Below, piece by piece: positions 1-64,000 of a stretch of 64,000 nucleotides of DNA; positions within the stretch are counted from its first letter, which is position 1, and the number at the start of each line of letters is the position of its first letter. The notes below the pieces were generated by a model, which was given only the letters and a program-made list of their open reading frames with translations, was not told where the DNA came from and did no database searches. The stretch comes from Patescibacteria group bacterium (GTDB lineage Bacteria > Patescibacteriota > Patescibacteriia > CAIXNZ01), in contig JAQTMG010000002.1 of assembly GCA_028714455.1 (NCBI GenBank), forward strand, positions 102,047 to 166,046, written 5' to 3'. The position numbers were made by a program, and so were the translations under genes.

Positions 1-1
1 T

Positions 2-445
2 TTTGAAAAAAATATTTATTGCGCAGATTCTGGAAAATACGGAACAACTATATTTTCTGCGAAAAAAATTAATAAAGGTGAAACTGTCTTCATTATTTGC
101 GGTCCAATTATAAAACAGCCATCAATTTATACGGTTCCGATTGATTTTAATTTATATATTGATCCGATTGCGCCTGGTAAATTTCTTAACCATTCCTGCG
201 AACCTAGTTGCGGTATAAAGAATAGGACAGAAATCGTCGCCATGAGAGATCTGGGCAAGGATGAAGAGATAACAATTGATTATGCCATGATTGTTTATAA
301 ATATGATGATCTAAAATTAAAACAGAAAATAGTGTGTAATTGTGGTTCGAAAATATGTAGAGGAAAATTTGGCAGTTTTGAAACTCTGCCAGAAAATTTG
401 CGTGAAAAATATAAAGGTTTTATCTCGGATTATATGATTCAATAA
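2..445 (+). CDS. SET domain methyltransferase-like protein, 5' end outside window
   Basis: Frame 2 is open from the window edge. It contains the NHSCEPSCG SET motif and a C-terminal CNCGSKICRG Cys cluster. Confidence 0.8.
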   Translation, partial: FEKNIYCADSGKYGTTIFSAKKINKGETVFIICGPIIKQPSIYTVPIDFNLYIDPIAPGKFLNHSCEPSCGIKNRTEIVAMRDLGKDEEITIDYAMIVYKYDDLKLKQKIVCNCGSKICRGKFGSFETLPENLREKYKGFISDYMIQ

Positions 446-526
446 ATTATGGATTTTAAAAAAGGCATTTTTCAAGTTCTTTTACAAATGTTTTTAGAAG
501 GAAAGTAAAAAAAGGAGGTCTAGCAA

Positions 527-844
527 ATGGCAACAATACCAATAACAAAGGTGACCAACGAATTTCCGGATTGGGTAAAAGAAGCGCTCATCGGCTTAGA
601 ATTCCCAGTAGTAGAAGTTCCCAATGACCAGCCCTTGCGCGCGCATAATTTTTGGGGACCCCCGATAAATTCACCCCTACTGTCTGAACTATCAGAATCA
701 GTTCATTGCGTGGATGGGGGCGTATTTTTGCAGATTCTGCACGAAAAAAATACGAAAGCCGCTGACTGGCTTGGGACAAAAACCCTTATGGGGTTGGCTC
801 ATTGGGTTGGTATCACCGGGGATAAACTTTTTTTGGTAGATTAA
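527..844 (+). CDS. hypothetical protein (SD-bearing orphan)
   Basis: 105-aa ORF with AAAGGAGG 8 nt upstream of the ATG. A hairpin terminator follows. Confidence 0.55.
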   Translation: MATIPITKVTNEFPDWVKEALIGLEFPVVEVPNDQPLRAHNFWGPPINSPLLSELSESVHCVDGGVFLQILHEKNTKAADWLGTKTLMGLAHWVGITGDKLFLVD

Positions 845-855
845 GCCATTACAAA

Positions 856-890
856 AGGCGAGTTAGAATTCTTTCTACTCGCCTCTTTCT
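856..890 (+). terminator. intrinsic terminator hairpin
   Basis: AGGCGAGT (856-863) pairs with ACTCGCCT (877-884), followed by a T-rich tail. Confidence 0.6.
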
Positions 891-913
891 AAAAGCATTT
901 GTTGATAAATTAT

Positions 914-1831
914 ATGGATTTTAGAAATAACATCCCACTTTCCAAATACACAACCTTTAAAATTGGCGGGGACGCCAAGTATTTTTTTATTGCCAATAAT
1001 TCTGATGAATTAATTAAGGCGATTTCTGACGCGCAAAAAAAGAAAATAAATTACATTGTTTTGGGCGGGGGGAGTAATGTTTTGGTTTCTGATGCTGGCT
1101 TTGACGGTTTGGTTATCATCAATAAAAGTGACGCGATCAAGATTGAAAAAAACATTGTCAAAGCCGGCAGCGGGGTTTTGCTTTTTAATGTTGTCAATAA
1201 AAGCATTGAAAATAATTTGAGCGGACTGGAATGGGCAGCTGGGATTCCGGGCACCATTGGCGGGGCTGTGCGCGGTAACGCTGGCGCGTATAGGGGCCAG
1301 ATGTCAGACAGTATTATTAAAGTTGAAGTTTTAAGAGACGGAAAGATTATTTCTTTGGACAAAAAAGATTGCGGCTATGGTTATCGCCAGTCAATTTTTC
1401 AAAATAATAAAGATTTAATTTTGTCAGTTGAATTGCAGTTGCAAAAAGGGGACAGGGTTGAGAGCGAAAAAAAGATCAAAGAGATTTTGGCTGACAGAAA
1501 AAATAAACAGCCATTGGAATTTCCTTCGGCTGGCAGTGTTTTTAAAAATGTTATGATTGATGACACGATTGATTTAAGCAGGTTTATTAATTTACCCAAA
1601 GAATATTTGGAGTATAAAAAAATACCAGCCGCGTGGCTGATAGATTCATTAGATTTAAGAGGCAAAACAATCGGTGGGGCGCAGATTTCCACCAAACATG
1701 CCAATTTCATTATTAATACTGGCAAAGCCAATGCCAATGATGTAATTCAACTCATTAGTTTGGTTAAAATGAAAGTGCGCAATAAATATGAGATTGAGCT
1801 GCACGAAGAGGTTGAATACGTGGGATTTTAA
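914..1831 (+). CDS. murB: UDP-N-acetylenolpyruvoylglucosamine reductase
   Basis: N-terminus FRNNIPLSKYTTFKIGG, GGGSNVL and a C-terminal MurB-like domain. The ATG at 914 is preferred over the TTG at 899. Confidence 0.9.
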   Translation: MDFRNNIPLSKYTTFKIGGDAKYFFIANNSDELIKAISDAQKKKINYIVLGGGSNVLVSDAGFDGLVIINKSDAIKIEKNIVKAGSGVLLFNVVNKSIENNLSGLEWAAGIPGTIGGAVRGNAGAYRGQMSDSIIKVEVLRDGKIISLDKKDCGYGYRQSIFQNNKDLILSVELQLQKGDRVESEKKIKEILADRKNKQPLEFPSAGSVFKNVMIDDTIDLSRFINLPKEYLEYKKIPAAWLIDSLDLRGKTIGGAQISTKHANFIINTGKANANDVIQLISLVKMKVRNKYEIELHEEVEYVGF

Positions 1832-1925
1832 AAAAAATCGGGGATGAACTGGGCAAAAATTCATCCCCGCAGACAAGGAGGAGTGTTTCTCTATTTATTT
1901 TTTATATAGCCCGCTCCAAGAAAAA

Positions 1926-2000
1926 GGGGGGGCCAAATCGACGTGGTGGTTGGGCCGTTTCACGAGGGGAGCCCGAGGTACGCCGATTTGACCCCGTCCC
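1926..2000. other. long GC-rich imperfect hairpin, possible small RNA
   Basis: A G7 run plus CAAATCG pairs with CGATTTG plus CCCC(G)TCCC around a GC-rich apex. On the minus strand it is followed by TTTTTC. Confidence 0.3.
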
Positions 2001-2083
2001 AAAGGAGTATGATTAATTTACTACATGTGATATTTTCTGTCAAATGATTGAATTTTTTTATTTTTAGTGATAAATTATTATAT

Positions 2084-2368
2084 ATGAAACTGACAAAACA
2101 AGAAGTCGAAAAAATTGCCAAACTCTCGCGTTTGGAGTTAACAGAGGCAGAAAAAGAATTGTATGCCAATCAGCTGACAAAAGTTTTAGATTATGTGGAT
2201 AAATTAAAGGAAATTAATACTGAAAATGTGCCAATCACGGCGCAGGTGACTGGCTTGGAAAATGTTTATCGAGGGGATGAGATTGACCAATGCGATTTTC
2301 AAAAAGATCTAATAAATCAATCAACAGAACACGAGGATAATTTAATTAAGACAAAGAGTGTATTTTAA
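2084..2368 (+). CDS. gatC: Asp/Glu-tRNA amidotransferase subunit C
   Basis: MKLTKQEVEKIAKLSRLELTEAE... is a typical GatC sequence. It lies directly upstream of gatA. Confidence 0.9.
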   Translation: MKLTKQEVEKIAKLSRLELTEAEKELYANQLTKVLDYVDKLKEINTENVPITAQVTGLENVYRGDEIDQCDFQKDLINQSTEHEDNLIKTKSVF

Positions 2369-2370
2369 CC

Positions 2371-2455
2371 GCCCTTTGTCATTCCGAACCGCAGTGAGGA
2401 ATCCAGGACTTATGGATTCCACGCTACGCTCTGAATGACTATTGCGACAAAGGGC
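2371..2455. repeat. cargo-less copy of the GIY-YIG-associated hairpin element
   Basis: GCCCTTTGTCATTCCGAACCGCAGTGAGGAATCC and GGATTCCACGCTACGCTCTGAATGAC..GACAAAGGGC form an inverted repeat. The arms match those flanking the GIY-YIG gene at 59694-60099. Confidence 0.75.
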
Positions 2456-2463
2456 ATTAATTT

Positions 2464-3921
2464 ATGGAACTTAACCAACTCACAATCAGAGAAGCTCACG
2501 AAAAGCTGCAAAACGGCGAGATTTCCAGTTTAGAATTGGTCAATGCTTGCATTGAGCGCATCAAAAAGACTGACAAAAAGTTGCACTGCTTTTTAGCCAC
2601 TGATTTTGATAACGCGATTAAACAAGCCAAGGAGGTTGATAAGAAAATCAAAAAAGGCGAGAAAATAAAAATGCTGGAAGGTATTCCTTGCGGCATTAAG
2701 GATTTGATTTTAACCAAAGGCATTACCACAACTGCTTCTTCAAAAATGCTGGAACATTATGTGCCCTTGTTTGACGCCACGGTCATTAAGCGACTAAAAG
2801 ATAACGGCGCCATTATTTTAGGCAAGCAAAATTGCGATGCCTGGGGTCATGGCGGTTCAACTGAAAATTCAGATTATGGACCAACGCATAACCCCTGGGA
2901 TTTAACTAGGGTACCAGGGGGTTCTTCTGGCGGCAGCGCAGCTGCTACTGTTTCTGACCAGGTTATTTATTCATTGGGTACAGATACTGGTGGTTCAATC
3001 CGCTGTCCGGGAGCGCATTGTGGCGTGGTTGGCTTTAAGCCCACTTATGGCCGAGTACCGCGTTTTGGCGCCGTGGCCATGGGTTCTTCTTTGGACACAA
3101 TCGGACCGCTCGCCAAATGCGTTGATGATGCAGCCATTGTTTTAAACGCCATTGCCGGCCTGGACGCTAATGATGGCACAACCCTACCTAAACCAGTGCC
3201 TGACTACACTAAAATGAAAGATAAAGGCGTGAAAGGCCTGACCATTGGTTTACCCAAAGAGGCGTTTGGCAAGGGCTTGCAACCAGAAGTTAAAGCGGCA
3301 ATTGACAAAGCAGTTGAAGATTTGAAAAAGCTGGGCGCGAAATTTAAAGAGGTCTCTTTGAAATATATTGATTATGGCTTGGCTTGTTATTACATTATTA
3401 TGCCTTCAGAGGTTTCTTCAAATTTGGGAAGATATGACGGCATTAGATATGGCCATCAATCAAAGGAAGCTGATAATTTGTTTGAAGTTTATACCAAATC
3501 ACGCGCCGAGGGTTTTGGCGCCGAAGCCAAGCGCAGAATCATGATCGGCACTTATGTTTTGTCAGCCGGTTATTATGACGCTTATTATAAAAAAGCCATG
3601 CAAGTGCGCACCCTGATTAAAGAGGATTTTGAAAAAGTTTTGAGCGAAGTTGATTTGATTTTAATGCCCACCTCGCCTCGGCCTGCTTTTAAACTCGGCG
3701 AAAATACCAGTGATCCACTGACAATGTATCTGGAAGATATTTATACCGTGACTATAAACATGGCTGGCGTACCAGCTGCTTCAATTCCATGCGGTTTTGT
3801 GAATAATCTGCCAGTTGGTATGCAGCTGATTGCAAAACAATTAGGCGAAGAAAAGATTTTTCAGGCGGCTTATGCTTATGAAGCGGTTAATGGCTGGAAC
3901 AAGGTTAAACCAAAACTTTAA
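2464..3921 (+). CDS. gatA: Glu-tRNA(Gln) amidotransferase subunit A
   Basis: 485 aa with the amidase signature GGSSGGSAAA and a full-length GatA-like sequence. Confidence 0.95.
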   Translation: MELNQLTIREAHEKLQNGEISSLELVNACIERIKKTDKKLHCFLATDFDNAIKQAKEVDKKIKKGEKIKMLEGIPCGIKDLILTKGITTTASSKMLEHYVPLFDATVIKRLKDNGAIILGKQNCDAWGHGGSTENSDYGPTHNPWDLTRVPGGSSGGSAAATVSDQVIYSLGTDTGGSIRCPGAHCGVVGFKPTYGRVPRFGAVAMGSSLDTIGPLAKCVDDAAIVLNAIAGLDANDGTTLPKPVPDYTKMKDKGVKGLTIGLPKEAFGKGLQPEVKAAIDKAVEDLKKLGAKFKEVSLKYIDYGLACYYIIMPSEVSSNLGRYDGIRYGHQSKEADNLFEVYTKSRAEGFGAEAKRRIMIGTYVLSAGYYDAYYKKAMQVRTLIKEDFEKVLSEVDLILMPTSPRPAFKLGENTSDPLTMYLEDIYTVTINMAGVPAASIPCGFVNNLPVGMQLIAKQLGEEKIFQAAYAYEAVNGWNKVKPKL

Positions 3922-3938
3922 ACGAAAAAGGAGGGAAA

Positions 3939-4106
3939 ATGAAAAGGACGCTTGCTAATAGGGCAGCTGCTCTTCGACATACTGGAGATGAAGAGAAGAG
4001 GCTATCCCAAATGATTGAGGAGAATGAATACGGCAAAAGGAGAGAAAAATACCGGGAAGAAATTCAAGCTCGCAGGAGGATAATGGCGAAGCATGGCGCA
4101 AGGTAA
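3939..4106 (+). CDS. hypothetical small charged protein (55 aa, below ORF-track cutoff)
   Basis: ATG lies 4 nt after AAAGGAGGG. Translation is MKRTLANRAAALRHTGDEEKRLSQMIEENEYGKRREKYREEIQARRRIMAKHGAR. Confidence 0.45.
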   Translation: MKRTLANRAAALRHTGDEEKRLSQMIEENEYGKRREKYREEIQARRRIMAKHGAR

Positions 4107-4138
4107 AATAATCCTGACGACAAAAAAGGAGGAAAGAA

Positions 4139-4366
4139 ATGAGAGAAAAAGTAGATCGCAAGGCTAAATTAGCACCCCCAGGTTCAGAACGGGAAAAGTT
4201 TTTTGAGCGCCCTGGCCTGATATCTGTTAATCTGGGACCAGAAGGAATCGACGAGAAGACAGCGAAGAAGTTGAATCAACTCATGAAAGACATCGACGCA
4301 GGAAAAGTAAAGGAGGGTATTCCCGAAAAGGTGCTGGAAAGGGATAAAAGACTCAAGATGGTCTAG
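4139..4366 (+). CDS. hypothetical small protein
   Basis: 75-aa ORF with AAAAGGAGG upstream. A terminator follows immediately. Confidence 0.5.
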   Translation: MREKVDRKAKLAPPGSEREKFFERPGLISVNLGPEGIDEKTAKKLNQLMKDIDAGKVKEGIPEKVLERDKRLKMV

Positions 4367-4373
4367 TCGATCA

Positions 4374-4401
4374 AGAGGAAGCGCAAGCTTCCTCTTTTTT
4401 T
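4374..4401 (+). terminator. intrinsic terminator
   Basis: AGAGGAAGC-GCAA-GCTTCCTCT followed by a T7 run. Confidence 0.8.
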
Positions 4402-4404
4402 ATC

Positions 4405-4433
4405 TTGACAAAATATTCTCCTTATGATAAGTT
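4405..4433 (+). promoter_or_regulatory. sigma-70 type promoter
   Basis: TTGACA, a 17-nt spacer ending in TGA, then TAAGTT. Confidence 0.5.
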
Positions 4434-4439
4434 CTTTAA

Positions 4440-4513
4440 GTGCATATGGCCCTCCCAAGTCAGTATGCACGCTGACGCGCCGACCTGTCACCACCAGGTC
4501 GGCGCATTTTTTT
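4440..4513 (+). ncRNA. candidate small RNA (two hairpins, the second a terminator)
   Basis: GTGCATA/TATGCAC hairpin, then GCGCCGACCTG/CAGGTCGGCGC plus a T run. It starts about 7 nt after the promoter above and has no credible ORF. Confidence 0.4.
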
Positions 4514-4560
4514 ATTCTCTAAAATCGTATATTTTGCTAAAATAGAAACAGCGCGTTATT

Positions 4561-4644
4561 AGGTGATTAGTAGAGTGTGATTAGTGACTAATATCCATTC
4601 ACTCTCCACCAAACCCTCCACGCTCCACACTCAACGCTAAACCA
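4561..4644 (+). repeat. strand-asymmetric intergenic repeat, copy R1
   Basis: A C-free arm (4561-4587) is followed by a G-free run (4588-4621). It is about 80 percent similar to R4. Confidence 0.7.
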
Positions 4645-4660
4645 GCGAAAAAATATATTT

Positions 4661-6862
4661 ATGATTAAAAAAACCTATCATGTCCAGGGCATGGATTGCG
4701 CGGCTTGCGCTGTCCAGATTGAAAAAAAATTAAGTAAAATGCCTGAAATAAAAAAAGTCGTGGTTAATTTGGCCACTGGCATGCTTAATATTGAATCAGA
4801 CAATGAGATTCCTTTTGAAGTTTTGCAAAAAGCTGTCGAGGATATTGGTGCTTATAAATTGCACAAAATGGAACCTGGCGCGGCCGGACACGAACACGGC
4901 GCGATGTTGAAAGAAGCGGAAATTAAGAAATTAAGAAATAAAACGATTTTTGGCGTGATTATTTCTGTCCTGGTGATGATTCTGTCTTATTCTCAATTTA
5001 TTCCAATTCTTAATCAGATTTCAAATAATGTTATAAACCTTTTACTTTTGGTTCTGGCCGCGGCCGTGCAGATCTGGTTGGGTTGGCAGTTTTACAAAAG
5101 CACCTGGGGTAGTTTAAAAAGCTTTAACTCGAACATGGATACCTTGATTGCTCTAGGCACGACAAGCGCTTTTGTTTATTCTTTAGCAGCCGTGATTTAT
5201 TCAATAATTAGTAATCAAAATGTTGGCACCTATTTTGACACGGCTGTTGTAATCTTAACTTTAATTATTTTGGGCAAATATCTGGAAGCCAGGGCCAAGG
5301 GCAAGGCCTCTGATGCTATTAAGAATTTAATTAAACTCCAGGCCAAAATTGCGCACCTCATGGTTAATGGGGTGGAAAAAGAAATTGAGCTTGATCAAGT
5401 TAAAATTGGCGATTTAATCATCGTCAGACCCGGTGAAAAAATTCCGGTTGACGGTGAAATTGTTGAGGGCGAATCCTCGATTGACGAAAGCATGATTACT
5501 GGCGAAAGTTTGCCGGTTGATAAAAAGATTGGCGATAAAGTAATTGGTTCAACAATAAATAAATCCGGCTCTTTTACTTTTAAAGCGGAAAAAGTCGGCG
5601 CTGACACTGTTTTGGCCCAGATCATTAAATTGGTTGGCGAAGCCCAGGGCACAAAAGCGCCCATTCAAAATCTGGCTGATATAATCTCCGGCTACTTTGT
5701 GCCGATCGTTTTGTTAATTGCCCTATTTACCTTTATTATCTGGCTTATTGCTGGCCAGGCCTTTGTTTTTTCTTTGGTCATGGGAATTTCCGTTTTAATT
5801 ATTGCCTGTCCGTGCGCACTTGGGTTAGCCACACCAACCGCGATTATTGTCGGCACTGGCAAGGGCGCGCAAGAGGGGATTTTAATTAAGAATGCCGAAG
5901 GCCTGGAAAAGGCCGAGAAAATCAACGTACTTTGTTTTGATAAAACAGGCACTCTGACCGAGGGCCAGCCAGAGGTTCTAAACTTTTCAGACGAGGATAC
6001 TTTAAAGATCGCTTATTCGCTGGAGTCAAAATCAGAACATCCTTTTGCCGCCGCCATCACTAAAAAAGCGCTGGAATATAAATTTGAGCCGCAAAAAATA
6101 ATTGGGTTTAAAGCAATCACTGGCCGAGGCATTTTGGCCAGCATTGAAAATGAAAAATATTATCTTGGCAATCAGGAATTTTTAGCCGAGCAGGGGATTG
6201 AGTTGCCGGCCGAGACCAAAGCAAAAATTTTGGCAGAAGAAAATTTGGCGCGCAGCGTTTTACTTTTGGCAGATGAAAAAAAATATCTGGGTTATATTTC
6301 ACTGGCTGATCCGATTAAGGAAAATGCCAAGAGTTCGATAGACTTATTAAAATCAATGAACATCAAGCCGGTTCTGATGACAGGCGACAATTCAAAGACG
6401 GCCGAGGTCGTGGCTGGTATTTTAGGCATCAATGAGTGGTATGCCAAGATCCTGCCAGATGAAAAGCAAAAGAAAATCTTGAGTCTGCAGGCTGATGGTA
6501 ATAAAGTTGGCATGGTTGGCGACGGTATAAATGACGCGCCAGCTTTAACCCAGTCGGACCTGGGCATTGCCATGGCCACCGGCACTGACGTGGCTATTGA
6601 ATCAGCGGACTTTGTTATTTTAAAAGGCGATTTGAATAAAGTTATCAAAGCCTTGGTTCTTTCCAAAAAAACCATGTCCACGATCAGGGGTAATTTGTTC
6701 TGGGCCTTTATCTATAATATTATCGGCATTCCCATCGCCGCCGGCATTTTATTTCCGTCAACTCATCTTTTGCTTTCCCCGACCATTTCAGCCGCGGCCA
6801 TGGCTTTTAGCTCTTTGTTCGTGGTTTTAAATTCCTTATTGCTAAAACGCGCCAGGATATAA
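4661..6862 (+). CDS. copA: copper-translocating P-type ATPase
   Basis: N-terminal HMA domain [11 protein letters not shown] motif, DKTGT and GDGINDAP. Confidence 0.95.
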
Positions 6863-6892
6863 AAAAGCCCCGCAGGCACGGGGCTTCATTTT
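6861..6892. terminator. bidirectional terminator between copA and the HD gene
   Basis: AGCCCCG/CGGGGCT stem with an A run before and a T-rich run after. Confidence 0.7.
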
Positions 6893-7483
6893 CTAACAAA
6901 GATCCAATTGGATTGGCAAAAACGCATCAATTATCTTTTTGATTTCGTAATACAGGTATTGGTCAGTTTCCTCGGCAATAGGCAGAATGTAAATTATCGT
7001 CTCCTTTATCTTACGGACCTGCTTCTCTCGGTCGCAAGAGCTTAAAGTCCGCAGATTGTGCAGGCGGTCAACCAGTTTCAGTATCCTGGTTTTATTGTTT
7101 GAGCGGCGGAGCTTTTGGAAATACTTCTGCAACGTTATGCCGTCGCTTAAATCAGTAGCGGATTTTTTAGTCAGAAATTGAACCGCCTTTTTCACCTCCT
7201 TGCCAAAAATGTGCTCAATGTCCCAGAAGTTCAAAATAAAACTGTCTTCGGGTAAATCATGCAGCAGCGCGCTGCAAAGCATTCTGGGGTCGTAGATTTT
7301 CAGCTCGTCAATCAAAATCAGAGCGCAGCTCTTGGGGTGTTCAAAGTACCTTTCGCCGCTTTCACGAGTTTGACCGCGATGGCCGTATTTCGCCAAGACG
7401 TAGGCCAGAATGACCAGATTGAGTTCGCTCGGCAATAACTTATCTTCCAGTTTTTCTATGAATTCTTCTCTGCCAATAGCCAT
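6893..7483 (-). CDS. HD-domain (p)ppGpp-hydrolase-like protein
   Basis: HRGQTRESGERYFEHP...LLHDLPEDS resembles the SpoT/RelA hydrolase HD domain. AAAGGAGG lies upstream. Confidence 0.75.
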   Translation of the reverse strand: MAIGREEFIEKLEDKLLPSELNLVILAYVLAKYGHRGQTRESGERYFEHPKSCALILIDELKIYDPRMLCSALLHDLPEDSFILNFWDIEHIFGKEVKKAVQFLTKKSATDLSDGITLQKYFQKLRRSNNKTRILKLVDRLHNLRTLSSCDREKQVRKIKETIIYILPIAEETDQYLYYEIKKIIDAFLPIQLDLC

Positions 7484-7518
7484 TTTAACCTCCTTTTTAA
7501 AAGAACCGCTGATATTGG

Positions 7519-7579
7519 AGTTTAATACTTGACAAGCTCCTTGTCAACACTTTACATGAAAATTTAAATATTGTATAAT
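7519..7579. promoter_or_regulatory. divergent promoter region with TTGACAAG-CTC-CTTGTCAA palindrome
   Basis: The palindrome at 7529-7547 supplies TTGACA on both strands. The plus strand has TTTACA-17-TATAAT (7551-7579) and the minus strand has TTGACA-17-TAAACT. Confidence 0.5.
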
Positions 7580-7617
7580 AGTGATAATTCGTTTTATTAA
7601 TAATTAATTAAGTTAAT

Positions 7618-8583
7618 ATGAACAAAAAATTTCTAATAGCTTCGCTTCTGGTACTAGTTTTGATATTGTCAGGTTGCGGCATCACAAGTCTGACCCGGGT
7701 TTTGAGCGCTGATGAAGCCAAAGCCAAGGCCGTTGATTTCATCAATAAGAATTTGGTGGCGGCAGGCACCACAGTGACCATAGATAAAGTAACTGAAGAA
7801 AGCGGACTTTACAAGCTGACAGTGACCGTGAACGGCCAGTCAGTCGATTCTTACATGACTAAAGACGGCACTAAATTTTTTACCCAGGCCATTGACATCG
7901 CCCAGGTAGAAAAAGATAACGCGCAAAATAGCGGTCAAGACACCAACACCGCCAAAGAAATACCGAAAAACGATAAGCCAGTCGTTGAACTCTTTGTCAT
8001 GAGCCAGTGTCCCTATGGCACGCAGATTGAAAAAGGCATTATACCGGTCGTTCAAGCCCTTGGTTCAAAAATAGATTTTCAAATAAAATTTGTTGATTAT
8101 GCCATGCATGGAGATGTAGAAATTAAAGAAGAAATGAACCAGGTTTGTATTGAAAAGGATTTCTCCAAAGATTATTTGACCTATCTGCAATGTTTCCTGA
8201 AGGCAGGGGACGGCGCTAGCTGTCTCAAAGAAGCCAAGATTGACACTGCTAAATTAAGTACTTGCGTCAGCGCTTTGGACAAACAATATAGCATCACGGC
8301 TAATGCCGCTGACAAGACAAAGTGGTCCAACGGCACTTATCCTCCCTTTGATGTTAATAAGGCAGATAACGTGAAGTATGGCGTTCAGGGCTCACCCACA
8401 CTGATAATCAACGGTGTTGAATCACAGAGTGCCAGAGATTCAGCCAGTTTATTGAGTGCGATCTGCTCGGGATTTAATACGGCTCCCAGCGGATGCAGCA
8501 CTAAGCTCTCCTCTGACACGCCGGCCGCGGGCTTTGGCACTGGCACTTCTGATACCGCCTCTTCCGCAAGTTGTGGAAATTAA
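7618..8583 (+). CDS. lipoprotein with thioredoxin/DsbA-like domain
   Basis: Signal peptide with an LSGC lipobox, an MSQCPYG redox-like motif and GSPTLIINGV. Confidence 0.65.
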   Translation: MNKKFLIASLLVLVLILSGCGITSLTRVLSADEAKAKAVDFINKNLVAAGTTVTIDKVTEESGLYKLTVTVNGQSVDSYMTKDGTKFFTQAIDIAQVEKDNAQNSGQDTNTAKEIPKNDKPVVELFVMSQCPYGTQIEKGIIPVVQALGSKIDFQIKFVDYAMHGDVEIKEEMNQVCIEKDFSKDYLTYLQCFLKAGDGASCLKEAKIDTAKLSTCVSALDKQYSITANAADKTKWSNGTYPPFDVNKADNVKYGVQGSPTLIINGVESQSARDSASLLSAICSGFNTAPSGCSTKLSSDTPAAGFGTGTSDTASSASCGN

Positions 8584-8662
8584 AAAAAATCAAATAAATA
8601 AAAAGGGCTTAGACGCCCTTTTTATGTTTGACCAAAGTGTTGAAAAAATATAAAATTAATCT

Positions 8663-10195
8663 ATGTTTAAGGAAAATAATTACAAAAAATATCTTTATAT
8701 TCTCTCATTTTTTTGCGGCATGACTATCATGGCCGTGGAAATTTCGGCTTCGCGCCTTTTAGCGCCATATTTTGGCACTTCGACTTTTGTCTGGACCAAC
8801 ATCATCGGCGTGATTATGGTGGCTCTGGCCATTGGCTATTTTGTCGGCGGCAAGTTATCCGACAGGCGTCCAGATTTAAACGTTTTGCTCAAAATAATCC
8901 TGGTTTCCTGTATTTTTTTAATGACCATACCCTTTATTACTAGGCCGTTGGTGGAATTTATAACCGGCAGCATCTCAATCTGGCAATCGGCTACGAGTTT
9001 AATCTTTATCGGTTCTCTTCTGACCGTGGTCATCTTGTTTATTTTTCCGATAATCTTACTTGGTATTGTCAGTCCGTTTATAATCAAGCTGCTTTCTCTG
9101 AAAAATGGCAACGTAGGCAATGACGCTGGACTGGTTTTTTCCATCTCAACCGTTGGCAGTATTGCGGGAACTTTTTTGCCAGTGCTGGTTTTTATTCCCT
9201 ATCTCGGCACCAGGAAAACAATTTTAATTTTTTCCTTGTCTTTGCTGGTAATCGCGATTATTGGTTTGTTTCCCAAAAAAATTTCCTTGATTTTTCTTTT
9301 ACTTTTTATTCCTGTCATTGTTTTAAAAATGCCAGCGATCAAATCCGCCAATGCTGTGGCCGAGGGTGAGTCCGTCTATCAATATTATCAGGTGGCTGAC
9401 CAAAATAATTTTAGATATTTAAAAATCAATGAAGGTATGGGCGTTTTTTCCGTGCTTAACAAAAGTTCAGACAGCGTTTTAACTGATTCTTATTTTGATT
9501 ATTATAATATTTTGCCTTACATTGACGGCCAGAGTAAAAAGCAAGATGTCCTTATTTTGGGTTTAGCCGGCGGCACAGTCAGCACCCAGTTGAATCATTT
9601 TTTTGCCAACGACTTTGATCTGCATATTGACGGCGTGGAAATAGACAAAAAGTTAATTGAAACGGCCAAAAAGTATTTTAATTTGGAGAATCCCTCTCTG
9701 ACCATTTACAATTTAGACGGCCGAAATTTTTTAGATTATTACCAAAATAAATATAACGCAGTGGTGATTGATGTTTATTCCAACCAGCTGTATATTTCTT
9801 TCCACCTGACCACCAAAGAATTTTTTGATTTGGTAAAAAATCATCTGAAGCCTCAAGGTATCGTGGCCATGAATGTCAACGCTACAGGTAAAGATTCGGC
9901 GCTTTTAAAAAACATCACCAATACCATGCTTTTGAGTTTTAAAAATGTTTATACGGTCTGGACCAGTAATTACAGCTGGAACTATTTAGTGATCGCCTCT
10001 GATAGCGATTTAGATTTCAAAGATTTGAAAAATATCAAAGTTGATCCGCAGTTAAGATCAATTATTGATAATACCAGACAAAATGTTGAGAGGGTTGAAT
10101 ACGACAACAAATTTGGTTTCCTGACAGACGATAAAGCGCCAATTGAAAATTTGACTGACTGGATGATAATTGATTATGTATATAAGAATATGTGA
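8663..10195 (+). CDS. fused membrane domain / spermidine synthase-like protein
   Basis: N-terminal multi-TM region plus a C-terminal GLAGGT...DGVEID...VIDVYS aminopropyltransferase-like fold. Confidence 0.8.
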   Translation: MFKENNYKKYLYILSFFCGMTIMAVEISASRLLAPYFGTSTFVWTNIIGVIMVALAIGYFVGGKLSDRRPDLNVLLKIILVSCIFLMTIPFITRPLVEFITGSISIWQSATSLIFIGSLLTVVILFIFPIILLGIVSPFIIKLLSLKNGNVGNDAGLVFSISTVGSIAGTFLPVLVFIPYLGTRKTILIFSLSLLVIAIIGLFPKKISLIFLLLFIPVIVLKMPAIKSANAVAEGESVYQYYQVADQNNFRYLKINEGMGVFSVLNKSSDSVLTDSYFDYYNILPYIDGQSKKQDVLILGLAGGTVSTQLNHFFANDFDLHIDGVEIDKKLIETAKKYFNLENPSLTIYNLDGRNFLDYYQNKYNAVVIDVYSNQLYISFHLTTKEFFDLVKNHLKPQGIVAMNVNATGKDSALLKNITNTMLLSFKNVYTVWTSNYSWNYLVIASDSDLDFKDLKNIKVDPQLRSIIDNTRQNVERVEYDNKFGFLTDDKAPIENLTDWMIIDYVYKNM

Positions 10196-10309
10196 GGAGT
10201 TGAGAGTAAGGAGTGGAGGGCTTAGTGGAGAGTAATTGGATGTTGGTCATTAATTACCCTCAACCAATTACCTAACGCTCAACTCTCCACTCTCCACTAT
10301 TTACCAAAT
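10196..10309 (+). repeat. strand-asymmetric intergenic repeat, copy R2
   Basis: A C-poor arm runs to 10247 and a G-poor arm spans 10248-10309. It contains TTAGTGGAGAGTAATTGG, the reverse complement of an 18-mer in R4. Confidence 0.7.
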
Positions 10310-10365
10310 GGAAGGTTTGCATGGCGGTCTAGTGCGCACGCCTGCCCCGTACCAATATTTATCAA

Positions 10366-10538
10366 GGAAGGATGGCCGAGAGGCTGAAGGCATCCAGCAC
10401 CAACGCGGAGGGATCGCATAGTGGTCTAGTGCGCTTGCTTGGAGAGCAAGTGTGTCGCAAGGCACCGCGAGTTCAAATCTCGCTCCCTCCGCCATGGTGC
10501 TGGATTAATAGCGGGGGATATTAATCTCATTCCTTCCG
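10366..10538 (+). pseudogene. tRNA-Ser-like shell lacking an anticodon loop and a proper T arm
   Basis: The 5' half is GGAAGGA-TG-GCC-GAGAGGCTGAA-GGC-A-TCCAG. The 3' strand TCCTTCC-G pairs with the acceptor. The anticodon stem is extended to a 10-bp helix capped by the inner tRNA. Confidence 0.5.
10407..10494 (+). tRNA. tRNA-Ser(GGA), complete, innermost unit
   Basis: GGAGGGA/TCCCTCC acceptor, loop TTGGAGA, long variable arm, GCGAG-TTCAAAT-CTCGC T arm, G73 and CCA. Confidence 0.85.
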
Positions 10539-10630
10539 CACATTTTTAAAATATTGGTACGGGGCTTGGAAAGCGTGTTGGGCGCAAGCCCTCGTGGGTT
10601 CAAATCCCACACCTTCCGCCATTAATTTAC

Positions 10631-10658
10631 TTGACAAATATTATTTTTGTGCTATAAT
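10631..10658 (+). promoter_or_regulatory. promoter upstream of typA
   Basis: TTGACA, 16 nt, then TGC-TATAAT. Confidence 0.6.
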
Positions 10659-10681
10659 TATTAAAGAATTTATCCTAAATT

Positions 10682-10705
10682 CTGCTGAACGTCAGCGGAT
10701 TTTTT
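10682..10705 (+). terminator. terminator-like hairpin inside the typA leader
   Basis: 7-bp stem CTGCTGA/TCAGCGG followed by ATTTTTT. It lies between the promoter and the ATG at 10760. Confidence 0.45.
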
Positions 10706-10759
10706 ATTTATGTTCCGCTAAGTTCTATATTCTCTATTCTGTATTCTAAATTCTAAGCT

Positions 10760-12562
10760 ATGAGCATAAGAAACGTCGCCATTATCGCACACGTTGACCA
10801 CGGCAAAACCACGCTCGTGGATGCTTTGCTGCGCCAATCAAAAACATATTTAGGCAAGGAAATGAATGAAAAGGATTTGATCATGGACAGCAATGATTTG
10901 GAAAGAGAGCGCGGCATCACCATTTTTTCTAAAAATGCTTCAGTGATCTGGAATGGCATAAAAATAAATATCATTGACACGCCTGGCCACGCCGATTTCG
11001 GCGGGGAAGTGGAGCGCGTTTTAAACATGGCTGACGGCGTGCTGCTTTTGGTTGACGCCAAAGAGGGACCAATGCCGCAGACGCGTTTTGTTTTAAAAAA
11101 AGCTCTAGAAATGGGTCACAGAGTGATTGTAGTTATCAATAAAATTGATAAGCCAGATGCTCGTCCTGATTATGTTCTAGACAAAACCTTTGATTTGTTC
11201 GTGGAACTGGGCGCTGATGATCAGGCTTTAAATTTTCCAGTTATTTATGCCGCGGCCAAACAAGGTAAGGCGGGACTAGAATCAGATTTAAGCAAAATGC
11301 AGGACATCACGCCGATTTTTGACGCCATCATCAATCATATTCCGGCTCCGATTTCTAATACTGAAAAACCGTTACAAATGTTAGTCACGACCGTGACCGC
11401 TGATAATTTCCGCGGCAGAATTGCCATTGGCAGAATTTATAATGGCAAAATTAAAGCCGGACAAGACGTGATGCACATAAATCGTGAAGGCCAAATGACA
11501 AAATTTCGTTTGGTTTCCTTGATGACTTTTGTGGGCTTGGGCCGTATTGATATTCAGGAAGCAGTAGCCGGCGATATCGTGGCTATTTCTGGCATACCCG
11601 AAGTAAATATCGGCGAAACAATTGCTGACGCTGAAAATCCCAACGCCTTGCCGCTTTTAAATATAGAAGAGCCGACAGTGAAAATGACTTTTATGATTAA
11701 TGATTCTCCTTTTGCCGGCAAAGAGGGCGAGTTTTCAACTTCACGCCAAATTCAGGAGCGCTTGCATAGAGAATTGGAAACTGACATGGCTTTGCGCGTG
11801 GAAAATAACGCCGCTGGCACCTGGACCGTTTCAGGACGCGGTGAATTGCACCTGGCGATTTTAATTGAAAGAATGAGACGTGAAGGTTATGAATTTCAAG
11901 TTTCCAGACCGCAAGTTATTAATAAAGAAAAAGATGGAAAAACCTTAACTCCATTTGAAAGAGTCTTTATTGAAGTGCCTGAACAATATTATGGTTCATG
12001 CATTCAAAAACTTGGCAGTAGAAAAGGTGAGTTAAAAGAAATGAGAACGCTTGATGGCATTACTTATTTAGAATTTGTAATCCCTACTCGTGGTCTTTTT
12101 GGCTATCGCAGTGAATTTTTAACAGACAGCCGCGGTCTTGGTATAATTAATACATCTTTTTATCAATACGATCTTGACCCCAATAACTGGGGTGAAAAAG
12201 AACAGGGCTCGTTAGTTGCTCATGAAACAGGCACCTCGCATTTGTATGGTTTGGTTAATGTGCAGGGCAGGGGAGTTTTATTCATTGGACCAGGCGTTTC
12301 TGTTTATGAAGGCCAAGTTGTCGGTCTAAATTCTCGACCAGGCGATATTCGTGTTAATGTCTGTAAGGAAAAACAACTCTCAAATATGCGCTCCAAGGGT
12401 GACGGCGGCGCTGAACACTTTAATAAACCAAAGGAAATGGATCTGGAAGATGCTTTGGAATTCATCGGCGACGATGAACTTGTTGAAGTTACGCCAAAAA
12501 ATGTCAGAATCAGAAAGGTTTATCTTGATGAAGTGTCTGCCAAGAGAATGGCCAGAAAATAA
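10760..12562 (+). CDS. typA: translational GTPase TypA/BipA
   Basis: [18 protein letters not shown] and the full-length BipA architecture. Confidence 0.95.
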
Positions 12563-12597
12563 AAAAGCCCTCCGTAGAGCGGAGAGCTTTAATGAGA

Positions 12598-12891
12598 TTA
12601 TTCGCCGTAGGAACAGGTGTAGGCCGCAAATCGAGTCGCTTCGAAAACGATTTCTTTTCCGGCCGGGATGATGAAGGTTGAAATGGCTTTACATTCTTGG
12701 CCATTTATCTTGATGCACCCGTAGACAACAACGATTCTTTCTTGCCTTTTGGCGATGCCAAATTCGTATCTTCCGGGAGAAACTACGCCGACCGTGTGGT
12801 CGCCGGATTCGCTCGTAAAACCGAGTGATTGAACCCTTCCCTTGAAATACACATTGTGCTTGATCCCTGGATCGGTTTTCTTCCTCGCCAT
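12598..12891 (-). CDS. ppnP: pyrimidine/purine nucleoside phosphorylase PpnP (DUF1255)
   Basis: NVYFKGRVQSLGF...GRYEFG resembles E. coli PpnP/YaiE. AAAGGAGG lies upstream. Confidence 0.75.
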   Translation of the reverse strand: MARKKTDPGIKHNVYFKGRVQSLGFTSESGDHTVGVVSPGRYEFGIAKRQERIVVVYGCIKINGQECKAISTFIIPAGKEIVFEATRFAAYTCSYGE

Positions 12892-12980
12892 TTAATATCA
12901 CCTCCTTTATTTTTTTAAACCTTAGCATATAATAATTCACAAATCAAATCATCCAATTCCTAATTACTAATCACCGGCCT

Positions 12981-13070
12981 GGAGAGGTACCAAAGTGGTC
13001 GAATGGGCCGCACTCGAAATGCGGTAGATCAGCAATGGTCTCGCGAGTTCGAATCTCGCCCTCTCCGCCA
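12981..13070 (+). tRNA. tRNA-Ser(CGA)
   Basis: GGAGAGG/CCTCTCC acceptor, loop CTCGAAA, long variable arm, GCGAG-TTCGAAT-CTCGC T arm, G73 and CCA. Confidence 0.9.
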
Positions 13071-13277
13071 AGTTTTACATTCAGCGAAATTGAAAGATGT
13101 TGTCTTGGCGCAAAGCGCCTCGGCATGATATTTTTCCGCTGCCGTCGAATTTCGTATTTCGATTTTCGAAATGCGCCGCCGAGAACCATTATTTACCTTT
13201 TTTGATTTTTGGTGTAGCATTATAGTAGTTGAAAAGGAATATTACTTATATTTTAATTCTACTACCACGATATTGGT

Positions 13278-13475
13278 ATGTCAAACATTACAAAAACACT
13301 TAGAAAACTTAGGGAAGCCAAGGGGTTATCCCAAGAAAAATTGGCGAGATTGGCTGATGTCGCCAATAATACCATTATTAAAATTGAAGCTGGTAAAAAC
13401 CAGAATCCAACGCTTGATACTCTCAAGAAAATTGCGAAAGCTCTTGGGGTTAGCGTTGATGAGTTGATAAGGTAA
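13278..13475 (+). CDS. XRE-family HTH transcriptional regulator
   Basis: LREAKGLSQEKLARLADVANNTIIKIEAGK is a typical Cro/CI HTH. Confidence 0.85.
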   Translation: MSNITKTLRKLREAKGLSQEKLARLADVANNTIIKIEAGKNQNPTLDTLKKIAKALGVSVDELIR

Positions 13476-13479
13476 ATTT

Positions 13480-14379
13480 ATGAAACATAAATCGCTTATC
13501 GCATATCTTGTAATTATCACACTTTTAAGTGCAGTATTTATTGTATTAATGAAATTGTTAGGCCAAAAAGGAAATTATCTCGCTGCTTTTTATATGCTGG
13601 GGCCAGCGATTGCTGCTATTATTACCAGATTATTTTTCTACGATAAAAAGTTTAAGGATGCAAATTTGAGGTTTGGAAAAGTTAAAAATTATTTTAAATT
13701 TTGGGCGATTGCCTTGAGTATAACCGTTTTATCTCTCGTCATTTATACCCTATTAGGTTCAATAAGTTGGGATTTTTCCGGGCAGGTGTTTTTGGGTCAA
13801 TTGGCTAAACAATTTGCACTTACCGGCCAAAATATCAATAACCTTCCCGCTGGTCTTACGCCGCAATTGATGCTGATTATCTATTTTATCGGCGGGTTGA
13901 CCATTTTTAATATTTTGCCCGGGGTTATCACTGGTTTTGGTGAAGAGTTCGGCTGGAGAGGATTTATGTTTCCGCAAATGTACAAAATCAAGCCCTGGGT
14001 GGCTTTTATTGTTGGCGGCTTGATATGGTACGCTTGGCATATCCCACTGGTTCTTGTAATTGCTCAAACACAAACATTTACGATTGCTCAAACAATTCTG
14101 AATGTAGCGGTTCTCGCCATTGGTTCAATCTGCACCCACACTTTTTTGGCGTATGTGTATGTAAAGTCAAAAAATGTCTTTGTGGCTTCTGTGACCCACA
14201 TTACATTGGATAATGTCGCAAGATCGTTTGCCTATTTCATTATTATCCAAAATCAGATAACGGCAAATATCGGGCTGGCAATTACAATGTTAATTGTCGT
14301 GGCAGTTCTGTATTTTTCCAAAGAATGGAAAGTTTTTGAAAATTATTTTAATAAAAGGGAGATTGAAAATTATGAATAA
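13480..14379 (+). CDS. CPBP (CAAX/Abi) family intramembrane metalloprotease
   Basis: Multi-TM protein with motifs EEFGWRGF, WYAWH and HITLDN. Confidence 0.8.
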   Translation: MKHKSLIAYLVIITLLSAVFIVLMKLLGQKGNYLAAFYMLGPAIAAIITRLFFYDKKFKDANLRFGKVKNYFKFWAIALSITVLSLVIYTLLGSISWDFSGQVFLGQLAKQFALTGQNINNLPAGLTPQLMLIIYFIGGLTIFNILPGVITGFGEEFGWRGFMFPQMYKIKPWVAFIVGGLIWYAWHIPLVLVIAQTQTFTIAQTILNVAVLAIGSICTHTFLAYVYVKSKNVFVASVTHITLDNVARSFAYFIIIQNQITANIGLAITMLIVVAVLYFSKEWKVFENYFNKREIENYE

Positions 14380-14614
14380 ATTTTGGTTTCGAACAAGAAA
14401 AGGTATCAAAAGCAAAGATTTAGGTTGGGGTTTTATTCCTGTAAGTTGGGAAGGGATTGTGGCTTATTCTGTTCTACTCGTGTTGGTTATTTTATTTGGA
14501 GCATATTTTGACATTTTACATGCAAACACAGCGCAGGGTTTTTATTTTCTTTTTTCGATAGTTATATTATTTTTTGCCTTTAGTGTTTTGGCTAAAGTCA
14601 AAACGCAAAGATAA
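14372..14614 (+). CDS. small membrane protein
   Basis: 80 aa with ATGAATAA start/stop overlap with the CPBP gene and two predicted TM helices. Confidence 0.5.
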   Translation: MNKFWFRTRKGIKSKDLGWGFIPVSWEGIVAYSVLLVLVILFGAYFDILHANTAQGFYFLFSIVILFFAFSVLAKVKTQR

Positions 14615-14642
14615 AATAGAGTAGGATCCGACAAAGAAAAAA

Positions 14643-14670
14643 GCCGATATTCTTACGAATACCGGCTTTT
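14643..14670. terminator. bidirectional terminator
   Basis: GCCGATATTC/GAATACCGGC stem with an A run before and a T run after. Confidence 0.6.
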
Positions 14671-14675
14671 GATTT

Positions 14676-15173
14676 TTACTGCGGAAAAATTTGGGCAGAG
14701 CTTGGGTTTTGTAAATCGCCAATAATCACCACGCGATTCTCGCCGTTTTGTGAGAATCTCTGAATCATTTGCTCCATGGGTGACTGCACCCTTAAAACCT
14801 GGCCAGGCGGCATCCAAAATCCCATCCGATCGGCTCCTGTGTCCGCGCACCTTACACGCAGACAACCAACAACCTGCAAGGGTTTTTTATTAAAAACAAC
14901 CGCGTAGTCAGGGACCCTGAAATTTTCACCCGCCGCGTATAAGGTTACGGGTTCTCCTGGAAAAATTGGCTTGCCGCACCAGGCGCACCTTATTGTCATG
15001 GCGCTAAAACACTTATGGCAATAAGGAAGTTGGCCATTTTGCGGAATCATTTTGATAATATGTTTTTCGCCCTGGGCGGCGCAGATATCCCAAATTTTGG
15101 TCTCATGACCGCATTGGGCCATGATTTTTCCGCAAAAAAGATTCAAAAAGAACATTCTGGCTTTTAAAAGCAT
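14676..15173 (-). CDS. hypothetical Cys-rich protein (SD-bearing orphan)
   Basis: The start at 15173 is chosen because GGAGGG lies 4 nt upstream. Several CxxC-like pairs are present (CHKC, CAWCG). Confidence 0.55.
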   Translation of the reverse strand: MLLKARMFFLNLFCGKIMAQCGHETKIWDICAAQGEKHIIKMIPQNGQLPYCHKCFSAMTIRCAWCGKPIFPGEPVTLYAAGENFRVPDYAVVFNKKPLQVVGCLRVRCADTGADRMGFWMPPGQVLRVQSPMEQMIQRFSQNGENRVVIIGDLQNPSSAQIFPQ

Positions 15174-15298
15174 TTTGCCCTCCTTTTTCCTATTTGTATC
15201 ATTCAAATCCAGGATAGTCAAATAGCATTTGAGTTGATTTTCAAAATTTAAATAATTGTTATATAATAAAACCAGTGCTAAAGATTAAATTTAAACCC

Positions 15299-15754
15299 AT
15301 GCAACTAAAAAAAGTGGCGATTATTTGCGGTCTGGCGGCCCTTGTCTTGGCTCTTAGCGGCTGTCTGCCTCAATTTTTCATGCCTTCGGCCAAGAATCAA
15401 AACCTCAATTTCGGCTTTAATCTCAACGAGGATTTGAATGAGAACACAAATGAGAACGCGAATGTGAACGAGCCAGCCGGCGACGGCGACACTCATGTTA
15501 CGAATCCAAACATGACCAGGGAGCGCTGTATTGAATTAATGGCTTATTCTCTCTACGGAGTAACTCTGATGCAACAAGGCAACACCGCGAAATTCATGCT
15601 AATTTCTCAAAAAGTCGCGAATCTGGAAAAGCAGTATAATGTTAACACAGATGATTATGACGAAGTATGCAATAATTTCCTCAACGAAGAACAGTTTATG
15701 ATAGACGTGGAAAAACGCATGCAGCAACTTGGCGCTGACATAACTACCGAATAA
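15299..15754 (+). CDS. lipoprotein, hypothetical
   Basis: Signal peptide with an LSGC lipobox and an N-rich linker. Confidence 0.6.
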   Translation: MQLKKVAIICGLAALVLALSGCLPQFFMPSAKNQNLNFGFNLNEDLNENTNENANVNEPAGDGDTHVTNPNMTRERCIELMAYSLYGVTLMQQGNTAKFMLISQKVANLEKQYNVNTDDYDEVCNNFLNEEQFMIDVEKRMQQLGADITTE

Positions 15755-15780
15755 TCTTGAATCAAATAGTTTGCAAAAAA

Positions 15781-15804
15781 GCCGTTGATTACTCAACGGC
15801 TTTT
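15781..15804 (+). terminator. intrinsic terminator
   Basis: GCCGTTGA-TTAC-TCAACGGC followed by TTTT. Confidence 0.8.
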
Positions 15805-15829
15805 GACTTTTTGCCTCATGTGTTATAAT
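15803..15829 (+). promoter_or_regulatory. promoter with extended -10
   Basis: TTGACT, a 15-nt spacer ending in TGT, then TATAAT. Confidence 0.55.
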
Positions 15830-15835
15830 AATTTT

Positions 15836-16208
15836 ATGGATAGGGGGACATGGCTAACCCAAGCCAGGAGGTGCTCTCATGAAAAAGTTTGTCGGAACCA
15901 TGTCTCGGTTGTCGGGTCTGTAACATGCGGAAGGCAAAGTAACAGGCCTGCGATCAAGGGCGTGTCCGCTAAACCAAGGCGAAAGAGGAGCCTGTTTTTC
16001 TTTCGCCACGCGGACACGCCCACGACAATAATCCCCGTCGGAAAGGGGATAAAAGGATATTAAAAAATCAAAGGAGGAGCTTGCATGGAAAAACTTTTTT
16101 CCAGGCTCGTGGTCGATCTGTAGACTCCTGATACGGAGGAAGCAGATCATCTTAATATTCACGGTCCAAAAAGGACCCCAAACCCCCGAACATAGGTTCG
16201 GGGTTTTT
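15836..16208 (+). ncRNA. promoter-to-terminator unit with structured RNA and two SD-led micro-ORFs
   Basis: A 64-nt nested hairpin at 15958-16021 has 12-bp and 8-bp stems. Micro-ORFs lie at 15879-15923 (14 aa) and 16085-16123 (12 aa). The terminator is at 16183-16208. Confidence 0.4.
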
Positions 16209-16270
16209 ATTTGTATATTTTTTAAAAGTCGAAGTATCGTGGTATAATACTTGTAAATAACCGCTTAACT

Positions 16271-17017
16271 ATGATTAACAAAATTATAAAATTTACTTTT
16301 TTAGGCCTGCTAATAGTGGGTGTTTTTTCACTAATCGCCTGGGTAATCTTTGAGTTCACCCTTGATGATCCAAAGGGTGAGGAAAATGCGGTTAAAAAGA
16401 TTTTTTACCAAGCCGCGAGTATCTTGCCTGTCTACCCGGCGGTTGATTTGACCGTGCCTTACCACCATCAACAGCACGCTCTCTCCTGTGAAGTTGCTTC
16501 CTTAACTATGGCCCTAAATTACAAAGGCGTAAAAGTAACTGAAAACGAGTTAATCGCCCAGCTGCCTTTTTCTTTTACCGGACCTCGCCAGACCGGCAAT
16601 ATCTGGGGCGATCCTAATTTAGGTTTTGTCGGCAACATTGATGGCACCATGCCCAATACTGGCTATGGCGTTTATGAGCAGCCGATTTATGATTTAGCTT
16701 CTAAATATCGCTCGGCTAAAATTATTACCAATGGCACTGTCGCTGATTTAATTACGGAATTAGTAAATGGCAATCCTATCGTTGTCTGGGGAGTGGTCGG
16801 TAGCGGCAAAGATATTTCCTGGAAGACACCTAACGGAAAAGTTATCAGCGCCAAGCTGGATGAGCACGCCAGGACTTTAATCGGCTTTACCGGTACGTCA
16901 GATAATCCCAAATTACTTATTTTGGACGACCCGATTTACGGCAAGATAAGAATGTCAGTCAGCAGCTTTCAAAAAAATTGGGGCATGCTGGATAATAGGG
17001 CAGTGGTAATTTATTAA
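16271..17017 (+). CDS. peptidase C39-like (YvpB/BtrH-like) domain protein
   Basis: N-terminal TM segment and HALSCEVASLTMALNYKG, a catalytic Cys region typical of C39-like proteins. Confidence 0.65.
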   Translation: MINKIIKFTFLGLLIVGVFSLIAWVIFEFTLDDPKGEENAVKKIFYQAASILPVYPAVDLTVPYHHQQHALSCEVASLTMALNYKGVKVTENELIAQLPFSFTGPRQTGNIWGDPNLGFVGNIDGTMPNTGYGVYEQPIYDLASKYRSAKIITNGTVADLITELVNGNPIVVWGVVGSGKDISWKTPNGKVISAKLDEHARTLIGFTGTSDNPKLLILDDPIYGKIRMSVSSFQKNWGMLDNRAVVIY

Positions 17018-17029
17018 AATCAAATTTAA

Positions 17030-17057
17030 CAAAAAAAAAGAGGGCCCTAGAACAGAG
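17030..17057. terminator. bidirectional terminator
   Basis: GAGGGC/GCCCTC stem flanked by an A run and a T-rich run. Confidence 0.65.
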
Positions 17058-17078
17058 CCCTCTTTGGGTTTCAGATGA

Positions 17079-17453
17079 TTACGCAGTGATGATTGATGGT
17101 TCTCCCATCAAGGCCTCACGAGAAAACTGCTTTTTCTCGGCGGAGACCTGCTCCACTTCCCTGACGAATTCGGGGAACTCGGCGAAAACGACAGCCGCCA
17201 CTTCAGGGATCTTATCATAGAAGTAGTTTCTTGCGATGCCGCGCAGAGAACATCTCCTGATACTTTTTTCGTGGTCGGCGATGCATTCCTCTGCCAGGTC
17301 GTAGAATTCTTCGGTGGTGATAGTCTGCCGGGTCAGTCTGCCCGCGATCAGTTTGCACCAACCATAGGCGTCCGGCAGCATGAACGCAATTTTCTGCTTA
17401 TTCATTCTCAACAGCCGTTCCTTTGCCTCTGCCACAAAAGCAACCTTTGCCAT
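17079..17453 (-). CDS. hypothetical protein (SD-bearing orphan)
   Basis: 124-aa ORF with AAAGGAGGGG upstream. Confidence 0.55.
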   Translation of the reverse strand: MAKVAFVAEAKERLLRMNKQKIAFMLPDAYGWCKLIAGRLTRQTITTEEFYDLAEECIADHEKSIRRCSLRGIARNYFYDKIPEVAAVVFAEFPEFVREVEQVSAEKKQFSREALMGEPSIITA

Positions 17454-17615
17454 ATTACCCCTCCTTTGGGTTTGGGTTGGAATATTGTATGCGTTAATGT
17501 ACGTTTTTAATCATTAATAATACCACAAAAAAATAGTCTTGTCAAGAGCTAGGCTGATTGACTCGTTATTTTTTGGCTAAAATAAAAGAAAAACCCCGTC
17601 AATTGACGAGGTTTT

Positions 17616-18104
17616 TTAATGAAGCACTCTTGCTTTATGATCTTGCTTTTTGGAGTTGTGTTTCTCTGCCTTGTCGATTTCTCCGGCTATTTTACTAAGC
17701 AAAGATTCCACGCAGTCCTTGGCCTTAGAAAGAGCGATTTCGTCCATTTTACTCGAATGCGATTCCAGATAAGCATGGAAGGCGCTCAAAATTAGCGAGG
17801 CGGTCAGCCACTGTTCACGAGTGAGAACAATGAGCTGCGGCTGATCATAGTCAAGTTTTTGATCACTGATGGCTGCTTCCAGCTTCTGGAGATAATCTTC
17901 AGGAGTAAGACAGCCCGTTAAAAGAACAAACTGATTAAAAGATTTCTCTTTAAGCTTAATCAGATCAGCTAGATATGAACTCTTGATCTGGGAAAGAAGC
18001 ATATCAATTTCAAAGATGTTCAGATTAATCTTTATGGTCAGGTCTTGCAAAAATGGATTGGCCGTATCGGATTGATCCGTATTCCGCCTACTTTGCTCCG
18101 GCAT
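17616..18104 (-). CDS. hypothetical protein (SD-bearing orphan)
   Basis: 162-aa ORF with GGGAGG upstream. The terminator AAAACCCCGTCAATTGACGAGGTTTT lies downstream. Confidence 0.55.
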   Translation of the reverse strand: MPEQSRRNTDQSDTANPFLQDLTIKINLNIFEIDMLLSQIKSSYLADLIKLKEKSFNQFVLLTGCLTPEDYLQKLEAAISDQKLDYDQPQLIVLTREQWLTASLILSAFHAYLESHSSKMDEIALSKAKDCVESLLSKIAGEIDKAEKHNSKKQDHKARVLH

Positions 18105-18258
18105 GATTATTTCTACCTCCCTTCGCCCTCCATAGCTTTTTACGGAGGAAGACTTTGTTTGATGCTTGACCTTACTACAAATTTTATTTTATGTCAAGGA
18201 CTGATTTGAGTATATCACGTTTTTTTAGTATGATTAAGACATAATTTATTAAAAATTT

Positions 18259-19977
18259 ATGAAAAAATATCTATCAATTTTCGTGATTCTAGGCGGCCTG
18301 CTTCTGGCCTGGCCGGTCTTGGCCCAGGAACAAATTGATAATTATGACGTGACGATTCAAATGAATAAAGACGCGACCATCAATGTTTCAGAAAGGATAC
18401 AATATGATTTCGGCGCAGAGCAAAAGCACGGCATTTTCAGATACATACCGATCAAATATAAGGCGCGCGGCGGTAACTTTAACCTAAGAATTTCCGACAT
18501 AAGCGTAATTGATGGTAACGGCTTTTTTTACAACACCGAAATTACTTACCCGGGCAACGATGTAAGTATCAAAATCGGCGAGGCTGATGTTTTGGTTAGT
18601 GGCAAAAAAACTTACATTATTGACTATACTATCAGGCGAGCCATTAACTACTTCGAAGACCATGACGAATTGTATTGGAACGTGACTGGCAATGAATGGC
18701 CGGTGCCGATTGTCAAATCTAGTGCCGCGGTTATTTTGCCTGTTAGTTTTGACGCTTCTCAAATCATGAAGTCATGCTTTAGCGGACCATTTGGCAGCAC
18801 TGCTTCTTGCGCCAAAACCGATTTGATTAAAAATAATGAAAACGGTTTGGTCAAGTTCATACTCTTTAGCCAAAATGAATTGAAAGCGGGCGAGGGCTTA
18901 ACAATTGTGGCGGGCTTGCCAGTTGGCAGCATCGCCAAACCCACTTGGCAGCAAAACATTACTGATTTTTTAAGTGATAATAAGGCCTTATTTTTGCCGC
19001 TTCTGGTTTTACTGGCCTGTTTTATTTATTGGTATTGGAAGGGCCGAGATCCCAAGGGCAGAGTCACGATAATTGCCGAGTACGAAGCGCCCGATGATTT
19101 AACGCCATCTGAAGTAGGCACGATTATCGATGAAATGGTTAATAAAAAAGATGTTTCCGCGGAAATAATTAATCTGGCCGTGCTGGGCTATTTGAAAATT
19201 AAAAGGGAAATCAGCGGCACTATAATCAAAAAACCTGTTTACACTTTGCTAAAATTAAAGTCCTCTGACGGGCTTTTGCCGCACCAAAAGAAACTGATGG
19301 ACGCGCTCTTTTCAAGCGACAAGCAAGAAGTCGCTCTTTCTAATTTATCGGAAAACTTTTATAAAAAGTACGAAGAGCTGGTTAAAGATATTTACGCTCT
19401 AACCGTTAGCAAAGGTTATTTCCCCGCAAGTCCACAAAAAGTCAGACAAAGGGCCGCCATGGTCTTGGCTCTTATTTTGGGCGCTGTTTATTTATTCACG
19501 GGCTTATTTTCTGATACCCTGGGTTTTGTTGGTTTTATCATCTCCATTATAATTGTGGAAATTTTCGCTTTTAGAATGCCCAGAAAAACCCTCAAGGGCG
19601 TTTTGACCAAAGAAAAAATATTGGGGCTTAAAGAATTTTTAATGGTCACTGAAAAAGATAGGATAAAATTTCACAACGCGCCAGAAAAAAGTCCTGAACT
19701 TTTTGAAAAGTTTTTACCTTATGCCATGGTTTTGGGCGTGGAAACGCAGTGGGCCAAGCAGTTTGAATCAATTTATAAAACTCCACCGTCTTGGTATCAG
19801 GGCACGGAAGGCGCCAATTTTAATAGCATTTTATTTGTCTCTAGTCTGCATAACTTTCAAGCGCAAACAAATTCTGCTTTATTTACCGCGCCCTCAAGCG
19901 CTGCCGGCGGCGCTAGCGGTTTTTCCGGCGGTGGCTCTGGCGGGGGATTTGGCGGCGGTGGAGGAGGGTCTTGGTAA
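18259..19977 (+). CDS. DUF2207-family membrane protein
   Basis: Signal peptide, internal TM segments and a C-terminal GGGSGGGFGGGGGGSW tail typical of DUF2207. Confidence 0.7.
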   Translation: MKKYLSIFVILGGLLLAWPVLAQEQIDNYDVTIQMNKDATINVSERIQYDFGAEQKHGIFRYIPIKYKARGGNFNLRISDISVIDGNGFFYNTEITYPGNDVSIKIGEADVLVSGKKTYIIDYTIRRAINYFEDHDELYWNVTGNEWPVPIVKSSAAVILPVSFDASQIMKSCFSGPFGSTASCAKTDLIKNNENGLVKFILFSQNELKAGEGLTIVAGLPVGSIAKPTWQQNITDFLSDNKALFLPLLVLLACFIYWYWKGRDPKGRVTIIAEYEAPDDLTPSEVGTIIDEMVNKKDVSAEIINLAVLGYLKIKREISGTIIKKPVYTLLKLKSSDGLLPHQKKLMDALFSSDKQEVALSNLSENFYKKYEELVKDIYALTVSKGYFPASPQKVRQRAAMVLALILGAVYLFTGLFSDTLGFVGFIISIIIVEIFAFRMPRKTLKGVLTKEKILGLKEFLMVTEKDRIKFHNAPEKSPELFEKFLPYAMVLGVETQWAKQFESIYKTPPSWYQGTEGANFNSILFVSSLHNFQAQTNSALFTAPSSAAGGASGFSGGGSGGGFGGGGGGSW

Positions 19978-20024
19978 TTTCTAAATCCTAAATTCTAAAT
20001 CCTAGAAAATAGGAATATATTTTC

Positions 20025-21026
20025 ATGAACAAATTCTATACTCAATTTAATGACATTTTAAAAGATCAGCCTGCTTACAGAGTTAAGCAAATTAAGCAGG
20101 CTATTTTTGTTGAGCTAATTGATAATTGGGACAAGGCCATGACTTTGCCCAAGAAACTTAGAGCTGAACTGGCAAAAAAAGTTCCATTGGAAGTTAAAGC
20201 GCAAATTTTTGAATCAAAAGATGAGGACGCGATCAAAGCTTTGATTACTTTAGGTGATGGTTTAAAAATTGAAACTGTTTTAATGAAACACAATCGTAGA
20301 AATACTGTTTGCGTTTCCTCTCAAGTCGGCTGCCCTTTGGGCTGTAAATTTTGTGCCACAGGCGCCATGGGATTTAAAAGAAATCTGGAAACCTGGGAAA
20401 TTGTCAGTCAGGTTTTATTCTTTGCCAGAAAATTAAAAATCACCGGCGAAAGAATTGATAACGTGGTTTTCATGGGCATGGGCGAGCCATTTTTAAATTA
20501 CAATAACGTTATGGAGGCCATTAGAATTTTAAATGACGCGCATGGCCTGGCTATTGGTATTCGCCATTTTTCAATTTCAACCATTGGCATAATCGAGGGC
20601 ATTGAAAAATTTGCTGATGAAAAAATGCAAGTCAACCTGGCCATCTCCTTGCACGCGCCAGATGATAAGACCAGAATCAGCATCATTCCTTGCGGCAAAA
20701 AATATACAATTCACAAAATTCTTGAGGCGGTTGACGATTATATTGCCAAAACCAATCGCAAAGTTATGTTTGAATATCTTTTAATAAAAGGGGTTAATGA
20801 TTCTGATGATTTTGCTTTAAAATTAGCGAAATTGATGAAAAAGCCGCTTTATTTTGTCAACCTAATCACGTATAATAAGACTGGAGCCTATCAACCGCCT
20901 TCCACAGATAAAATTAAACATTTCAAAGATATTTTGGAAAAGAACAGAGTTTTTACCACACTGCGCTACAGATTTGGCGCTGATATTGAAGCGGCGTGCG
21001 GACAGCTTGCAGCTGGCAATAAGTAG
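20025..21026 (+). CDS. rlmN: 23S rRNA/tRNA adenine-C2 methyltransferase RlmN (radical SAM)
   Basis: CPLGCKFCATG radical SAM cluster and an RlmN-like length and C-terminal Cys. Confidence 0.9.
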   Translation: MNKFYTQFNDILKDQPAYRVKQIKQAIFVELIDNWDKAMTLPKKLRAELAKKVPLEVKAQIFESKDEDAIKALITLGDGLKIETVLMKHNRRNTVCVSSQVGCPLGCKFCATGAMGFKRNLETWEIVSQVLFFARKLKITGERIDNVVFMGMGEPFLNYNNVMEAIRILNDAHGLAIGIRHFSISTIGIIEGIEKFADEKMQVNLAISLHAPDDKTRISIIPCGKKYTIHKILEAVDDYIAKTNRKVMFEYLLIKGVNDSDDFALKLAKLMKKPLYFVNLITYNKTGAYQPPSTDKIKHFKDILEKNRVFTTLRYRFGADIEAACGQLAAGNK

Positions 21027-21130
21027 AGAGTTGAGCGTGGAGAGTTTGGATATTAGGAATTGGTAAATAGTGTATTAATTTCCCTCCACCAATTACTTAT
21101 CACTCCACTCTTTACCCTTTACCCCAAACC
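21021..21130 (+). repeat. strand-asymmetric intergenic repeat, copy R3
   Basis: A C-poor arm (21021-21081, one C) is followed by a 49-nt G-free run (21082-21130) containing CCAATTAC. Confidence 0.7.
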
Positions 21131-21138
21131 GTTCAATT

Positions 21139-21606
21139 ATGAAACCAAATTACATCATCATTCCACTCATTACTCTTGCCATTGCTCTTACTGGCAGTTT
21201 ATTGACCAGCGCTGGCATGGATTGGTATAACACGCTGACTCTGCCAGCTTCGGCTCCTGCGGGAATAGTAATCGGTACTGTCTGGACAATAATTTTCATA
21301 CTTTCAACGATTTCAGCGCTGATTATTTGGAATAACTTCAAGGAGGATAAATTATTTCGGTGGATAATCGGCATCTTTATAGCCAACGCGATTTTAAACG
21401 TGCTCTGGAGTTATGTCTTCTTCTATTCTCATCAAATCGGTGCTTCCATAGTTGAAATGATTATTTTAGAACTCTCGGTTCTCTCACTCTGCGTTCTTAT
21501 TTGGCCAAAATCAAAATGGGCTTCGATTTTACTCTGGCCATACGTCGCTTGGGTGATTTTTGCCACGTATTTGACTGTTAACATCTGGCAATTAAATTTA
21601 ATATAG
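21139..21606 (+). CDS. tspO: TspO/MBR family tryptophan-rich sensory protein
   Basis: 155 aa, five TM segments and Trp-rich TspO-like motifs. Confidence 0.75.
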   Translation: MKPNYIIIPLITLAIALTGSLLTSAGMDWYNTLTLPASAPAGIVIGTVWTIIFILSTISALIIWNNFKEDKLFRWIIGIFIANAILNVLWSYVFFYSHQIGASIVEMIILELSVLSLCVLIWPKSKWASILLWPYVAWVIFATYLTVNIWQLNLI

Positions 21607-21647
21607 GGTCAAGTCGGCCCAAAAATTTAATAATTAACGTAAAAAAA

Positions 21648-21854
21648 ATGAAAAAACTCAATGTACTGGACATTATTGCTCTTATTTTAGTTGAAATTGG
21701 CGGCATTAATTGGGGCTTGGTCGGATTATTCAAATTCGATCTGGTTCAATGGCTCTTTGGCACAATGCCAACTTTGGCCATGATCGTCTACATCCTAATC
21801 GGACTTTCTGGCCTTTACACCATTTACCTGGCTATGAATGTAACAAAGAAATAG
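21648..21854 (+). CDS. DUF378 membrane protein
   Basis: GGINWGLVGLFKFDLV motif. Confidence 0.7.
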   Translation: MKKLNVLDIIALILVEIGGINWGLVGLFKFDLVQWLFGTMPTLAMIVYILIGLSGLYTIYLAMNVTKK

Positions 21855-21935
21855 TTATTTTTTATCAAAACCCTCTCGTTTTGCGCGCGAGGGTTTTGAA
21901 TTGAATAAATGCTGTAATTATGATAAATTAGCCCT

Positions 21936-23738
21936 ATGCTGAATTCTCAAACCGAAGAAATAAAATCAAAGGTTGACATTGTCGATCTGATTTCCGAATA
22001 CGTCGTCCTGAAACCAGCCGGCACAAACTGGCGCGCTCGCTGCCCGTTTCACAACGAGAAAACGCCGTCTTTCATGGTTTCGCGCGACAAACAAATCTGG
22101 CACTGCTTTGGCTGCGGTGAAGGCGGTGATATTTTTGAGTTTGTGCAAAAAATGGAAGGCGTGGAATTTCCCGAAGCTTTGCATATTCTGGCTGATAAAG
22201 CCGGCGTCAAATTGAGAAGGACCGACCCCAAACAAATCTCGCAGAAAACCAGAATGCTGGATGTGCTAAAAATGGCGGCTGAATATTTCCATCTGTCTCT
22301 TTTAAAAACCACTGAAGGCAAAATCGCCAGAGATTATCTGGAAAAGAGAAAAATCGAGCCTGAAACAATCGAGGAATTCAAGCTCGGCTACGCGCCTTCG
22401 TCCTGGGAAAATCTTTTCAATTTTTTAATAAAAAAGGGGTTTAAGCAGGACGAGATAATCGCGGCCGGTTTGGCTTTAAAAAGCGAACGCGGCCAAGTTC
22501 ATGACCGTTTTCGCTTGCGTTTAATGTTTCCTATCAATGACCATCATGGCAATGTGGTTGGCTTCACGGGCAGAATTTTGGATGAAACAAAGCAGGATCA
22601 GGGCGGTAAATACGTGAACACGCCACAAACCATGGCTTATAATAAAAGTTTGGTAATTTATGGCCTGGACAAAGCCAAAATTGAAATTAAAAATAAAAAT
22701 CTGGCCGTGATTGTCGAGGGCAACATGGATGTTATTGCTTCGCATCAGGCTGGCGTCAACAACGTGGTCGCTTCATCAGGCACCGCTCTGACAATTGAGC
22801 AATTAAATCTTTTAAAGAGATACACAAATAACGTCGCGCTCTCCTTTGATTCCGATTTAGCCGGTCAGAGCGCGGCTGAACGGGGGATTGATACGGCGCT
22901 GGCGCTTGGCTTTAACATAAAAGTAATCCAGCTGCCGGCGGAAATTAACGGGGTCAAAATTAAAGACCCAGACGATTGTATTAAAGCGGACATCAAGGTC
23001 TGGCAAAAAGCCATTGACGAATCAATTTCTATTATGGATTTTTATTTTAATAAAACCCTGGCCAAATTCGACCTCAAAAAGCCGCAGGACAGAAAAGAAA
23101 TAACCAATCGGCTGATTAAGCAGATTGCCAAACTACCTGACCGCGTGGAAAGCGACTACTGGTTGACTAATCTGGCCCAGCGTCTGGACGTGCCTGATAA
23201 TATTTTGCGGGAAACGTTTATGGCTTTCTCTGATTCGAAAAAAAGGAGCCGGCACGAAGCCGCGGTTGAAAAAATCACCGGCGACAGCCGCGAAGACATG
23301 CTGGCCCGCCAGCTTTTGGCCATTGCCCTGAAATTTCCCCAAAATCTTGATTACGTTATAAAGCACCTGGAGCCCGAAATGATTCCGCAGGATGAGCTGA
23401 AACAAATTTACAAGGAAATCGTATTATATTATAATAATGACAAAGAGTTTCATCGCGAAGAATTTGAAAAAATATTGGCAGAAAAAGAAAAAAAGTCGTT
23501 AGACACGATAACCACCTTGTTGCTTTTGGCCGATAAGGACTTTTTTGATTATGACGGCGAAAGGATTGAGAAAGAGCTGCTGGACATAATCGCTTTTATG
23601 AAAAAAAATTACATCAATAAAAAGATAAAACAGGTCCAGATGCTCATTTTCCAGGCGGAAAAGGAAAAAAATCAGCAGCAGATTCAGGAGCTTTCCAGGG
23701 AATTTTCCGCTCTGACCGAAAAATTAAACAACGCCTAA
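21936..23738 (+). CDS. dnaG: DNA primase
   Basis: Zinc finger CPFHNEKTPSF...CFGCG and a TOPRIM EGNMDV motif. Confidence 0.95.
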   Translation: MLNSQTEEIKSKVDIVDLISEYVVLKPAGTNWRARCPFHNEKTPSFMVSRDKQIWHCFGCGEGGDIFEFVQKMEGVEFPEALHILADKAGVKLRRTDPKQISQKTRMLDVLKMAAEYFHLSLLKTTEGKIARDYLEKRKIEPETIEEFKLGYAPSSWENLFNFLIKKGFKQDEIIAAGLALKSERGQVHDRFRLRLMFPINDHHGNVVGFTGRILDETKQDQGGKYVNTPQTMAYNKSLVIYGLDKAKIEIKNKNLAVIVEGNMDVIASHQAGVNNVVASSGTALTIEQLNLLKRYTNNVALSFDSDLAGQSAAERGIDTALALGFNIKVIQLPAEINGVKIKDPDDCIKADIKVWQKAIDESISIMDFYFNKTLAKFDLKKPQDRKEITNRLIKQIAKLPDRVESDYWLTNLAQRLDVPDNILRETFMAFSDSKKRSRHEAAVEKITGDSREDMLARQLLAIALKFPQNLDYVIKHLEPEMIPQDELKQIYKEIVLYYNNDKEFHREEFEKILAEKEKKSLDTITTLLLLADKDFFDYDGERIEKELLDIIAFMKKNYINKKIKQVQMLIFQAEKEKNQQQIQELSREFSALTEKLNNA

Positions 23739-23747
23739 CCTTAAAAT

Positions 23748-24953
23748 ATGGCAAAAAAATCAAAGAAAAAAACAAAAAAGTCATTCAAGAAAAGAAAGAT
23801 TGTTAAAAGAGCTCGCAAAAAACACGGCAAAAAAGTCGTTCGGCGCTCAAGAAAGGAAGCCAAGTTGCCGTCCGAAGCGCAAATGAATCAACTGCTGGTC
23901 AAAGGCCGAGGACGCGGTTTTGTGACCGAACAAGAACTTTTAATGACTTTTCCCGAAGTTGAGGAGTATCTTGATTTGTACGACAAATTTTTAGATCAGC
24001 TTGATCATAACAGCATCCAAATAGTGGCGCTCAAAGGCGGCATGCTTATGAAGGGCAAGGAAAAAGATGAGATGCTGGGCAAGATCAGCACGGGCAAGGA
24101 AAGAAAGAGGATTGATCTGGCTGATATAACCAGTGAAGATTCGATTCAAATGTATTTACGCGAAATTGGTAAGGTTCCCTTGCTAAAAGGTGAAGAGGAA
24201 ATGTCTTTGGCCAGAAGAAAGGACAAGGGCGATAAAGAAGCCATTAAAAAATTAATCGAGGCCAACTTGCGCTTGGTTGTTTCCATTGCCAAGAAATTCG
24301 TGGGCAAAAATATGTCTTTGCTCGACTTAATTCAGGAAGGCAATATGGGTTTGTTTAAAGCCGTGGAAAAATTTGATGCCAGCAAGGGTTATAAATTTTC
24401 AACTTACGCCACCTGGTGGATTAGACAAGCCATCACCAGATCTTTGGCTGATCAATCGAGAACAATCAGAATTCCGGTCCACATGGTTGAAACTATCAAT
24501 AAATTTCAGCAGGTTCAGAGACGATTAATCCAGGATTTGGGTAGGGAACCGCTACCAGAAGAAATCGCGGCTGAAATGAGCGAAGATATTGAAAAAGTCA
24601 GACACATTATTAATATTTCGCAGGAAACTGTTTCTTTGGAAACTTCTGTGGGTGAAGACGAAGACGATTCAACTCTGGAGGACTTTATTGAGGATGTGAA
24701 AAACATGGCGCCTGACCGAGCCGCCGCTCTTCAGCTTCTGCGCGATTATGTCAAAAGTATCATAACCGAGCTTTCGCCCAGAGAACAAAAAATTCTGGAA
24801 ATGCGTTTCGGCATTGGCGACGGCGTGGCTCATACTTTGGAGGAAGTCGGAAAGGAATTTGATGTGACGCGCGAACGCATCAGACAAATTGAAGCAAAGT
24901 CATTGGAAAAAATAAAACAACACCATCAAGTAGAAAAATTAAGAGATTTTTAA
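23748..24953 (+). CDS. rpoD: RNA polymerase sigma-70 factor RpoD
   Basis: Regions 1.2 to 4.2 are present ([25 protein letters not shown]). The N-terminus is unusually basic. Confidence 0.95.
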
Positions 24954-24960
24954 AGAAAAA

Positions 24961-24990
24961 CTCCTCTCCGCGTTGCGGAGGGGAGTTTTA
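24961..24990. terminator. bidirectional terminator
   Basis: CTCCTCTCCGC/GCGGAGGGGAG stem with flanking A and T runs. Confidence 0.7.
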
Positions 24991-24999
24991 TTAATGTTA

Positions 25000-25461
25000 C
25001 TAGTCGGTCTTGACGAGACAAAGTTCGGGATAGTGACAGATCGAAATCGTGGGATGTTCTTCGCCGATTTTTTCAATGACTTCCTTGGTCTTGACGAGCC
25101 AGCGCGGATCGCAGGGCTTGAGGTCCGGTTCCTCGAAACAGCATCTGGCCTCTTGCTCGTTTAAAAACAGAGCAACGATTTTTGAAGTGCCACCTCGCCA
25201 CCAGCCGGTGTTAACGTATTCAAGCCGCCGCTCGAAAGATGTTTGCGGAGATAGAAGGCCACGGCCCTCATTGATGTAAAATTGCAGATTTGTGGCAATG
25301 GCCAGCATCGTGCCGCCATTTACTCTTTCGCCCTTCTGAACCTTACTCTCGCCCTTCAGCTCGATTTTCACTGCATAGGGATGACCATTTTCATCTTTCG
25401 CGTACACCTCGTAAATTGAGGTTCCGGTCACGGCATAGAATTTTTCAAATATTTCCGGCAT
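25000..25461 (-). CDS. hypothetical protein (SD-bearing orphan)
   Basis: 153-aa ORF with AAAAGGAGGG upstream. Confidence 0.55.
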   Translation of the reverse strand: MPEIFEKFYAVTGTSIYEVYAKDENGHPYAVKIELKGESKVQKGERVNGGTMLAIATNLQFYINEGRGLLSPQTSFERRLEYVNTGWWRGGTSKIVALFLNEQEARCCFEEPDLKPCDPRWLVKTKEVIEKIGEEHPTISICHYPELCLVKTD

Positions 25462-25544
25462 GTGACCCTCCTTTTTGTTTTATATTAACTTTTTATCAAT
25501 TATCGTTGAATCTGTCAATTTTCAAAAAACACATCAGGGGCAAG

Positions 25545-25979
25545 CTAGTTCATTAAAACTTTCCCGCCCAAATCAACAATAAAATCAGAAATATCATCAA
25601 TTTTCTTGGCTTGAACTGGACTAATAATATCTTCAGCCAGAATTTCAATTCTTTCAAGCGCCTCTGTTAACTTTTGTTTACCCCCAGCACCCAAAATAAC
25701 ACTGCGCACCCTGGCGTCATCTTCTTGCGGCCCATTTTTGATCAAATGGACCTTTTCCATGGGCAAGAGTAGGCGAGTGACACCTGAAGCGGTTAAACCA
25801 ATCTTATCAGCCAGATCAACTCGTCGCATCTTTTGATCCTCGGCTTGACTTAAATGATAGAGAATTAAAAATTCGCTAAAACCTAAACCACCCAAGCCGC
25901 GATCTAATCGGGCATTTAAAATGGCCTGGGTTTTGGCCATGTTTATTAATAGTTTTACTGCTGAACTGACTTTTTCCAT
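25545..25979 (-). CDS. MarR-family transcriptional regulator
   Basis: Winged-helix region RVDLADKIGLTASGVTRLL. Confidence 0.8.
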   Translation of the reverse strand: MEKVSSAVKLLINMAKTQAILNARLDRGLGGLGFSEFLILYHLSQAEDQKMRRVDLADKIGLTASGVTRLLLPMEKVHLIKNGPQEDDARVRSVILGAGGKQKLTEALERIEILAEDIISPVQAKKIDDISDFIVDLGGKVLMN

Positions 25980-25997
25980 AAAAATTGTAGTTAATAA

Positions 25998-26017
25998 ATA
26001 CTTGATAAGTCAAGTAT
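25998..26017. promoter_or_regulatory. candidate MarR operator palindrome
   Basis: Perfect ATACTTGA-TAAG-TCAAGTAT overlapping promoter-like hexamers upstream of the MarR gene. Confidence 0.5.
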
Positions 26018-26041
26018 ATACCAACTAATTATAATGTCAAA

Positions 26042-26434
26042 TAAAAAAGCACACCATTTTGAATGTCTGGTGTGCTTGAGGTACCAACACGGAATGTTTC
26101 ATCCTTCCTCTGGGGCAGTTGGCGTGCCCGTGGCTTATGCCACCTGTTGTTTTCCACTTTCGTGGGCGTTCGGCTTGTACATCCGCAGGGGGAACAACAG
26201 CTATTCCCCAAGAAACAACACCATTGTCCTACTAGGTGCAGCTAGTCCCGACTCGTTTACGGGAGTGCCTCCTAAGGATGTTATCTCTCTGCGGATATGT
26301 CCACCATCACCCCGTAGCCTTGCTCTGATTGTTTTTGGCCTGTCAGAGTAGGTTTTGGTGGCCGGTCCATTACGGAAACGAGATTTGTCAGGCCGTTATG
26401 AAATTCAGGTTCTTGTACATTAACACCTCCTTTG
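26042..26434 (-). ncRNA. about 390-nt GC-rich structured RNA candidate, class unknown
   Basis: Extended -10 box (TGATATTAT, minus strand, 26441-26449) and a terminator GCACACCA/TGGTGTGC plus a T run (26043-26075). GNRA-capped hairpins and an 8-bp long-range helix are present. There is no ORF longer than 28 aa on this strand. Confidence 0.5.
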
Positions 26435-26495
26435 TTTTTTATAATATCAAAAAATCGCCAGAAAGGCGATTTTTTTAGATCTTCAATATTATTTT

Positions 26496-26654
26496 TTACT
26501 TTTTGAACGCAAAAGACAAGAGCATGATGGTTAAAGCATTAAGAATCACCAATATTAGCGCTGTTTGCCATTTCTCCGCAAAGGGATTTCTTAAAATATA
26601 AACCGTGTAGATTATTGCAATAATTGCCGCGCCGATAAAATTTCCTTTTACCAT
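26496..26654 (-). CDS. hypothetical small membrane protein (52 aa, below ORF-track cutoff)
   Basis: MVKGNFIGAAIIAIIYTVYILRNPFAEKWQTALILVILNALTIMLLSFAFKK has two hydrophobic helices. A terminator hairpin follows. Confidence 0.4.
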   Translation of the reverse strand: MVKGNFIGAAIIAIIYTVYILRNPFAEKWQTALILVILNALTIMLLSFAFKK

Positions 26655-26806
26655 AATTTTATATTTATTTAGTTATACTATTGTAAAAGCGCCTGGGCTC
26701 GCTGTGCCTGCGGCACATCGCTCGCCCTTCGAATCCCAACGCAAACAAAGCAGTTTGTTTGCTCCCCCTCGGTTGAAGGGTTAAATTACTTAAAAATTTA
26801 TCGATG

Positions 26807-26881
26807 TGGCTCCGGGGGTGGGATTCGAACCCACGACCAAAGGATTAACAGTCCTCTGCGCTACCACTGCGCTACCCCGGA
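26807..26881 (-). tRNA. tRNA-Asn(GTT)
   Basis: The reverse complement folds as TCCGGGG...CTGTTAA...GTGGG-TTCGAAT-CCCAC-CCCCGGA-G-CCA. Confidence 0.9.
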
Positions 26882-27084
26882 AAATTTTGAATTTACTTCA
26901 CAACCACTACTTGCCCTTGCACCTTTGTGGTGCTGGGCGCTACCCCGGAATGGTATTAATAAAAAAACGAAATAGATTCGTTTTTTTACATTTGGAATAT
27001 AACATGTTTTTGAAAGAACGTCAATTTTGATCTTGATTTAAAATCGCCATATCAGCGATTTTTTGATATAGTTATAATATTCAA

Positions 27085-28182
27085 ATGAATAAAGCAATTA
27101 CATACAATATTATTGGGGTGTTGGTGGTTTTGGCCATAATCATTTTTAAGATACCGCTGATTTGGGTAATTCTTGGGATATTGATCCTTTTAATTTTTAT
27201 AATCTTTAATCCCTTTATACCCTCCGTGGAAAGCATTCCTAAGGGATTTACTGAAAAAAAATTCAATACCGGAAAAATAATTTTGAATTATATTGAAGGG
27301 CCGGATAATGGTCCTCCATTATTATTCATCCCGGGACAAATGGAATTCTGGCAGGGATATAAATTGGTAATTCCAAACTTTTCAAAAAATTATCATGTTT
27401 TTGTCGTTGACGTCCGGGGGCACGGAAAATCTACCAGAACTCCGGGCGAATATTCTTACAATATAATCGGAGAGGACCTTAAAGAATTTTTGGAAAAGGT
27501 TATTAAGAAGCCAGCGATTGTATCCGGACTTTCTTCCGGGGCTGTTCTTTCGCTTTGGTTGGCAGCCAACGCGCCCGAATTTGTTTCCATCGCAATCAGC
27601 GAAGACCCGCCATTCTTTTCTTCTATGTGGCCAAGAATTAAAGAAGAAAAATATATGTATCGTCTGTTTGAGGTCGCGGTTGATTGTCTTGGGAAACCGG
27701 AAAGAGATATATTGGGTTATTTTATGGCGCAGGGAATTCCAAAAGAGGGCCACGAGAAACTCTTTCTTATTCCTCCCTGGATAGCCAAATTTATAGTTGG
27801 GCTTTATGAACTTAATAAAAAAATCAGACCATCAAAACAATATGATATTCCTTTAGCGCCGTTCAGCGGACGGGTGGGATTCAAATTTTTGAATGAATAC
27901 GATGTTGATTTTTCAAAGGCAACGATTGACGGACGGTTAACTGAAGGATTTGATCCGGAAAACACTTTAAAAAAAATCAAATGCCCTGTCTTATTGATTC
28001 AGGCGCGCTGGTCCAGGCATAAAACCTGGGGATTGCTTGGAGCATTAGACGATAATGACGTTGAAAAAATTCGCTCAATCGTAAAGGATATTAAGGTGGC
28101 AAAAGTGAACGCTATTCATGACGTTCATTTGGCAAAACCAAAGATATTTATTAAAGTGGTGAATGATTATTTGGAAGGCTAG
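27085..28182 (+). CDS. alpha/beta hydrolase with N-terminal TM segments
   Basis: HG oxyanion region (VDVRGHGKS) and a GLSSG nucleophile-elbow-like motif. Confidence 0.7.
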   Translation: MNKAITYNIIGVLVVLAIIIFKIPLIWVILGILILLIFIIFNPFIPSVESIPKGFTEKKFNTGKIILNYIEGPDNGPPLLFIPGQMEFWQGYKLVIPNFSKNYHVFVVDVRGHGKSTRTPGEYSYNIIGEDLKEFLEKVIKKPAIVSGLSSGAVLSLWLAANAPEFVSIAISEDPPFFSSMWPRIKEEKYMYRLFEVAVDCLGKPERDILGYFMAQGIPKEGHEKLFLIPPWIAKFIVGLYELNKKIRPSKQYDIPLAPFSGRVGFKFLNEYDVDFSKATIDGRLTEGFDPENTLKKIKCPVLLIQARWSRHKTWGLLGALDDNDVEKIRSIVKDIKVAKVNAIHDVHLAKPKIFIKVVNDYLEG

Positions 28183-28209
28183 AGCAATATTAAAATCTCC
28201 AAAAATATT

Positions 28210-29127
28210 ATGTATATATATTGTCCCCCCAAACCAATTGAATTAGAACTCACCGACGAGTGGGGTTTTAGAATTAGACAAAAAGCAGCCGAGTACATCG
28301 CCGCTAATCAAAACCGAACTGGCGCGGAACGAGGAAGCTCCGAAGAACAGGGATTTGGCGCACTTGCTGAAATGGTTATCCGCAATAAGTTGGGTATGCC
28401 AGAAATTAATCCGGAAAGCCATCCCCTTGGTTATGACCTTTTACTTCCTTCTGGCGTTAAAGTTGACGTAAAGTGTCGTGGCGGCTCACTCCCATTTAAA
28501 GAAGAATATGAAAGTGACGATGGAATTAAGAGGGAAGCAAAACACAATTTTTTTGCCCGCCAAATTCATGATGAAAATTTAGATACGGATATTTATGTAA
28601 TGACCCATCTTGAAACGCCAAAGAATAGAGTACTGCCCGGCACTACGCGACAAAAAAAATGGATACTATATATTTGTGGCTGGGTATCAAAAGAACGCGT
28701 ATATAAAGAGGGGGTTTATTTGCCGCGTGGTTCGCTGACAGAGCAAGGGAGAACCTGGTTCACTTATCGTGGCCAAGAGATTGAATTTTATAATCGTAAT
28801 CTTAATGGTCTCAATAACATTAATGACCTTATGAGTATTGAGTTAGCAGATGTGGAAAAGGACAAAGTCCGTGGAGGAGACTTAAATTTAACATCCGTCG
28901 ATGCTGTAAGAATCACCCATGACCTTATAGGGCGTGGCGTTTTGACAAAAGAACATCTGGCCTTTATCCAAAGGGATACTGGTCTGGAAAAAAACACAAA
29001 GCCCATCTTACATGCTAATCAATATTTCCATTTATTGAAATATCTTAAGAAAAAAGGTGCTGTCACGGACACGGAAATTGAAAAGGCGCGCCAGATCCTT
29101 CAAGAAGAACCATACGCGGGAATCTGA
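28210..29127 (+). CDS. putative type II restriction endonuclease (PD-(D/E)xK)
   Basis: GYDLLLPSGVKVDVKC fits D...(D/E)xK. It is convergent with, and overlaps, the methyltransferase gene. Confidence 0.6.
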   Translation: MYIYCPPKPIELELTDEWGFRIRQKAAEYIAANQNRTGAERGSSEEQGFGALAEMVIRNKLGMPEINPESHPLGYDLLLPSGVKVDVKCRGGSLPFKEEYESDDGIKREAKHNFFARQIHDENLDTDIYVMTHLETPKNRVLPGTTRQKKWILYICGWVSKERVYKEGVYLPRGSLTEQGRTWFTYRGQEIEFYNRNLNGLNNINDLMSIELADVEKDKVRGGDLNLTSVDAVRITHDLIGRGVLTKEHLAFIQRDTGLEKNTKPILHANQYFHLLKYLKKKGAVTDTEIEKARQILQEEPYAGI

Positions 29128-30221
29128 AATAGCTTCAGTTTATTATTTTCTATTTTTTTATATAGCGTCTCGGCTTCTTTGATGCGCTGTTTAGAGACTG
29201 CCACGTAATCCGTTCGATATTTTTTAAACAAATAGACCTCTTGATTTTTTTCAATCCCAATATATTTTCTATTTTCCAAAACCGCTGCCACAAGAAAACT
29301 GCCACTTCCGCAAGTGTTATCTAGAACTATATCACCTTCTTTAGTGAATGTACGAATAAGATATCGACCAAGCTCTACCGGTTTTTGTGTAGGATGATAG
29401 ACTCTTCCCTCGCTCTCGGCGGTCTTGAAATAAACCACGTCAGTTGGATATCTTTCGCCATTACTTTTTACCTCAACTGCTTTAAAATCACCATAAGACC
29501 CAGTTAGCTGATCTTTTCTAAATCCTTTATTGTATGGCTCCCCAGGAGTCATTTGTGGATTATATATAGGCTGATTTTTATAAAAAATACATACATCTTC
29601 ATGTCTGCGAAGTGGCTGTCTTCTTGAGTTTAAAAAATTCGTTGGCTTTGACTTAACCCAGGCTATCTTGTATTTAAACAGTTTGGGTCTGGATAACATT
29701 AAATTTGCGGTAAATAATCCCTGGCTCGTCAAAGCAATAACGCCATTGTCTCGAATAACTCGTTCATAATGTTTCCACAATTGATCAAGAGGAATGACGC
29801 TATCCCAGTGATTTTGTGTTGTACCATACGGCAGATCGCACAAAATCATATCTATTGATTTGGGCGGAATATCATTCATTACTTTCAGGCAATCACCTTC
29901 AATCACGCGATTTTCGAAATATGATATTTCCTTTTCGGTTCTATTAACTTTAATTTCAGGCTCCTCAAAATTAAAATTTTTTCTTAAATACCAGTGACAA
30001 TAAGTATTTATCGGCAATCCTTCCTGTCGTGCACGACATTTAAGCTCGAGATAAGAATTCGTTCCAAGCAAATTACGCAGTTCGCTACTTCCAAGGTCGG
30101 CGATATTTTTATATAAATCTTTATTCCTTTTACCAAAAGCTAAAATAAGTCCTTTCGCTTTTGAGCTGATCTCTTTGCGATCGGAAAAATAGACAGCTTT
30201 GAAAATTTGGTTATCTCCCAT
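29100..30221 (-). CDS. DNA methyltransferase, beta-class (N6-A or N4-C)
   Basis: Motif IV DLPYG precedes motif I TCGSGSF. There is an extra N-terminal region of about 100 aa. Confidence 0.85.
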   Translation of the reverse strand: MGDNQIFKAVYFSDRKEISSKAKGLILAFGKRNKDLYKNIADLGSSELRNLLGTNSYLELKCRARQEGLPINTYCHWYLRKNFNFEEPEIKVNRTEKEISYFENRVIEGDCLKVMNDIPPKSIDMILCDLPYGTTQNHWDSVIPLDQLWKHYERVIRDNGVIALTSQGLFTANLMLSRPKLFKYKIAWVKSKPTNFLNSRRQPLRRHEDVCIFYKNQPIYNPQMTPGEPYNKGFRKDQLTGSYGDFKAVEVKSNGERYPTDVVYFKTAESEGRVYHPTQKPVELGRYLIRTFTKEGDIVLDNTCGSGSFLVAAVLENRKYIGIEKNQEVYLFKKYRTDYVAVSKQRIKEAETLYKKIENNKLKLFQIPAYGSS

Positions 30222-30248
30222 GCATATATTATAGTATGATACCTAAGT

Positions 30249-30276
30249 AAAATCTATAGTAAAATTTATAGATTTT
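30249..30276. promoter_or_regulatory. 10-bp perfect inverted repeat upstream of the methyltransferase gene
   Basis: AAAATCTATA-8 nt-TATAGATTTT, 28 nt upstream of the MTase start codon. Confidence 0.4.
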
Positions 30277-30310
30277 ATCCACAACTAGCCTTGACAACAA
30301 TGTTATATTA

Positions 30311-30333
30311 TTCTAACATTAAGATAGTTAGAA
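30311..30333. promoter_or_regulatory. inverted repeat TTCTAAC-9 nt-GTTAGAA, candidate operator
   Basis: It lies just downstream of TTGACA (30291-30296) and upstream of the DUF2178/HTH pair. Confidence 0.4.
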
Positions 30334-30359
30334 ATAATTAACATAATTAAACAAAACGT

Positions 30360-30746
30360 ATGACTAAAAAAACATTTTTAATTTACAAAATCATCGCGGT
30401 TATTGTCGTAGGTATCGCTTTTGGCGCCTCTGTCAATTTCGGCAACTGGTATCTGCCCCTGGCCATTCTTATCGCGGCCTGGGTTTTTCTGTATATTTTG
30501 AGGACCAGAGTTAAAGAAGTAATAGCAGACGAGCGCGACTATAACCTAGCCGGCAAGGCCTCGGCCTTGTCATTGAGAATTTTTGCCTCATTGGCAGTTA
30601 TCGCCGGCTTTATTCTTTATGTCGCCGAAAAGCAGAACGAAACTATGTTTGCGATCGGCAGTGTTCTTATGTATTCAGCCGGTTTTCTAATGCTGCTTTA
30701 CGCTATTATTTTTAAAATTTACGAAAAAAAAGATGAACGCAATTAA
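30360..30746 (+). CDS. DUF2178-like membrane protein
   Basis: Four TM helices. It overlaps the following small HTH gene, a common pairing. Confidence 0.6.
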
Positions 30747-30933
30747 AGTAAGGGTAAAAGAATTTCGGCTTAAAAAAGGCCTGACCCAAGAAGAATTAGC
30801 CAGACGAGTTGGTGTGCGTAGAGAAACTATTGTTTTTCTTGAACAAGGGAAATATAATCCGTCTCTAAAACTGGCACTTAACATAGCCAAAGAATTAAAA
30901 ATACCAGTTGATGAATTATTTTCTTTAGCATAA
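30733..30933 (+). CDS. XRE-family HTH regulator (YozG-like)
   Basis: [34 protein letters not shown]. Confidence 0.85.
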
Positions 30934-30982
30934 ATAACGTAATTCAAAAAAGACCCAAGGAGGGCCTTTTTTGAGTATTTGA

Positions 30983-31597
30983 CTATTTATTTCTATTTTT
31001 CAGATGTCTCCAAATATATAGAACGATGAGTAAGAGCAGAAGCAACAGCATGAGTAAATCAAAGTTATGTAATTTTTGCTGGATTAGTTCCCAATTATTG
31101 CCCAATTTCACGCCCAGCCAGGTGAATAAGATGGTCCAGGGGATCACACCAAGAAAAGTAAATAAGGAGAATTTTTTAAAGTTCATTTCAGCTATGCCAG
31201 CCGGAAAGGAAATATAAGTTCTGATGACAGGCAAAAGCCGGCCAAAAAATACTGCCCAGTCACCATATTTATTAAACCATCTATCCGCCAAATTTAAATC
31301 ATGATGAGAAATTAAAATATATTTGCCATATTTTTCTATCAAAGTTCTGCCTCCATATCTGCCAATCAGATAGGCCAGACATGAGCCGACTAGATTGCCC
31401 AAGACACCGAAAATTACCACCAGCCAGAATAACAATCTGCCGTTGACAATTAAAAAACCAGAGAATGACATGATAATTTCCGAGGGGATAGGCAAACCGC
31501 AACTTTCCAAAAGCATCAGTATAAAAACTCCGGCATAACCGGTCTTGTCGATTATGGCAATAATGATTTGTATAAAAAAGTTTATCAGGGCTGTCAT
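30983..31597 (-). CDS. DedA family membrane protein
   Basis: SNARE-associated/DedA motifs (GLPIPSE, GRLLPVIRTYISFPAG). Confidence 0.85.
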   Translation of the reverse strand: MTALINFFIQIIIAIIDKTGYAGVFILMLLESCGLPIPSEIIMSFSGFLIVNGRLLFWLVVIFGVLGNLVGSCLAYLIGRYGGRTLIEKYGKYILISHHDLNLADRWFNKYGDWAVFFGRLLPVIRTYISFPAGIAEMNFKKFSLFTFLGVIPWTILFTWLGVKLGNNWELIQQKLHNFDLLMLLLLLLLIVLYIWRHLKNRNK

Positions 31598-31699
31598 ATG
31601 CTTTTCATTATATTATTTTGAGCGCGTTTGGACAAGGCGGCGCTCTTTTATTTTTCTTCAAAAAGAGCTAAGATTGAATTAAGAAATTAACAAAAAATC

Positions 31700-32290
31700 A
31701 TGAAAAAAATCATTATCGGTTTTGTCAGCGCGTTGGTCATTATTGGTCTTGGTACCATTATTTATTATTTTGTGATGCCGCGCGAGCTTGGCTCGCTGCA
31801 GAATATTGATTTAAAATCGTCTGGTCCCACTGCTTCAAATCAGCCAATCAATAAAACCCAAGAATCAAACGACTATAAAATTTTAAAAACGACTGACTTT
31901 GAAGTCAAATATCCCAATTGGCAAAACATTGACGTTTCAACCATCCCTGACGCGAAATATGTGAAAGTGGCCGTCTCTAACCAAAGATGTGTTTTAATAA
32001 TCAAAGGTACTCCTTTACCCGCCAACACTAGCTACAAAGATTATATCGAGGGGATTATTAAGCAATCGGGCGCAGCTTTAAAAATAAATTCGCAACAAAT
32101 AAATAGCGCTTCGGCTTATCTGGATGGAGATGTCACTTCTGGACAAACCATTTTAAGAAACATTTCTTATAGCTATTTAGCCAAGAGCAACGTTGTCTAT
32201 GGCCTGGCCTTTGTTTCGGAAAAAAGCGTGTTTGAAAATTATTGCCGTGAGACGATTGAGAACGTAATTAATAGCGTGATTGTAAAATAA
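31700..32290 (+). CDS. hypothetical membrane-anchored protein
   Basis: N-terminal TM segment and 196 aa. Its stop abuts the PP2C gene. Confidence 0.55.
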   Translation: MKKIIIGFVSALVIIGLGTIIYYFVMPRELGSLQNIDLKSSGPTASNQPINKTQESNDYKILKTTDFEVKYPNWQNIDVSTIPDAKYVKVAVSNQRCVLIIKGTPLPANTSYKDYIEGIIKQSGAALKINSQQINSASAYLDGDVTSGQTILRNISYSYLAKSNVVYGLAFVSEKSVFENYCRETIENVINSVIVK

Positions 32291-32291
32291 T

Positions 32292-33062
32292 ATGAAAGAA
32301 TCCATTCTAAATATAACCAAACCAAAAGAGTCAATTCCATCTTTTGAAAAATTTTCCGGCCTCTGGGAAAAAGGTTTTGAGGACATTAAAATATTTAACG
32401 GCAAAAGCGGCCGGATTGTCATGGGCACTGACAAGGGGTTGCGTGAACAGAATGAAGATATTATTGCCGTTGATTTTGGAAACGACGCCTTTGCCGTGAT
32501 TGATGGCATGGGCGGCTATGCGCATGGCCAAGAGGCGGCCCAAATAGTTGGCCTGCAATTTTTAAAAGCAGTCAAAGAAAAATTGAGCCCGCGCGAGATG
32601 CATAAAAATGCCCACATCGTGATGCAATGTACCGGTTTCAAAGAAAGCGGCGCCGTTTATCTGGCTGGCCAAATTGAAAAGAAAAAATTAAAAATCTGGT
32701 CTGCCGGCGATGCGCATTTAGTTGTTGTGGACAGTAAGGGTGAGATTAAATTCTCATCGAAATATACAACCTTGCAAGACGCGCCAAGCGGTCATGGACT
32801 TGGTGAAGCCAAAACCGATTTTACTTTACTAGAAAATTATGACAGAATTTTTGTTGGAAGTGATGGCTTGTTTAATAATATTAAAGATGAAGAGCTTAAA
32901 AATCTGAAAGGCGTGCCAATAGAAAAAGCCATGCAAGAATTGGTTAAATCCGCTAAAAATGCCATGAAAAACGGTCTTGATGAAAATACCGGCGGCAGTC
33001 CTGACAATCTTACGATTTTAATTTATGAAATTTTGCCCACGCCGTTACGTGGAAAAAATTAA
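32292..33062 (+). CDS. PP2C-family Ser/Thr phosphatase
   Basis: DGMGG and GSDGL metal-binding motifs. Confidence 0.75.
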   Translation: MKESILNITKPKESIPSFEKFSGLWEKGFEDIKIFNGKSGRIVMGTDKGLREQNEDIIAVDFGNDAFAVIDGMGGYAHGQEAAQIVGLQFLKAVKEKLSPREMHKNAHIVMQCTGFKESGAVYLAGQIEKKKLKIWSAGDAHLVVVDSKGEIKFSSKYTTLQDAPSGHGLGEAKTDFTLLENYDRIFVGSDGLFNNIKDEELKNLKGVPIEKAMQELVKSAKNAMKNGLDENTGGSPDNLTILIYEILPTPLRGKN

Positions 33063-33126
33063 TATATTATTTTTCATTAAAATCAAGCAAATTCTAATCA
33101 AATGAAAAAAGCCGCCTGATTCTCAA

Positions 33127-33159
33127 AAGACCCCGAGATAGCATTAAGGGGTCTTTTTT
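33127..33159 (+). terminator. hairpin, left copy of the pair flanking thrC
   Basis: AAGACCCC/GGGGTCTT stem plus a T run. The stems are identical to those at 34612-34646. Confidence 0.7.
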
Positions 33160-33242
33160 ATTATATATGACTTGATTTTTTTATTTTTATCTGTTAAGGT
33201 TATCCATCGGAACATTGAAAAAATAAAATTAAGGAGGAAAAA

Positions 33243-34604
33243 ATGGAAAAAGCGTTTACGATGGATCAAACGTGGCTACAATGCATGAATTGCGGACACA
33301 GAGCCGACTTGCTGGAGGAAAGAAAATTCAGGTGCCCAGAGTGCGGAGGACTCTATGATATTGAGCACAATTTTAAAAGATTGCCCGTTGATCTTGGGGA
33401 TGATTCGTCGGGAAGAAAATGGAGTTTTAAATCGTTGTCGTCCCGTTATTTTCGCGAGCTTTTTCAGGCCAGAGCTGGGGGCGCTTTCAATTCTTTTAAG
33501 CCGGAATGTGTTTCAGGCATCTGGCGCTACAAGGAATGGATTATGCCGTACTTGCCCGAAGGTCAGATTGTCACTTTGCACGAAGGCAACGTGCCAATCG
33601 TGCCAGCCGGTAAAAATCTTCAGGCCTGGGTCGGCGATGTTGAGCTTTATATCATAATGGAAGGCATGACTCCGACCGGTTCATTCAAGGATTTCGGCGG
33701 CACGGTCATGATGTCCATTGCCAAAGCCGCTGGCATCAAAGCCGTTTGTTGCGCCTCAACCGGCGACACTTCGGCCATGGCCGCGGCTTATGCGGCGGCG
33801 GCCGGCCTTGCCTGTGTGGTCATTTTGCCCCGCGGCAAAGTCACGCCAGTTCAATTGGCTCAACCGCTTGTTCACGGCGCCAGAGTCATCACTTTGCCCG
33901 GCAGCTTTGACGATTGCATGCGCGTCATGCAGGAACTCGTTAGAGAATACGGCATCTACCCGGCCAACAGTCTTAATCCTTCGAGGATCGAGGGCCATCA
34001 GGCCACGGTTTTTCAAATCGCCCAGCGCTTTAACTGGAATTTACCCGATTGGATTTCGGTGCCAGTGGGCAACGGCAGTAATTGTTCATCGGTTGGCAAA
34101 GCTCTGCGTCTTATGAAAAAATTCGGCTTTCAAGCGCCGACCAAAATTTTGGGCTGCCAATCAACGGCCGCCGATCCGCTTTCTTTTCCCTGGTTCGGCG
34201 GAATCACCCTGGAAAAGTGGAAAGCAGATTACTCGCCGATTAAAGTAGGCGAAACTTCTGCCACGGCCGCCAGAATCGGCGACCCTGTCTCTCGCGACAA
34301 AGTCATGAGAGAAATTCTGGCCTCGCATGGCGCCATGCAAACCGCGGCTGAAAGAGAATTGAACGAAGCCGTGGCCATTTGTGGTAAAGACGGCCATAAT
34401 GTCTGCCCGCAAACTGGCATGGCTCTGGCTGGCGTAAGAAATGCCTTGAAGTGCGGCCAAATTAAGGCGGGGGAGCGAGTTATTGTCGTTTCCACCGCAA
34501 CCGGCCTGAAGTTTGGCGAATCTGCCGCCGCCAACCTCAAATCAAACATTATTAATGCCACCGATTGTAAAATAAGCACGGTGGCCAAAATTATGGAACT
34601 GTAA
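33243..34604 (+). CDS. thrC: threonine synthase with N-terminal zinc ribbon
   Basis: PLP lysine motif GSFKD and CMNCG...CPECG. AAGGAGG lies upstream. Confidence 0.85.
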   Translation: MEKAFTMDQTWLQCMNCGHRADLLEERKFRCPECGGLYDIEHNFKRLPVDLGDDSSGRKWSFKSLSSRYFRELFQARAGGAFNSFKPECVSGIWRYKEWIMPYLPEGQIVTLHEGNVPIVPAGKNLQAWVGDVELYIIMEGMTPTGSFKDFGGTVMMSIAKAAGIKAVCCASTGDTSAMAAAYAAAAGLACVVILPRGKVTPVQLAQPLVHGARVITLPGSFDDCMRVMQELVREYGIYPANSLNPSRIEGHQATVFQIAQRFNWNLPDWISVPVGNGSNCSSVGKALRLMKKFGFQAPTKILGCQSTAADPLSFPWFGGITLEKWKADYSPIKVGETSATAARIGDPVSRDKVMREILASHGAMQTAAERELNEAVAICGKDGHNVCPQTGMALAGVRNALKCGQIKAGERVIVVSTATGLKFGESAAANLKSNIINATDCKISTVAKIMEL

Positions 34605-34611
34605 ATAACCC

Positions 34612-34646
34612 AAGACCCCGAGATTACATCAAGGGGTCTTTTTTTA
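34612..34646 (+). terminator. hairpin, right copy of the pair flanking thrC
   Basis: AAGACCCC/GGGGTCTT stem plus a T7 run. Confidence 0.75.
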
Positions 34647-34754
34647 TTGGTTTTTGATGGAGAGTGGGTTAAGTAATCAGTTAAACGTGATTAGTGACCA
34701 ATATCCAATTACTCTCCACTAAATCCTCCACTCTCTACTCTCAACTCTAAACAA
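34639..34754 (+). repeat. strand-asymmetric intergenic repeat, copy R4
   Basis: A C-poor arm runs to 34697, followed by a 57-nt G-free run (34698-34754) containing CCAATTACTCTCCACTAA. Confidence 0.7.
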
Positions 34755-34806
34755 GTACATGGTGGTCTTTTTCTTTTTTAAAAAATTGTGCTAAAATAAA
34801 TTCAAT

Positions 34807-35778
34807 ATGCAAATTATCAAAACAGAAAACTTGACCAAAAAATTCAATGGTTTTACGGCCGTTGATAATCTTAATCTTGAAGTTCAGGAAGGCGAAATTT
34901 TTGGTTTGCTGGGGCCTAATGGCGCTGGCAAAACCACTTCTATAATGATGCTGACTACTTTACTTAAACCAAGTTCGGGCACGGCCAAGGTTAATAATTT
35001 TGACATTGTCAACCAGCCAGACGCGGTCAGAAAATCAATTGGCGTGGTTTTTCAAGACCCTAGTTCAGACGACACCTTAACCGGTTATGAAAATTTAAAA
35101 CTTCACGGACTGCTTTATGGCATGCCGGCTGACTTGCGCGAACAAAGGATTAAAGAGGTTTTGAAACTCGTTGATTTGACTGACAGAAGAAATGATTTGG
35201 TGAAAAAATATTCAGGCGGCATGAGAAGACGATTAGAATTAGCCAGGGGATTAATGCACCACCCCAAAGTATTATTTTTAGATGAACCAACGCTTGGTCT
35301 TGACCCTCAATCACGCACAACAATTTGGGCTTATGTCCAGGAGTTGGCCAAAAAAGAAAAAATATCAATCATTTTAACAACTCATTACATGGATGAAGCA
35401 GATCAGCTCTGTAATCGATTGGCCATCATTGATCATGGCAAAATTTCAGCCCTTGATTCACCGTCAAATTTGAAAAAAGTAATTGGCGGCGATGTGGTCT
35501 TGGTAAAAGTTGAAAATCCCAATCTGGATGAAATAAAAAAACTGGACTTTGTTAAAAAAACTCAAGTTCATGATGGCTACGTGACATTAACAGTTGCCAA
35601 TGCCAGTGAGAATTTAGCCCGCATTCTACAAACAATCGGCAAGGTTGAATCAGTTGATGTCCATTTGCCAACTCTAAATGATGTTTTTCTTCATTACACG
35701 GGCAAAGAAATCAGAGAAGGTTCAGCCGAGGGTGGCTGGGGCGAGAGAGTAATGAGCTTTAGATCCAGAAAAAATTAG
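34807..35778 (+). CDS. ABC transporter ATP-binding protein (DrrA-like)
   Basis: Walker A GPNGAGKTT, signature YSGGMRRR and Walker B LFLDEP. Confidence 0.9.
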   Translation: MQIIKTENLTKKFNGFTAVDNLNLEVQEGEIFGLLGPNGAGKTTSIMMLTTLLKPSSGTAKVNNFDIVNQPDAVRKSIGVVFQDPSSDDTLTGYENLKLHGLLYGMPADLREQRIKEVLKLVDLTDRRNDLVKKYSGGMRRRLELARGLMHHPKVLFLDEPTLGLDPQSRTTIWAYVQELAKKEKISIILTTHYMDEADQLCNRLAIIDHGKISALDSPSNLKKVIGGDVVLVKVENPNLDEIKKLDFVKKTQVHDGYVTLTVANASENLARILQTIGKVESVDVHLPTLNDVFLHYTGKEIREGSAEGGWGERVMSFRSRKN

Positions 35779-35789
35779 TATTATTACTT

Positions 35790-36581
35790 ATGTATCAAAT
35801 GAGCCAAACAAAAAATGAAATAGTCGGCATCTATGCTGTCTGGTATCGAGAATTCAAGGTTTTTTTAAGAGAAAAATCCAGAATTGTTTCTTCGGTTATT
35901 AACCCAATTTTGTGGCTTTTTATATTCGGCGCCGGTTTGGGTTCCAGCATCAACATCTCGGGCTTAAATTATCAGGCCTTTATTTTTCCTGGCATCCTGG
36001 CCCAAGTCGTGCTTTTCTCTTCAGTTTTTTACGGTGTCTATATTGTCTGGGACAGAAAAATTGATTTTTTAAAAGAAGTTTTGGTCGCGCCGATTTCTCG
36101 CACCTCAATTTTTATTGGCAAGGTTTTGGGCGGCGCCACCGATGCCATGATTCAAATAATTATTTTATTAATCTTTGGCTGGATTTTTGGTCTGGTCGGA
36201 TTAATTCCGGGGCTGCACATCACTTTATTTACGGGTATTGGCGCTCTCTTTGTTTTATTTTTTACCACTGTATCCTTAACCAGCGTTGGCTTAATTCTAG
36301 GTTCACAAATGGAAAGCCCCGAGGGTTTTCAATTGATCTCCAGCTTTCTTTTGTTTCCGATATTTTTCTTGTCAGGCGCGCTTTTCCCACTCAATAATTT
36401 GCCGGTCTGGCTTGGCTCTCTTACAAAATTAGACCCCATGACTTACACGGTTGACGCGGCCAGACATATTATCTTAGGCACCTCTCAATATGGCTTAGGC
36501 CTTGATCTGATCGTAATTATCGCTTTCATGCTAGTCATGATCTGGCTTGGCACCTATGCTTTTGAAAAAATGAAATTATAA
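35790..36581 (+). CDS. ABC-2 type transporter permease
   Basis: Six TM helices, adjacent to the ATPase gene. Confidence 0.8.
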   Translation: MYQMSQTKNEIVGIYAVWYREFKVFLREKSRIVSSVINPILWLFIFGAGLGSSINISGLNYQAFIFPGILAQVVLFSSVFYGVYIVWDRKIDFLKEVLVAPISRTSIFIGKVLGGATDAMIQIIILLIFGWIFGLVGLIPGLHITLFTGIGALFVLFFTTVSLTSVGLILGSQMESPEGFQLISSFLLFPIFFLSGALFPLNNLPVWLGSLTKLDPMTYTVDAARHIILGTSQYGLGLDLIVIIAFMLVMIWLGTYAFEKMKL

Positions 36582-36620
36582 AGCATGCGGCAAATAGTAC
36601 CGATGTCTGGCTTTTTAAAA

Positions 36621-36650
36621 CCGAGACCGTCACGCCAGTGGCGGTTTTTT
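36621..36650 (+). terminator. hairpin, left copy of the pair flanking the 36752 gene
   Basis: ACCGTCAC-GCCA-GTGGCGGT plus a T run. Confidence 0.7.
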
Positions 36651-36751
36651 CTTTATTTACTTTAGTCGAGCTTTATGCTACTTTTTTAAGAGGCACCTTA
36701 AAATAAGTCTGAAATTTACCAAATTAAACCAGGAGGCAAAGGAGGTAAGCC

Positions 36752-37732
36752 ATGGATAAAATCGTTTTTTCAAAACCGCTTTCAAGAACCGCGCTGGTTG
36801 ATGCAATTCGGAGGAGACAACCCGTGTCGCAAAGAGCGGCCAAGAAACTGGCGCTTCATCTGGCCAAAAAATTCGGCACGGAGATCAGAAGAGCAGTGGA
36901 AAAAGCGCTTAAAAAACAGGGTGCGTACTCAATCATGGCCATAAGCAAATTAAAACCCCGGATTTCCAATGAGGACGGCTGGAGAGTGAGCTGGCCTTCT
37001 TACCGATGGTATTGCCGGATCGCGGGCGGATTTTACGAAGTAACTACGTCCCTTGCCATTGTCGTTTGCCACGGACAGATGAGTTCGAAACTTTGGGTAA
37101 CCAATCAGCTGAACGCTCTTTGCGTCAGAAAAAGAAAAAGTTTCCGGGTTCAACAGTCGGGATTCGAAGTTATCGCGATAAAAACATTTCTAGAGCGAAT
37201 GAAACCGGTTACGCAAGAAATCTGCGGCTTAATTTGGCCGTATTACAAACGATCCGTCAGAGACGTTCTGCGCCAGAATACCGTTCATTATTGTTGGTTT
37301 GTTTGCGAGGGCGCCGAGACAGACCAATTACTGATAACGCCGCTATTATCTCGAAAAGAATTTCTAGAAACGATTAAACATTGCGACGGCTACAAATTCT
37401 TCATCGAGAACTTCTATCTGCCGTTGTCAAAAGCTCAATCTAATAGATCGCTTGTTGGCGAGGGGATAAAAGAATTAGAGAAAAGGGGTTATCCTTGTAT
37501 CTGGATTTTGCACAGTGATAGTTCTTTTTTCTTCCCCGAGTCGGTTATAAAGGACGCTTATAGTTCAGTCGACAACAAAAAAATGCGTCCCGCCTACCGC
37601 TTGATTGGTTTGGCCTCTAATCTTTACCCCCATCTTGAAGGACCAGCCTATCAGCCGTTTTGGGAAATTTCCTATTACGCGGTAAATCATTTTGCTGATG
37701 CCTTTAAAAATCCGCGACCCAAAAGAAGGTGA
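36752..37732 (+). CDS. hypothetical protein, 326 aa (SD-bearing orphan)
   Basis: Double SD (AGGAGG, AAGGAGG) upstream. I recognise no family. Confidence 0.6.
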   Translation: MDKIVFSKPLSRTALVDAIRRRQPVSQRAAKKLALHLAKKFGTEIRRAVEKALKKQGAYSIMAISKLKPRISNEDGWRVSWPSYRWYCRIAGGFYEVTTSLAIVVCHGQMSSKLWVTNQLNALCVRKRKSFRVQQSGFEVIAIKTFLERMKPVTQEICGLIWPYYKRSVRDVLRQNTVHYCWFVCEGAETDQLLITPLLSRKEFLETIKHCDGYKFFIENFYLPLSKAQSNRSLVGEGIKELEKRGYPCIWILHSDSSFFFPESVIKDAYSSVDNKKMRPAYRLIGLASNLYPHLEGPAYQPFWEISYYAVNHFADAFKNPRPKRR

Positions 37733-37742
37733 GCTTTTAGCA

Positions 37743-37774
37743 ACGAGGCCGTCACGCCAGTGACGGCCTTTTTT
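37743..37774 (+). terminator. hairpin, right copy of the pair flanking the 36752 gene
   Basis: GGCCGTCAC-GCCA-GTGACGGCC plus a T run. Confidence 0.75.
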
Positions 37775-37820
37775 ATTAATACAAAAACCACCCCGCGACG
37801 CGGAGTGGTTTTTGGTTTAC

Positions 37821-38000
37821 TTAGTAGCGATTTCTTTGTGGTCGTCTTGCCCTGTGGCAGTCCCTGCAGAGTAGTTGATCTAATCTGGCTGGATCTGGTT
37901 CAAAGGGAAGCTCGGTGATGTCAGCGCCGCAGGAAGAACACTTCCAGTTGCCCTGAAACATCTTTCTAGGTTGAAAACCGCCTTGATTTCCGAAAGCCAT
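37821..38000 (-). CDS. CxxC-x17-CxxC zinc-ribbon small protein (59 aa, below ORF-track cutoff)
   Basis: MAFGNQGGFQPRKMFQGNWKCSSCGADITELPFEPDPARLDQLLCRDCHRARRPQRNRY. A terminator lies downstream. Confidence 0.65.
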   Translation of the reverse strand: MAFGNQGGFQPRKMFQGNWKCSSCGADITELPFEPDPARLDQLLCRDCHRARRPQRNRY

Positions 38001-38165
38001 TTTGCTTTGACTTAATAATTAACTCGAAACAAAATGGCACTTATGTTATAAAACGAATTTTATATTTATACTGCCGATTTGCTCGATTGATAACAGTATA
38101 GCACGTCTGGAGTATTTTGTCAACGATACATTGACCAAAAGCCATTTTTTAGCTAAAATTAACTA

Positions 38166-39431
38166 ATGAAAATACAAATCGAAAAATTAGTCTTTGGCGG
38201 TCAGGGCATAGGCAGGTTCGAAGGCAAAACCGCCTTTGTCTGGAATGCTCTGCCAGGCGAAGAAGTGGAAGCACTCTTGATAAAGAAACACAAAAACATC
38301 ATTGAGGCTATCGCTACCGAGATAATCAAACCGTCGCCGGACAGGATTAAAAAAATCGAAGAGCATTTTTTGGCTTGCAGTCCCTGGCAGATTTTGTCAT
38401 ACGCGAAAGAAAATATTTGGAAAAAAGAAATCGCCAAAGAAACTTATAAAAAGTTTGCTGACTTAAAAATGTCCGAACTTGAGATTGAAAGTGATGAAAA
38501 AGAATTTGGCTACCGCAATAAAATCGAATATAGTTTCACTCTGGATAACGCCGGAAAAATAACCCTGGCTTTTTTCATCAGAGGTAAACATAAACTCTCG
38601 GCTATTAACGACTGCCAACTGGCCACGGAGCCAATAAATAAAATCGCGCATAAAATAGTTGATTGGCTTAATTTAAACGAGGTGCCAATTCGCAGCTGCA
38701 AATCATTGATTGTCAGATCAAATCAGGCAGGGGAGACAATCGCCGCCCTTTTCATTAAAGATGTCTTGAGTTTTGAAGAATACCCGGAACTTGACGAAAA
38801 ATTTTTGGGTTTTACTTTATATTTTTCAGACCCTCATTGCCCGGCCTCAATCCCAACCCAAACTCTATATTCTGTCGGCCAGGATTTTCTGATTGAAGAA
38901 ATTAATGGAATTAAATTGCGCTACGGCGTTTCAAGTTTTTTCCAGGTTAATGTGCCAATTTTTGAAAAAGCGCTCGCTGATATTGAAAAATTTTTGGATA
39001 AGAAAAAAGAAGTGCTGGATTTTTACTCTGGCGTGGGGGCGATAAGTTTAGCTCTGCATAATAAATTTAAATCAGCTGTTTTGGTTGATAATAATGAAGA
39101 AGCGATTAGCTTTGCCAAAGTAAATATTGAATTAAATAAAATTAAAAATTGTGAAGCGCAAGCTAGTGAAGCTGAAAAAATCGCTGAATTAATAACCAAA
39201 GATAAAATTTTAATTGTTGATCCGCCTCGGGTCGGCTTGCATTACAAAGTGATTGATAAAATTCTTGAAGTCAAGCCTCGGCGGATAATTTATTTATCCT
39301 GCAATCTAGCCACCCAAGCGCGCGACCTTAAAATGTTAAAAGGGGAGTATGAAGTCAAATTTTCCAAACTTTATAATTTCTTTCCCAGGACGCCGCACAT
39401 CGAGGGTTTGTGCGTTTTAGAAAGAAAATAA
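38166..39431 (+). CDS. RNA (uracil-C5)-methyltransferase, TrmA/RlmD family
   Basis: N-terminal TRAM-like fold, SAM motif DFYSGVGA and a C-terminal catalytic region YLSCN. Confidence 0.8.
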   Translation: MKIQIEKLVFGGQGIGRFEGKTAFVWNALPGEEVEALLIKKHKNIIEAIATEIIKPSPDRIKKIEEHFLACSPWQILSYAKENIWKKEIAKETYKKFADLKMSELEIESDEKEFGYRNKIEYSFTLDNAGKITLAFFIRGKHKLSAINDCQLATEPINKIAHKIVDWLNLNEVPIRSCKSLIVRSNQAGETIAALFIKDVLSFEEYPELDEKFLGFTLYFSDPHCPASIPTQTLYSVGQDFLIEEINGIKLRYGVSSFFQVNVPIFEKALADIEKFLDKKKEVLDFYSGVGAISLALHNKFKSAVLVDNNEEAISFAKVNIELNKIKNCEAQASEAEKIAELITKDKILIVDPPRVGLHYKVIDKILEVKPRRIIYLSCNLATQARDLKMLKGEYEVKFSKLYNFFPRTPHIEGLCVLERK

Positions 39432-39433
39432 TT

Positions 39434-39739
39434 ATGCAGACCAAGAAATTCCAAAGAAAAATAGAAGATTTTGTCTGTGAAAACTGCGGACAAAAAATTG
39501 AAGGCAGCGGCTACACTGATCACTGCCCCAATTGTTTATATTCAAAACATGTTGATATTAATCCCGGTGATCGGCTTTGCCCTTGCCAAGGACTTATGGA
39601 ACCAATGTGCGTACAGCTCAAACACGGTGAAAAAATAATTTTTTACCGGTGCCAAAAGTGCGGCCACGAACATCAAGTTAAATCGCTGCCTCAAGATAAT
39701 CAGAAAGAACTCATTAAATTAAGCGCCAACCCCGTTTAG
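39434..39739 (+). CDS. RNHCP domain protein
   Basis: FVCENCG...HCPNCLYSKHVD and a second CQKCGHEH pair. Confidence 0.7.
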   Translation: MQTKKFQRKIEDFVCENCGQKIEGSGYTDHCPNCLYSKHVDINPGDRLCPCQGLMEPMCVQLKHGEKIIFYRCQKCGHEHQVKSLPQDNQKELIKLSANPV

Positions 39740-39755
39740 TGGTATAATATATTTA

Positions 39756-41900
39756 ATGACCGAGCAGATCTTAAATTTTCTCACCGAGCTATTGCCCAAA
39801 ATCGGACATTTGGGCATTTTTGGTTATTGGCTGCTTTTGCTGATAACTTTCTTGGAATCAATCGCTTTTATCGGCGTCTTAATCCCTGGAGCAATCATAA
39901 TCGCGCTTTTTGGCATATTGGCTTCACAAAACTATTTTGATTTCAAGGACTTGATTTGGTATGCGGCAATTGGCGCTGTTTTGGGAGACATTTTAAGTTT
40001 TTATCTTGGTAGATACGCCAACAAAATATTCAAGCCAAATAACCGAATTTTCAGATCAAACTACATAAAAAAGGGCGAGGTATTTTTCAAAAATCACGGA
40101 CCCAAAAGTATTTTTCTGGGCAGATTTATCGCTTTTGTCCGACCAAACATCTCGTTCGTGGCCGGACTTTTCAAAATGGACGCCAAGAAATTTTATTTTT
40201 ACAACATCACCAGCGCTTTTTTGTGGGCGATATTATATCTGGCCATCGGCTACGCGCTGGCTGAAACAGCCACCACCATCGCTTTCTGGTCAACCCGTGT
40301 CAGCGTCTTGATTTTGGTTATCTTGGCTTTTTTGATAATTATCGATCTGCTCCGTTATCTAATAATAAAAAGGGGCAGGGTCTTTTTCCAATTCTTAAAA
40401 TCAATTTTAATTTCTTTGAAAGAAGCCGTGCTGCAAAATCCGGATGTGAGAAAAATGATAAAAGCGCACCCGGCCTTCTTTGGTTTTCTCAAAAAAAGAT
40501 TTGAAACCAAGAAGTTCACTGGTTTTGCCCTGACCGTTTTAATCTTAATTTTTGTTTATTTCTTGTATCTGTACCTGGCTTTGATTTTTGACGTTCTATA
40601 TTCGCGCACGATTGTCGGAGCCGATTTGCGCATCGATGAGCTCATTCTGGTCTTTAGGCACGGCACCTTAATCGGCCCGTTTTCTTGGATTACTTTGCTG
40701 GGCGAATGGCAGTTTGTGGCGGCGGCTTCGGTCGTTTTTGCCGCATTCTTGTGGCTGTGGCAGAAAAAAAATTATGTCTATTCGTTTTTCGTTACCATAG
40801 TCGGCAGTGTTGCTTTTGGCGCTCTAAGTAAAATCGCGATTCATCGACCCAGACCGACTTCTGGCCTGATTTTCGAAAGCTCCTATTCGTTTCCAAGCAA
40901 CCACGCCGTCATTGCCCTGGCCTTTTTCGGCTTCATCGCTTACTTCTTCTGGCGCGACTTAAAAACCTTAAGAAATAAATTAAACGTATTTTTCGGCTGT
41001 CTCACTCTAATCATTCTGATTGGTTTTAGCCGGCTCTATCTGGGCGTTCATTTTTTAAGCGACGTTTTGGGCGGCTATCTGCTGGGTCTGCTCTGGCTAC
41101 TTATCGGCATAATCATCTGTGAATATCTGAATTACAAGACGGTGAGGTTGTGGCTGCCAACGCCAAAACTTAAGAAAAGAACGCTGACGATTTTAAGCGG
41201 TATGCTGCTTGCTCTCATTGTGATTTTTTATGTTTTATTCGGTATTTATTTTAAACCCGAGATTAACCCGCAGACGGAAAAAAATGAAAACCAGCTCGTT
41301 ATTTCCAGCGTTGAAAATATCAGCCAGATTTTCGAAGCGGCCAAGCTGCCAAAATATTCCGAAACTCTGACCGGGGCCAAGCAAGAGCCGCTTAGCTTTA
41401 TAATAATTTCAAGCAGTGAAAGTAGGTTGATAGACGCCTTTGCGGCGGCGGATTGGTACCTGGCTGACACACCCAACCTGACGACCGTCTCAAAAATCGT
41501 ACAGAGCGGCTTATTTAACATCAGCTATCCGAACGCGCCCATGACGCCATCGTTTTGGAATGCGGAAATCCACGACTTGGGTTTTGAAAAGCCGATTGAC
41601 CTGAACAGCGTCAGACAGCGGCACCACGCCAGATTCTGGAAAACAAATATCACGACCAGTGGCGGCCAAAGCGTTTTTGTCGGTACGGCCAGCCTGGACA
41701 TCAGTTTAAAATGGCTCGTTGTCCATAAAATCGATCCGGGCATCGACACGGAGAGGGAAACCGTTTTCCGAGATTTATTTAATACGGGTGCGATTCTAAA
41801 ATTCCAAAAAGAACAATTTGTCCAACCGCTTTTGGGCAAAAATTTCGCCGGTGACCAGTTTTTCACTGACGGCGAGATTTATGTCATTGAATTAAAATAA
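39756..41900 (+). CDS. DedA / PAP2 phosphatase / LssY-like C-terminal fusion protein
   Basis: N-terminal DedA region, PAP2 motifs (KIAIHRPRP, SFPSNH, SRLYLGVHFLSD) and an extra C-terminal domain. Confidence 0.75.
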   Translation: MTEQILNFLTELLPKIGHLGIFGYWLLLLITFLESIAFIGVLIPGAIIIALFGILASQNYFDFKDLIWYAAIGAVLGDILSFYLGRYANKIFKPNNRIFRSNYIKKGEVFFKNHGPKSIFLGRFIAFVRPNISFVAGLFKMDAKKFYFYNITSAFLWAILYLAIGYALAETATTIAFWSTRVSVLILVILAFLIIIDLLRYLIIKRGRVFFQFLKSILISLKEAVLQNPDVRKMIKAHPAFFGFLKKRFETKKFTGFALTVLILIFVYFLYLYLALIFDVLYSRTIVGADLRIDELILVFRHGTLIGPFSWITLLGEWQFVAAASVVFAAFLWLWQKKNYVYSFFVTIVGSVAFGALSKIAIHRPRPTSGLIFESSYSFPSNHAVIALAFFGFIAYFFWRDLKTLRNKLNVFFGCLTLIILIGFSRLYLGVHFLSDVLGGYLLGLLWLLIGIIICEYLNYKTVRLWLPTPKLKKRTLTILSGMLLALIVIFYVLFGIYFKPEINPQTEKNENQLVISSVENISQIFEAAKLPKYSETLTGAKQEPLSFIIISSSESRLIDAFAAADWYLADTPNLTTVSKIVQSGLFNISYPNAPMTPSFWNAEIHDLGFEKPIDLNSVRQRHHARFWKTNITTSGGQSVFVGTASLDISLKWLVVHKIDPGIDTERETVFRDLFNTGAILKFQKEQFVQPLLGKNFAGDQFFTDGEIYVIELK

Positions 41901-41953
41901 TTTTGGAATAAAAAACCCCGCGCTTTATAACGCGAGGTTTTGTGTTTGGTCTT

Positions 41954-42241
41954 TTATAGCAACACGCATCTGGGTCTGCGAGCCAGAACTTCTATGCTCG
42001 TGACCATGGAAACCCTTGCGGTCTTGGACAAGATAAATTGATCTTTTGATCCTTCGATCAACTTTGTGCCGACAAAGATGAATTCGTTCGAATCGGGATT
42101 AAGGCCCATCAGCTTGCCCTTGCAATCAAAAGCTTTGTCCGTGGTTTTAACTTTTACCCACTGGCCAGACAGTCCCAGGATGACTTTTTTCTTTTTCGCG
42201 TCAGACATCTCCTTCGGGAAACCGTAAACCTTCTTCCTCAT
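41954..42241 (-). CDS. hypothetical protein (SD-bearing orphan)
   Basis: 95-aa ORF with AAGGAGGGG upstream and a terminator downstream. Confidence 0.5.
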   Translation of the reverse strand: MRKKVYGFPKEMSDAKKKKVILGLSGQWVKVKTTDKAFDCKGKLMGLNPDSNEFIFVGTKLIEGSKDQFILSKTARVSMVTSIEVLARRPRCVLL

Positions 42242-42383
42242 TTACCCCTCCTTGGTTTTGCTGCTTAGATTTTAAGAACGTGGCGCATCGCAAAAGTCGT
42301 TTTGACCGATTTAATCCAGATTAAGCCAAAAGTCATTCTTTGTCAAGTTGATTTATGCTATAATGTCCAAGAATTAACAACGT

Positions 42384-42890
42384 ATGATAAACATCGTCAT
42401 AATAATTTTTTTGGTTTTGTTAATCTCGGTCGCCATTGCCAGTTCTTCATTCGCCCCCTGGATACCCAGCCGGAAAAAAGACCTGGAAAGAATCTTTAGG
42501 CTGGCTAATTTAAAACCAGGCGAATTATTTTATGACCTGGGCTCTGGCAGCGGGCAGGTGGTCATTCACGCGGCAAAGTACAAAGCCAAGGCCATCGGCC
42601 TGGAAATAGCTTTACCGCTTTATCTGATCAGCAAAATCAGGCAGCCATTTTATCGCGGAACTTTATTCAAGTATAAAAATCTGTTTTCCGAAGACCTTTC
42701 GAAAGCCGACGTCATTTATTTTTTCGGCACGCCCAGGACAATTAATTCGAAACTGAAGCAAAAACTGGAAAGGGAAGCCAAGCCAGGCGCCAGAATAATT
42801 TCCTACACTTTTATTATCGAGGGCTGGCAGCCGGTTTTGATTGATAAGCCTGATAAAAGCAGGCTGCCGATCTATCTGTATATCCGCTAA
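42384..42890 (+). CDS. class I SAM-dependent methyltransferase with N-terminal TM segment
   Basis: DLGSGSGQVV glycine-rich SAM motif. Confidence 0.65.
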   Translation: MINIVIIIFLVLLISVAIASSSFAPWIPSRKKDLERIFRLANLKPGELFYDLGSGSGQVVIHAAKYKAKAIGLEIALPLYLISKIRQPFYRGTLFKYKNLFSEDLSKADVIYFFGTPRTINSKLKQKLEREAKPGARIISYTFIIEGWQPVLIDKPDKSRLPIYLYIR

Positions 42891-42985
42891 AAATGCCTGT
42901 TAATTATTTCCTTGACAACGATTTTATTTTACAATATCATTTTAATATCCTAACTAGGATTTAATTATTAAACCCAAGTTAAATT

Positions 42986-43177
42986 ATGTCACAGGTTCTC
43001 TCACTGCTCAACGAGCAGATTCTCAATTTTGCTTTATTAATGGAGGATGAGGGCGAAGAAGAAGCCGAGGAAGAAGCTGAAGAAGAGACTGAAGAGGAGG
43101 AGGATGAAGATGAAGAAGGCGACGAAACCAAAAAAGAAGACGAAGAAGAAGACGAAGACGAAGAAGAAGGATTTTAA
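42986..43177 (+). CDS. hypothetical extremely acidic small protein
   Basis: 63 aa. The last 43 residues are almost all E/D. It has its own TTGACA-17-TATCAT promoter (42912-42940) and terminator. Confidence 0.55.
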   Translation: MSQVLSLLNEQILNFALLMEDEGEEEAEEEAEEETEEEEDEDEEGDETKKEDEEEDEDEEEGF

Positions 43178-43283
43178 TAAAAAAGGGGAGCGAGCAATCG
43201 TTCTCCTTTTGTTTTTGTTAAAATGATTTACAGGGCGCGGGATTTTTGCTAAACTATCTTTAAGTTATTTATTATCTAAATAT

Positions 43284-43886
43284 ATGAAAAAATTCCTCAA
43301 AATATTCTTTATGGCCATTGGCTCGTTGGCGGCCGTGGCAATCTTAGCCATGGCGATTTTGCAAATCAGCAAATTAAATTCCAGCTATCAATTGGACAGA
43401 GCGCGAGAACAAGTCGCTAACTATTCTCAATACCAATTCACTAACGGCGAGTACAATAAGCTTAAAAAAAGTGAAAAAAATGACGTTTATTACTATGCCG
43501 CCGACGGAAAAAGGTATGTCTTTCCGACAGTTGAAACCTATTATTCCTGGTTTAGACAGATACAAGTCAGCGATGTAAATACTTTTAGCTTGGTGCAATT
43601 ATACGAAACGCCACTGGGCGGTAATGTCACTTGCCGGCCAGGTACGCTAATCCAGACGCCAACTGACAACAACGTCTATATCGTGATTAAAAATGGCCAC
43701 ATCCGCGCGCTAAGCCAAGATCTGCTTAACCTGGTCTACAATTATAATTGGAAAAGATACGTCATTAGCGTGCCTAATTTTTTCTTTATTAATTACATCG
43801 TGGATAAACCGATCAACGATTTATCGGATTTTCCCGAGATACCCAAGAGCATAACAATTGACCAGGACAAGGGCCTGAACAAATGA
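43284..43886 (+). CDS. hypothetical membrane-anchored protein
   Basis: N-terminal TM segment. Its stop overlaps the next start (ATGA). Confidence 0.55.
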   Translation: MKKFLKIFFMAIGSLAAVAILAMAILQISKLNSSYQLDRAREQVANYSQYQFTNGEYNKLKKSEKNDVYYYAADGKRYVFPTVETYYSWFRQIQVSDVNTFSLVQLYETPLGGNVTCRPGTLIQTPTDNNVYIVIKNGHIRALSQDLLNLVYNYNWKRYVISVPNFFFINYIVDKPINDLSDFPEIPKSITIDQDKGLNK

Positions 43887-45037
43887 TAAAAAAAATTTCT
43901 CAAATCTGCCTTAACGTAGTCTTACTCGGCTGCATCGCGGTCACGGTTTTTTATTTATTCACGCAAAGAACTACGATTCTGGCGCAAGCGGACCAGCTTA
44001 TTTTTAATAATAATAGAGAATCTTCTTTAAACGTAGAGATCAAAAAAGTCAAAAGAGAAAAACCAGCCGAAAGGGAAGTGCGAGCTCTTTATTTAACTGC
44101 CAACACGGCTAGCCAGGATAATAGAATTGCTAAAATTATTGAGTTTATGAAAGGCAGCGCCCTTAACGCCGTAGTCATAGATATTAAAAGCTATAGCGGT
44201 AAAATTGTTTATGACAGCCAGGTGCCGCAGGTTATTCAGCTGCAAACAAAGCAAGTCATAATCAAAGACATACCAGCTTTGATTCAAAAACTCCACGATA
44301 ATGATATCTATGTTATAGCCAGACAAACGGTTTTCCAGGATCTGGAGCTTTCCGGCAAAAAACCGAGTTGGGCCGTCCAAAATAAAGTGACTGGCGGCGT
44401 TTGGCATGACAAGAACGGACTTGGCTGGATGGACCCATCAGTCGAAGAGGTCTGGCAATATAATTCTGAAATTGCCAGAGAAGCGATTTTGCTTGGCTTT
44501 GACGAAGTAAATTTTGACTACATCAGATTTCCTTCTGACGGCGATCTAACAACTATGGCCTTCCATAATTTAGCGGGCAGGACAAAAAGGGGGGTGATGA
44601 AATCATTTTTTGAATATCTGTCGGGTGAATTAAAAGATCAGCCCGGCTATATGTCAGTTGACCTCTTTGGCCTAACCAGCGTTCGGCTTGATGATATGAA
44701 TATCGGTCAAAATATAGAGGATGCGGGTCCAAACTTCGATTACATCTGCCCCATGGTCTATCCCTCTCATTATCCAACCAAATACATGGGTTTTGTGAAT
44801 CCCGCGGATCATCCGTATGAAATCATCAACCACGATTTAACCATAGCCAACGAGCGCCTGGCTCACGTAGCCAATAACCGAGCCAAAATCAGGCCCTGGC
44901 TTCAGGACTTTAATATGGGCGCTGTCTACACGCCGGCTATGCTTGATTTGGAAATCAAAGCGCAAAAAGACAGCGGCAGTTTCGGCTATCTGCTTTGGAA
45001 CGCGGGCAATGTCTATACTTACGCGCCAAAATTATAA
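43883..45037 (+). CDS. putative glycoside hydrolase (DUF4015/GHL-like TIM barrel)
   Basis: N-terminal TM segment and a FDYIRFPSDG motif. Confidence 0.6.
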   Translation: MIKKISQICLNVVLLGCIAVTVFYLFTQRTTILAQADQLIFNNNRESSLNVEIKKVKREKPAEREVRALYLTANTASQDNRIAKIIEFMKGSALNAVVIDIKSYSGKIVYDSQVPQVIQLQTKQVIIKDIPALIQKLHDNDIYVIARQTVFQDLELSGKKPSWAVQNKVTGGVWHDKNGLGWMDPSVEEVWQYNSEIAREAILLGFDEVNFDYIRFPSDGDLTTMAFHNLAGRTKRGVMKSFFEYLSGELKDQPGYMSVDLFGLTSVRLDDMNIGQNIEDAGPNFDYICPMVYPSHYPTKYMGFVNPADHPYEIINHDLTIANERLAHVANNRAKIRPWLQDFNMGAVYTPAMLDLEIKAQKDSGSFGYLLWNAGNVYTYAPKL

Positions 45038-45098
45038 ATTTGATATTTTTCCCGATTAAAATAAGTTCAAACCAGGTTCCTTAAAAAAGGAGGCAATA

Positions 45099-45323
45099 AT
45101 GGAAATCATTTTTGACGTAGCGGTTATTTTGACCGTGATTTATCTTGTTATCGGCACACTCTTTTTTATGGTGAGTTTCTTGTTCACGATCGAGTATACT
45201 TATCGTCTGGCCGCTGGTAAAATTATTCCCAGAACCAGAAGTTGGAAGGTGATTGAAGAATTTTTTTATTGCCTGACTCATGACATTCTTTGGGCCATTC
45301 TCTGGCCGATCACGTGGATTTAA
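45099..45323 (+). CDS. hypothetical small membrane protein (SD-bearing)
   Basis: 74 aa with AAAGGAGG upstream and a terminator at about 45343-45372. Confidence 0.5.
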   Translation: MEIIFDVAVILTVIYLVIGTLFFMVSFLFTIEYTYRLAAGKIIPRTRSWKVIEEFFYCLTHDILWAILWPITWI

Positions 45324-45420
45324 AAAAAAGAGAAGCATGTTAATCCCACTCTAAAAGGGTGGGATTTTTTTATTTAAAAATGGTATAATTAAACCATAAT
45401 CTCAACTTTAAATTATCAAT

Positions 45421-46146
45421 ATGACCAAAGTAAAAAGAACAATAAAAAGAATAGTTAAAATTCCGGCCCTACCCGGACCCGGACCAGAGAAAAAAATTTC
45501 TCTGCAAAAGATGTCGGATATCACCTGGCGCATTTTTAGAATCATGTCCGAATTTGTGGACGGCTTTGAATTTCTTTCAAAGCTTAAAAAAGAAGTCACG
45601 ATTTTTGGTTCAGCTCGTTTGGACCATCAAAACCATTGGTGCAAGGAAGCGGAAAAACTGGGACATATTTTAGTCAGGCACGGATTTACAGTAATCACGG
45701 GAGGCGGTCCTGGCATCATGGAAGCCGCCAATAAGGGCGCTTATGGCGTTAATCCCGACAAATCAGTTGGCATTAATATCCAATTACCTACCGAGCAGAG
45801 AGTGAATCCTTATGTTAAAAAAGCCGCGGGCTTCTACTATTTTTTCACGAGAAAAGTCATGCTGGCCGCTTCGGCCCAATCCTATATTTTCTTTCCGGGC
45901 GGTTATGGCACGGCCGATGAATTTCTGGAAATCCTTGAATTAGTACAGACTGGCAAAATGCAAAAAACGCCAATAATTTTAATGGGCAAAGACTTTTGGC
46001 TGCCTCTGATAAGTTGGTTTGAAAAAACCATGGCGAAAAAATATAAAACCATTAACCCAAAGGATATAAAACTTTTCCATGTCGTTGATACCGCCGAACA
46101 AGCTTTTAAATATATAAAAGGCTCTCACGAAAGAACTATATTTTAG
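45421..46146 (+). CDS. LOG family (TIGR00730) nucleotide phosphoribohydrolase
   Basis: GGGPGIMEA and PGGYGTADEF motifs. Confidence 0.85.
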   Translation: MTKVKRTIKRIVKIPALPGPGPEKKISLQKMSDITWRIFRIMSEFVDGFEFLSKLKKEVTIFGSARLDHQNHWCKEAEKLGHILVRHGFTVITGGGPGIMEAANKGAYGVNPDKSVGINIQLPTEQRVNPYVKKAAGFYYFFTRKVMLAASAQSYIFFPGGYGTADEFLEILELVQTGKMQKTPIILMGKDFWLPLISWFEKTMAKKYKTINPKDIKLFHVVDTAEQAFKYIKGSHERTIF

Positions 46147-46295
46147 AGATTAGAGATTGGAGATTAGAAATTAGGGAAATGAATTAATCAAAAAGGGCAA
46201 ATCAAAATTGCTCTTTTTGTCATTGACAAAATTTAAAAAATATGCTAAGATAAAACAATTGGTTCATTTAAAATAAACGCAGAGGAGGATAAAAA

Positions 46296-46874
46296 TTGAA
46301 TATTCACGAAATATTCGGTGAAATTTCTGGATTTTTTTCGGCTCTGGCATATTTGCCTTACATTTATGCAATTCTGAAGGGCAAGGCCAAGCCCAACCGC
46401 GCTACTTGGATCATTTGGGCAACAATGAATTATATCATCTTTGCCAGCTCTTATTTTGCGGGCGCACGCACAACCCTCTGGCTGCCGATTGCTTATGCAC
46501 TGGGTTCCAGTATAACCGCACTTTTGTCAATAAAATATGGCGAAGGCGGTTGGTCAGGGTTTGATAAGTTTTGCTTAACTGGATCGGCTCTCGGCCTTGT
46601 CCTTTGGGCAATCACCAGACAACCCATAGTCGCCCTGGTCATTACCATCTTCATCGATTTTCTAGGCGCTTTGCCGACCATGAAAAAATCATGGCACGAT
46701 CCCAAGAGCGAGAATAAACTGACCTGGCTCATTTTCTCCATTGGAACATTATTCAGCGTACTTGCCATCAACAAGATTAATTTTGCCATCATGATTCTTC
46801 CCATTTATATGTTTCTCTGCTGCAACACAATCACCTTGCTTGTTGCTTGCCCCAGAAAGAAAAGTAATGTCTAA
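46296..46874 (+). CDS. hypothetical multi-TM membrane protein
   Basis: TTG start 5 nt after GAGGAGG. About six TM helices. Confidence 0.5.
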   Translation: MNIHEIFGEISGFFSALAYLPYIYAILKGKAKPNRATWIIWATMNYIIFASSYFAGARTTLWLPIAYALGSSITALLSIKYGEGGWSGFDKFCLTGSALGLVLWAITRQPIVALVITIFIDFLGALPTMKKSWHDPKSENKLTWLIFSIGTLFSVLAINKINFAIMILPIYMFLCCNTITLLVACPRKKSNV

Positions 46875-46904
46875 CACTCAAACTGAAGTAATTCAAAGTC
46901 GACG

Positions 46905-46940
46905 ACCCGCCAAAGTCAAAAGTGACTCGGCGGGTTTTTT
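46905..46940 (+). terminator. hairpin, left copy of the pair flanking the 47027 gene
   Basis: ACCCGCC...GGCGGGT plus TTTTTTCTT. Confidence 0.7.
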
Positions 46941-47026
46941 CTTCGACGCCAAAATTTTAAACCCTATGGCCATTATTGACAATAAACCTACTTTATGTTA
47001 AGTTAAAATCAAAAAGGAGGGAAAAA

Positions 47027-47296
47027 ATGTCGCTAATACTATGTCAAGGAACAAAGCCAACAAATCTGTCAATCAAGACGTTTGGGTGCTGCGACGACAA
47101 ATTTGTTCATTTGGGTAAGTATAAAATTACCATGAACGATTTCGTTGCCGCAGCAATGTATGTGCTGACGAACACTGACCTCGAGGAAAATGATCCGCGG
47201 CTGGAATTCGTCAAGGCAGTACAACGGCTAAAACCCGTAAAAGGTTTTAATCGTGGCTCCAAGAGACTAACCATACCGAAAGGCAAAAAGAAGTAA
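47027..47296 (+). CDS. hypothetical protein, 89 aa (SD-bearing orphan)
   Basis: ATG lies 5 nt after AAAGGAGGG. A TTGACA-17-TAAGTT promoter lies at 46976-47004. Confidence 0.5.
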   Translation: MSLILCQGTKPTNLSIKTFGCCDDKFVHLGKYKITMNDFVAAAMYVLTNTDLEENDPRLEFVKAVQRLKPVKGFNRGSKRLTIPKGKKK

Positions 47297-47303
47297 CGTC
47301 TCA

Positions 47304-47338
47304 AACCCGCCGATGCACAAGCAAAGGCGGGTTTTTTC
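47304..47338 (+). terminator. hairpin, right copy of the pair flanking the 47027 gene
   Basis: AACCCGCC...GGCGGGTT plus TTTTTCTT. Confidence 0.7.
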
Positions 47339-47366
47339 TTTTACGAAATTTTGCTAAAATTAGCTT

Positions 47367-48446
47367 ATGATAAAAAATAAACAAAAAGTCGCGATTGCCA
47401 TGAGCGGGGGAGTTGATTCATCAGTGGCCGCTGCTCTGCTAAAAAAACAGGGCTACCAAGTCATTGGTATTTTTATGCATTTCTGGTCAGATCCGCATTA
47501 CGCACAAAAACAAACCATGGCCAATAAATGCTGCTCTGTTGACGCTAAAAATGACGCCCGCCGAGTTGCCGAAAAGTTGGACATACCCTTATACACAATT
47601 AACCTTGATCAAGATTTCAAAAAATACATCGTGGACAATTTCTTGGATCAATATAAAAAAGGTTTTACGCCAAATCCTTGCGTGCGCTGCAATGAATTTA
47701 TTAAATTCGGATTATTTTGGAAAAAAGCCCAATCGCTTGGCTGTGATTTTATCTCAACTGGCCATTATGCCAAAATCAAAAAAGATAAAAATGGTTTTCA
47801 CTTACTTGAAGCCAAAGATAAATCAAAAGATCAATCATATTTCCTATATCGCCTAAATCAAGAGGTTTTAGCGCATTGTTTATTTCCGCTCGGTGATTTA
47901 GAAAAAACAGAAGTCAGAAAAATCGCCCAAAAAATGAAATTACCGGTCTTTGCCAAAAAGGATTCACAAGAGATTTGTTTTATACAAGAAAAAAACCCGA
48001 CTGAATTTTTAAAACGCTATTTAAAACCAAGGGCAGGGGATATTGTTTCAACCGAGGGGAAAAAAATGGGCCAACACCTGGGTTTGCCATTTTATACCAT
48101 TGGCCAAAGAAAAGGGCTGGGTTTAAGCGGCGGCCCCTGGTATGTCGTTGGGATGAACGCCAAAAAAAATCAAATCATTATCACTGCCAATCCGAGACAT
48201 CCTCGACTTTATAATGATATAATGAAAGTAACTAAAATCAGCTGGACAAATAAGCAGCCGAAATTACCGCTTCGTGTTTTTGTCAAAATCCGTTCCATGA
48301 ACAAAAAACAAGCCGGTGTTTTAAAAAAAGCAGGCAAATATTTTCAAATCAAATTTAAAAATAAACAAAGAGCCATCACGCCTGGCCAATCAGCCGTTTT
48401 TTATTTAAAAAATGAGGCGCTCGGCGGCGGCCTAATTTCAAAATAA
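47367..48446 (+). CDS. mnmA: tRNA 2-thiouridine(34) synthase
   Basis: PP-loop SGGVDSS, catalytic Cys residues and the full MnmA length. Confidence 0.9.
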   Translation: MIKNKQKVAIAMSGGVDSSVAAALLKKQGYQVIGIFMHFWSDPHYAQKQTMANKCCSVDAKNDARRVAEKLDIPLYTINLDQDFKKYIVDNFLDQYKKGFTPNPCVRCNEFIKFGLFWKKAQSLGCDFISTGHYAKIKKDKNGFHLLEAKDKSKDQSYFLYRLNQEVLAHCLFPLGDLEKTEVRKIAQKMKLPVFAKKDSQEICFIQEKNPTEFLKRYLKPRAGDIVSTEGKKMGQHLGLPFYTIGQRKGLGLSGGPWYVVGMNAKKNQIIITANPRHPRLYNDIMKVTKISWTNKQPKLPLRVFVKIRSMNKKQAGVLKKAGKYFQIKFKNKQRAITPGQSAVFYLKNEALGGGLISK

Positions 48447-49609
48447 TGAATTCTATCAAAACCAAAAAAATTATCGGACTTTTACTGGCCACGCTGTTCA
48501 TGGCCGTCAGCCTGGCCCAGCTCGCCTATATCCAGTCAACATTTTTAAACCAATATTTCACCCTGGAATTTGTGGGTATAGTTTTTTTTATTTCATATCT
48601 GCTGACGTTTTTTGCCATCAACGGCTACCCGAATTTGATAGCAAAACTGGGTAACCTCAAAACTGTAATCATCGCCATTGTTTTAGAAATATTGAGCTTG
48701 GCGATGTTTATTTATCTGCCAAGGCCAGAGTGGATTTTTATTGGGACAATAATTTACGTGATAGCTATAAATTTAATCGGAATTAACTACGATATTTTTC
48801 TTGAGGCTTACACCGCCAATACTAAAACTGGCAAAATTCGCGGGCTTTATTATACAATTTACAATTTAGGCTGGCTGGCCTCTCCCTTTTTCACTAGTTT
48901 AATTTTCGAAAAATACGGCTTTAACCTGATTTTTGGCATTATAATTTTTCTTTCCGTAATTTTCCTGGCGATTTTATCATTCAGTTTTTTTAATTTTAAA
49001 ATTAATTATCCAAAAAACTATTTTAACTTCAGAAAAACATTTGCCGCTCTCGGAAAAAACAAGGACATGCAGAGAATTTTTTTCATCGCCCTTCTGCTGC
49101 AAATTTTTTATGCCATTATGGTCGTCTACGCTCCTTTGTATTTGAGCGAATACATGGGGCTGTCCTGGACGCAGATAGGCATTATTTTTACTGTCATGCT
49201 TTTGCCCTTTGTATTTTTACAATATCCGGCTGGCTATCTGGCCGATAAATATTGGGGCGAAAAAGAGATGATGACGGCTGGCCTGGTGATTATGGCGATT
49301 TTTTCCATTGCCATATTCTTTATTGATACGCCGACTCTGTGGGTCTGGGCCCTGATATTGTTTTTGGGCAGAGTGGGGGCGAGTCTGACTGAAATAATGA
49401 GAGATACTTATTTTTTTAAAAAAGTTGATTCGACAAATATCGACATGATAAACGCCTTTCGTTCAACCACGCCGCTGGCTTATTTAATCGCGCCAATCGG
49501 CGCCAGCCTGACTTTATACCTGCTGCCGTTTAATTATCTATTTCTGATCCTAGGCCTGTTTTTGACAAGCGGCCTGACAGTATCCCTAATGATTCGGGAT
49601 ACAAAATAA
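48446..49609 (+). CDS. MFS transporter
   Basis: About 12 TM helices. Its start overlaps the mnmA stop. Confidence 0.75.
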   Translation: MNSIKTKKIIGLLLATLFMAVSLAQLAYIQSTFLNQYFTLEFVGIVFFISYLLTFFAINGYPNLIAKLGNLKTVIIAIVLEILSLAMFIYLPRPEWIFIGTIIYVIAINLIGINYDIFLEAYTANTKTGKIRGLYYTIYNLGWLASPFFTSLIFEKYGFNLIFGIIIFLSVIFLAILSFSFFNFKINYPKNYFNFRKTFAALGKNKDMQRIFFIALLLQIFYAIMVVYAPLYLSEYMGLSWTQIGIIFTVMLLPFVFLQYPAGYLADKYWGEKEMMTAGLVIMAIFSIAIFFIDTPTLWVWALILFLGRVGASLTEIMRDTYFFKKVDSTNIDMINAFRSTTPLAYLIAPIGASLTLYLLPFNYLFLILGLFLTSGLTVSLMIRDTK

Positions 49610-49701
49610 TACATAAAAAAATATTATAAACTATAAACCTTCGAGAAATCGCAGGTTTATTTATAAATTCAATGCTCAAGCCGTGCTTACTGTTCACTGG
49701 G

Positions 49702-49788
49702 GTTTGGGGGCGCAACTAACCTACGTTAGCCGTAACTAACTTCGGTTAGCGAAGGCTAAGCGTCTATTTGCATTTGCGACCCCAAAAC
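49702..49788 (+). other. multi-branched (cloverleaf-like) structured element
   Basis: The outer stem pairs GTTTGGGGGCGCAA with TTGCGACCCCAAAAC. It encloses CTAAC-CTAC-GTTAG and CTAAC-TTCG-GTTAG hairpins. Confidence 0.4.
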
Positions 49789-49866
49789 TTTTTGGTTCTT
49801 TTTGGTTACAAAAAGAACGAAGGTTAAATTCTTGCTAAAATTGCTAAAATTCTATACAATTTGAAT

Positions 49867-51681
49867 ATGACAGCTAAAGAATTGCGTGAAAAATACATCA
49901 ATTTTTTTCTCTCTAAAGGGCATAAGCACATACCCAGCGCTTCTTTAATTCCGGAAAATGATCCTTCGGTTTTGTTCACCACGGCTGGCATGCATCCGCT
50001 GGTACCATATTTAATGGGTGAAATTCACCCGGGCGGTAAAAAAGTCGTTGATATTCAAAAATGCATCAGAACCTCTGATATTGACGAGGTGGGCGATAAT
50101 CGTCACTTAACTTTTTTTGAAATGATGGGCAATTGGTCCTTTGGCGATTATTTTAAAAAAGAGGCGATTGAATGGAGCTGGGAATTTTTAACTGGCTCAA
50201 AATGGCTCGGCCTTGATCCGCAAAGAATTTATGTCACGGTTTTCAAAGGCGAAGAGGGAATTCCAAAAGATGACGAATCATTAAAAATCTGGCAGAATAT
50301 TTTTAAAAAAGAGGGAATAACTCACGAAATTGCCAAAAATGAAAAAATTGATGACACAACCAGAATCATTCCGTTAGGCAAAGAAGATAATTTTTGGATT
50401 GCTGGCGCAACCGGACCCTGCGGCGCAGACACTGAAATGTTTTACGATATAAATCCACAAGCAGGTCCTCTTGATGGCAAATTCAACGAATTAGTGAAAT
50501 CAGGCCGCTTGATTGAAATCTGGAATGATGTGTTCATGGAATTTGATAAGACGGCCGAGGGCAAATATGTGCCGCTCAAACAACAAAATGTGGATACTGG
50601 CATGGGCCTGGAACGAACAATAACTGTGCTCAATGGCTTTGACAATGTTTTTCAAACAGAATTTTTCCAGCCGCTCTTTAAGGAGATTGAAAAACTTTCG
50701 GGAAAAAAATATGCTGATGATGAAAATACCCGCGCTTTTAGGATAATTGCCGACCACATTAAAGCCGCTGCCTTCATTTTAGCCGACCCCAAAGGCATTA
50801 CGCCATCAAATGTTGATCGTGGCTATGTTCTCCGCCGTTTAATCCGCCGCGCTGTCAGATACGGAAAATTGCTTGGCATCAAAGATATTTTTACTTTCAA
50901 AATTGCCGAGCATGTCATTAAAATGTACCAGGATACTTATCCCGAACTTCATGAAAATAAAAATTTCATAATAAACCAATTAACTCTGGAGGAAGAAAAA
51001 TTTGATAAGACCATAAATAATGGCATGAAAGAATTCGAAAAAATAAGCCATGACAAAAACATTTCAGGCAAAGAAGCTTTTGTTCTTTTTTCCACCTATG
51101 GCTTTCCATTTGAAATGACAAAGGAAATAGCGCAGGAGAAAGGCATTAAAATAAATGAAAAAGAATTTGATGACGAGTTTAAAAAGCATCAAGAACTTTC
51201 CCGCACGGCTTCGGCTGGCATGTTTAAGGGCGGTTTGGCCGATACTTCAGATGAAACCAAAAAACTACACACGGCCGCTCATTTGATGTTGGCAGCGCTA
51301 AGAAAGGTGTTGGGGCCCGATGTTTATCAAAAGGGAAGTAATATCACAGCCGAGCGCTTAAGGTTTGATTTTAGCTATGATAAGAAGATGACACCCGAAC
51401 AAATTAAGGAAGTTGAAGATCTTGTTAATGAAAAAATAAAGGAAAAAATACCGGTTAAAATGGAAGAAATGGATACGGAAAAAGCCAAAAAAGAAGGCGC
51501 CACGGGTGTTTTTGGCCATAAATACGGCGATAGGGTAAAAGTGTATACAATAGGTAACTTTAGCCAAGAAATATGCGGCGGTCCGCATGCTGAAAATACC
51601 TCGGAATTGGGTCATTTTCACATTCAAAAGGAGGAGAGCTCCTCGGCTGGCGTTCGCCGAATCAAGGCAATCCTTGGCTAA
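49867..51681 (+). CDS. alaS: alanine--tRNA ligase, short form lacking the C-terminal (C-Ala) region
   Basis: Class II catalytic core and an editing-domain HxxxH/CGGxH (HTAAHLM, CGGPH). It is only about 604 aa. Confidence 0.85.
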   Translation: MTAKELREKYINFFLSKGHKHIPSASLIPENDPSVLFTTAGMHPLVPYLMGEIHPGGKKVVDIQKCIRTSDIDEVGDNRHLTFFEMMGNWSFGDYFKKEAIEWSWEFLTGSKWLGLDPQRIYVTVFKGEEGIPKDDESLKIWQNIFKKEGITHEIAKNEKIDDTTRIIPLGKEDNFWIAGATGPCGADTEMFYDINPQAGPLDGKFNELVKSGRLIEIWNDVFMEFDKTAEGKYVPLKQQNVDTGMGLERTITVLNGFDNVFQTEFFQPLFKEIEKLSGKKYADDENTRAFRIIADHIKAAAFILADPKGITPSNVDRGYVLRRLIRRAVRYGKLLGIKDIFTFKIAEHVIKMYQDTYPELHENKNFIINQLTLEEEKFDKTINNGMKEFEKISHDKNISGKEAFVLFSTYGFPFEMTKEIAQEKGIKINEKEFDDEFKKHQELSRTASAGMFKGGLADTSDETKKLHTAAHLMLAALRKVLGPDVYQKGSNITAERLRFDFSYDKKMTPEQIKEVEDLVNEKIKEKIPVKMEEMDTEKAKKEGATGVFGHKYGDRVKVYTIGNFSQEICGGPHAENTSELGHFHIQKEESSSAGVRRIKAILG

Positions 51682-51684
51682 AAC

Positions 51685-51712
51685 TTGACATTTTATTTAA
51701 TTCCTATATAAT
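51685..51712 (+). promoter_or_regulatory. consensus promoter upstream of the infA operon
   Basis: TTGACA-16-TATAAT. Confidence 0.6.
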
Positions 51713-51776
51713 TCAGTTATATAATTTTTAATCAAAATTATAGGTATACAAATTAACAAATCGATTTTTTGCAAAA

Positions 51777-51802
51777 GATTCTTGCAAAGAATCCTTTTTT
51801 TT
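51777..51802 (+). terminator. terminator-like hairpin in the infA operon leader
   Basis: GATTCTT-GCA-AAGAATC followed by C and a T8 run. Confidence 0.45.
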
Positions 51803-51835
51803 GTTATTATCTAAAAACGCCAAAAAAAACAAACT

Positions 51836-52072
51836 ATGGCTGAAAACGAAAACACTAAGGCCAGCAAAAATTTTATCGAAATGAGGGGTAGGGTTGAAGA
51901 ACTCTTGCCAGCGGGCAGCTTTAAGATAAAATTGGAAAATGGCCAGGAAATTCTGGGTTTTCTTTCCGGCAAGATGAGAATGAACAAGATCAGAATTTTG
52001 CCGGGCGACGAGGTAAGAGTTGAGATGACGCCCTACGATTTATCCAAGGGAAGAGTTGTCTATAGATATTAA
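51836..52072 (+). CDS. infA: translation initiation factor IF-1
   Basis: S1-like fold with [20 protein letters not shown]...[23 protein letters not shown]. Confidence 0.95.
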
Positions 52073-52112
52073 ATAATTAAGGAAAATATTTTTAAAATAT
52101 TTTTTTATTTTT

Positions 52113-52229
52113 ATGAAAGTTAGAGCATCGGTCAGACCAAGATGCAGAGATTGCAAAGTCATCAGACGAAAAAAACGCGTCTGGGTAATTTGCAAAAGTC
52201 ACCCTAAGCACAAACAGCGCCAGGGCTAA
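52113..52229 (+). CDS. rpmJ: 50S ribosomal protein L36 (38 aa, below ORF-track cutoff)
   Basis: [38 protein letters not shown]. Confidence 0.9.
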
Positions 52230-52283
52230 CTTTTTATATTCCAATCCCTAATTTACTAATTACCAATTACTAATAACCAAGAT

Positions 52284-52676
52284 ATGCCAATCCGTATCGC
52301 TGGCGTCACAATTCCACAAGATAAAAGAATAGTTATTGCTTTAACCTATATTTATGGTATTGGCGATTCTTCTGCCGAAAAAATACTTAAAGCTCTTAAA
52401 ATTAACCCGGATACAAAAGCCAAAGACGTCACGGCCGACGAAGAGAGTAGGATTCGTGAGTATCTTAAGGATAATTTTAAATTAGAGGGTGATTTGAGAA
52501 GAGAGGTTTTGACCAACATTAAACGATTAAAAGAAATCAAAAGTTATAGAGGTAACAGACACGAAAGACATTTACCTTCTCGCGGACAAAGAACTAAAAC
52601 AAACTCCAGAACGGTTCGCGGCAACAAAAGAGTTACTCTGGGCAGCGGCAGAAAACCGTCAGCGCAGAAAACATAA
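52284..52676 (+). CDS. rpsM: 30S ribosomal protein S13
   Basis: MPRIAGV-like N-terminus and the conserved S13 sequence. Confidence 0.95.
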
Positions 52677-52685
52677 TTTTCCAAT

Positions 52686-53222
52686 ATGGCAGAAACTACA
52701 AAAAAAGATAAGAAAGAAAAAGAAGTTGTCAAAGAAGTTGCTAAAGAAGAAAAGGTTGAAAAACAGCCCGAGATTAAAATTGAAAAAAAAATCGAAGAGC
52801 CGTCTTTATCGGCAGAACCAAAGGATGAAAAGGAAAAAACCGGCAAGGTTTTCAGAAAAAAGAAAAATATCAGGCAGATAACTCATGGCCGAGCTTATAT
52901 TCAGGCGACATATAATAACACAATCATTACTTTGACCGATTTAAACGGCAATGTTTTATCATGGTCAAGCGCCGGCCAAAACGGCTTCAAGGGCCCAAAA
53001 AAATCGACTCCTTATGCCGCTTCGGTGATTGTTAAAGACGCCGTTGATAAAGCCAGCGTTTATGGATTAAAAAATGTTAACGCTTTTGTTAAGGGTGTCG
53101 GTTCTGGTCGCGAAGCAGCTGTCAGAGCTTTGAATACTTATGGCATAAATGTAATTTCCATTAAAGATATTACGCCGATTCCGCATAACGGCTGCCGCGC
53201 TAGAAAACCGCGCCGAATCTAA
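52686..53222 (+). CDS. rpsK: 30S ribosomal protein S11 with about 50-aa K/E-rich N-terminal extension
   Basis: The core starts near RKKKNIRQITHGRAYIQATYNNTIITLTD, preceded by a low-complexity KE-rich segment. Confidence 0.9.
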   Translation: MAETTKKDKKEKEVVKEVAKEEKVEKQPEIKIEKKIEEPSLSAEPKDEKEKTGKVFRKKKNIRQITHGRAYIQATYNNTIITLTDLNGNVLSWSSAGQNGFKGPKKSTPYAASVIVKDAVDKASVYGLKNVNAFVKGVGSGREAAVRALNTYGINVISIKDITPIPHNGCRARKPRRI

Positions 53223-53244
53223 TTCAAATTCTGAATCAAATAAA

Positions 53245-53871
53245 ATGGCAAGAAATCTAAATCCAAAATGTAAGCAATGCCGAAGAGAGGGTGTCAAGCT
53301 TTTTCTCAAAGGTGATCGTTGTTCAACCCCCAAATGCGCCATGGTTAAAAGAAATTTTCCACCGGGCGTTCATGGCGGCAAGGGTTATCCGAGAAGCACT
53401 TCTTATGGTTTAGAATTGCGAGAAAAACAAAAAGCCAAGAGGATCTACAGAATTTTAGAAGCCCAATTCAGCAAATATTTCGTGCAGGCCACGAAGTCAA
53501 AAGGCAATACCGAGGAGGTGATGTTCCAGCTATTAGAAATGCGCTTTGATAATGTCGTCTACCGAGCCGGCTTGGCTAAGTCAAGGGATCTGGCCAGACA
53601 GCTGATTTCTCATAAACATTTTACAATCAATGGCAAAAGGGTAAATATCCCTTCTTATAAGGTTAAAGTTGGCGATGTTATCGGCATTAAAGAAAATAGC
53701 AAAAGTTCCAAAGTTTTTGACAGTATCAAGGAACAGATCAAAAAAATAGAAGGTGTCTCCTGGCTTTCGATTGACCCGGAAAAGCTTGAGATCAAGGTGG
53801 TCGACAAACCAAAACTCGCGGAGCTGAAGGAATTTAATCCCAAACTAATAGTCGAATTTTATTCAAAATAA
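53245..53871 (+). CDS. rpsD: 30S ribosomal protein S4
   Basis: N-terminal CKQCRREG zinc-like motif and an S4 domain. Confidence 0.95.
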   Translation: MARNLNPKCKQCRREGVKLFLKGDRCSTPKCAMVKRNFPPGVHGGKGYPRSTSYGLELREKQKAKRIYRILEAQFSKYFVQATKSKGNTEEVMFQLLEMRFDNVVYRAGLAKSRDLARQLISHKHFTINGKRVNIPSYKVKVGDVIGIKENSKSSKVFDSIKEQIKKIEGVSWLSIDPEKLEIKVVDKPKLAELKEFNPKLIVEFYSK

Positions 53872-53901
53872 AAATAAATTTTAAGATTAAATTATTTTTT
53901 T

Positions 53902-54684
53902 ATGGAAAATCTCTTCTTACCGACCAAAATTGAGTTAAAAAAGGGCGAAGGAGCCAACGAGGGCATTTTGGTTATTGAGCCGCTATTTCATGGTTATGGC
54001 ACAACCATCGGCAATGCTTTGAGAAGAGTTTTATTGTCGTCACTGCCAGGCGCCGCCGTCACTTCATTTAAAATCAAAGGGGCTACGCACGAATTTTCAG
54101 CCGTTAAGGGAATATACGAGGATGTTCTTGAAATTGTATTAAACTTAAAACAGCTTCGCTTAAAGATGTACGTTGATGAACCGGTTGTCTTAAAACTTGT
54201 TAAAAAGGGCGAAGGTGAAGTAACCGGAGCCGATATTGAAAAAAATTCTAGCGTGGAAATTTTTAATCCAGAAATGAAAATCGCGACCATTACGGAAAAG
54301 GGCGCGGAATTAAACATGGAAATTACCGTTGAAAAAGGACTTGGCTTTGAACCAACCGAAAACAGAGATAAGACAAAACTGCCGGTCGGAGCCATCGCCA
54401 TTGATGCCATTTATACGCCGCTAAAGGACATCGGCTTTAAAGTCGAAGATACTCGCGTGGGCCAAATCACCAACTTTGACAAATTGACCATGGATATCAA
54501 GACCGACGGCACTATCACCCCGTCATACGCGATCAACTATGCCGCCAAACTGCTAATCGATCATTTTACTTTATTAACTAAGGAAGAAAATATTCCAGTT
54601 GAGACAGCCGTCAAAGAATCGGCCGAAGAAAAACCGGCCAAAAAGGCTAAGAAAGCGCCCAAGGCCAAAAAGGCTAAGAAATAA
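53902..54684 (+). CDS. rpoA: RNA polymerase alpha subunit, N-terminal domain only plus K/A-rich tail
   Basis: The alpha-NTD is conserved (GTTIGNALRRVLLSS). The protein ends at 260 aa with EEKPAKKAKKAPKAKKAKK. Confidence 0.9.
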   Translation: MENLFLPTKIELKKGEGANEGILVIEPLFHGYGTTIGNALRRVLLSSLPGAAVTSFKIKGATHEFSAVKGIYEDVLEIVLNLKQLRLKMYVDEPVVLKLVKKGEGEVTGADIEKNSSVEIFNPEMKIATITEKGAELNMEITVEKGLGFEPTENRDKTKLPVGAIAIDAIYTPLKDIGFKVEDTRVGQITNFDKLTMDIKTDGTITPSYAINYAAKLLIDHFTLLTKEENIPVETAVKESAEEKPAKKAKKAPKAKKAKK

Positions 54685-54686
54685 AT

Positions 54687-55037
54687 ATGAGACACAGGAA
54701 TAAGACAAAAATTTTGGATCGCAAAAAAGCAGCCAGAAAAGCGCTCATGAGAGGACTGGCGACGAATTTTATTTTACACGAAAAAATCAAAACGACTATG
54801 GCTAAGGCTAAAGCTCTGCGGCCATACGTTGAAAAACTTATTACCAAAGGCCGAAAGAACGATTTGAATACCAGAAGACAGCTCCTAAAGGTTTTATACA
54901 AAGAAAACGCAGTTAAAAAGGTTCTGGAAGTCCTTAGCCCGCGTTATAAAGAAAGAAATGGCGGCTATACCAGGATTATCAAGCTTGGCAGTAGGCAAGG
55001 GGATTCAGCCAAAATGGCAATTATTGAATTTGTTTAA
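54687..55037 (+). CDS. rplQ: 50S ribosomal protein L17
   Basis: MRHRNK..., typical L17. Confidence 0.95.
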   Translation: MRHRNKTKILDRKKAARKALMRGLATNFILHEKIKTTMAKAKALRPYVEKLITKGRKNDLNTRRQLLKVLYKENAVKKVLEVLSPRYKERNGGYTRIIKLGSRQGDSAKMAIIEFV

Positions 55038-55038
55038 T

Positions 55039-55413
55039 ATGAAAACTACTAATTTGAACGTAAAAACTGAAAGAAAAATTCAGACCATAGATGCGACCAA
55101 CCAGTCCGTAGGCAGATTAGCCTCGCAGATTGCCAGATTACTAATTGGCAAACATAAGGTTGGCTATACGGCGCACATTGATGATGGTGATTTTGTCGTA
55201 GTCACTAACGCTGGCAAACTACTTTTTACGGGCAATAAACTGCAACAAAAAACATACAAACATCACTCTGGCTATCCAGGCGGACTTAAGGAAACTAAAA
55301 TGAAAAAAGTCTACGGTGAAAATCCTGGTCAGGTAATAAAAAAAGCCGTGGATAATATGTTACCTAAAAACAGGCACCGCAAAGAGTTGTTAAAAAGATT
55401 GACAATCAAATAA
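55039..55413 (+). CDS. rplM: 50S ribosomal protein L13
   Basis: The start at MKTTNL is chosen just after the rplQ stop. GRLASQIARLL is a conserved L13 motif. Confidence 0.9.
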   Translation: MKTTNLNVKTERKIQTIDATNQSVGRLASQIARLLIGKHKVGYTAHIDDGDFVVVTNAGKLLFTGNKLQQKTYKHHSGYPGGLKETKMKKVYGENPGQVIKKAVDNMLPKNRHRKELLKRLTIK

Positions 55414-55415
55414 TT

Positions 55416-55847
55416 ATGGAAAAAACAGCAACTAAAAATAAAGAGAACACCAAAGAATCTGGAAAATACTTTTTCGCCATCGGCCGAAGAAAATGCTCTA
55501 TCGCCAGAGTTAAATTGTTTTTGAAAGGCAAGGGTGAAATAATGATTAACGGCAAAAAATCAACTGATTATTTACCCGATTACGTGCTTCAAGAAATAAT
55601 TCACGCTCCGCTCAAGCTTGCTAATTTAGAGAAAGCTGATATTATCGTCTCTACTAATGGTGGCGGCAAGACTGGCCAGGCAGAAGCGATAAGATTGGGC
55701 ATTTCCCGCGCCCTGGTTTTACTTGATAAAGAACTTCGCAAAACCCTGAAGGTCGCTGGCTTTTTAAAACGCGATCCCCGAATCAAAGAAAGAAAGAAGC
55801 CGGGCCTTAAGAGAGCAAGAAGAGCACCCCAATGGCAAAAAAGGTAG
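55416..55847 (+). CDS. rpsI: 30S ribosomal protein S9
   Basis: C-terminal KKPGLKRARRAPQWQKR, typical S9. Confidence 0.95.
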   Translation: MEKTATKNKENTKESGKYFFAIGRRKCSIARVKLFLKGKGEIMINGKKSTDYLPDYVLQEIIHAPLKLANLEKADIIVSTNGGGKTGQAEAIRLGISRALVLLDKELRKTLKVAGFLKRDPRIKERKKPGLKRARRAPQWQKR

Positions 55848-55959
55848 GGTTATACAAGCAAAAGATAAAACCTGCAATATATTATTCAAAAGCCCCCGCA
55901 ATCGCGAGGGTTTTTGAATTCCATAAATACCTGAAATATGCTAAAATTAGTTTAACGAT

Positions 55960-57435
55960 ATGGTAGAAAAACCCCAAAATATAGCTAAAAATACGACGCT
56001 TTTGACTTCGGCCTATATCTTTCAAAAGATATTTGCCTTTGTTTATTTTACACTCATTGCCAGATGGTTAGGCGCTAGTAATATCGGCGTTTACACCTTT
56101 GCAGTATCTTTTACCACCATTTTAGCTATCTTTATTGATTTCGGCCTTGCCAATGTTTTAATACGCGAGGCAGCCAAATATAAAGAGAGAGCCAACAAGT
56201 ATTTGAATAATATTATTTCCATCAAGCTAATTTTCTCTGTTATAACTTATTTAGCCGCGGTTTTAATAATAAATTTTCTTAACAAGGGAGAACTGACCCT
56301 AACCATGGTCTATTTAGCCGGCATTGCCATGGTCTTGGATTCGTTCACGCTTTGTTTTTGGGCCATTTTCCGCGCTTATCAAAATTTGAAATATGAGGCG
56401 ATTAGCATTGTCATAAACCAGGTATTAATTTTAATCGTGGGTTTGGCCGGCATACTTCTAAAATTTCCTCTTTATATTTTAATCCTGGCGCTTATCACGG
56501 GCAGCGCCTTTAGCTTTTTATATTCGCTGATACTGCTGAAAGTAAAATTACATTTTAAATTTAAGATTGAATTTGACAAACAAATTCTAAAACTGCTTTT
56601 GATTATTGCTGTGCCTTTTGCGCTGGCTGGAATTTTCACCAGAGTTTACGGTTACATTGACCAGGTTCTGCTTTCAATCATGGTGGGGGATAAATATCTG
56701 GGCTGGTATGCCATTGGTTACAAAATAACCTATGCTTTTCAATTTTTGCCAGCTGCTTTTGCGGCCGCCATTTATCCGGCCATGAGCCATGCTTTTGAAT
56801 ACAATAAAGAACGTCTCAAAATAATTTTTGAAAAAGCGCTCTTCCTTTTGATTATTTCCTCGATTCCGGTAGCGACTGGCATCGCTCTTTTGGCCGATAA
56901 AATCATCCTGCACCTTTATACCGTCCAATTCGAACCCTCGATTCTGGCTTTGCAAATTATGATTTTCGGCATTATACCGATCTTTTTAAATTACCCGGTT
57001 GGTTCGCTTTTAAACGCCTGCAACAAACAGACAATCAACACGATCAACTGGGCGATCATAATGGTTATCAATGTCATTCTAAATTTAATCTTGATTCCCA
57101 TGTATCAACATGTCGGAGCTTCGATCGCGGCTCTTTCCACTTTATTTTTATTATTTTTAATGAACCTGCTCTGGGTACCCAAAATTATAAAATATGATTA
57201 CAAATATCTCGGCCTTAAATTATTAAAAACAATAATCTCCGTGGCGATCATGTCTTTATTCGTGCTTTATCTCAAAAATCAGTTAAACTATATTATCGTT
57301 ATTGCTATCGGCGCTATCATTTATATCGCCGCCATGTATCTAATGCGCGGCTTTACCAAGGATGATATAAAATATTTAATCCAAGCGGTTTTCAAAAAAA
57401 CACCATATGAAAAAGAGCTTATTGATAACGAATGA
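55960..57435 (+). CDS. oligosaccharide flippase (MOP/Wzx family)
   Basis: About 14 TM helices and a polysaccharide-biosynthesis-protein-like N-terminus. Confidence 0.75.
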   Translation: MVEKPQNIAKNTTLLTSAYIFQKIFAFVYFTLIARWLGASNIGVYTFAVSFTTILAIFIDFGLANVLIREAAKYKERANKYLNNIISIKLIFSVITYLAAVLIINFLNKGELTLTMVYLAGIAMVLDSFTLCFWAIFRAYQNLKYEAISIVINQVLILIVGLAGILLKFPLYILILALITGSAFSFLYSLILLKVKLHFKFKIEFDKQILKLLLIIAVPFALAGIFTRVYGYIDQVLLSIMVGDKYLGWYAIGYKITYAFQFLPAAFAAAIYPAMSHAFEYNKERLKIIFEKALFLLIISSIPVATGIALLADKIILHLYTVQFEPSILALQIMIFGIIPIFLNYPVGSLLNACNKQTINTINWAIIMVINVILNLILIPMYQHVGASIAALSTLFLLFLMNLLWVPKIIKYDYKYLGLKLLKTIISVAIMSLFVLYLKNQLNYIIVIAIGAIIYIAAMYLMRGFTKDDIKYLIQAVFKKTPYEKELIDNE

Positions 57436-58519
57436 TTTTCCGCCAAAGACAGGCGGCGTGGCCAATTATTTATCTAATCTAAGCGAAAATCTGCCTCATG
57501 ACAAAATTGTTGTTTTGGCTGACAAAAGCGTGGGGCAAACACACCATCATGAAATCAAATACCGATTAATCAAAGAGGATTTATTTTACAGATTCTTCTG
57601 GCCGCGCTGGTTAAAAACTTGCTTTGTCGCGAAGAAAATTATTGATCAAGAAAAAATAGAGCAGGTTATCATCAGCCACGTTTTACCCATGGGCTATGTG
57701 GCTATGTTGCTTGGCTTGCCATATTTTGTAATTTTACACGGACTTGACATTGTCTTGGCCAAGAAATCCATCTGGAAAAGATATTGGCTTAAAAAAATAT
57801 TAAATAGAGCAAAGCACGTTATCATCAATAGTAATTTTACTAAAAAAGAAGTATTGGATATTGGGATTTCTGAAGATAAAATTACTATTGTTAATCCTTG
57901 TCCCAATTTTCAAAAAATGATCATTAACGAAACTGAAAAACAAATTATCAAAAATGAACTGGACTTGCATCATAAAAAAATTCTTTTGTCAGTGGGCCGT
58001 CTTATTCCAAGGAAGGGTTTTGATAAAGTGATTGAAACCTTACCTCAAGTTTTAAAACAGGTTCCCAGCCTAGTTTATCTGATTGTCGGCAGGGGACCAG
58101 ACCGAGAACGCCTGGAAAAACTGGCAGAAAAACTAAGCGTTCTGGGCAACATCACGATTGTTGAGGACGTGCCAGATTCAAATCTGCCGGTTTATTATGA
58201 TTTAGCCGATGTTTTTATTATGCCATCAAGAATTGTAAATAAAACCGATGTTGAGGGCTTTGGCATTGTTTATCTGGAAGCCAATCTTTTGGGCAAGCCG
58301 GTTATTGCTGGCAAAAGCGGAGGAGTAGAAGACGCAGTTATTGATAACCAGACGGGCATTTTAGTAAATCCCGAGGACGCCAATGCCATCGCCATTGCCA
58401 TTATTAAACTTTTTTCCGATGAAAATCTGGCGAACACATTAGGTGTTCAGGGCAAAGCAAGGGTCTTAAATGAATTTTGCTGGTCAAAACAAATTGCCAA
58501 GATTGAAAATATTTTATGA
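57407..58519 (+). CDS. glycosyltransferase family 4
   Basis: GT-B fold with the EGFGIVYLEA motif (E-x7-E). Confidence 0.85.
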   Translation: MKKSLLITNDFPPKTGGVANYLSNLSENLPHDKIVVLADKSVGQTHHHEIKYRLIKEDLFYRFFWPRWLKTCFVAKKIIDQEKIEQVIISHVLPMGYVAMLLGLPYFVILHGLDIVLAKKSIWKRYWLKKILNRAKHVIINSNFTKKEVLDIGISEDKITIVNPCPNFQKMIINETEKQIIKNELDLHHKKILLSVGRLIPRKGFDKVIETLPQVLKQVPSLVYLIVGRGPDRERLEKLAEKLSVLGNITIVEDVPDSNLPVYYDLADVFIMPSRIVNKTDVEGFGIVYLEANLLGKPVIAGKSGGVEDAVIDNQTGILVNPEDANAIAIAIIKLFSDENLANTLGVQGKARVLNEFCWSKQIAKIENIL

Positions 58520-59694
58520 ACCAAAATCAAAAACTAAACATTTTAATGTTTAACATGTCCAAATATAGCGATTGGCAAAAAGGTGTAGTCAATCGCAATT
58601 TTCATATTTTACATAATTTAGCTAAGCGTGATGAAATTAATAAAATAATTGCGGTTGATTTTTTACCTTTTAATTGGAAAAGAGCAATAAAAACTTTTAT
58701 CTACGACCAGATTTTAAAAGACACAAGAGGCACAATTTGTTTTGGGGATTTAACTTCTCAATGCTGGCAAATCTCCAGCAAAATTTTAGTCTATTCAACT
58801 ATTGATTCTATTTTAAATAAAAAAAGAATTATTACGGAATTAAAAAGAATTTTAGACAAAGAGGGGATGAATAATAATTTGATCGTCTGGAACTACAATC
58901 CAATGTATATTGATTATTTTAACCAATTCAAGCAAAGGCTAAATATCTTTGACACGGTCGACAATTGGCTTGAACATTCAAGCTATCAAGAATATAAAAA
59001 TTTACTTCAGAAAAATTACGACACAATTAAGGATGGCAGTGATCTGATTTTTACCGTTTCAGAAAACTTGAAACAAAATCTTTTTAACAACCAGGAAAGC
59101 GCTCACTGGATTCCGAATGCCGTTGATTTGGATTATTTCCAAAACCAGACAAACATCTCGCCAAAATTACAGAATATTCCCAAACCGATTATCGGTTTTC
59201 TGGGAATTTTACAAGACAGAATTGATCTTGAAATTCTGCTAAATTTAGCCAAAAATAACCCTGAAAAATCTTTAATTTTAGCCGGTCCTGTTTGGAAAAA
59301 TTTTCCCAGAGAAAAATTTAACGGCTTAAAAAATGTTTATTTTCTTGGCCCAATAGGTTACTCGGAAATTCCGTCGCTTTATAACGGCTTTGACGTCGGC
59401 ATTATTCCATACAAAATCAACGCCTTCATCAAATCAACTGATCCCATGAAATATTATGAATATCTGGCGGCCAATTTGCCGGTGGTTTCAACTCCGGCGC
59501 CGGGCATTGAAAGATTTGGCAATTTAATTAAAGTTGCCAAAACACCCGAAGAATTTAATGTAATGGTTAATCAAGCCTTGAGTGAAGGAAAAGATAGGCA
59601 AAGAGAAGAAAGAATAAAGATTCTTCAAAATAATACGTGGGGCGACAGAATTGAAGAAATGTTAAAATTAATAAACGCAAGGTGGTCCACATAG
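58516..59694 (+). CDS. glycosyltransferase (GT-B like)
   Basis: C-terminal PMKYYEYLAANLPVVS motif. It lies in an operon with the other GTs. Confidence 0.6.
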   Translation: MNQNQKLNILMFNMSKYSDWQKGVVNRNFHILHNLAKRDEINKIIAVDFLPFNWKRAIKTFIYDQILKDTRGTICFGDLTSQCWQISSKILVYSTIDSILNKKRIITELKRILDKEGMNNNLIVWNYNPMYIDYFNQFKQRLNIFDTVDNWLEHSSYQEYKNLLQKNYDTIKDGSDLIFTVSENLKQNLFNNQESAHWIPNAVDLDYFQNQTNISPKLQNIPKPIIGFLGILQDRIDLEILLNLAKNNPEKSLILAGPVWKNFPREKFNGLKNVYFLGPIGYSEIPSLYNGFDVGIIPYKINAFIKSTDPMKYYEYLAANLPVVSTPAPGIERFGNLIKVAKTPEEFNVMVNQALSEGKDRQREERIKILQNNTWGDRIEEMLKLINARWST

Positions 59695-60099
59695 TCATTC
59701 CGAGCGTAGCGCGAGGAATCCATAACATCGATTAATATGAAACAATATTGCGTTTACATAATGACTAACAAAAGTGACTCCGTGGATTATACCGGCATAA
59801 CGAATAATTTATTTCGAAGAGTATACGAGCATAAAACCCATTTTAATGAGAAGAGTTTTACTTCAAAATATAATATCAATAAATTAGTTTATTTTGAGGA
59901 ATATAATAATCCCGATCAAGCCATATACAGAGAAAAGCAAATAAAGGGCTTGAGTAGAGAAAAAAAATTTAATTTAATAAAAACTATCAATCCTGATTTT
60001 AATGATTTGGCCAGAGATTGGTATAAAGATAGCCAGGCCGAGCGCAAAGAACAACCGACTCAACCTAAATCATAGATTCCACGCTGCGCTCTGAATGAC
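59694..60099 (+). mobile_element. GIY-YIG gene nested between inverted hairpin arms
   Basis: The left arm GTCATTCCGAGCGTAGCGCGAGGAATCC (59694-59721) and right arm GATTCCACGCTGCGCTCTGAATGAC (60075-60099) are mutually complementary. They touch the stop codons of the flanking and cargo genes. Confidence 0.65.
59737..60075 (+). CDS. GIY-YIG nuclease family protein
   Basis: CVYIMTN...YTGITNNLFRRVYEH...E..K motifs of the GIY-YIG fold. Confidence 0.85.
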   Translation: MKQYCVYIMTNKSDSVDYTGITNNLFRRVYEHKTHFNEKSFTSKYNINKLVYFEEYNNPDQAIYREKQIKGLSREKKFNLIKTINPDFNDLARDWYKDSQAERKEQPTQPKS

Positions 60100-60125
60100 A
60101 GTTGTGGCTCGGCTTTTGCAAAAAT

Positions 60126-60995
60126 ATGGATTTATCAATAATAATTGTAAATTGGAACGTCAAAGACTTGCTACGAAAATGTCTGCAATCAATCTATAAA
60201 AAAACTCAAGGCCTTGAATTTGAAGTTTTTGTAGTTGATAACGCCTCAAAAGATAATTCAATTCAAATGGTTTTAAAAGAATTTCCTCAAGCAACTTTAA
60301 TCGCTTCAAATGTAAATCTGGGTTTCGCCAGAGCCAATAATCTAGCGCTCGAACAGGCCAGAGGAAAATATATTTTATTCATGAATCCAGATATGGAGCT
60401 GGTTGAAAATTCTTTTCCTAAATTAATTGAACTAATGGATAAGGATCCAAAAATCGCTTTGTCCACTTGCCAATTAATTTATCCTGACAGCTCCAGGCAA
60501 AATAATGTTAAAAATAACCCTGGATTTTGCGACCAATTTTTAATCCTCTTAAAACTCCATCATCTTTTTCAACCACGATGCTTAAAGAGATATTTGGCCA
60601 AGGATTTTGATTATTCCAAAGAACAAGAAGTTCGGCAAATAATGGGCGCTTTTATTTTTGCCAATGGCGAGATAATAAAAAAACTTGGCGGCTGGGATAC
60701 TGAATATTTTCTTTGGTGGGAAGATTTGGATTTATGCAAAAGAGTACAGGATACCGGTTATAAAATTGTTTACACGCCAAGCACAAAAGTTATACATTAT
60801 GAAGCCAAGGCCTTTGAGCAGCAACCTAGTTTGGAAAAACAAAAAAGATTTAATAGGGGAATGAGAATATATTTTAAAAAACATTTTGGTTTATTGGTTT
60901 ATTGGTTTATTGGTTTATTGGGGTTTATAAGCTTGGGTCTAGCCTGGTTGAGTCAGATCTTTAAAATCAAGCCAAAAACGCAATCAAAGTTATAG
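60126..60995 (+). CDS. glycosyltransferase family 2
   Basis: LSIIIVNWN, VDNASKD and a DxD-like region. ATG at 60126. Confidence 0.85.
   Translation: MDLSIIIVNWNVKDLLRKCLQSIYKKTQGLEFEVFVVDNASKDNSIQMVLKEFPQATLIASNVNLGFARANNLALEQARGKYILFMNPDMELVENSFPKLIELMDKDPKIALSTCQLIYPDSSRQNNVKNNPGFCDQFLILLKLHHLFQPRCLKRYLAKDFDYSKEQEVRQIMGAFIFANGEIIKKLGGWDTEYFLWWEDLDLCKRVQDTGYKIVYTPSTKVIHYEAKAFEQQPSLEKQKRFNRGMRIYFKKHFGLLVYWFIGLLGFISLGLAWLSQIFKIKPKTQSKL
60888..60919 (+). repeat. 4 x 8-nt perfect tandem repeat (GGTTTATT) inside the GT2 gene
   Basis: Read directly. A fifth degenerate copy follows after 2 nt. Confidence 0.9.
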
Positions 60996-61130
60996 AAAAA
61001 CTGAAACACTAAAAATAATCACGAATAGCACGAATTTATAAAAAAATTTCGTGTTATTGGTGAATAAAAATTCGTGGTTCAGTTATCACTGAAAAATAAA
61101 AAGCCCCACATTTCTGCGGGGCTTGAAAAA

Positions 61131-61409
61131 CTAACGATAACAAAGGATGAGCACGATAATTGATGCGCTGATACAGGCGCTTAAACCAAGGCAGGCCTGG
61201 AGCATGCGAATTCTCTTAAAATAACCTTCCAGCGCCATACACACCTGAACAACCAGGTAGATTGTGAACATGCTGATTGAAAGCCCCTGGACGTTGTGGG
61301 TCTTGATGATTTGATAAAGCTGAGGCAACATTGCCGTAACGTTGATAAAACCAATAACCCAAATAATAACTGACCAATGGATCTTCTCGGCGAATTCATC
61401 GCGTGTCAT
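61131..61409 (-). CDS. PQ-loop / SemiSWEET-like small membrane protein
   Basis: 92 aa, three TM helices and LPQLYQIIKTHNVQGLS. AAGGAGGG lies upstream of the ATG at 61409. Confidence 0.6.
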   Translation of the reverse strand: MTRDEFAEKIHWSVIIWVIGFINVTAMLPQLYQIIKTHNVQGLSISMFTIYLVVQVCMALEGYFKRIRMLQACLGLSACISASIIVLILCYR

Positions 61410-61501
61410 CTTATCCCTCCTTATTTTATTGTTAGGTACTTTAATTAAATATAATAGCAAAATTTTATATAATTGTCAAATGTTAACAAAATAATAAAAG
61501 C

Positions 61502-62962
61502 ATGTCAGATATAACAAATCTCTTAAAAAATAATAAAATCCAAATATTTTTGGCTATTTTAATCATTGAAATACTTTCTTTAATTAGTTTTAAAATTACC
61601 TGGCTTTCAGGAATATTTTTTGTCTTAATCTGTCTAGGCGTTTTAATTTTAACCTGGCGCAAATTAGAAAATGGCGTCTTGATTGCCTTGGCTGAATTGA
61701 TAATTGGCTCACAAGGATATTTATTTTATCTGATGTTACCCGGATTTAAGGTCTCAATTCGTCTGGGAATTTTTCTGATTGTATTTTTTGTCTGGTTATT
61801 TAAATATTTCAACTTCAGGAATTTCCTCAATTTATTGAGGAAGGATAGGCTAGTTCAAAATTTCATTTTACTTTTAGTTTTTATTGCTTTTGGCGCAATC
61901 AATGGTTTAATTCACAAAAATGGCGCTAGCAATGTTTTTTTTGATCTAAACGGTTATTTATATTTCGGACTCTTTTTTGTCTTTCTGGATGCTTTCAAGG
62001 ATAAAGAATTACCCAATAAATTTATTAATGTTTTACTTGCCGCTTTAACCTATGTTTCTCTGGAAATATTTTTTACTCTTTATATTTTCTCACATTCAAT
62101 TCCATATTTGCCTGATTTATTTTACCACTGGATTCGCGATACCAGGGTAGGGGAGATTACTTATGCCGGCGCTAATTTTTTCCGCGTTTTTTTCCAGTCG
62201 CAAATCTGGACGCTGGAAAGTATATTTATTATTCTATGCATTCTGTTATTAAATAAAAAGTCCAAGTGGCTATATATTCTCTTAATCTTTCTTCAAACTT
62301 CCATTCTAATCAGTTTTGCCCGCAGTTTCTGGCTTGGCGGCGCCGTGGCTATGGCGTTTTTATTCGGTTATTTAATTTACACTCGAATAAAAGAATGGCA
62401 GAAATTATTAAAAAATATTGGCTTAATGATTAGCGCTGCTATTCTAAGTGTTGTCTTGATTTTCGCGATTGCCAATTTTCCATTACCCAAACCCACGGCT
62501 TATTTTACGGCTGATATGTTAGTTGGCAGATTTACTCTGTTTAGCGATGCCGCTGCTTCTAGCCGCTGGCAAGAGCTGCCAGTGATTTTGGAAAAAATAA
62601 AAACCAGCCCCATTTTTGGCGCTGGCTTTGGTTCCACTATTACTTATAAAACCGAGGATCCGCGAATCAAAAATACCGATAATCCAGAAGGCTGGTATAC
62701 CACCTACACTTTTGAATGGGGTTTTTTAGATACGATTACGGAAATTGGTATTATTGGTTTATTGGTTTATTTAGTTTTTATCGGCCAGATCTTTTATCTG
62801 GGGCTTAAGGGCAGGGGAGAGAATTGGCTAAAAATTGGTTTGTTACTCGGTTTGATTGCTTTAGTAATAACTAATATCTCCAGTCCATATTTGAATCATC
62901 CACTGGGTATTGGCTATTTGCTTCTCTGTGCTGGAATATTTGAATCAAGATTGTCCGATTAA
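61502..62962 (+). CDS. O-antigen ligase/polymerase-like membrane protein
   Basis: About 12 TM helices with a Wzy_C-like loop region. It lies in the glycan cluster. Confidence 0.6.
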   Translation: MSDITNLLKNNKIQIFLAILIIEILSLISFKITWLSGIFFVLICLGVLILTWRKLENGVLIALAELIIGSQGYLFYLMLPGFKVSIRLGIFLIVFFVWLFKYFNFRNFLNLLRKDRLVQNFILLLVFIAFGAINGLIHKNGASNVFFDLNGYLYFGLFFVFLDAFKDKELPNKFINVLLAALTYVSLEIFFTLYIFSHSIPYLPDLFYHWIRDTRVGEITYAGANFFRVFFQSQIWTLESIFIILCILLLNKKSKWLYILLIFLQTSILISFARSFWLGGAVAMAFLFGYLIYTRIKEWQKLLKNIGLMISAAILSVVLIFAIANFPLPKPTAYFTADMLVGRFTLFSDAAASSRWQELPVILEKIKTSPIFGAGFGSTITYKTEDPRIKNTDNPEGWYTTYTFEWGFLDTITEIGIIGLLVYLVFIGQIFYLGLKGRGENWLKIGLLLGLIALVITNISSPYLNHPLGIGYLLLCAGIFESRLSD

Positions 62963-63099
62963 TTGCCAACAAGTTGGCAAAATCCACAACGATTATCCCA
63001 ATTTATTGGGATTTATTATTTTGTAAATTTGTAAATATGAGCTAACCTGGTTGACAAAGAAATAAAAATTTGCTTAAATTTAGGAAAAGGAGGGAAAAA

Positions 63100-63444
63100 A
63101 TGACCAAACCAGTTGGTAAAGAAGTGCTAAGCCAGTGCGGAATCACGGGAAAGAAATGGAAAAAACTGCCAAATGGCCTGCGCAAACACCGCCGCTGGCA
63201 AAAGGCCCAGGAACGCAAACTGTTTCTCAAGCGCGAGCAGGAATGCAAGCGGCGCGCAGACGAACTGGCCAAGCTGCCGAATTATGAGGACTTTCCGAAA
63301 TCCGTACGACGCGACTACCACGGCGATTGTTGCCCCCACTGCTTCACGTCAAGAAGATTCGCGAGCGCTCAAGTCAAGATACAAACAAAGCAGGGCACAA
63401 AGACCCTCCACAAATGCGAGAGGTGCGGAAAATTATATCGGTAA
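63100..63444 (+). CDS. hypothetical basic zinc-ribbon protein (SD-bearing orphan)
   Basis: ATG lies 5 nt after AAAGGAGGG. It has a CPHC...CERCG pair. Confidence 0.5.
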   Translation: MTKPVGKEVLSQCGITGKKWKKLPNGLRKHRRWQKAQERKLFLKREQECKRRADELAKLPNYEDFPKSVRRDYHGDCCPHCFTSRRFASAQVKIQTKQGTKTLHKCERCGKLYR

Positions 63445-63496
63445 AGAAAAAACCGCTCCAACAACTGGGGCGGTTTTAATTTTTCAGGACTCATCT

Positions 63497-63766
63497 TTAT
63501 TCGCCGTAATAAATATCACAAGCGAATCCTTTGGGATTTTGCTCGTGCCGGCAGAACGTAAACGCGACCTTGGCTGGCGGCATTTCAGCCGACAAAGATT
63601 CGGGATGGGTAACTGACATTAAAATAAAGAAAGCAATAAGAATATCAATACCCAGGAGCAACACATCTGAAAAAGCGTCCAAATACTTCCGATCCGCAAT
63701 ATCCCCAAATATAGCCTGTACGCCAAACGCAATCATACCGATCAAAAAACCAGCAAAAAATTCCAT
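63497..63766 (-). CDS. hypothetical small membrane protein (SD-bearing)
   Basis: 89 aa with AAAGGAGGG upstream and two or three TM helices. Confidence 0.5.
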   Translation of the reverse strand: MEFFAGFLIGMIAFGVQAIFGDIADRKYLDAFSDVLLLGIDILIAFFILMSVTHPESLSAEMPPAKVAFTFCRHEQNPKGFACDIYYGE

Positions 63767-63827
63767 TTTCCCTCCTTTTTTGTTTAAGAACTTTTATGTT
63801 TTATTTTAACATTTTTGGAAAATCATG

Positions 63828-64000
63828 TCAAGATCGTACCAATAATTTTCGCGTAACCATTTAAAAATTCCTTGGCAGACATTTTATTTTTGCCTTCAAG
63901 TTGCAATTCAATTAATTCCAGCTGACCACGGCCGCATTGAACTTTCAAAACATTATTAACCTCATAAACCTCGCCAACAACCCTGCTAACCTGCTCGAGC
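63828..64000 (-). CDS. fmt: methionyl-tRNA formyltransferase, C-terminal end (5' part outside window)
   Basis: The reverse-strand translation ...LELIELQLEGKNKMSAKEFLNGYAKIIGTIL resembles the Fmt C-terminus. Confidence 0.65.

Follow-up and report, generated by a model that had tools for sequence, protein, structure and literature searches.

Strong Shine-Dalgarno sites mark a distinct class of accessory genes in a 64-kb window of a Patescibacteria genome

Why should some genes of a bacterium carry perfect Shine-Dalgarno (SD) sites when its housekeeping genes have none? The question is raised by a 64-kb stretch of DNA (the window) from an uncultured Patescibacteria (candidate phyla radiation) bacterium that is a near relative of Candidatus Falkowbacteria. 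The original prediction, made by eye, listed 18 genes with a strong AAGGAGG-type SD and proposed that they are a laterally acquired or separately regulated pool, possibly from a higher-GC, SD-using partner organism, in a genome whose own genes initiate differently.

SD strength separates two classes of genes

We scored SD strength as the duplex energy of positions -20 to -1 against ACCUCCUUU, a canonical anti-SD that may not be the organism's own. In the curated gene set of the window (n = 73; 18 SD and 55 non-SD), exactly the 18 listed genes fall at -11.1 to -13.1 kcal/mol, every one of the remaining 55 is at -5.0 kcal/mol or weaker, and no gene is intermediate. An AAGGAGG-type site lies 4-11 nt before the start codon in 18/18 (17 ATG; TTG at 46296). 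All 18 were thus borne out, but the list was incomplete in that it overlooked a borderline SD gene at 14372-14614 (-8.6 kcal/mol). The SD genes are as follows.

512..844 (+): SD gene 1, AAAAAAAGGAGGT, 8 nt, ATG 527; 105-aa orphan; dG -12.5; no Pfam match
3928..4106 (+): SD gene 2, AAAAAGGAGGG, ATG 3939; 55-aa orphan, 17 nt past gatA stop; dG -12.3
4126..4366 (+): SD gene 3, AAAAAAGGAGGA, ATG 4139; 75-aa orphan; terminator 4373-4396
6893..7495 (-): SD gene 4, AAAAAGGAGGT, ATG 7483; HD_4 (small (p)ppGpp-hydrolase-like), 196 aa; bidirectional terminator 6864-6887
12598..12907 (-): SD gene 5, TAAAGGAGGTGAT, ATG 12891; PpnP family, 97 aa; terminator 12590-12564
14676..15185 (-): SD gene 6, AAAAAGGAGGG, ATG 15173; Cys-rich orphan, 165 aa; terminator 14670-14639
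17079..17466 (-): SD gene 7, CAAAGGAGGGG, ATG 17453; 124-aa orphan; promoter 17545-17517
17616..18122 (-): SD gene 8, GAAGGGAGGTAG, ATG 18104; 162-aa orphan
25000..25473 (-): SD gene 9, AAAAAGGAGGG, ATG 25461; 153-aa orphan, convergent on rpoD
33231..34604 (+): SD gene 10 (thrC), TTAAGGAGGA, ATG 33243; threonine synthase-type PLP enzyme, N-terminal zinc ribbon
36730..37732 (+): SD gene 11, CCAGGAGGCAAAGGAGGT (double), ATG 36752; 326-aa orphan
41954..42253 (-): SD gene 12, CCAAGGAGGGG, ATG 42241; 95-aa orphan
45087..45323 (+): SD gene 13, AAAAAAGGAGGC, ATG 45099; membrane orphan, 74 aa; terminator 45342-45366
46282..46874 (+): SD gene 14, CAGAGGAGGAT, TTG 46296; multi-pass membrane protein, 192 aa; promoter 46223-46251
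47014..47296 (+): SD gene 15, AAAAAGGAGGG, ATG 47027; 89-aa orphan
61131..61422 (-): SD gene 16, ATAAGGAGGG, ATG 61409; PQ-loop (SemiSWEET-like), 92 aa; promoter 61479-61451; terminator 61124-61101
63087..63444 (+): SD gene 17, AAAAGGAGGG, ATG 63100; Cys-rich orphan, 114 aa; terminator 63449-63477
63497..63777 (-): SD gene 18, AAAAAAGGAGGG, ATG 63766; membrane orphan, 89 aa; promoter 63831-63803

AAGGAGG occurs 25 times in the window, against 7.1 +/- 2.9 expected from dinucleotide shuffles. Since 16/25 occurrences are SD sites of the listed genes and the other 9 are at chance level, the excess matches the SD class, about one quarter of the genes, in size. The predicted lack of SDs among core genes was also confirmed: none precedes the Pfam-confirmed genes for MurB, GatC, GatA, CopA, TypA, radical-SAM RlmN, DnaG, RpoD, MnmA, AlaS, IF1, S13, S11, S4, RpoA, L17, L13, S9, the glycosyltransferases, or the ABC and MFS transporters, and rpmJ, which the original prediction did not name, has none either. 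The split follows the cistron rather than the transcript, as gatC and gatA lack an SD and perfect sites precede the two orphans that follow at 17 and 32 nt.

The SD class is atypical in composition and content

SD genes are richer in GC (0.459 versus 0.397; Mann-Whitney p = 1.3e-7) and GC3 (0.516 versus 0.412; p = 2e-6), and the GC contrast persists when only genes shorter than 200 aa (p = 5.5e-5) or only genes without a Pfam match (p = 0.015) are compared. The contrast amounts to about 6 points of GC, a difference that the earlier hand counts (53-60% versus 22-27%) exaggerated. The class is also atypical in codon choice and dinucleotide signature (distance 67 versus a null of 34 +/- 10); Cys is 4-fold commoner. 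One small GC-rich gene, 37821-38000 (-), has no SD.

SD genes are also shorter than non-SD genes and, as anticipated, frequently opposite in strand (minus-strand genes 9/18 versus 5/55; p = 5e-4) and dominated by orphans, with Pfam matches in 4/18 versus 47/54 of the non-SD genes tested (p = 7e-7). Those with an identity are thrC, PpnP, the HD hydrolase and SemiSWEET. The rest are mostly small orphans, whose proteins have no relatives in phages, PHROG or NCBIfam and almost none anywhere. The SD class includes singleton clusters, and the product of 36752 is close to unique: 1.84 billion representatives yielded just 4 remote homologues. The protein of 527 occurs in NCBI only as a hypothetical protein from this MAG. 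The SD-led ORFs score positive for coding and use the same TTGACA-N17-TGnTAnnAT (sigma-70, extended -10) promoters as core genes, and at least 14/18 have a terminator of their own (hairpin plus T-run at most about 60 nt from the stop), as had been claimed. The description of SD genes as single and unlinked holds for most; 3939 and 4139, on the same strand as gatA and 17 and 32 nt behind it, depart from it.

Non-SD genes have a start signature of their own

The remaining genes do initiate differently by sequence. U stands at -1 in 41/55 non-SD versus 1/18 SD genes, and 40/55 non-SD genes have A at -11. Their first 45 nt are poorer in GC (0.32 versus 0.42) and the region -20 to +40 is less structured (minimum free energy -3.8 versus -7.6 kcal/mol; p = 7e-5), in agreement with the principle that SD-less genes require unstructured starts (PMC3121790). 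In addition, the motif TAnnnT occupies -12 to -7 in 22% of non-SD genes versus 0-13% at 24 other offsets, a sharp peak at a spacing of 6 nt. Examples, and the infA-rpsI cluster, are listed here.

8628..8665 (+): leaderless-type core start, TTGACC-17-TAAAAT, 6 nt, ATG 8663
38131..38168 (+): leaderless-type core start, TTGACC-17-TAAAAT, 6 nt, ATG 38166 (tRNA U5-methyltransferase)
47349..47369 (+): leaderless-type core start, TGCTAAAAT, 6 nt, ATG 47367 (mnmA)
49832..49869 (+): leaderless-type core start, TTGCTA-17-TACAAT, 6 nt, ATG 49867 (alaS)
51836..55847 (+): infA-rpmJ-rpsM-rpsK-rpsD-rpoA-rplQ-rplM-rpsI, SD in 0/9 cistrons, U at -1 in 8/9

The -10 box of about 22% of non-SD genes is thus probably placed for a leaderless mRNA, with transcription starting at the ATG. 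Because such a box is found in only about a fifth, leaderless genes would be a minority of the non-SD class.

Class membership is conserved in relatives

In a syntenic Falkowbacteria relative (loci L002 and L164), the SD is kept in 4/4 alignable SD orthologues (17453, 18104, 25461 and thrC), and 8/8 core orthologues lack one. The L002 orthologues of 17453 (43% identity) and 18104 (28% identity) retain ACAAGGAGGA and AAAAAGGAGGG, and the L002/L164 orthologue of 25461 (63% identity) retains AAAAGGAGGT; the relative L001 has no orthologue of 25461. In L164, the slot of 42241 holds an SD-led 109-aa ORF hardly alignable with the 42241 product, and that of 45099 an SD-led membrane ORF of 78 aa. The relative that shares SD, position and promoter has about 70% identity in DnaG. 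Over a wider range, thrC is preceded by an SD in 7/10 Patescibacteria lineages; in L168 it has none, yet its GC is above that of its neighbours. Class membership is therefore a heritable property of the gene, but not one fixed over long distances, since the HD-protein homologues of two Patescibacteria that are further removed have no SD.

The weak majority and strong minority of SD energies recur over 65 related loci, where dG is <= -11 for 48 genes out of about 990. These strong-SD genes are shorter and higher in GC (+0.031; p = 0.003) and GC3 (+0.043; p = 0.002), and of the non-SD genes from relatives (about 880), 69% have U at -1. In all, the sample comprises this one 64-kb window and about 1.3 Mb of relatives, most of which carry home-made gene calls. 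In L169 and L170 the SD-led genes are thrC and Pfam-less orphans, as in the window. The GC offset of the SD class is roughly constant: its GC is 0.46 in this genome, against a background of 0.40, and 0.40 in the relative, against 0.335.

Flanking repeats suggest old insertions

Several SD genes are bracketed by duplicated sequence.

33127..33162 (+): thrC terminator hairpin, upstream copy, 91% identical to partner 34612-34648; z = 13.7
34612..34648 (+): thrC terminator hairpin, downstream copy, unlike the thrC terminator of L164
36613..36656 (+): 36752 terminator hairpin, upstream copy, partner 37735-37780, 82%; z = 12.8
37735..37780 (+): 36752 terminator hairpin, downstream copy
46929..46958 (+): repeat GGCGGGTTTTTTCTTnnACG..AAAATTTT, upstream copy, brackets 47027, partner 47326-47352; z = 9.1
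47326..47352 (+): 47027-bracketing repeat, downstream copy, directly 5' of the leaderless-type mnmA promoter
442..462 (+): weaker repeat ATAAATTATGGATTTTAAAAA, upstream of 527, duplicate of the murB -10/start region 905-927; z = 3.6

Such duplications flank 3-4 SD genes versus 0/54 non-SD genes tested. This pattern, as expected of insertions, suggests that several SD units reached their present sites by events that duplicated local sequence. Since the copies have diverged, with compensatory stem changes around 36752, these events would be old.

Alternative explanations

Recent acquisition of genes together with their SDs from a higher-GC, SD-using donor (for example, the host of a presumed symbiont), still unameliorated, would fit the atypical GC, GC3, codon use, amino-acid content and dinucleotide signature, the single-gene units set among core operons and often opposite in strand, the duplicated flanks at 3-4 genes, and the absence of 25461 from L001. 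Non-Patescibacteria relatives of ThrC (~38-40% identity) also lie on contigs of 52-68% GC, several with upstream GGAGG-like motifs. However, the homologues with a source name belong to Patescibacteria, nearly all of them for ThrC and all of them for the HD protein, and phages, PHROG and NCBIfam hold no relatives of the orphans. SD-class GC moves in step with genome GC in two lineages, which unameliorated foreign DNA is not expected to do. The SDs are uniformly maximal, whereas diverse donors would predict mixed strengths; the promoters are of the native extended -10 type; and the sole clearly mobile element seen in a relative is AT-rich and SD-less. Given also that SD and non-SD status is kept in a relative at ~70% DnaG identity, position and promoter included, and recurs in the 65 loci, recent transfer from such a partner is not supported, and we consider it quite improbable. 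What survives of the original prediction is a distinct, atypical pool within a genome whose remaining genes start in another way; the pool is accessory in content, and 3-4 of its members have duplicated flanks. A different kind of mobility, in which promoter-SD-ORF-terminator cassettes move within or between Patescibacteria genomes by targeting or duplicating terminator hairpins and the SD is a passenger, would account for the 27-46 nt direct repeats around thrC, 36752 and 47027 (z = 9-14), the weaker one at 527 and their absence from the 54 non-SD genes. It would also explain why thrC and its promoter are shared with L164 while neighbours and terminator differ; comparable repeat-bracketed genes occur elsewhere (for example, L031 and L067). 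We nevertheless regard this explanation as unlikely: the SD genes have no recombinase, transposase or attC-like conserved motif beside them, flanking repeats went undetected for 14/18 and show no enrichment around the SD genes of other loci, several SD genes keep their position in the relative, and the repeat copies are diverged with compensatory changes.

The SD class might instead be a translational regulon, in which a 16S 3' tail that is sequestered or limiting, as in Bacteroidia, lets only extended SDs compete, so that the class is switched jointly with ribosome composition (for example, bS21 content). The all-or-none, maximal SDs (7-9 nt, no intermediate class), their maintenance by selection in orthologues, the Flavobacterium precedent of an extended rpsU SD with bS21-dependent translation (PMC9976891, PMC13000453) and the variable presence of bS21 in Parcubacteria (PMC9297842) speak for it. 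On the other hand, the class is functionally incoherent (enzymes, membrane proteins, zinc-ribbon proteins and orphans), the SD status of the HD family differs among lineages, and Bacteroidia have a strong SD on essentially one gene rather than on 25% of genes, which leaves this explanation doubtful. Finally, misplaced core starts could hide real SDs, or the SD-led ORFs might not be genes; a few starts are indeed uncertain, with NCBI and Logan in conflict at 15173, 46296 (149 aa in the shorter NCBI call, 192 aa in Logan) and 63100. Such an artefact is already largely refuted and now hardly credible. In an automated gene set, even the best candidate start of each core ORF lacks an SD, non-SD genes never go beyond about -8.5 kcal/mol and no gene falls from -9 to -11; core proteins align with relatives from residue 1, independent gene calls concur, and the SD-led ORFs have positive coding scores, promoters, terminators and proteins conserved in the relative.

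Two probable modes of initiation in one genome

The data support an accessory, compositionally distinct gene pool that was sometimes inserted, and we think it probable, though well short of certain, that a single Falkowbacteria-like Patescibacteria genome harbors two discrete translation-initiation architectures. Genomes with mixed initiation are already known, and two modes in one genome are best read as a variant of these. The SD-independent mode would serve about three quarters of genes, all housekeeping genes included. Part of these are probably leaderless: their extended -10 box ends 6 nt 5' of the ATG, so transcription would begin on its A. By likeness to other systems, the others may be leadered or operon-internal cistrons with AU-rich, G-depleted, unstructured starts and a strong preference for U at -1. 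The SD-dependent mode would serve about one quarter, namely small, fast-evolving, mostly lineage-specific accessory genes and a handful of enzymes with a patchy distribution (ThrC, PpnP, the HD hydrolase and SemiSWEET). Its typical unit would comprise a native sigma-70 promoter, a 13-60 nt leader, a maximal SD (AAAGGAGG, 4-9 nt), the ORF and a terminator, placed between core operons and frequently antisense to them. With start regions that are higher in GC and fold more strongly, these genes would depend on strong SD/anti-SD pairing; as between SD use and GC content, we infer the direction of causation. The whole-gene GC/GC3 excess of about 6 points is not accounted for by start-region accessibility. 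The window and all fetched related loci lack the organism's own 16S 3' end, and CCUCCU is reported missing in part of Parcubacteria (PMC9297842), so it is from conserved complementarity alone that we infer an intact anti-SD that is used. Close by, outside the window, fmt and def are SD-less and a 58-aa orphan is preceded by an SD.

Strong Shine-Dalgarno sites mark a discrete set of genes

We scored a curated set of 73 protein genes in the window (rpmJ and one borderline case were identified afterwards) by the duplex energy of positions -20 to -1 against ACCUCCUUU, which is the canonical 16S rRNA 3' end and not the organism's own. The genes fall into two groups without overlap: 18 genes have a Shine-Dalgarno (SD) site with energies of -11.1 to -13.1 kcal/mol against this canonical tail, and the other 55 are at -5.0 kcal/mol or weaker, the majority near 0. 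The 18 are exactly those singled out in the original prediction, and within the window SD strength is not unimodal and is correlated with gene composition. We refer to these SD genes by their start coordinates: 527, 3939, 4139, 7483(-) (an HD protein), 12891(-) (PpnP), 15173(-), 17453(-), 18104(-), 25461(-), 33243 (thrC), 36752, 42241(-), 45099, 46296, 47027, 61409(-) (SemiSWEET-like), 63100 and 63766(-).

Their GGAGG core lies 4-11 nt from the start codon, and the open reading frames (ORFs) that they open are 55-453 aa long and concur with NCBI or Logan gene calls. Likewise, the independent gene calls of the Logan assembly of SRR22315509 concur with our curated calls. The motif AAGGAGG occurs 25 times in the window, compared to 7.1 +/- 2.9 in shuffled sequences; 16 of these copies are SD sites and the other nine correspond to the chance level. 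The sites therefore behave as Shine-Dalgarno sequences in their complementarity to the canonical tail, their spacing to a real ORF, their above-chance occurrence and their conservation in orthologues. Maximal SDs precede 18 of the 73 window genes (25%) and about 22% of genes in the closest relative, and a near genome-wide absence of SDs of the Bacteroidia type is not found in the window. The sole candidate between the two energy classes is 14372-14614 (+), an 80-aa membrane ORF that overlaps the end of 13480-14379 by 8 nt and whose SD-like site is of intermediate strength (AAAAGGGAGA, -8.6 kcal/mol).

SD genes are short, GC-rich and mostly orphans

Pfam matches confirm the identities of the recognizable core genes (MurB, GatC, GatA, CopA, TypA, an RlmN-type radical SAM protein, DnaG, RpoD, MnmA, AlaS, IF1, S13, S11, S4, RpoA, L17, L13, S9, glycosyltransferases, a flippase, and MFS and ABC transporters), and all of them belong to the non-SD energy group, as had been claimed. 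The SD class is indeed dominated by orphans, with Pfam matches for 4 of 18 genes (HD_4, Ppnp, PALP and PQ-loop) versus 47 of 54 non-SD genes (p=7e-7). Per-gene calculation also substantiates the suspected GC contrast and the frequent placement of SD genes on the opposite strand.

Table. Properties of SD and non-SD genes in the window
Gene GC: SD 0.459; non-SD 0.397; p=1.3e-7
GC3: SD 0.516; non-SD 0.412; p=2e-6
Median length (aa): SD 110; non-SD 260; p=0.002
Genes on the minus strand: SD 9/18; non-SD 5/55; p=5e-4

The GC contrast holds for genes shorter than 200 aa (p=5.5e-5) and within the set of Pfam-less genes (p=0.015), so that neither length nor orphan status confounds it, and SD genes on the plus strand are equally GC-rich, which argues against strand as its cause. 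Codon use in the SD class is shifted to G/C-ending codons (AAG 0.42 versus 0.23, TAC 0.46 versus 0.26, TTA 0.09 versus 0.28). Cysteine is four-fold enriched in its proteins, and its dinucleotide signature distance is 67 (null 34 +/- 10). The compositional distinctness of the class thus extends to codon use and dinucleotide signature. Because the ribosomal-protein genes have ordinary GC3 (0.33-0.46), the codon shift is not linked to expression and we reject high-expression codon bias as its source. An all-versus-all BLASTP comparison found no similarity among SD-class proteins, contrary to what a paralogous family or a repeat-borne SD would give.

A hairpin with a T-run lies within about 60 nt downstream of at least 14 of the 18 SD genes, which bears out to this extent the claim that each has its own terminator. 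Most SD genes also have an upstream TTGACA-N16-18-(TG)nTAnnAT promoter that leaves a 13-60 nt leader, and this promoter type is that of the core genes. Missed by the Logan gene calls, 37821-38000 (-) encodes a 59-aa zinc-ribbon protein (CxxC...CxxC) with a GC of 0.49 and no SD; it has its own strong promoter (38123-38095) with a leader of about 90 nt, and its positional counterpart in the syntenic Falkowbacteria locus L164 is a 59-aa gene at 13970-14149. This gene is a counter-example to the rule that a small, GC-rich, minus-strand gene implies an SD.

Start context of the non-SD genes

The non-SD genes have a start context of their own, in line with the proposal that they initiate differently. 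U is found at -1 in 41 of the 55 (versus 1 of 18 SD genes), A at -11 in 40 of the 55 (74% in a 54-gene frequency table), and G is depleted to 2-9% in the last 8 upstream bases. At the positions tabulated across -8 to -2, the A frequency is 43-59%, and the dominant signal is U at -1. As transcription tends to begin at a purine(+1) that follows a pyrimidine(-1), a U before AUG is compatible with transcription from the start codon, and it is also compatible with a longer pairing that involves A37 of the initiator tRNA. A pyrimidine is present at -1 in 46 of the 55 non-SD genes; this Y(-1)R(+1) pattern fits a leaderless start and is also present in tightly coupled cistrons. U(-1) itself occurs in cistrons 1-2 nt past the previous stop (TAAT-ATG), and in related loci (L001-L078) its share among about 880 non-SD genes is 69%; it looks like a lineage-wide start-context signal.

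A -10 box (TAnnnT) occupies -12 to -7 in 22% of non-SD genes, compared to 0-13% at the other 24 offsets, and the peak is sharp at a 6-nt spacer in both the window and related loci. This geometry places the predicted transcription start on the A of ATG, that is, it predicts a leaderless mRNA, for a minority of the genes; by promoter placement, clear leaderless-type starts are 8663, 27085, 30221(-), 38166, 39756, 47367 and 49867. Other core genes have predicted leaders without an SD (typA ~95 nt, infA ~117 nt, 7618 ~32 nt), and some core genes begin 1-30 nt past the preceding stop, for example in the ribosomal-protein cluster. We do not see the use of SDs by leadered and operon-internal genes that accompanies leaderless starts in group C genomes: the ribosomal-protein cluster, dnaG-rpoD, gatCA, typA and infA are all without SD. 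The split is made per cistron. For instance, gatC and gatA have no SD, and two orphans 17 and 32 nt after gatA have a perfect one. Starts of non-SD genes are also weakly structured, with a fold of -3.8 kcal/mol for -20 to +40 versus -7.6 in SD genes (p=7e-5) and a GC of 32% in the first 45 coding nt (SD genes, 42%). Low structure at starts is a general pattern of SD-less genes (PMC3121790).

The reading that we favor, and hold to be somewhat probable, is that one genome combines two initiation architectures, an SD-independent core and an SD-dependent, heritable accessory class. Core genes would start independently of an SD, either leaderless or from an AU-rich and unstructured context with U(-1), and the accessory class would consist of heritable, self-contained, fast-evolving SD-dependent units. 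This reading expects the organism's 16S rRNA to end in ...CCUCCUUU; the 16S 3' end was not found in the window or in 170 loci. The base 3' of GGAGG in the SD sites is G in 9 of 18 cases and T in 5 of 18, where the canonical tail favors U (GGAGGU), and this G may hint at a variant base, possibly C, 5' of CCUCC in the organism's 16S rRNA.

SD sites are conserved in related genomes

The window has 40% GC and three tRNAs. The nearest relatives of its DnaG are Candidatus Falkowbacteria MAGs (70-71% identity) and all more distant ones are Patescibacteria; several of these records are labeled Gammaproteobacteria or Planctomycetota and are evidently mislabeled MAGs. Our comparison covers this 64-kb window and ~1.3 Mb of relatives, with gene calls for most relatives from our own heuristic. 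As calling an SD at -8.5 kcal/mol gives a false-positive rate of about 8% per gene, the pooled tests use a cut-off of -11 kcal/mol.

Two loci, L002 and L164, are overlapping pieces of one Falkowbacteria contig (33-35% GC) that shares its gene order with the window in the stretches typA...rpoD and RNHCP...LOG. A strong SD is kept in all four orthologues of 17453, 18104, 25461 and thrC, and eight core orthologues are without SD. The slots of 17453, 18104, 42241 and 45099 are conserved, and those of 42241 and 45099 hold SD-led ORFs of similar size and type that are barely alignable. Given these slots and an identity with the relative of 28-67% for SD-class proteins versus 51-93% for adjoining core proteins, we conclude that SD-class proteins evolve fast. 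We did not find genes 12891, 15173 or 36752 in the relative, and the orthologue of 25461 is present after rpoD in L002 and absent there in L001. With L164 genes as called in the record, GC is 0.396 in the six SD genes versus 0.335 (p=0.014) and GC3 is 0.374 versus 0.282 (p=0.008); the GC offset therefore persists on another genomic GC background.

Across 65 Patescibacteria loci, the 48 of ~990 genes with duplex energies of -11 kcal/mol or lower are again GC-richer (+0.031, p=0.003), GC3-richer (+0.043, p=0.002) and shorter. Among ten lineages, thrC has an SD in seven, a weak SD in one and none in two, and its GC is above that of its surroundings at all five loci measured (the window, L164, L168, L169 and L170), including L168, where it has no SD. 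HD homologues of two distant lineages are without SD. At L169 and L170 the remaining SD-led genes are Pfam-less, and just beyond the window an SD precedes a 58-aa orphan but neither fmt nor def. The whole-gene GC and GC3 excess of the SD class is not accounted for by start-region accessibility, length, strand, orphan status or expression-type codon bias, and thrC shows that the excess has a gene-intrinsic component. Candidate causes are selection for mRNA stability, a GC bias that stems from recombination, and an ancient foreign origin followed by selection that maintains the composition.

In a further example, a strong and almost identical SD (GAAAGGAGGTGG) precedes the gene of a conserved small membrane protein (~100-127 aa, motif SNLMAALSY...HAKQG) at five distant loci of Patescibacteria (L024, L028, L031, L059 and L078), so some families keep their SD phylum-wide. 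We also considered bS21 for a recurrent SD-led gene beside dnaG in distant loci; this gene encodes a small conserved membrane protein and is not rpsU. No rpsU was seen beside dnaG in the lineage, and rpsU, rpsR, rpsF and the 16S gene, which bear on an anti-SD sequestration by bS21, bS18 and bS6 of the Bacteroidia type, lie outside the window.

Origin and regulation of the SD class

The SD class had been proposed to be a separate gene pool, laterally acquired from a higher-GC partner or separately regulated. That it is a distinct pool stands: the class is accessory, deviates in GC, GC3, codon use and dinucleotide signature as transferred genes do, and has some putative insertion footprints. Direct repeats bracket four SD genes versus none of 54 non-SD genes tested.

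Table. Repeats that bracket SD genes
thrC: terminator hairpin, 36 nt; 91% identical
36752: 44-46 nt; 82% identical, with compensatory stem changes
47027: direct repeat of ~30 nt
527: ~21 nt, duplicating the murB start; a weaker case

Around three SD genes the repeats are terminator hairpins with T-runs, particular to each gene pair. The relative's thrC has the promoter and SD in common with that of the window, and its neighbors and terminator differ. Judging from their sequences, the bracketing repeats look like old insertion or relocation footprints. Enrichment of flanking repeats around SD genes in other loci was not significant, and no mobility genes adjoin SD genes. Integron gene cassettes consist of an ORF and a hairpin-forming attC, and three SD genes resemble them as single ORFs between similar imperfect hairpins. 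Unlike cassettes, they have ordinary T-run terminators without an attC consensus, do not form an array and have their own promoters; we found no integron integrase in the window and no attC sites with R/L boxes.

Recent import of the class from a higher-GC partner, the other part of the proposal, would fit the deviant composition, but six observations make it very unlikely. The SDs are conserved in relatives and are uniformly maximal, the promoters of SD genes are of native type, the GC of the class drifts parallel to genome GC, and no donor is detectable. Moreover, homologues with a source name are nearly all Patescibacteria for ThrC and all Patescibacteria for the HD protein, so that partner origin is not borne out by best-hit taxonomy; closest relatives outside the host lineage were not found for ThrC, HD or the orphans. 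Fourteen orphans have no relatives in PHROGs or NCBIfam, the ten that we looked up are all singletons at 90% identity with this MAG as their sole known source, and the 326-aa orphan (36752) has four remote homologues among 1.84 billion representatives. Phage origin was rejected, as the concatenated SD-class proteins, compared by tblastn with 50,697 phage records, gave a match for the HD domain only. The class shares deviant composition, accessory and often orphan content, scattered placement and some insertion footprints with the atypical or horizontally acquired gene class (PMC6028130), but differs in being GC-richer rather than AT-richer, in tracking host GC with SDs conserved in relatives, and in having native promoters and no detectable donor. 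A second explanation, that the SD class is a regulon gated by anti-SD availability, draws on the analogy with bS21 in Bacteroidia (PMC9976891, PMC13000453), but its members lack functional coherence and we regard it as unlikely. We are similarly doubtful of a broader form, in which strong SDs would mark a conserved, separately translated compartment of the Patescibacteria proteome, with anti-SD availability as the global switch of the accessory proteome. Members would be fast-evolving, lineage-specific small proteins and patchy accessory enzymes, core genes would use the SD-independent U(-1) or leaderless mode, and the switch would act through bS21 content (ribosome heterogeneity) or the state of the 16S tail on an accessory proteome that may serve host interaction. 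If true, the bS21 circuit, which in Bacteroidia concerns a single gene, would here be widened to a quarter of a genome.

Comparison with known systems

Two initiation architectures in one genome, the reading that we prefer, have partial parallels. In Flavobacterium johnsoniae and Bacteroidia, most genes are without SD and rpsU has an extended one (PMC7797042, PMC9976891, PMC13000453). As there, most genes in the window are SD-less with an A/U-rich context even though an SD-type complement of the canonical kind is evidently recognizable, and those SDs that are present are extended and conserved. However, SD use in Bacteroidia concerns essentially one gene, rpsU, and its autoregulation; here it concerns about 25% of genes, which are accessory or orphan, and the context signal is strongest at U(-1) and A(-11), whereas Bacteroidia rely on upstream adenines. 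Dual start models within one genome are also known from GeneMarkS-2 group C, which is reportedly frequent in Actinobacteria and Deinococcus-Thermus and has a Pribnow box ~10 nt before leaderless first genes and SDs on the others, and from group X, with weak signals and some SD genes (PMC6028130). In group C, SD use follows operon position and leadered and operon-internal genes have SDs; here such core genes have none, and SD use tracks gene class (accessory or orphan, GC-richer). Non-SD genes of cyanobacteria, plastids and other bacteria have low-structure, low-GC starts and SD genes tolerate structure (Scharff et al. 2011, PMC3121790); that pattern is a continuum in SD-using genomes, whereas the window shows an all-or-none split that goes with whole-gene composition, gene age and strand. 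The nearest published statement is that half of Parcubacteria have no detectable CCUCCU motif (PMC9297842). A word search of PMC6028130 found no mention of "Parcubacteria" or "candidate" phyla, and we found no description of a dual SD split in Patescibacteria in the literature.

Gene and start finding in the candidate phyla radiation (CPR) hinges on knowing start signals, and where an all-or-none SD split occurs together with a U(-1) context and leaderless-type promoters, gene finders need dual start models. The presence of an SD could also flag young, accessory genes at little cost, and for CPR biology it may single out those orphan small proteins whose robust and separate expression is most probable. 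The window also presents a natural system with SD-dependent and SD-independent initiation in one cell at comparable gene numbers, which is relevant to the loss of SDs in some lineages and to the question whether a whole gene class can be gated by ribosome composition.

Other features of the window and its relatives

Two ORF-free, GC-rich gaps are candidates for structured RNAs.

15830-16205 (+): structured RNA candidate of ~375 nt in a 516-nt gap between 15754 and 16271; MFE -156.5 kcal/mol (z = -8.1 versus shuffles), terminator end at 16184-16203, two GGAGG motifs with downstream ATGs, none of them opening an ORF of at least 20 aa
26020-26445 (-): gap downstream of 26496-26654 and upstream of marR; begins with AAAGGAGGTGTTAATG and a 10-codon ORF (MYKNLNFITA), folds at -135.8 kcal/mol (z = -3.6), terminator at its end

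The second could be a leader-peptide element or an ncRNA of a novel kind. Rfam at permissive thresholds gave sub-threshold chance matches only for both gaps. Repeats and further features are as follows.

4559-4645 (+), 34669-34755 (+), 10197-10276 (inverted): three copies of an ~85-nt intergenic element, 80-84% identical, after gene 4139, after thrC and before tRNA-Ser (two of three adjoin SD-class genes); the copies share a long imperfect hairpin with a few compensatory changes
10310-10344: 35-nt copy (77%) of the 5' half of tRNA-Ser(GGA) (10407-10441), 97 nt upstream of the tRNA
2412-2444 and 60072-60104: 33-nt repeat (88%), ATnGATTCCACGCTnCGCTCTGAATGAC, close upstream of gatA in the first case and of 60126, a GT2 glycosyltransferase gene, in the second, where the copy follows a GIY-YIG gene
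1839-1869 (-): strong terminator-like hairpin, 12 pairs and a T-run, just after murB, with AAGGAGG at 1875 (+)
60864-60934: TTGGTTTA units in a short tandem array within the GT2 gene, towards its 3' end
62724-62778: copy related to the TTGGTTTA units, inside a Wzy-like gene
49867-51681 (+): AlaS, 604 aa, with a short C-terminus
53902-54684 (+): RpoA, 260 aa, with N-terminal and insert domains, no match to the alpha C-terminal domain and a Lys/Ala-rich tail

Possible explanations of the tRNA-Ser copy at 10310-10344, where neither ARAGORN nor Rfam called a tRNA, are a degenerate tRNA and an attachment site duplicated long ago. No convincing ORF was seen in the 252 nt that precede gatC. Directly upstream of window position 1, locus L165 (996-2127) carries cyclodipeptide synthase (CDPS) and SET-domain genes, both without SD. 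Finally, L164 has an integrated element (3197-9420) between rpoD with the 25461 orthologue and thrC; it is flanked by a 17-nt duplicated tRNA 5' end, and its genes (among them GIY-YIG, serine-recombinase zinc ribbon, DUF5659 and Imm_superinfect) are AT-rich (GC 0.28-0.37) and SD-less.

Follow-up and report, generated by a model that had tools for sequence, protein, structure and literature searches.

A probable dimer of Ssn-related hairpin motifs in the gatC-gatA spacer of a Falkowbacteria-like genome and its candidate GIY-YIG nuclease partner

Introduction

The closest described counterpart of the locus investigated in this study is Ssn, a repeat-plus-nuclease system first described in 2025 (Chenal et al., Nat Commun, PMC11893778), whose enzyme SsnA consists of one nuclease domain, requires hairpins to be in single-stranded DNA for binding, cleaves a few nucleotides upstream of them and is inactive on RNA. 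In Neisseria, DNA bearing the repeats transforms less well, and among the published ssn genes 42% have repeats on both sides and 71% on at least one, with the authors pointing to the IS-like appearance of the NTS-ssnA-NTS architecture (PMC11893778). Two further precedents concern the repeats themselves. The CGTC-tagged REP superfamily, which includes dRS3 of Neisseria and RPE-4 and RPE-6 of Rickettsia, was described by Di Nocera et al. (2013, PMC3733652), and the mini-hairpin DNA d(GCGNAGC) or d(GCGNNAGC) was found to have a stability that greatly exceeds that of its RNA counterpart (PMC13037366). Here we describe a palindrome that is located between gatC and gatA in a 64-kb stretch of DNA (hereafter the window) from a Patescibacteria (Falkowbacteria-like) genome, and relate it to an element about 57 kb away that contains the gene of a GIY-YIG nuclease.

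Results

The gatC-gatA spacer

The genes gatC (2084-2368, + strand, 94 residues; Pfam PF02686 GatC, 1.3e-14) and gatA (2464-3921, + strand, 485 residues; Pfam Amidase, 3.7e-147, with homologs carrying the name GatA at their sources) are separated by a spacer of 95 nt (2369-2463), which, as proposed in a preliminary description of the locus, is nearly filled by an imperfect palindrome of 85 nt at 2371-2455. This unit, defined by its inverted repeats and its folding, starts after a gap of 2 nt from the gatC stop codon, leaves 8 nt to the start codon of gatA and consists of a terminal clamp that encloses a head-to-head dimer of hairpin motifs, which are probably related to those of Ssn. The clamp lengthens the stem by the pairing of its halves GCCCTTTGTC (2371-2380, + strand) and GACAAAGGGC (2446-2455, + strand), which are complementary at 10 of 10 positions. 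The left arm GTCATTCCGAACCGCAGTGAGGAATCC extends from about 2378 to 2404 on the + strand and is delimited by its alignment with other arms and by R1 (31.4 bits, E = 6.5e-5), a covariance model built solely from arms of unrelated genomes in other phyla. On its own strand it reads GTC / ATTCC / GA / ACCGCAGT / GA / GGAAT / C, with the GTC tag being formed by the last three bases of the left clamp half. The right arm GGATTCCACGCTACGCTCTGAATGAC (about 2414-2439, - strand; R1 23.6 bits, E = 3.8e-3), which reads GTCATTCAGAGCGTAGCGTGGAATC on the - strand, contains a GCGTAGC core and one non-standard pair in its outer stem. Both arms correspond to the initially quoted sequences and are separated by the 9-nt spacer AGGACTTAT (2405-2413, read from the sequence), with related dimers having comparable spacers such as AGGACTGAATG and AGGACATCATA. 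Six unpaired nucleotides, TATTGC (2440-2445), form a bulge between the right arm and the right clamp half in the minimum-free-energy structure; this feature is absent from the preliminary description, and related units hold 3-7 extra nucleotides at the matching position.

Upon folding as RNA, positions 2371-2455 reach -37.1 kcal/mol with z = -5.6, and the corresponding values for DNA are -20.9 kcal/mol and z = -5.3; none of 200 shuffled sequences attained them in either case. The hairpin accounts for the odd length of the gatC-gatA spacer, and it is probably also responsible for the end of a short-read contig in the Logan collection (L002), which stops exactly at the start of the repeat.

Homologous arms flank a GIY-YIG gene

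The second element of the window contains an ssn-like gene for a putative single-domain GIY-YIG nuclease of 112 residues (59737-60075, + strand; Pfam GIY-YIG, 3.1e-14), which is bracketed by inverted arms. Its left arm GTCATTCCGAGCGTAGCGCGAGGAATC (59694-59720, + strand; R1 33.1 bits, E = 2.7e-5) shares its first G with the last base of the TAG stop codon of an upstream glycosyltransferase in the list of open reading frames, and its right arm GTCATTCAGAGCGCAGCGTGGAATC (60075-60099, - strand; R1 24.5 bits, E = 2.5e-3) takes in the final base of the ssn stop codon. The distance between these arms amounts to 352-353 nt, in agreement with the originally reported cargo of 353 nt, compared to the 9 nt in the gat unit. 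The right arms of both elements show one mismatch within the 25-mer GATTCCACGCT[A/G]CGCTCTGAATGAC, which upholds the claim of a single difference for this segment, and they differ also in the preceding base, which is G in the gat arm and A in its counterpart.

The similarity of the arms exceeds chance by several measures, since GTCATTCNGA is found in four copies in the window, one in each arm, compared to an expected number of 0.28, since a search of 100 shuffles for the 25-nt pattern of the arms, allowing up to three mismatches, gave no matches, and since R1 assigns to the four arms E-values that are separated from the next match in the 64 kb at E = 2.2. The four arms of the window are thus homologous and belong to the two elements visible in the 64 kb. 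That the gat hairpin copies the inverted arms around the GIY-YIG gene but lacks the gene, as had been proposed, is borne out by the fact that R1, which had its origin in other phyla, picks only these four arms. The preliminary description had also considered a similarity that would be no better than chance. Such a GC-rich palindrome with coincidental likeness to the flanks of the GIY-YIG gene could at best appeal to the short length of the arms and it may be dismissed with near certainty in light of the shuffling results, the R1 E-values between 2.7e-5 and 3.8e-3 and the occurrence of the right arm in 26 metagenome contigs.

The GIY-YIG protein as homolog of SsnA

By its sequence, the GIY-YIG protein of the window is a homolog of SsnA. 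It shares 38% identity over 92 residues with the SsnA ortholog of N. gonorrhoeae (E = 2e-22 in a pairwise comparison), and it finds by tblastn in a collection of plasmids an open reading frame of 94 residues from N. gonorrhoeae with canonical NTS flanks, at E = 3e-13 compared to the working threshold for homology in the Ssn paper of tblastn E < 1e-10 to N. meningitidis SsnA. The catalytic residues Y6, Y17 and E64 of SsnA align with Y7, Y18 and E66, of which the latter two are invariant and the first is nearly invariant among 24 homologs. The Pfam domain spans residues 3-79 of the 112 residues and is not accompanied by a second domain, with homologs ranging from 85 to 126 residues. An AlphaFold model (pLDDT 86.7) predicts a single compact domain with a disordered tail, whose best matches among solved structures are UPF0213 (1zg2) and Slx1. 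A search of NCBIfam with the nuclease returned no matching model, and an exact-sequence look-up no record. Carriage of the system by phages was considered and rejected, as viral contigs contain few close homologs of the nuclease and as a scan of the 14 best viral loci with the arm model detected none of the repeats.

Distribution of genes and repeats

The association of nuclease and arms extends beyond the window. Among 80 genome loci from more than 15 phyla, which contain homologs at 48-62% identity and which were analysed with a strict arm finder, 43 show the gene preceded by a + arm and followed by a - arm, and in 21 more an arm is found on a single side, which agrees with the published proportions. 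In the metagenomes, the exact 25-mer of the gat right arm is present in 26 contigs, and of 26 loci that were selected through the right arm, only one contains the gene in the adjoining position. A relaxed arm finder, whose output includes some spurious cases, yielded 135 candidate head-to-head dimers in the 63 loci examined. The gene-less dimer is the common state of this repeat family. Units consisting of clamp and dimer that are related to the gat unit were found in about 12 metagenome contigs, many of them flanked by runs of A and T. Near-identical dimers are in some contigs enclosed by clamps of other sequence, and identical units including the clamp recur in non-orthologous contexts (L096 and L102; L108 and L101).

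The published SRM search string HGTCWYN(0-2)YYVSBRHN(0-5)WNVSBRGN(0-2)RNCYNB, which matches the NTS of Neisseria, detects none of the four arms of the window and none of the 357 arms gathered at the 80 loci with homologs, and a literature search with the sequence strings of the arms gave no match. The arms represent a variant architecture which lies outside the design of this string and which, as we infer from the linkage to the gene, may be recognized by Ssn nucleases. Since all of these arms escape the string, counts based on it probably understate the spread of the Ssn system.

The commonness of gene-less dimers bears on the initial suggestion that the gat copy had either lost a nuclease gene or serves as its landing site, for both of which we found no indication. 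If the dimer were an empty homing site, the nuclease would cut gene-less dimers and its gene would be copied into the central spacer during repair. The location of the gene between a + and a - arm, which applies to 43 of 80 loci and leaves the space between the arms nearly filled, would conform with such a process, and so would a locus (L056) whose gene-less and gene-bearing dimers share the identical first 6 nt past the left arm. However, no pair of filled and empty sites was found for the gene itself, which in one locus (L006) resides between two dimers and which occupies the same position in the sister species of the window genome. Moreover, the published cut of SsnA upstream of the hairpin would be located outside the dimer instead of at its centre. 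We thus regard homing as very improbable, even slightly more so than the regulatory role of the RNA discussed below.

Architecture and covariation of the arm hairpin

Each arm constitutes a small hairpin composed of a GTC tag, a 5-bp stem with covariation from lineage to lineage, GA/GA internal loops, a core of the GCGNAGC type and a trailing C. The GTC directly preceding and the C directly following the palindrome are found in all four arms of the window and are invariant in a seed alignment of 36 sequences, and they correspond to bases that are critical for cutting and binding in the mutagenesis of SsnA. In the window, the stems are of the type ATTCC...GGAAT, the tail is CCA in three arms and CTA in the fourth, and the tag is extended to TGTC in two arms (at 2377-2380 and, on the - strand, at 60100-60097) and to AGTC in the other two.

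Covariation was evaluated in arms that were picked by their left half alone (GTCA-NNNN-GA). Depending on the stem type, 62-93% of these arms continue with the matching right half and at most 7% with a non-matching type, except for ATCGC left halves, 22% of which are followed by the ATTGC partner that differs in one base. At loci with two or more stem types, 217 of 293 arms continue with their own partner and 5 with another type, and six of seven stem pairs change on both sides. The two arms of a dimer are of different stem type in 80 of the 135 candidates. The conserved structure is the small hairpin of each arm and not the long stem between the arms. The two right arms of the window, in which GT replaces GA and an A-G pair departs from standard pairing, are barely stable by nearest-neighbour DNA parameters (-0.4 and -0.2 kcal/mol) and do not surpass shuffled sequences.

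Three features favour a structure at the level of DNA. The GCGNAGC core is represented by GCGTAGC or GCGCAGC at the centre of three of the four window arms, the left arm of the sister genome contains GCGTTAGC, and 61 of 99 canonical short arms of other phyla show GC-GNA-GC. In addition, arms are found in both orientations, and on the tagged strand G-T mismatches are no more abundant than A-C mismatches. On the basis of the latter two observations, a structure formed by RNA was rejected.

Insertion into the spacer and into a Wzy-family gene

The initially proposed comparison of gatC-gatA spacers revealed that relatives with 79% and 78% identity in GatA have unrelated spacers, the former without a hairpin, and that a relative with 93% identity has a different variant of the dimer, which also ends 8 nt before the ATG. 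A second insertion is found in the sister genome (L115), where an 84-nt unit of clamp and dimer is located in frame within a Wzy-family gene. Its ortholog in the window, a gene of the Wzy_C family (61517-62959, + strand), has an empty site at 62266-62267. By tblastn, the resulting insertion of 29 residues (PLCHPERSEGSKTLGVIDSSHSFGMTERV) is confined to L115, in agreement with the DNA alignment. This pair is clean evidence that genomes acquire dimer units as blocks and do so even inside genes. Because of this pair, of the differences between the spacers of relatives, of the recurrence of the unit in non-orthologous contexts and of the contig ending at the repeat, the gat hairpin appears to be a lineage-specific insertion that arrived as a block of repeat DNA. 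Conversely, the gene-bearing element resides at the corresponding locus of a sister species, so that the ssn-like gene itself is not recently mobile.

Two other origins of the clamp were considered. The runs of A and T at the flanks of many units had prompted the idea that the clamp derives from an earlier terminator hairpin whose loop received the dimer. We reject this as general explanation because the empty site is devoid of a clamp, because clamps recur in non-orthologous contexts and because the gat spacers of relatives lack a hairpin of this kind. The same recurrence led us to reject an outward growth of the palindrome by template switching.

The proximity to gatA raises the question of whether the hairpin acts as selected RNA element in cis in the gatCAB operon, either as attenuator, terminator, stabilizer of the mRNA or regulator of gatA translation. 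This would be compatible with its high stability as RNA, with its position 8 nt ahead of the gatA start codon, where it is followed by AUUAAUUU, with the equivalent end of the dimer in the 93% relative and with the resemblance of related units with A-runs and T-runs to bidirectional terminators. However, the element is not conserved among relatives, units of the same type are found downstream of unrelated genes and inside an open reading frame, and the conserved features are those of DNA hairpins. Its GC-rich stem is followed by the tail AUUAAUUU, in the place where an intrinsic terminator would have a U-tract, and it was not called by a terminator scan, in part because of the loop limit of 3-8 nt in the latter. 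Searches of Rfam found only three tRNAs in the whole window at gathering thresholds, only chance-level matches in 1850-2500 at permissive E-values and nothing on the arms of seven repeat-rich loci, and a known RNA family is thus rejected. Taken together, we consider a selected role as RNA improbable.

A more probable, although still doubtful, alternative adds mobilization to the insertion of Ssn-related dimers, in that the unit would be an active mobile element of the MITE/REPIN type, which is mobilized by Ssn via single-stranded DNA in analogy to IS200/IS605 and RAYT. The arms would then do more than serve as passive tags for recognition. The gat unit, which is small (85 nt), non-coding, composed of a clamp with inverted arms and related to copies elsewhere, has the appearance of such an element, for which the filled site in L115 facing the empty site in the window, the identical clamp-bearing units in non-orthologous contexts and the great excess of dimers over genes offer further arguments. 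Truncated 5' half-arms stacked outside full arms (L066, L019 and L077) suggest repeated events at the ends of arms, and the IS-like architecture had already been remarked upon by the Ssn authors. Against it stand the lack of a target-site duplication or flanking direct repeat at either the gat unit or the L115 insertion, the fact that GIY-YIG enzymes have no known transposition chemistry and that SsnA was shown to cut but not to join, the orthologous position of the gene-bearing copy in two species, and the wholly different clamps on near-identical dimers, which are difficult to reconcile with the copying of one master.

Discussion

From the fit of the hairpins to the CGTC-tagged REPs and from the homology of the GIY-YIG protein to SsnA, we conclude with good confidence that the gat hairpin is a clamp-closed head-to-head dimer of Ssn-related motifs that was inserted as a block, and whose partner is the gene of the SsnA homolog at 59737-60075. 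It is thus a new example of a kind of repeat that has already been described, and it places a Patescibacteria genome in the Ssn/SRM system.

In such a system, each arm would fold when its own strand becomes single-stranded, which concerns 2378-2403 on the + strand and 2439-2415 on the - strand. As expected from the biochemistry of four SsnA proteins, the nuclease of the window would bind these hairpins only as single-stranded DNA, in an orientation-dependent manner that relies on the upstream GTC tag and the C after the palindrome, and its cut would be placed at a distance of a few nucleotides on the 5' side of the tag. For the gat unit, the predicted cuts would be located near 2373-2375 (+ strand) and near 2443-2444 (- strand), just outside of each arm. 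Action of the enzyme on the four arms, the positions of the cuts and any role in the organism are in this way deduced by analogy to SsnA and should be read as predictions. In the gatCA transcript the hairpin is most likely a passenger, and its long stem most likely a by-product of the inverted arrangement of the arms.

A broader and quite speculative scenario, to which we assign a lower probability than to the mobile character of the unit itself, holds that in bacteria of the candidate phyla radiation head-to-head dimers of Ssn motifs with GA loops and GCGNAGC cores have gained perfectly paired clamps at their ends and move as units of 84-85 nt into the spacers of essential operons and in frame into genes, with Ssn mobilizing them on single-stranded DNA. 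If true, this would supply a mechanism of mobilization for 'orphan' repeats of the CGTC type, and it would define a class of Ssn sites that is invisible to the published search string. As Ssn enzymes are under development as site-specific cutters of single-stranded DNA, the variant pairs of nuclease and hairpin are also candidate reagents.

Among the known systems, the mini-hairpin DNA resembles the repeats in the GCGNAGC-type core present in three of the four window arms. It has been described as a physico-chemical curiosity and in origins and promoters of single-stranded DNA phages, in contrast to its place here in the core of a genomic repeat. The REP/REPIN-RAYT systems share short hairpins with a tag, an organization in inverted dimers, the flanking of a single nuclease gene by its repeats and the recognition of hairpins in single-stranded DNA, the latter being predicted for the nuclease of the window. 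Their enzyme is, however, an HUH tyrosine transposase and their tag is GTAG, with no relationship in sequence to the system described here.

With Ssn and its NTS repeats, the system has in common a single-domain GIY-YIG protein of about 94-112 residues with a catalytic Tyr/Tyr/Glu triad, a gene that is bracketed by inverted hairpin repeats, of which many further copies are intergenic and devoid of the gene, and the GTC tag upstream of a stem whose first bases are AT, with a C following the palindrome. The fraction of genes flanked on both sides is similar, at 54% in our collection and 42% in the published one. In contrast to the fully paired 8-bp stem of the NTS (ATTCCCGC/GCGGGAAT), the arms described here combine a 5-bp stem with tandem GA/GA loops and a GCGNAGC core, their dimers are distinguished by the terminal clamp, and the host is a bacterium of the candidate phyla radiation (Falkowbacteria-like), in which nuclease and repeats form a candidate pair.

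By their described features, the hairpins of the window fit into the superfamily of CGTC-tagged REPs. The tags of the latter are CGTC, TGTC or CCTC, compared to two TGTC and two AGTC in the window, and both have a stem that begins with A-T followed by T-A, and a CCA tail, which is present in three of the four window arms. In both cases the repeats are mostly head-to-head dimers with some copies within coding regions, and certain dimers of the superfamily are embedded in longer palindromes that were never seen empty, as is the case for the clamp described here. The four families of this superfamily were defined mainly in Proteobacteria, and the 2013 paper found no dedicated enzyme (PMC3733652), whereas in the Falkowbacteria-like genome investigated in this study a GIY-YIG nuclease provides a candidate for this partner.

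The palindrome between gatC and gatA and its arms

The 95-nt spacer separating gatC (2084-2368) from gatA (2464-3921, both assigned by Pfam) harbors an imperfect palindrome of 85 nt at 2371-2455. In this gat unit, an outer clamp formed by GCCCTTTGTC and GACAAAGGGC, with 10 of 10 positions paired, encloses two inner arms (2378-2404 and 2414-2439), small hairpin repeats with a GTC tag that are separated by a central spacer of 9 nt; six unpaired bases, TATTGC, precede the right half of the clamp. The folding energy of the palindrome is -37.1 kcal/mol for RNA (z = -5.6) and -20.9 kcal/mol for DNA (z = -5.3), and its 3' end is located 8 nt upstream of the start codon of gatA. Both sequence and folding thus bear out the arrangement of clamp, arms and 9-nt gap contained in the preliminary description. 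The gatCA transcript will include this hairpin, which was not called in a scan for terminators.

Equivalent arms, at 59694-59721 and 60074-60099, bracket a GIY-YIG open reading frame of 112 residues (59737-60075). Between the two elements, the right arms share 24 of 26 positions, and most of the differences between the left arms fall within the inner loop. The window contains the sequence GTCATTCNGA four times, always within one of the four arms, compared to a chance expectation of 0.28, and the proposed similarity between the gat arms and those flanking the GIY-YIG gene is therefore beyond chance. A covariance model built from foreign arms matches exactly these four (E = 2.7e-5 to 3.8e-3) and finds no further match in the 64-kb window. 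At the gene-bearing element, the upstream glycosyltransferase gene ends in a TAG stop codon (59692-59694) whose G also opens the GTC tag of the left arm, and the TAG stop codon of the nuclease gene (60073-60075) shares its last base with the start of the right arm; both overlaps are also present in the sister genome L115.

A separate GC-rich stretch on the minus strand (1835-2012), within the AT-rich murB-gatC spacer, is accompanied by a strong terminator-like hairpin (1869-1839) and, at 2043-2015, by a promoter-like site. The stretch folds into a long irregular hairpin (-63.4 kcal/mol, z = -3.6), does not match Rfam even at E ≤ 10, and may constitute an unclassified small RNA.

Association of the arm family with a nuclease gene

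The nuclease encoded in the window has 3,715 database relatives (E ≤ 1e-5) at about 60% identity, whose hosts include candidate-phyla-radiation lineages, Ignavibacteria, Bacteroidota, Planctomycetota, Nitrospirota and others. Among 80 genome loci sampled across more than 15 phyla, the reading frame typically resides between inverted arms of one generic form: between an initial GTC and a final C, a 5-nt stem and its complement enclose a small inner hairpin that is preceded by GA and followed by GA or GAA. A strict finder detected 470 such arms in 1.14 Mb, compared to 60 in shuffled sequence, with a plus-strand arm upstream and a minus-strand arm downstream of the reading frame in 43 of the 80 loci; in a further 21, only one side carries an arm. 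Only 26% of the arms are found within reading frames of at least 100 residues, which account for 82% of the bases. Among viral-contig homologs, the arm model detected no arms in the best 14 of 44 loci, whose proteins are at most 57% identical to that of the window.

The outer stems vary by lineage (ATTGC, ATCCT, ATTCT, ATTCC, ATGCT, ACTTC, ACCCT and others), and this variation is mostly compensated within the arm. To avoid circularity, arms were ascertained from their left half alone, which, depending on the stem type, was followed by the matching right-half complement in 62-93% of cases and by a non-matching one in at most 7%, except for ATCGC left halves, 22% of which precede an ATTGC partner that differs by one base. 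Where loci contain several stem types, the left half was followed by its own partner in 217 of 293 cases and by that of another type in 5. Both sides change in 6 of 7 pairs of a 36-sequence seed alignment, among them the inner 2-bp stem, a feature that played no part in selection. Proteins whose arms share a stem type are slightly more similar (60.6% identity in same-type compared to 56.4% in different-type pairs, with 0 of 2,000 permutations as extreme), a weak correlation that is confounded by host relatedness.

The location of the gene inside a dimer of head-to-head arms is not universal, since in an Oscillospiraceae locus (L006, 2215-2736) the reading frame is found between two gene-less dimers, with its 3' end overlapping a plus-strand arm. 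In several loci (L066 at 5557-5699, 7391-7753 and 16592-16759, likewise in L019 and L077), the outer side of full arms carries piles of two or three truncated arms, each a 5' half (GTCATCCTGAGCC plus 7-10 nt). The piles are arranged symmetrically around dimers and resemble traces left by repeated events at the ends of arms.

The single arm as relevant structure

A relaxed arm finder retrieved 135 gene-less candidate dimers, some of them spurious, and in 80 of these candidates both arms differ in stem type. In such mixed dimers each arm retains its own hairpin while the pairing between arms fails precisely where positions covary, and the long gat hairpin is thus a by-product of the inverted arrangement and the clamp. 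The preliminary interpretation was partly right, in that the palindrome is a gene-less copy of the arms flanking the GIY-YIG gene. The layout GA-xx-GNA-xx-GA (N being any base) is found in 99 of 137 short arms, whose commonest core, GCGNAGC, is the 'mini-hairpin DNA' motif that melts near 80 °C as DNA and at 39 °C as RNA (PMC13037366). Together with the occurrence of both arm orientations, the lack of an excess of G-T over A-C mismatches in the arms and the absence of a matching Rfam family, this core points to a structure of single-stranded DNA. A caveat to this reading is that by standard nearest-neighbour parameters single arms reach only -0.2 to -4.9 kcal/mol, with the two right arms being weakest.

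Clamped units as inserted DNA

The gatC-gatA spacers of relatives differ, as a comparison proposed in the preliminary description has revealed, and the gat unit is lineage-specific. An exact look-up of GatC identified an identical locus (L001), and a Logan contig with identical gatC (L002) ends at position 1406, precisely in ...CCCTTTGTC, with which the repeat starts; this fits the repeat breaking short-read assembly. In the closest relative, L084 (GatA 93% identical to that of the window), a spacer of 70 nt contains a different dimer of the same architecture with stems ATGGT and ACCCT and no clamp (324-393, GTCATGGTGAGACTCTCGAACCATGAC ... CCCTTCGAGAGCCTCAGGGTGAC), which could reflect an independent insertion or a replacement in place and also ends 8 nt before the ATG of gatA. 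The spacer is AT-rich, 55 nt long and devoid of a hairpin in L086 (GatA 79%), carries unrelated GC-rich palindromes in L087 (GatA 78%) and is another unrelated sequence in L088 (GatA 78%). The spacer palindromes of L087 are CGGCGGCTTTAGCCGCCG and CGGCCGCTAAAGCGGCCG, and a clamp-bearing dimer of the motif is found just 3' of gatA (419-516 and 1988-2056). This lack of conservation argues that any effect of the gat hairpin on RNA is incidental.

Scanning metagenomes for the exact right arm retrieved 26 contigs, only one of which has a nuclease gene adjoining the arm. Gene-less dimers are present in about 12; most of these dimers are enclosed by clamps that pair perfectly and vary considerably in sequence, and runs of A and T often flank them. 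Identical units including the clamp are found at non-orthologous sites (L096 and L102; L108 and L101). The most telling case is the sister genome, a Candidatus Falkowbacteria assembly (L115, GCA_016927685.1), which holds the gene-bearing element at the orthologous position between the same glycosyltransferase genes. It also contains an 84-nt clamp-plus-dimer unit (6760-6843, CCGCTCTGTC...GACAGAGCGG) in frame within a gene of a Wzy_C-family membrane protein, resembling in-frame Rickettsia palindromic elements, where it adds 29 residues (peptide PLCHPERSEGSKTLGVIDSSHSFGMTERV) without counterpart in the window ortholog (61517-62959). Since the empty site in the window (62266/62267) contains no clamp, dimer and clamp move together, and the originally described boundaries 2371-2455 are the natural ones. 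The gat unit is thus inserted DNA, and the clamped units of 84-85 nt and the filled and empty pair inside a gene provide direct evidence for the gain of such blocks in this lineage.

Relationship to described systems

SsnA is a single-domain GIY-YIG nuclease of 94 residues (CDD cd10448) that is flanked by NTS/SRM hairpin repeats, with at least one repeat near 71% of its homologs and repeats on both sides of 42% (Chenal et al., 2025; PMC11893778). It binds the hairpin only as single-stranded DNA and in one orientation, cuts a few nucleotides upstream and is inactive on double-stranded DNA and RNA; for cutting, the three bases 5' of the palindrome are important, and for binding, the C that follows it, and in N. 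meningitidis SsnA lowers transformation by repeat-bearing DNA (PMC11893778). The window nuclease matches a N. gonorrhoeae ortholog of SsnA (tblastn E = 3e-13; 38% identity over 92 residues) whose gene has canonical NTS copies at its flanks. Y6, Y17 and E64 of SsnA align with Y7, Y18 and E66 of the window protein, whose predicted fold (pLDDT 86.7) is nearest to UPF0213 (1zg2) and the Slx1 nuclease domain. Judged by this homology and the match to the literature, the window carries an Ssn gene with its motifs, the gat hairpin being a gene-less head-to-head dimer of them.

In the best-supported reading, which draws on the analogy to SsnA, the tagged arm of either strand would fold once this strand is single-stranded, and the folded arm would be bound by the Ssn nuclease and cut just outside the dimer, with predicted cuts near 2373-2375 on the plus and near 2443-2444 on the minus strand. 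Restriction of incoming single-stranded DNA, spread of the repeat, or no function at all are possible roles in the Patescibacteria cell.

The Neisseria NTS is recognized by the published SRM search string, but all four window arms escape it, as do all 357 arms collected beside Ssn homologs in the 80 loci (L004-L083, more than 15 phyla). The GA-loop/GCGNAGC architecture is thus a variant missed by this string, and published counts of Ssn motifs may be underestimates. The arms also resemble the CGTC-tagged REPs (Di Nocera et al., 2013; PMC3733652), the kind of repeat to which the NTS/SRM copies around SsnA belong and which carry a CGTC or TGTC tag, stems starting with A-T pairs and CCA tails, and which comprise neisserial dRS3 and Rickettsia RPE-4/6. 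These repeats are mostly head-to-head dimers, some in longer palindromes that were never found empty and some copies within genes, and according to the authors there is 'apparently' no dedicated transposase (PMC3733652). The gat hairpin is a further example of this described system of Ssn/SRM and CGTC-tagged REPs.

Follow-up and report, generated by a model that had tools for sequence, protein, structure and literature searches.

Four intergenic elements of a Patescibacteria genome as a dispersed repeat family built from inverted heptamer arrays

Four intergenic elements in a Patescibacteria (Parcubacteria-type) genome of 40% GC each pair a C-poor left half with a G-poor right half, which raises the question of whether they are related to one another and, if so, whether they belong to the RNA of neighboring genes or have spread as DNA. 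The sequence covered was a 64-kb window (the whole stretch of DNA analysed) plus 2.3 kb of the source genome. All four elements proposed by a sequence-only reading were found at their proposed positions, with 1-5 C in the left halves, 0-2 G in the right halves, and the words listed for the arms. The G-free runs are likewise present, with lengths that recount to 35, 30+32, 58 and 58 nt rather than 34, 29+32, 49 and 57 nt. The elements, their parts and two nearby promoter-like boxes are as follows.

4559-4645, plus strand: R1, a copy of the ~87-nt core unit
4559-4587: left part of R1, short and C-free
4587-4644: G-poor heptamer arm of R1 (...ACTCTCC ACCAAAC CCTCCAC GCTCCAC ACTCAAC GCTAAAC)
10192-10309, minus strand: R2, the most complete inverted pair of the four
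10192-10276, minus strand: core unit of R2
10247-10309, plus strand: second G-free heptamer arm of R2
21022-21138, no strand assigned: R3, a divergent inverted pair that occupies the entire rlmN-tspO spacer
34652-34755, plus strand: R4, with its core unit at 34669-34755 on the plus strand
4535-4543, plus strand: TGCTAAAAT box, extended -10-like, 117 nt 5′ of the copA ATG
34789-34797, plus strand: TGCTAAAAT box, 9 nt 5′ of the ABC-transporter ATG and 3′ of R4

A consistent position in 5′ untranslated regions is not supported. R1 lies after the TGCTAAAAT box, which was confirmed at 4535-4543, and before the copA ATG at 4661; boxes of this type elsewhere in the window usually stand 6-22 nt 5′ of a start codon. 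R4, whose C-free left arm is decayed and starts near 34652-34658, directly follows a terminator (34612-34644) and lies 5′ of the second box; if that box is a promoter, R4 is outside the leader of the ABC-transporter gene. R2 overlaps the TGA stop (10193-10195) of a spermine-synthase-like gene and ends 1-2 nt 5′ of the 5′ half of a split tRNA-Ser(GGA) gene (10311). The C-free arm of R3, in an intra-operon spacer, begins inside the rlmN stop codon (TAG, 21024-21026), and its 58-nt G-free arm ends 8 nt 5′ of the tspO ATG (21139). The upstream genes whose stop codons start R2 and R3 are without a terminator of their own, and copA and tspO are without a Shine-Dalgarno sequence.

Base skew of this size is not common in random intergenic regions. 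The threshold of C-3G >= 13 in 40-nt windows was reached in 64 kb by these four elements only (4/42 intergenic regions), with scores of 16-18 and a next best of 11, and shuffled intergenic regions gave a mean skew score of 0.32 and a maximum of 3. Using blastn against the window, the copies are significantly similar: R1 and R4 match at E=3e-18, R2 (minus strand) and R4 at E=8e-21, R1 and R2 (minus strand) at E=9e-13, and R3 and R2 at E=1e-6. In the family search R1, itself a training sequence, scored E=3e-25, and R3 scored E=1e-5 on the minus strand and E=9e-3 on the plus strand. The 80% identity proposed for R1 and R4 stands, over 87 nt instead of 65. The 18-mer at 34705 does have its exact reverse complement at 10222, but the copies do not all share one orientation, as R2 at 10197-10276 is the reverse complement of R4 at 34668-34747 (84% over 80 nt). 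Orientation cannot be read from a C-free arm followed by a G-free arm, because this pattern is its own reverse complement. R3 and R4 were recovered at 100% identity in independent Logan assemblies. That skewed AT-rich intergenic DNA produced these similarities by chance, with low complexity mimicking relatedness, is already refuted by the skew scores and blastn and has a negligible probability: other AT-rich stretches also contain G-free runs of 40-55 nt and the arms are of low complexity, but only these four regions pass the C-rich, G-poor threshold, the E-values of 1e-18 to 1e-21 include the non-periodic central part, and both the exact 18-mer complement and the identical independent assemblies stand against it. 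Judged by sequence, the four elements are a genuine dispersed intergenic repeat family in both orientations, with at least three copies of 87-93 nt and 78-84% identity at unrelated loci. The sequence family itself appears to be undescribed; Rfam gave no match to the elements at E<=5, and ~0.9 Mb of other Patescibacteria loci contained no further copies.

The arms consist of degenerate tandem heptamers (CTCNACT / AGTNGAG). Pooled identity at lag 7 is 0.525, compared with 0.32 +/- 0.027 after shuffling (maximum 0.42 in 1000), and TRF reports the period-7 units CTCCACG, CTCCACT, CTTTACC and CTCAACT. Each copy is an inverted pair, a G-rich, C-free array of AGTNGAG type followed by its C-rich, G-free complement of CTCNACT type; the pair is complete in R2 and R3, whereas R1 and R4 have a decayed or truncated left arm. 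In complementary pairs the G-rich arm precedes the C-rich arm by 3:0 in the window and by 15:2 among unrelated IMG/VR loci. The alignment of R1, R4 and R2 (minus strand) has no 7-nt indels, so slippage is not currently active in these copies.

This type of repeat has already been seen in other bacteria. Cyanobacterial STRR are heptanucleotides amplified in tandem and scattered through intergenic DNA; they are not known to be obligatory inverted pairs, and their units differ from those of the elements. Three tandem heptanucleotides of this group, from Calothrix PCC 7601, are cited in PMC4692102. Of the known kinds of repeat, the elements come closest to the intergenic heptamer arrays of Xanthomonas, which can likewise form convergent inverted pairs. 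The claim that no described repeat class fits is not supported, given arms of tandem heptamers and inverted array pairs known from Xanthomonas (PMC4692102). The units are GGGAATC in Xanthomonas and GGGGAYT in Nostoc/Anabaena (Rehm et al. 2015, PMC4692102). Each Xanthomonas genome has 70-75 cases of two neighboring arrays, one per strand, that converge, the G-rich array coming first and its C-rich complement second. On the coding strand, the G-rich units are found 0-50 bp past stop codons or overlap them; 5′ of ORFs they occupy the non-coding strand within 0-50 bp (PMC4692102), such that the mRNA strand is C-rich there. The elements resemble these arrays in their tandem 7-nt units, intergenic location, polarity, and stop and start placement. 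The near-perfect copies of one unit in Xanthomonas contrast with the degenerate units of the elements (CTCNACT mixed with CCAATTA and CTAAAYC), and the host genome, from Patescibacteria, has 40% GC. Tracts of 3 or more G are almost missing, and thus the elements have no G-quadruplex potential. Three copies are also 80-84% identical across the whole 87-93 nt, non-periodic center included, which points to dispersal of whole units. Xanthomonas arrays vary in length and sequence among close relatives, and no link to mobile elements was found for them (PMC4692102); in the present case the relatives are more distant, and the nearest of them have empty sites.

These relatives are separated from the window at genus level. 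In L332 (RlmN 90% identical in amino acids, rlmN DNA 82%) the rlmN-tspO order is the same and R3 is absent, a single nucleotide separating the rlmN stop from the tspO ATG; homology to the window stops at 21004 and restarts at 21138. R3 is also absent from L333/L334 and L304/L305, and neither R2 nor R4 occurs in L010 and L335, the nearest relatives compared, where gene content differs too. R3 is probably a recent gain, with loss in the relatives excluded by parsimony only. Copies are 80-84% identical to one another, and orthologous coding DNA between relatives only 70-85%, in line with recent copying. The elements look recently gained, unlike a conserved regulatory RNA.

With somewhat better than even confidence, we read the elements as a lineage-specific, recently dispersed non-coding DNA repeat, tolerated in one polarity and with at most incidental effects on expression. 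The arms would have arisen by slippage-type expansion in 7-nt steps, as the literature proposes for heptamer repeats, and whole units would later, and recently, have been copied to new intergenic sites in either orientation by a DNA-level process, for which a transposase acting in trans and ectopic recombination between arrays are candidates. Only one polarity would persist, with the G-rich arm at the upstream stop codon and the G-free arm at the downstream start. A G-free stretch has no ATG, GTG or TTG starts and no GGAGG-type Shine-Dalgarno sequence, and therefore initiation of the next gene would be undisturbed. Any effect on expression would be incidental: each copy would supply a leader with neither Shine-Dalgarno sites nor start codons, and R2 and R3 may also place a stem of moderate stability at an operon junction. 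The variable placement of copies relative to promoter-like boxes and terminators supports this dispersed-repeat reading. The constant polarity, and the exact span of R2 and R3 from stop codon to next gene, could equally be a selected function.

One such function, which we consider unlikely, is a functional RNA hairpin at operon junctions. Like REP elements, a stem included in the transcript of the upstream gene would shield the 3′ end of that gene; translational coupling could also operate, where a ribosome terminating at the stop, at which the G-rich arm begins, would melt the stem base and so make accessible both the G-free arm and the start region of the next gene, which lacks a Shine-Dalgarno sequence. 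R2 and R3 do begin in stop codons of genes without a terminator, copA and tspO do lack Shine-Dalgarno sequences, the polarity is non-random, and the predicted R3 stem (~21023-21030 with ~21115-21122) leaves 16 nt unpaired before the tspO ATG. Folding z-scores on the plus/minus strands are -2.7/-4.2 for R2, whose self-complement gives E=3.6e-6, and -2.4/-2.7 for R3, but -1.6/-1.5 for R1 and -1.8/-0.3 for R4, no better than shuffles. The long hairpin that the sequence-only reading gave to every element is thus convincing for R2 only, moderate for R3 and weak for R1 and R4. Nor is there a shared fold, as the RNAalifold consensus has only 11 pairs at -7.8 kcal/mol with an unfavorable covariation term, and we infer that the elements are not a conserved structured RNA. 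R4 follows a canonical terminator and precedes the promoter-like box of the next gene, R2 lies 5′ of a tRNA and not an ORF, and in L332 tspO follows rlmN after 1 nt without any element, so such a device is not needed.

Simple heptamer arrays also flank other genes, both in the window and in relatives. Those in the window are as follows.

10718-10756, plus strand: related heptamer array GTTCTAT ATTCTCT ATTCTGT ATTCTAA ATTCTAA, ending 3 nt 5′ of the bipA ATG
12926-12975, plus strand: G-free 50-nt tract with CCAATTC CTAATTA CTAATCA, directly 5′ of tRNA-Ser(CGA)
19975-20004, plus strand: related G-free heptamer array CTAAATY, beginning at the DUF2207 gene stop codon, 20 nt 5′ of the rlmN ATG
46143-46174, plus strand: related C-free heptamer array TTAGAGA, beginning at the LOG-family gene stop (46144-46146)
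52226-52280, plus strand: G-free 55-nt leader with heptamers CTAATTA, CCAATTA and CTAATAA, ending 3 nt 5′ of the rpsM ATG

These arrays allow another hypothesis, to which we give a low probability, that G-free arrays are putative multimeric sites in mRNA leaders for a single-strand-binding protein such as ribosomal protein S1 or a cold-shock protein. Bound at roughly one molecule every 7 nt, it would drive or regulate Shine-Dalgarno-independent initiation, and the complementary upstream arm would be an anti-site masking the array. G-free or G-poor arrays end 3-20 nt 5′ of the bipA, rpsM, rlmN, tspO and copA starts with no Shine-Dalgarno sequence, and in L011 a 70-nt array is preceded by a TTGACA/TACAAT promoter-like site and followed by the bipA ATG, making it probably a transcribed leader. 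The same proposal, citing CspB binding to heptamers, was made for the Beggiatoaceae TAACTGA repeats (PMC4679880), direct heptamer repeats 5′ of start codons in Beggiatoaceae, Cyanobacteria and Bacteroidetes (MacGregor 2015, PMC4679880). Those, too, are short tandem arrays, G-poor on the mRNA strand, that end a few nt 5′ of starts without a Shine-Dalgarno sequence, with strain-specific presence and strain differences in 7-nt steps (PMC4679880). However, their unit sequence is different, and they are almost all direct (169 direct sets versus 1 indirect; PMC4679880), whereas the elements here are inverted pairs of which only R1 and R3 face a protein start codon, R4 and R2 adjoining none. The unit also varies by site (CTCNACT, ATTCTNN, CTAAATY, CTAATTA), which argues against one specific binder, and arrays are missing from the same genes in close relatives.

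A MITE or REP-type mobile element is similarly improbable. Like MITEs and REP/BIME/REPIN sequences, the elements are small, non-coding, partly palindromic and intergenic, with the copy number, lengths, identities and both orientations at unrelated loci given above; presence differs among relatives, and the R3 site is empty in one of them. However, comparison of R3 with the empty site shows no target-site duplication, the elements have no clean terminal inverted repeats, and the 64-kb window contains no transposase, IS200/IS605 TnpA or RAYT gene; these absences also count against the copying step of the dispersed-repeat reading. The arms are AT-rich, ~50 nt long and heptamer-periodic, unlike the short, GC-rich REPs, and the Xanthomonas heptamer repeats are likewise not tied to mobile elements (PMC4692102).

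The simple arrays, for their part, come and go within the clade. The bipA leader has five ATTCTNN units in the window and none in L010, and the array is absent from a relative with 95% BipA identity; in L011 the bipA leader is a different G-free heptamer leader of 70 nt, and L009 has 4.5 AACTTTA units. The rpsM leader has the word CCAATTAC in common with the family, and its reverse complement matches part of the left arm of R3 (E=1.5e-4).

The host genome belongs to the Patescibacteria (Parcubacteria-type), the group to which its BipA relatives are assigned by name. R1-R4 are genuine copies of a dispersed repeat that is specific to this lineage and consists of two degenerate heptamer arrays in inverted orientation. 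A sequence-only reading had described the four as an intergenic family with a C-free left arm and a G-free right arm that it did not recognise as a known class, and all four are present where it placed them:

R1, 4559-4645, plus strand: 3′ of a terminator and a TGCTAAAAT box; ends 16 nt before the copA ATG, no Shine-Dalgarno site
R2, 10192-10309, minus strand: covers the stop codon of a spermine-synthase-like gene; ends 1-2 nt short of a tRNA
R3, 21022-21138: covers the rlmN stop codon; ends 8 nt short of the tspO ATG, no Shine-Dalgarno site
R4, 34652-34755, plus strand: preceded by a terminator and followed by the TGCTAAAAT box of an ABC-transporter gene; 52 nt upstream of that gene, with the promoter-like box intervening

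Left halves contain 1-5 C and right halves 0-2 G, and the G-free runs, previously put at 34, 29+32, 49 and 57 nt, recount to 35, 30+32, 58 and 58 nt. The 18-mer CCAATTACTCTCCACTAA at 34705 does recur as its exact reverse complement at 10222, and the TGCTAAAAT box is at 4535-4543. Skew of this size is not common by chance in this DNA: across the whole 64 kb, exactly four places reach C-3G ≥ 13 in 40-nt windows, and they are R1-R4. Of the 42 intergenic regions that are 60 nt or longer, only these same four pass with scores of 16-18, the next best scoring 11 and shuffled intergenic regions averaging 0.32. Similarity between copies is also strong by formal alignment (R1 with R4, 80% over 87 nt, E=3e-18; R2 with R4, 82% over 93 nt, E=8e-21; R1 with R2, E=9e-13; R3 with R2, E=1e-6). 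A profile built from the three best copies additionally picks up both R3 arms and the second R2 arm, with no further match in the window. The sequences of R3 and R4 have exact matches in Logan assemblies of other runs.

The arms of R1-R4 are degenerate tandem heptamers. Pooled identity at lag 7 is 0.525, versus 0.32 ± 0.027 in shuffles, and 0.50 at lag 14; TRF reports period-7 arrays with units CTCCACG, CTCCACT, CTTTACC and CTCAACT. The C-rich arm has the consensus CTCNACT and the G-rich arm its complement. Arms are about 45-60 nt long, AT-rich and only about 71% complementary, in shifted register. In the alignment, R1, R4 and the minus strand of R2 also have in common a non-periodic centre, GTGATTAGTGACCAATATCCAATTAC, so that a single ancestral unit, not convergent slippage, gave rise to them.

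In the relative locus L332 (RlmN 90% identical in amino acids) the rlmN-tspO order is kept with a stop-to-ATG gap of 1 nt, and homology to the window ends at 21004 and restarts at 21138; the ~111-nt R3 is therefore absent there, as it is from L333/L334 (83%) and L304/L305 (57%). At the R2 site, the relative with 95% identical BipA (L010) has a gene in place of the element, and at the R4 site, the relative with a 90% identical ABC ATPase (L335) lacks the element and differs in what lies upstream. No copies occur in ~0.9 Mb of other Patescibacteria loci. A metagenome scan with RlmN returned 80 Patescibacteria loci (≤63% identity), all without the family; among them only L304/L305 have the rlmN-tspO order. 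Searched against 185,579 species genomes, the exact pattern ACTCTCCACYAANYCCTCCAC gave just four matches in unrelated taxa, and the two inspected (L002, L003) look like chance. Two looser 15-base patterns each returned at least 120 matches in IMG/VR and exposed contigs with multiple arrays; they are too loose for a census because single matches are probably mostly chance. BLAST against phage and plasmid sequences found no match. In the relatives, period 7 is not clearly over-represented in low-score TRF period counts, and in C-3G / G-3C window scans of relatives purine-rich coding DNA drowns out any signal on the G-rich side.

Copies are 80-84% identical, versus just 70-85% for orthologous coding DNA of these relatives, so dispersal was probably recent. 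With regard to a MITE origin, the 64-kb window holds no transposase, RAYT or Y1 transposase gene and no parent insertion sequence sharing the ends; comparison of R3 with the empty L332 site shows no visible target-site duplication, the flanks being just 82% identical.

Two further claims, a common orientation and a long hairpin in every copy, fared less well. R2 matches R1 and R4 on the opposite strand, and the copies therefore lack a common orientation; composition cannot reveal this, since reverse complementation leaves the order of C-free arm and G-free arm unchanged. Folding is clear for R2 (z -2.7/-4.2) and moderate for R3 (-2.4/-2.7), and at shuffle level for R1 and R4. A shared fold is not supported: RNAalifold on the four aligned copies leaves a consensus of just 11 pairs (-7.8 kcal/mol), and its covariation term, +0.88, is unfavourable. 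Rfam gave zero matches on any of R1-R4 even at E≤5, and with neither an Rfam match nor a covarying conserved structure we rejected a structured cis-regulatory RNA or small RNA. An intrinsic terminator was likewise rejected, as no terminator-like site is predicted within R1-R4 and no T-run follows the right arms. The element loops contain no convincing -10 box. Mimicry of Shine-Dalgarno and anti-Shine-Dalgarno sequences (GGAGG versus CCTCC) and small ORFs within R2 and R4 were dropped because neither is conserved between copies.

Boxes of the TGCTAAAAT type usually lie 6-22 nt before the start codon in the host genome, so R1 looks as if it had been inserted downstream of a promoter, separating it from its gene, and R4 probably forms part of no leader. 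Many genes carry an extended -10-like TGNTAWAAT at that distance and no Shine-Dalgarno site (for example at window positions 34789, 39740, 47352, 55939, 42356 and 16240), suggesting mRNAs with no leader or a very short one; operon-internal genes of the window have strong AAGGAGG sites. Two terminator-like hairpins with T-runs, 33127-33159 and 34612-34644, are 91% identical (AAGACCCCGAGAT..AAGGGGTCTTTTTT) and flank a PLP-enzyme gene 1.5 kb apart; a second similar pair (36613-36650 and 37735-37772) is 82% identical. Next to R2, tRNA-Ser(GGA) is split into a 5′ half at 10311-10344 and a 3′ half at ~10566-10621, and is intact in L010 and in another relative, L009. The ~220-nt interruption lies at the anticodon loop and is bounded by the inverted repeat CCCCGTACC / GGTACGGGG; within it are an entire second tRNA-Ser(GGA), 10407-10494, and a further tRNA-like 5′ fragment at ~10366-10400.

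The closest described counterparts are the intergenic GGGAATC heptamer arrays of Xanthomonas (Rehm et al., PMC4692102), which form 70-75 convergent inverted pairs per genome. On the coding strand, their G-rich units overlap a stop codon or follow it within 0-50 bp; upstream of ORFs, they are on the non-coding strand. Array length varies among relatives, with no link to mobile elements (PMC4692102). R1-R4 share the 7-nt tandem period of these Xanthomonas/Nostoc-type arrays, and R2, R3 and R4 share the G-rich-then-C-rich convergent pairing, with no pair of opposite polarity; the R1 left arm is too short for the pair detector. Placement agrees for R2 and R3, which overlap the upstream stop and leave 1-8 nt to the gene that follows, and partly for R1 and R4, which follow a terminator instead. 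The architecture and placement rule of R2 and R3 are thus those of the Xanthomonas pairs. What differs is the unit: Xanthomonas/Nostoc-type arrays repeat one G-tract unit almost perfectly and can form G-quadruplexes, whereas the units here are degenerate, with G runs mostly GG (GGAGAG) and isolated GGG just in R2 and R4. TAACTGA heptamer repeats, which end just before Shine-Dalgarno-less start codons (MacGregor, PMC4679880), are direct repeats of a unit not found here, where the units are CTCNACT, CTTTACC and similar; as to distance from a start, R3 stops 8 nt and R1 16 nt short of an ATG, a tRNA comes next after R2, and 52 nt separate R4 from the gene downstream. REP or REPIN-RAYT elements, being short (20-40 nt) GC-rich palindromes of very high copy number tied to a RAYT, were rejected, given AT-rich arms of ~45-60 nt and no RAYT in the window. 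In a full-text literature search, no paper tied Patescibacteria genomes to MITE or REP terms, and we found no account of dispersed intergenic repeats from such genomes. The family is an addition to a known but poorly understood kind of repeat, a modest one and not a new mechanism.

In a strict scan requiring complementarity between arms, the ratio of G-rich-then-C-rich pairs to pairs of the opposite order was 3:0 for the window and 15:2 for unrelated IMG/VR loci, two of which are probably duplicates of one contig; a loose scan without the complementarity requirement gave noise (369 versus 359). Several IMG/VR contigs of 58-66% GC carry many inverted tandem-array pairs, nearly always G-rich then C-rich:

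Array pairs in IMG/VR loci
L074: 2732-2873, 5374-5587, 7112-7197, 8155-8277
L225: 2240-5686
L115: 5422-6584
L050: 8967-9511

Their units are mostly heptamers (period 8 in one), and several pairs end a few nt before an ATG. Some share the window words GGAGAGT/ACTCTCC and GAGTTGAG/CTCAAC, and several CTCNACT; these shared words are partly by construction, because the loci were chosen with a CTCNACN pattern, which does not apply to pairing and polarity. The ORF context of the viral arrays is unreliable, since G-free arrays sit in spurious open frames in high-GC DNA.

There are several possible explanations for this architecture. The most likely is that the arms arose by a slippage-type process, that whole units were then recently copied by a DNA-level process, and that only the polarity placing a G-free stretch beside the downstream start would have survived, such a stretch being incapable of holding start codons or Shine-Dalgarno sites. 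It is possible that the hairpin is functional, coupling or stabilising, or that the arrays are protein-binding leaders, but neither is backed by conservation. Fixed-polarity pairs do occur in the Patescibacteria window, in Xanthomonas and in several 58-66% GC IMG/VR contigs, and we considered, as an improbable reading, that they are a general, convergently evolved RNA-level signal at bacterial and phage gene junctions. Under such a signal the G-rich arm may close the upstream message, the G-free arm may serve as a leader without start codons or Shine-Dalgarno sites, and the stem may couple or insulate translation, possibly also masking a C-rich Rho-loading tract. The family shows that Patescibacteria genomes, small as they are, continue to acquire non-coding DNA, even within tight operons (111 nt between rlmN and tspO). 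A little-studied class of heptamer arrays and convergent inverted pairs is now extended to a new phylum, and recurrence of the Xanthomonas polarity and stop/start rule hints at a general constraint on sequence beside start and stop codons, or a general function.

Simple heptamer arrays bordering genes are a wider habit of the host clade. For bipA, rlmN and rpsM, a G-free or G-poor array comes to within 3-20 nt of the start (3 nt before the ATG for the simple arrays of bipA and rpsM), a G-free tract precedes tRNA-Ser(CGA), and the stop codon of one LOG-family gene is where a C-free array begins. The bipA heptamer array is absent in L010; in another relative, L011, the leader is a different G-free heptamer run of 70 nt, 3′ of a TTGACA/TACAAT site, and L009 has 4.5 AACTTTA units after bipA. 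The bipA promoter-like site has the consensus TTGACA-16-TGCTATAAT (window 10631-10705; L010 2470-2550), and a short T-run hairpin at 10681-10699, between this site and the start codon, is kept in the 95% relative and may therefore be a leader attenuator. L011 (GCA_936409115.1) has two bipA/typA genes, 10001-11806 and 15887-17689, 4 kb apart, with an AbiEii gene, a LexA-like gene and a DNA methylase gene between them. Period-8 C-free arrays lie at 60864-60934 and 62724-62778 (4.5 TTGGTTTA units; ATTGGTTT), close to the 3′ ends of two ORFs, one for a glycosyltransferase and one for Wzy_C. Finally, a 33-nt repeat, ATRGATTCCACGCTRCGCTCTGAATGAC, occurs at 2412-2444 and 60072-60104 with 88% identity, one copy ~44 nt past the gatC stop (2368) and the other overlapping the stop of a small GIY-YIG gene (59737-60075).
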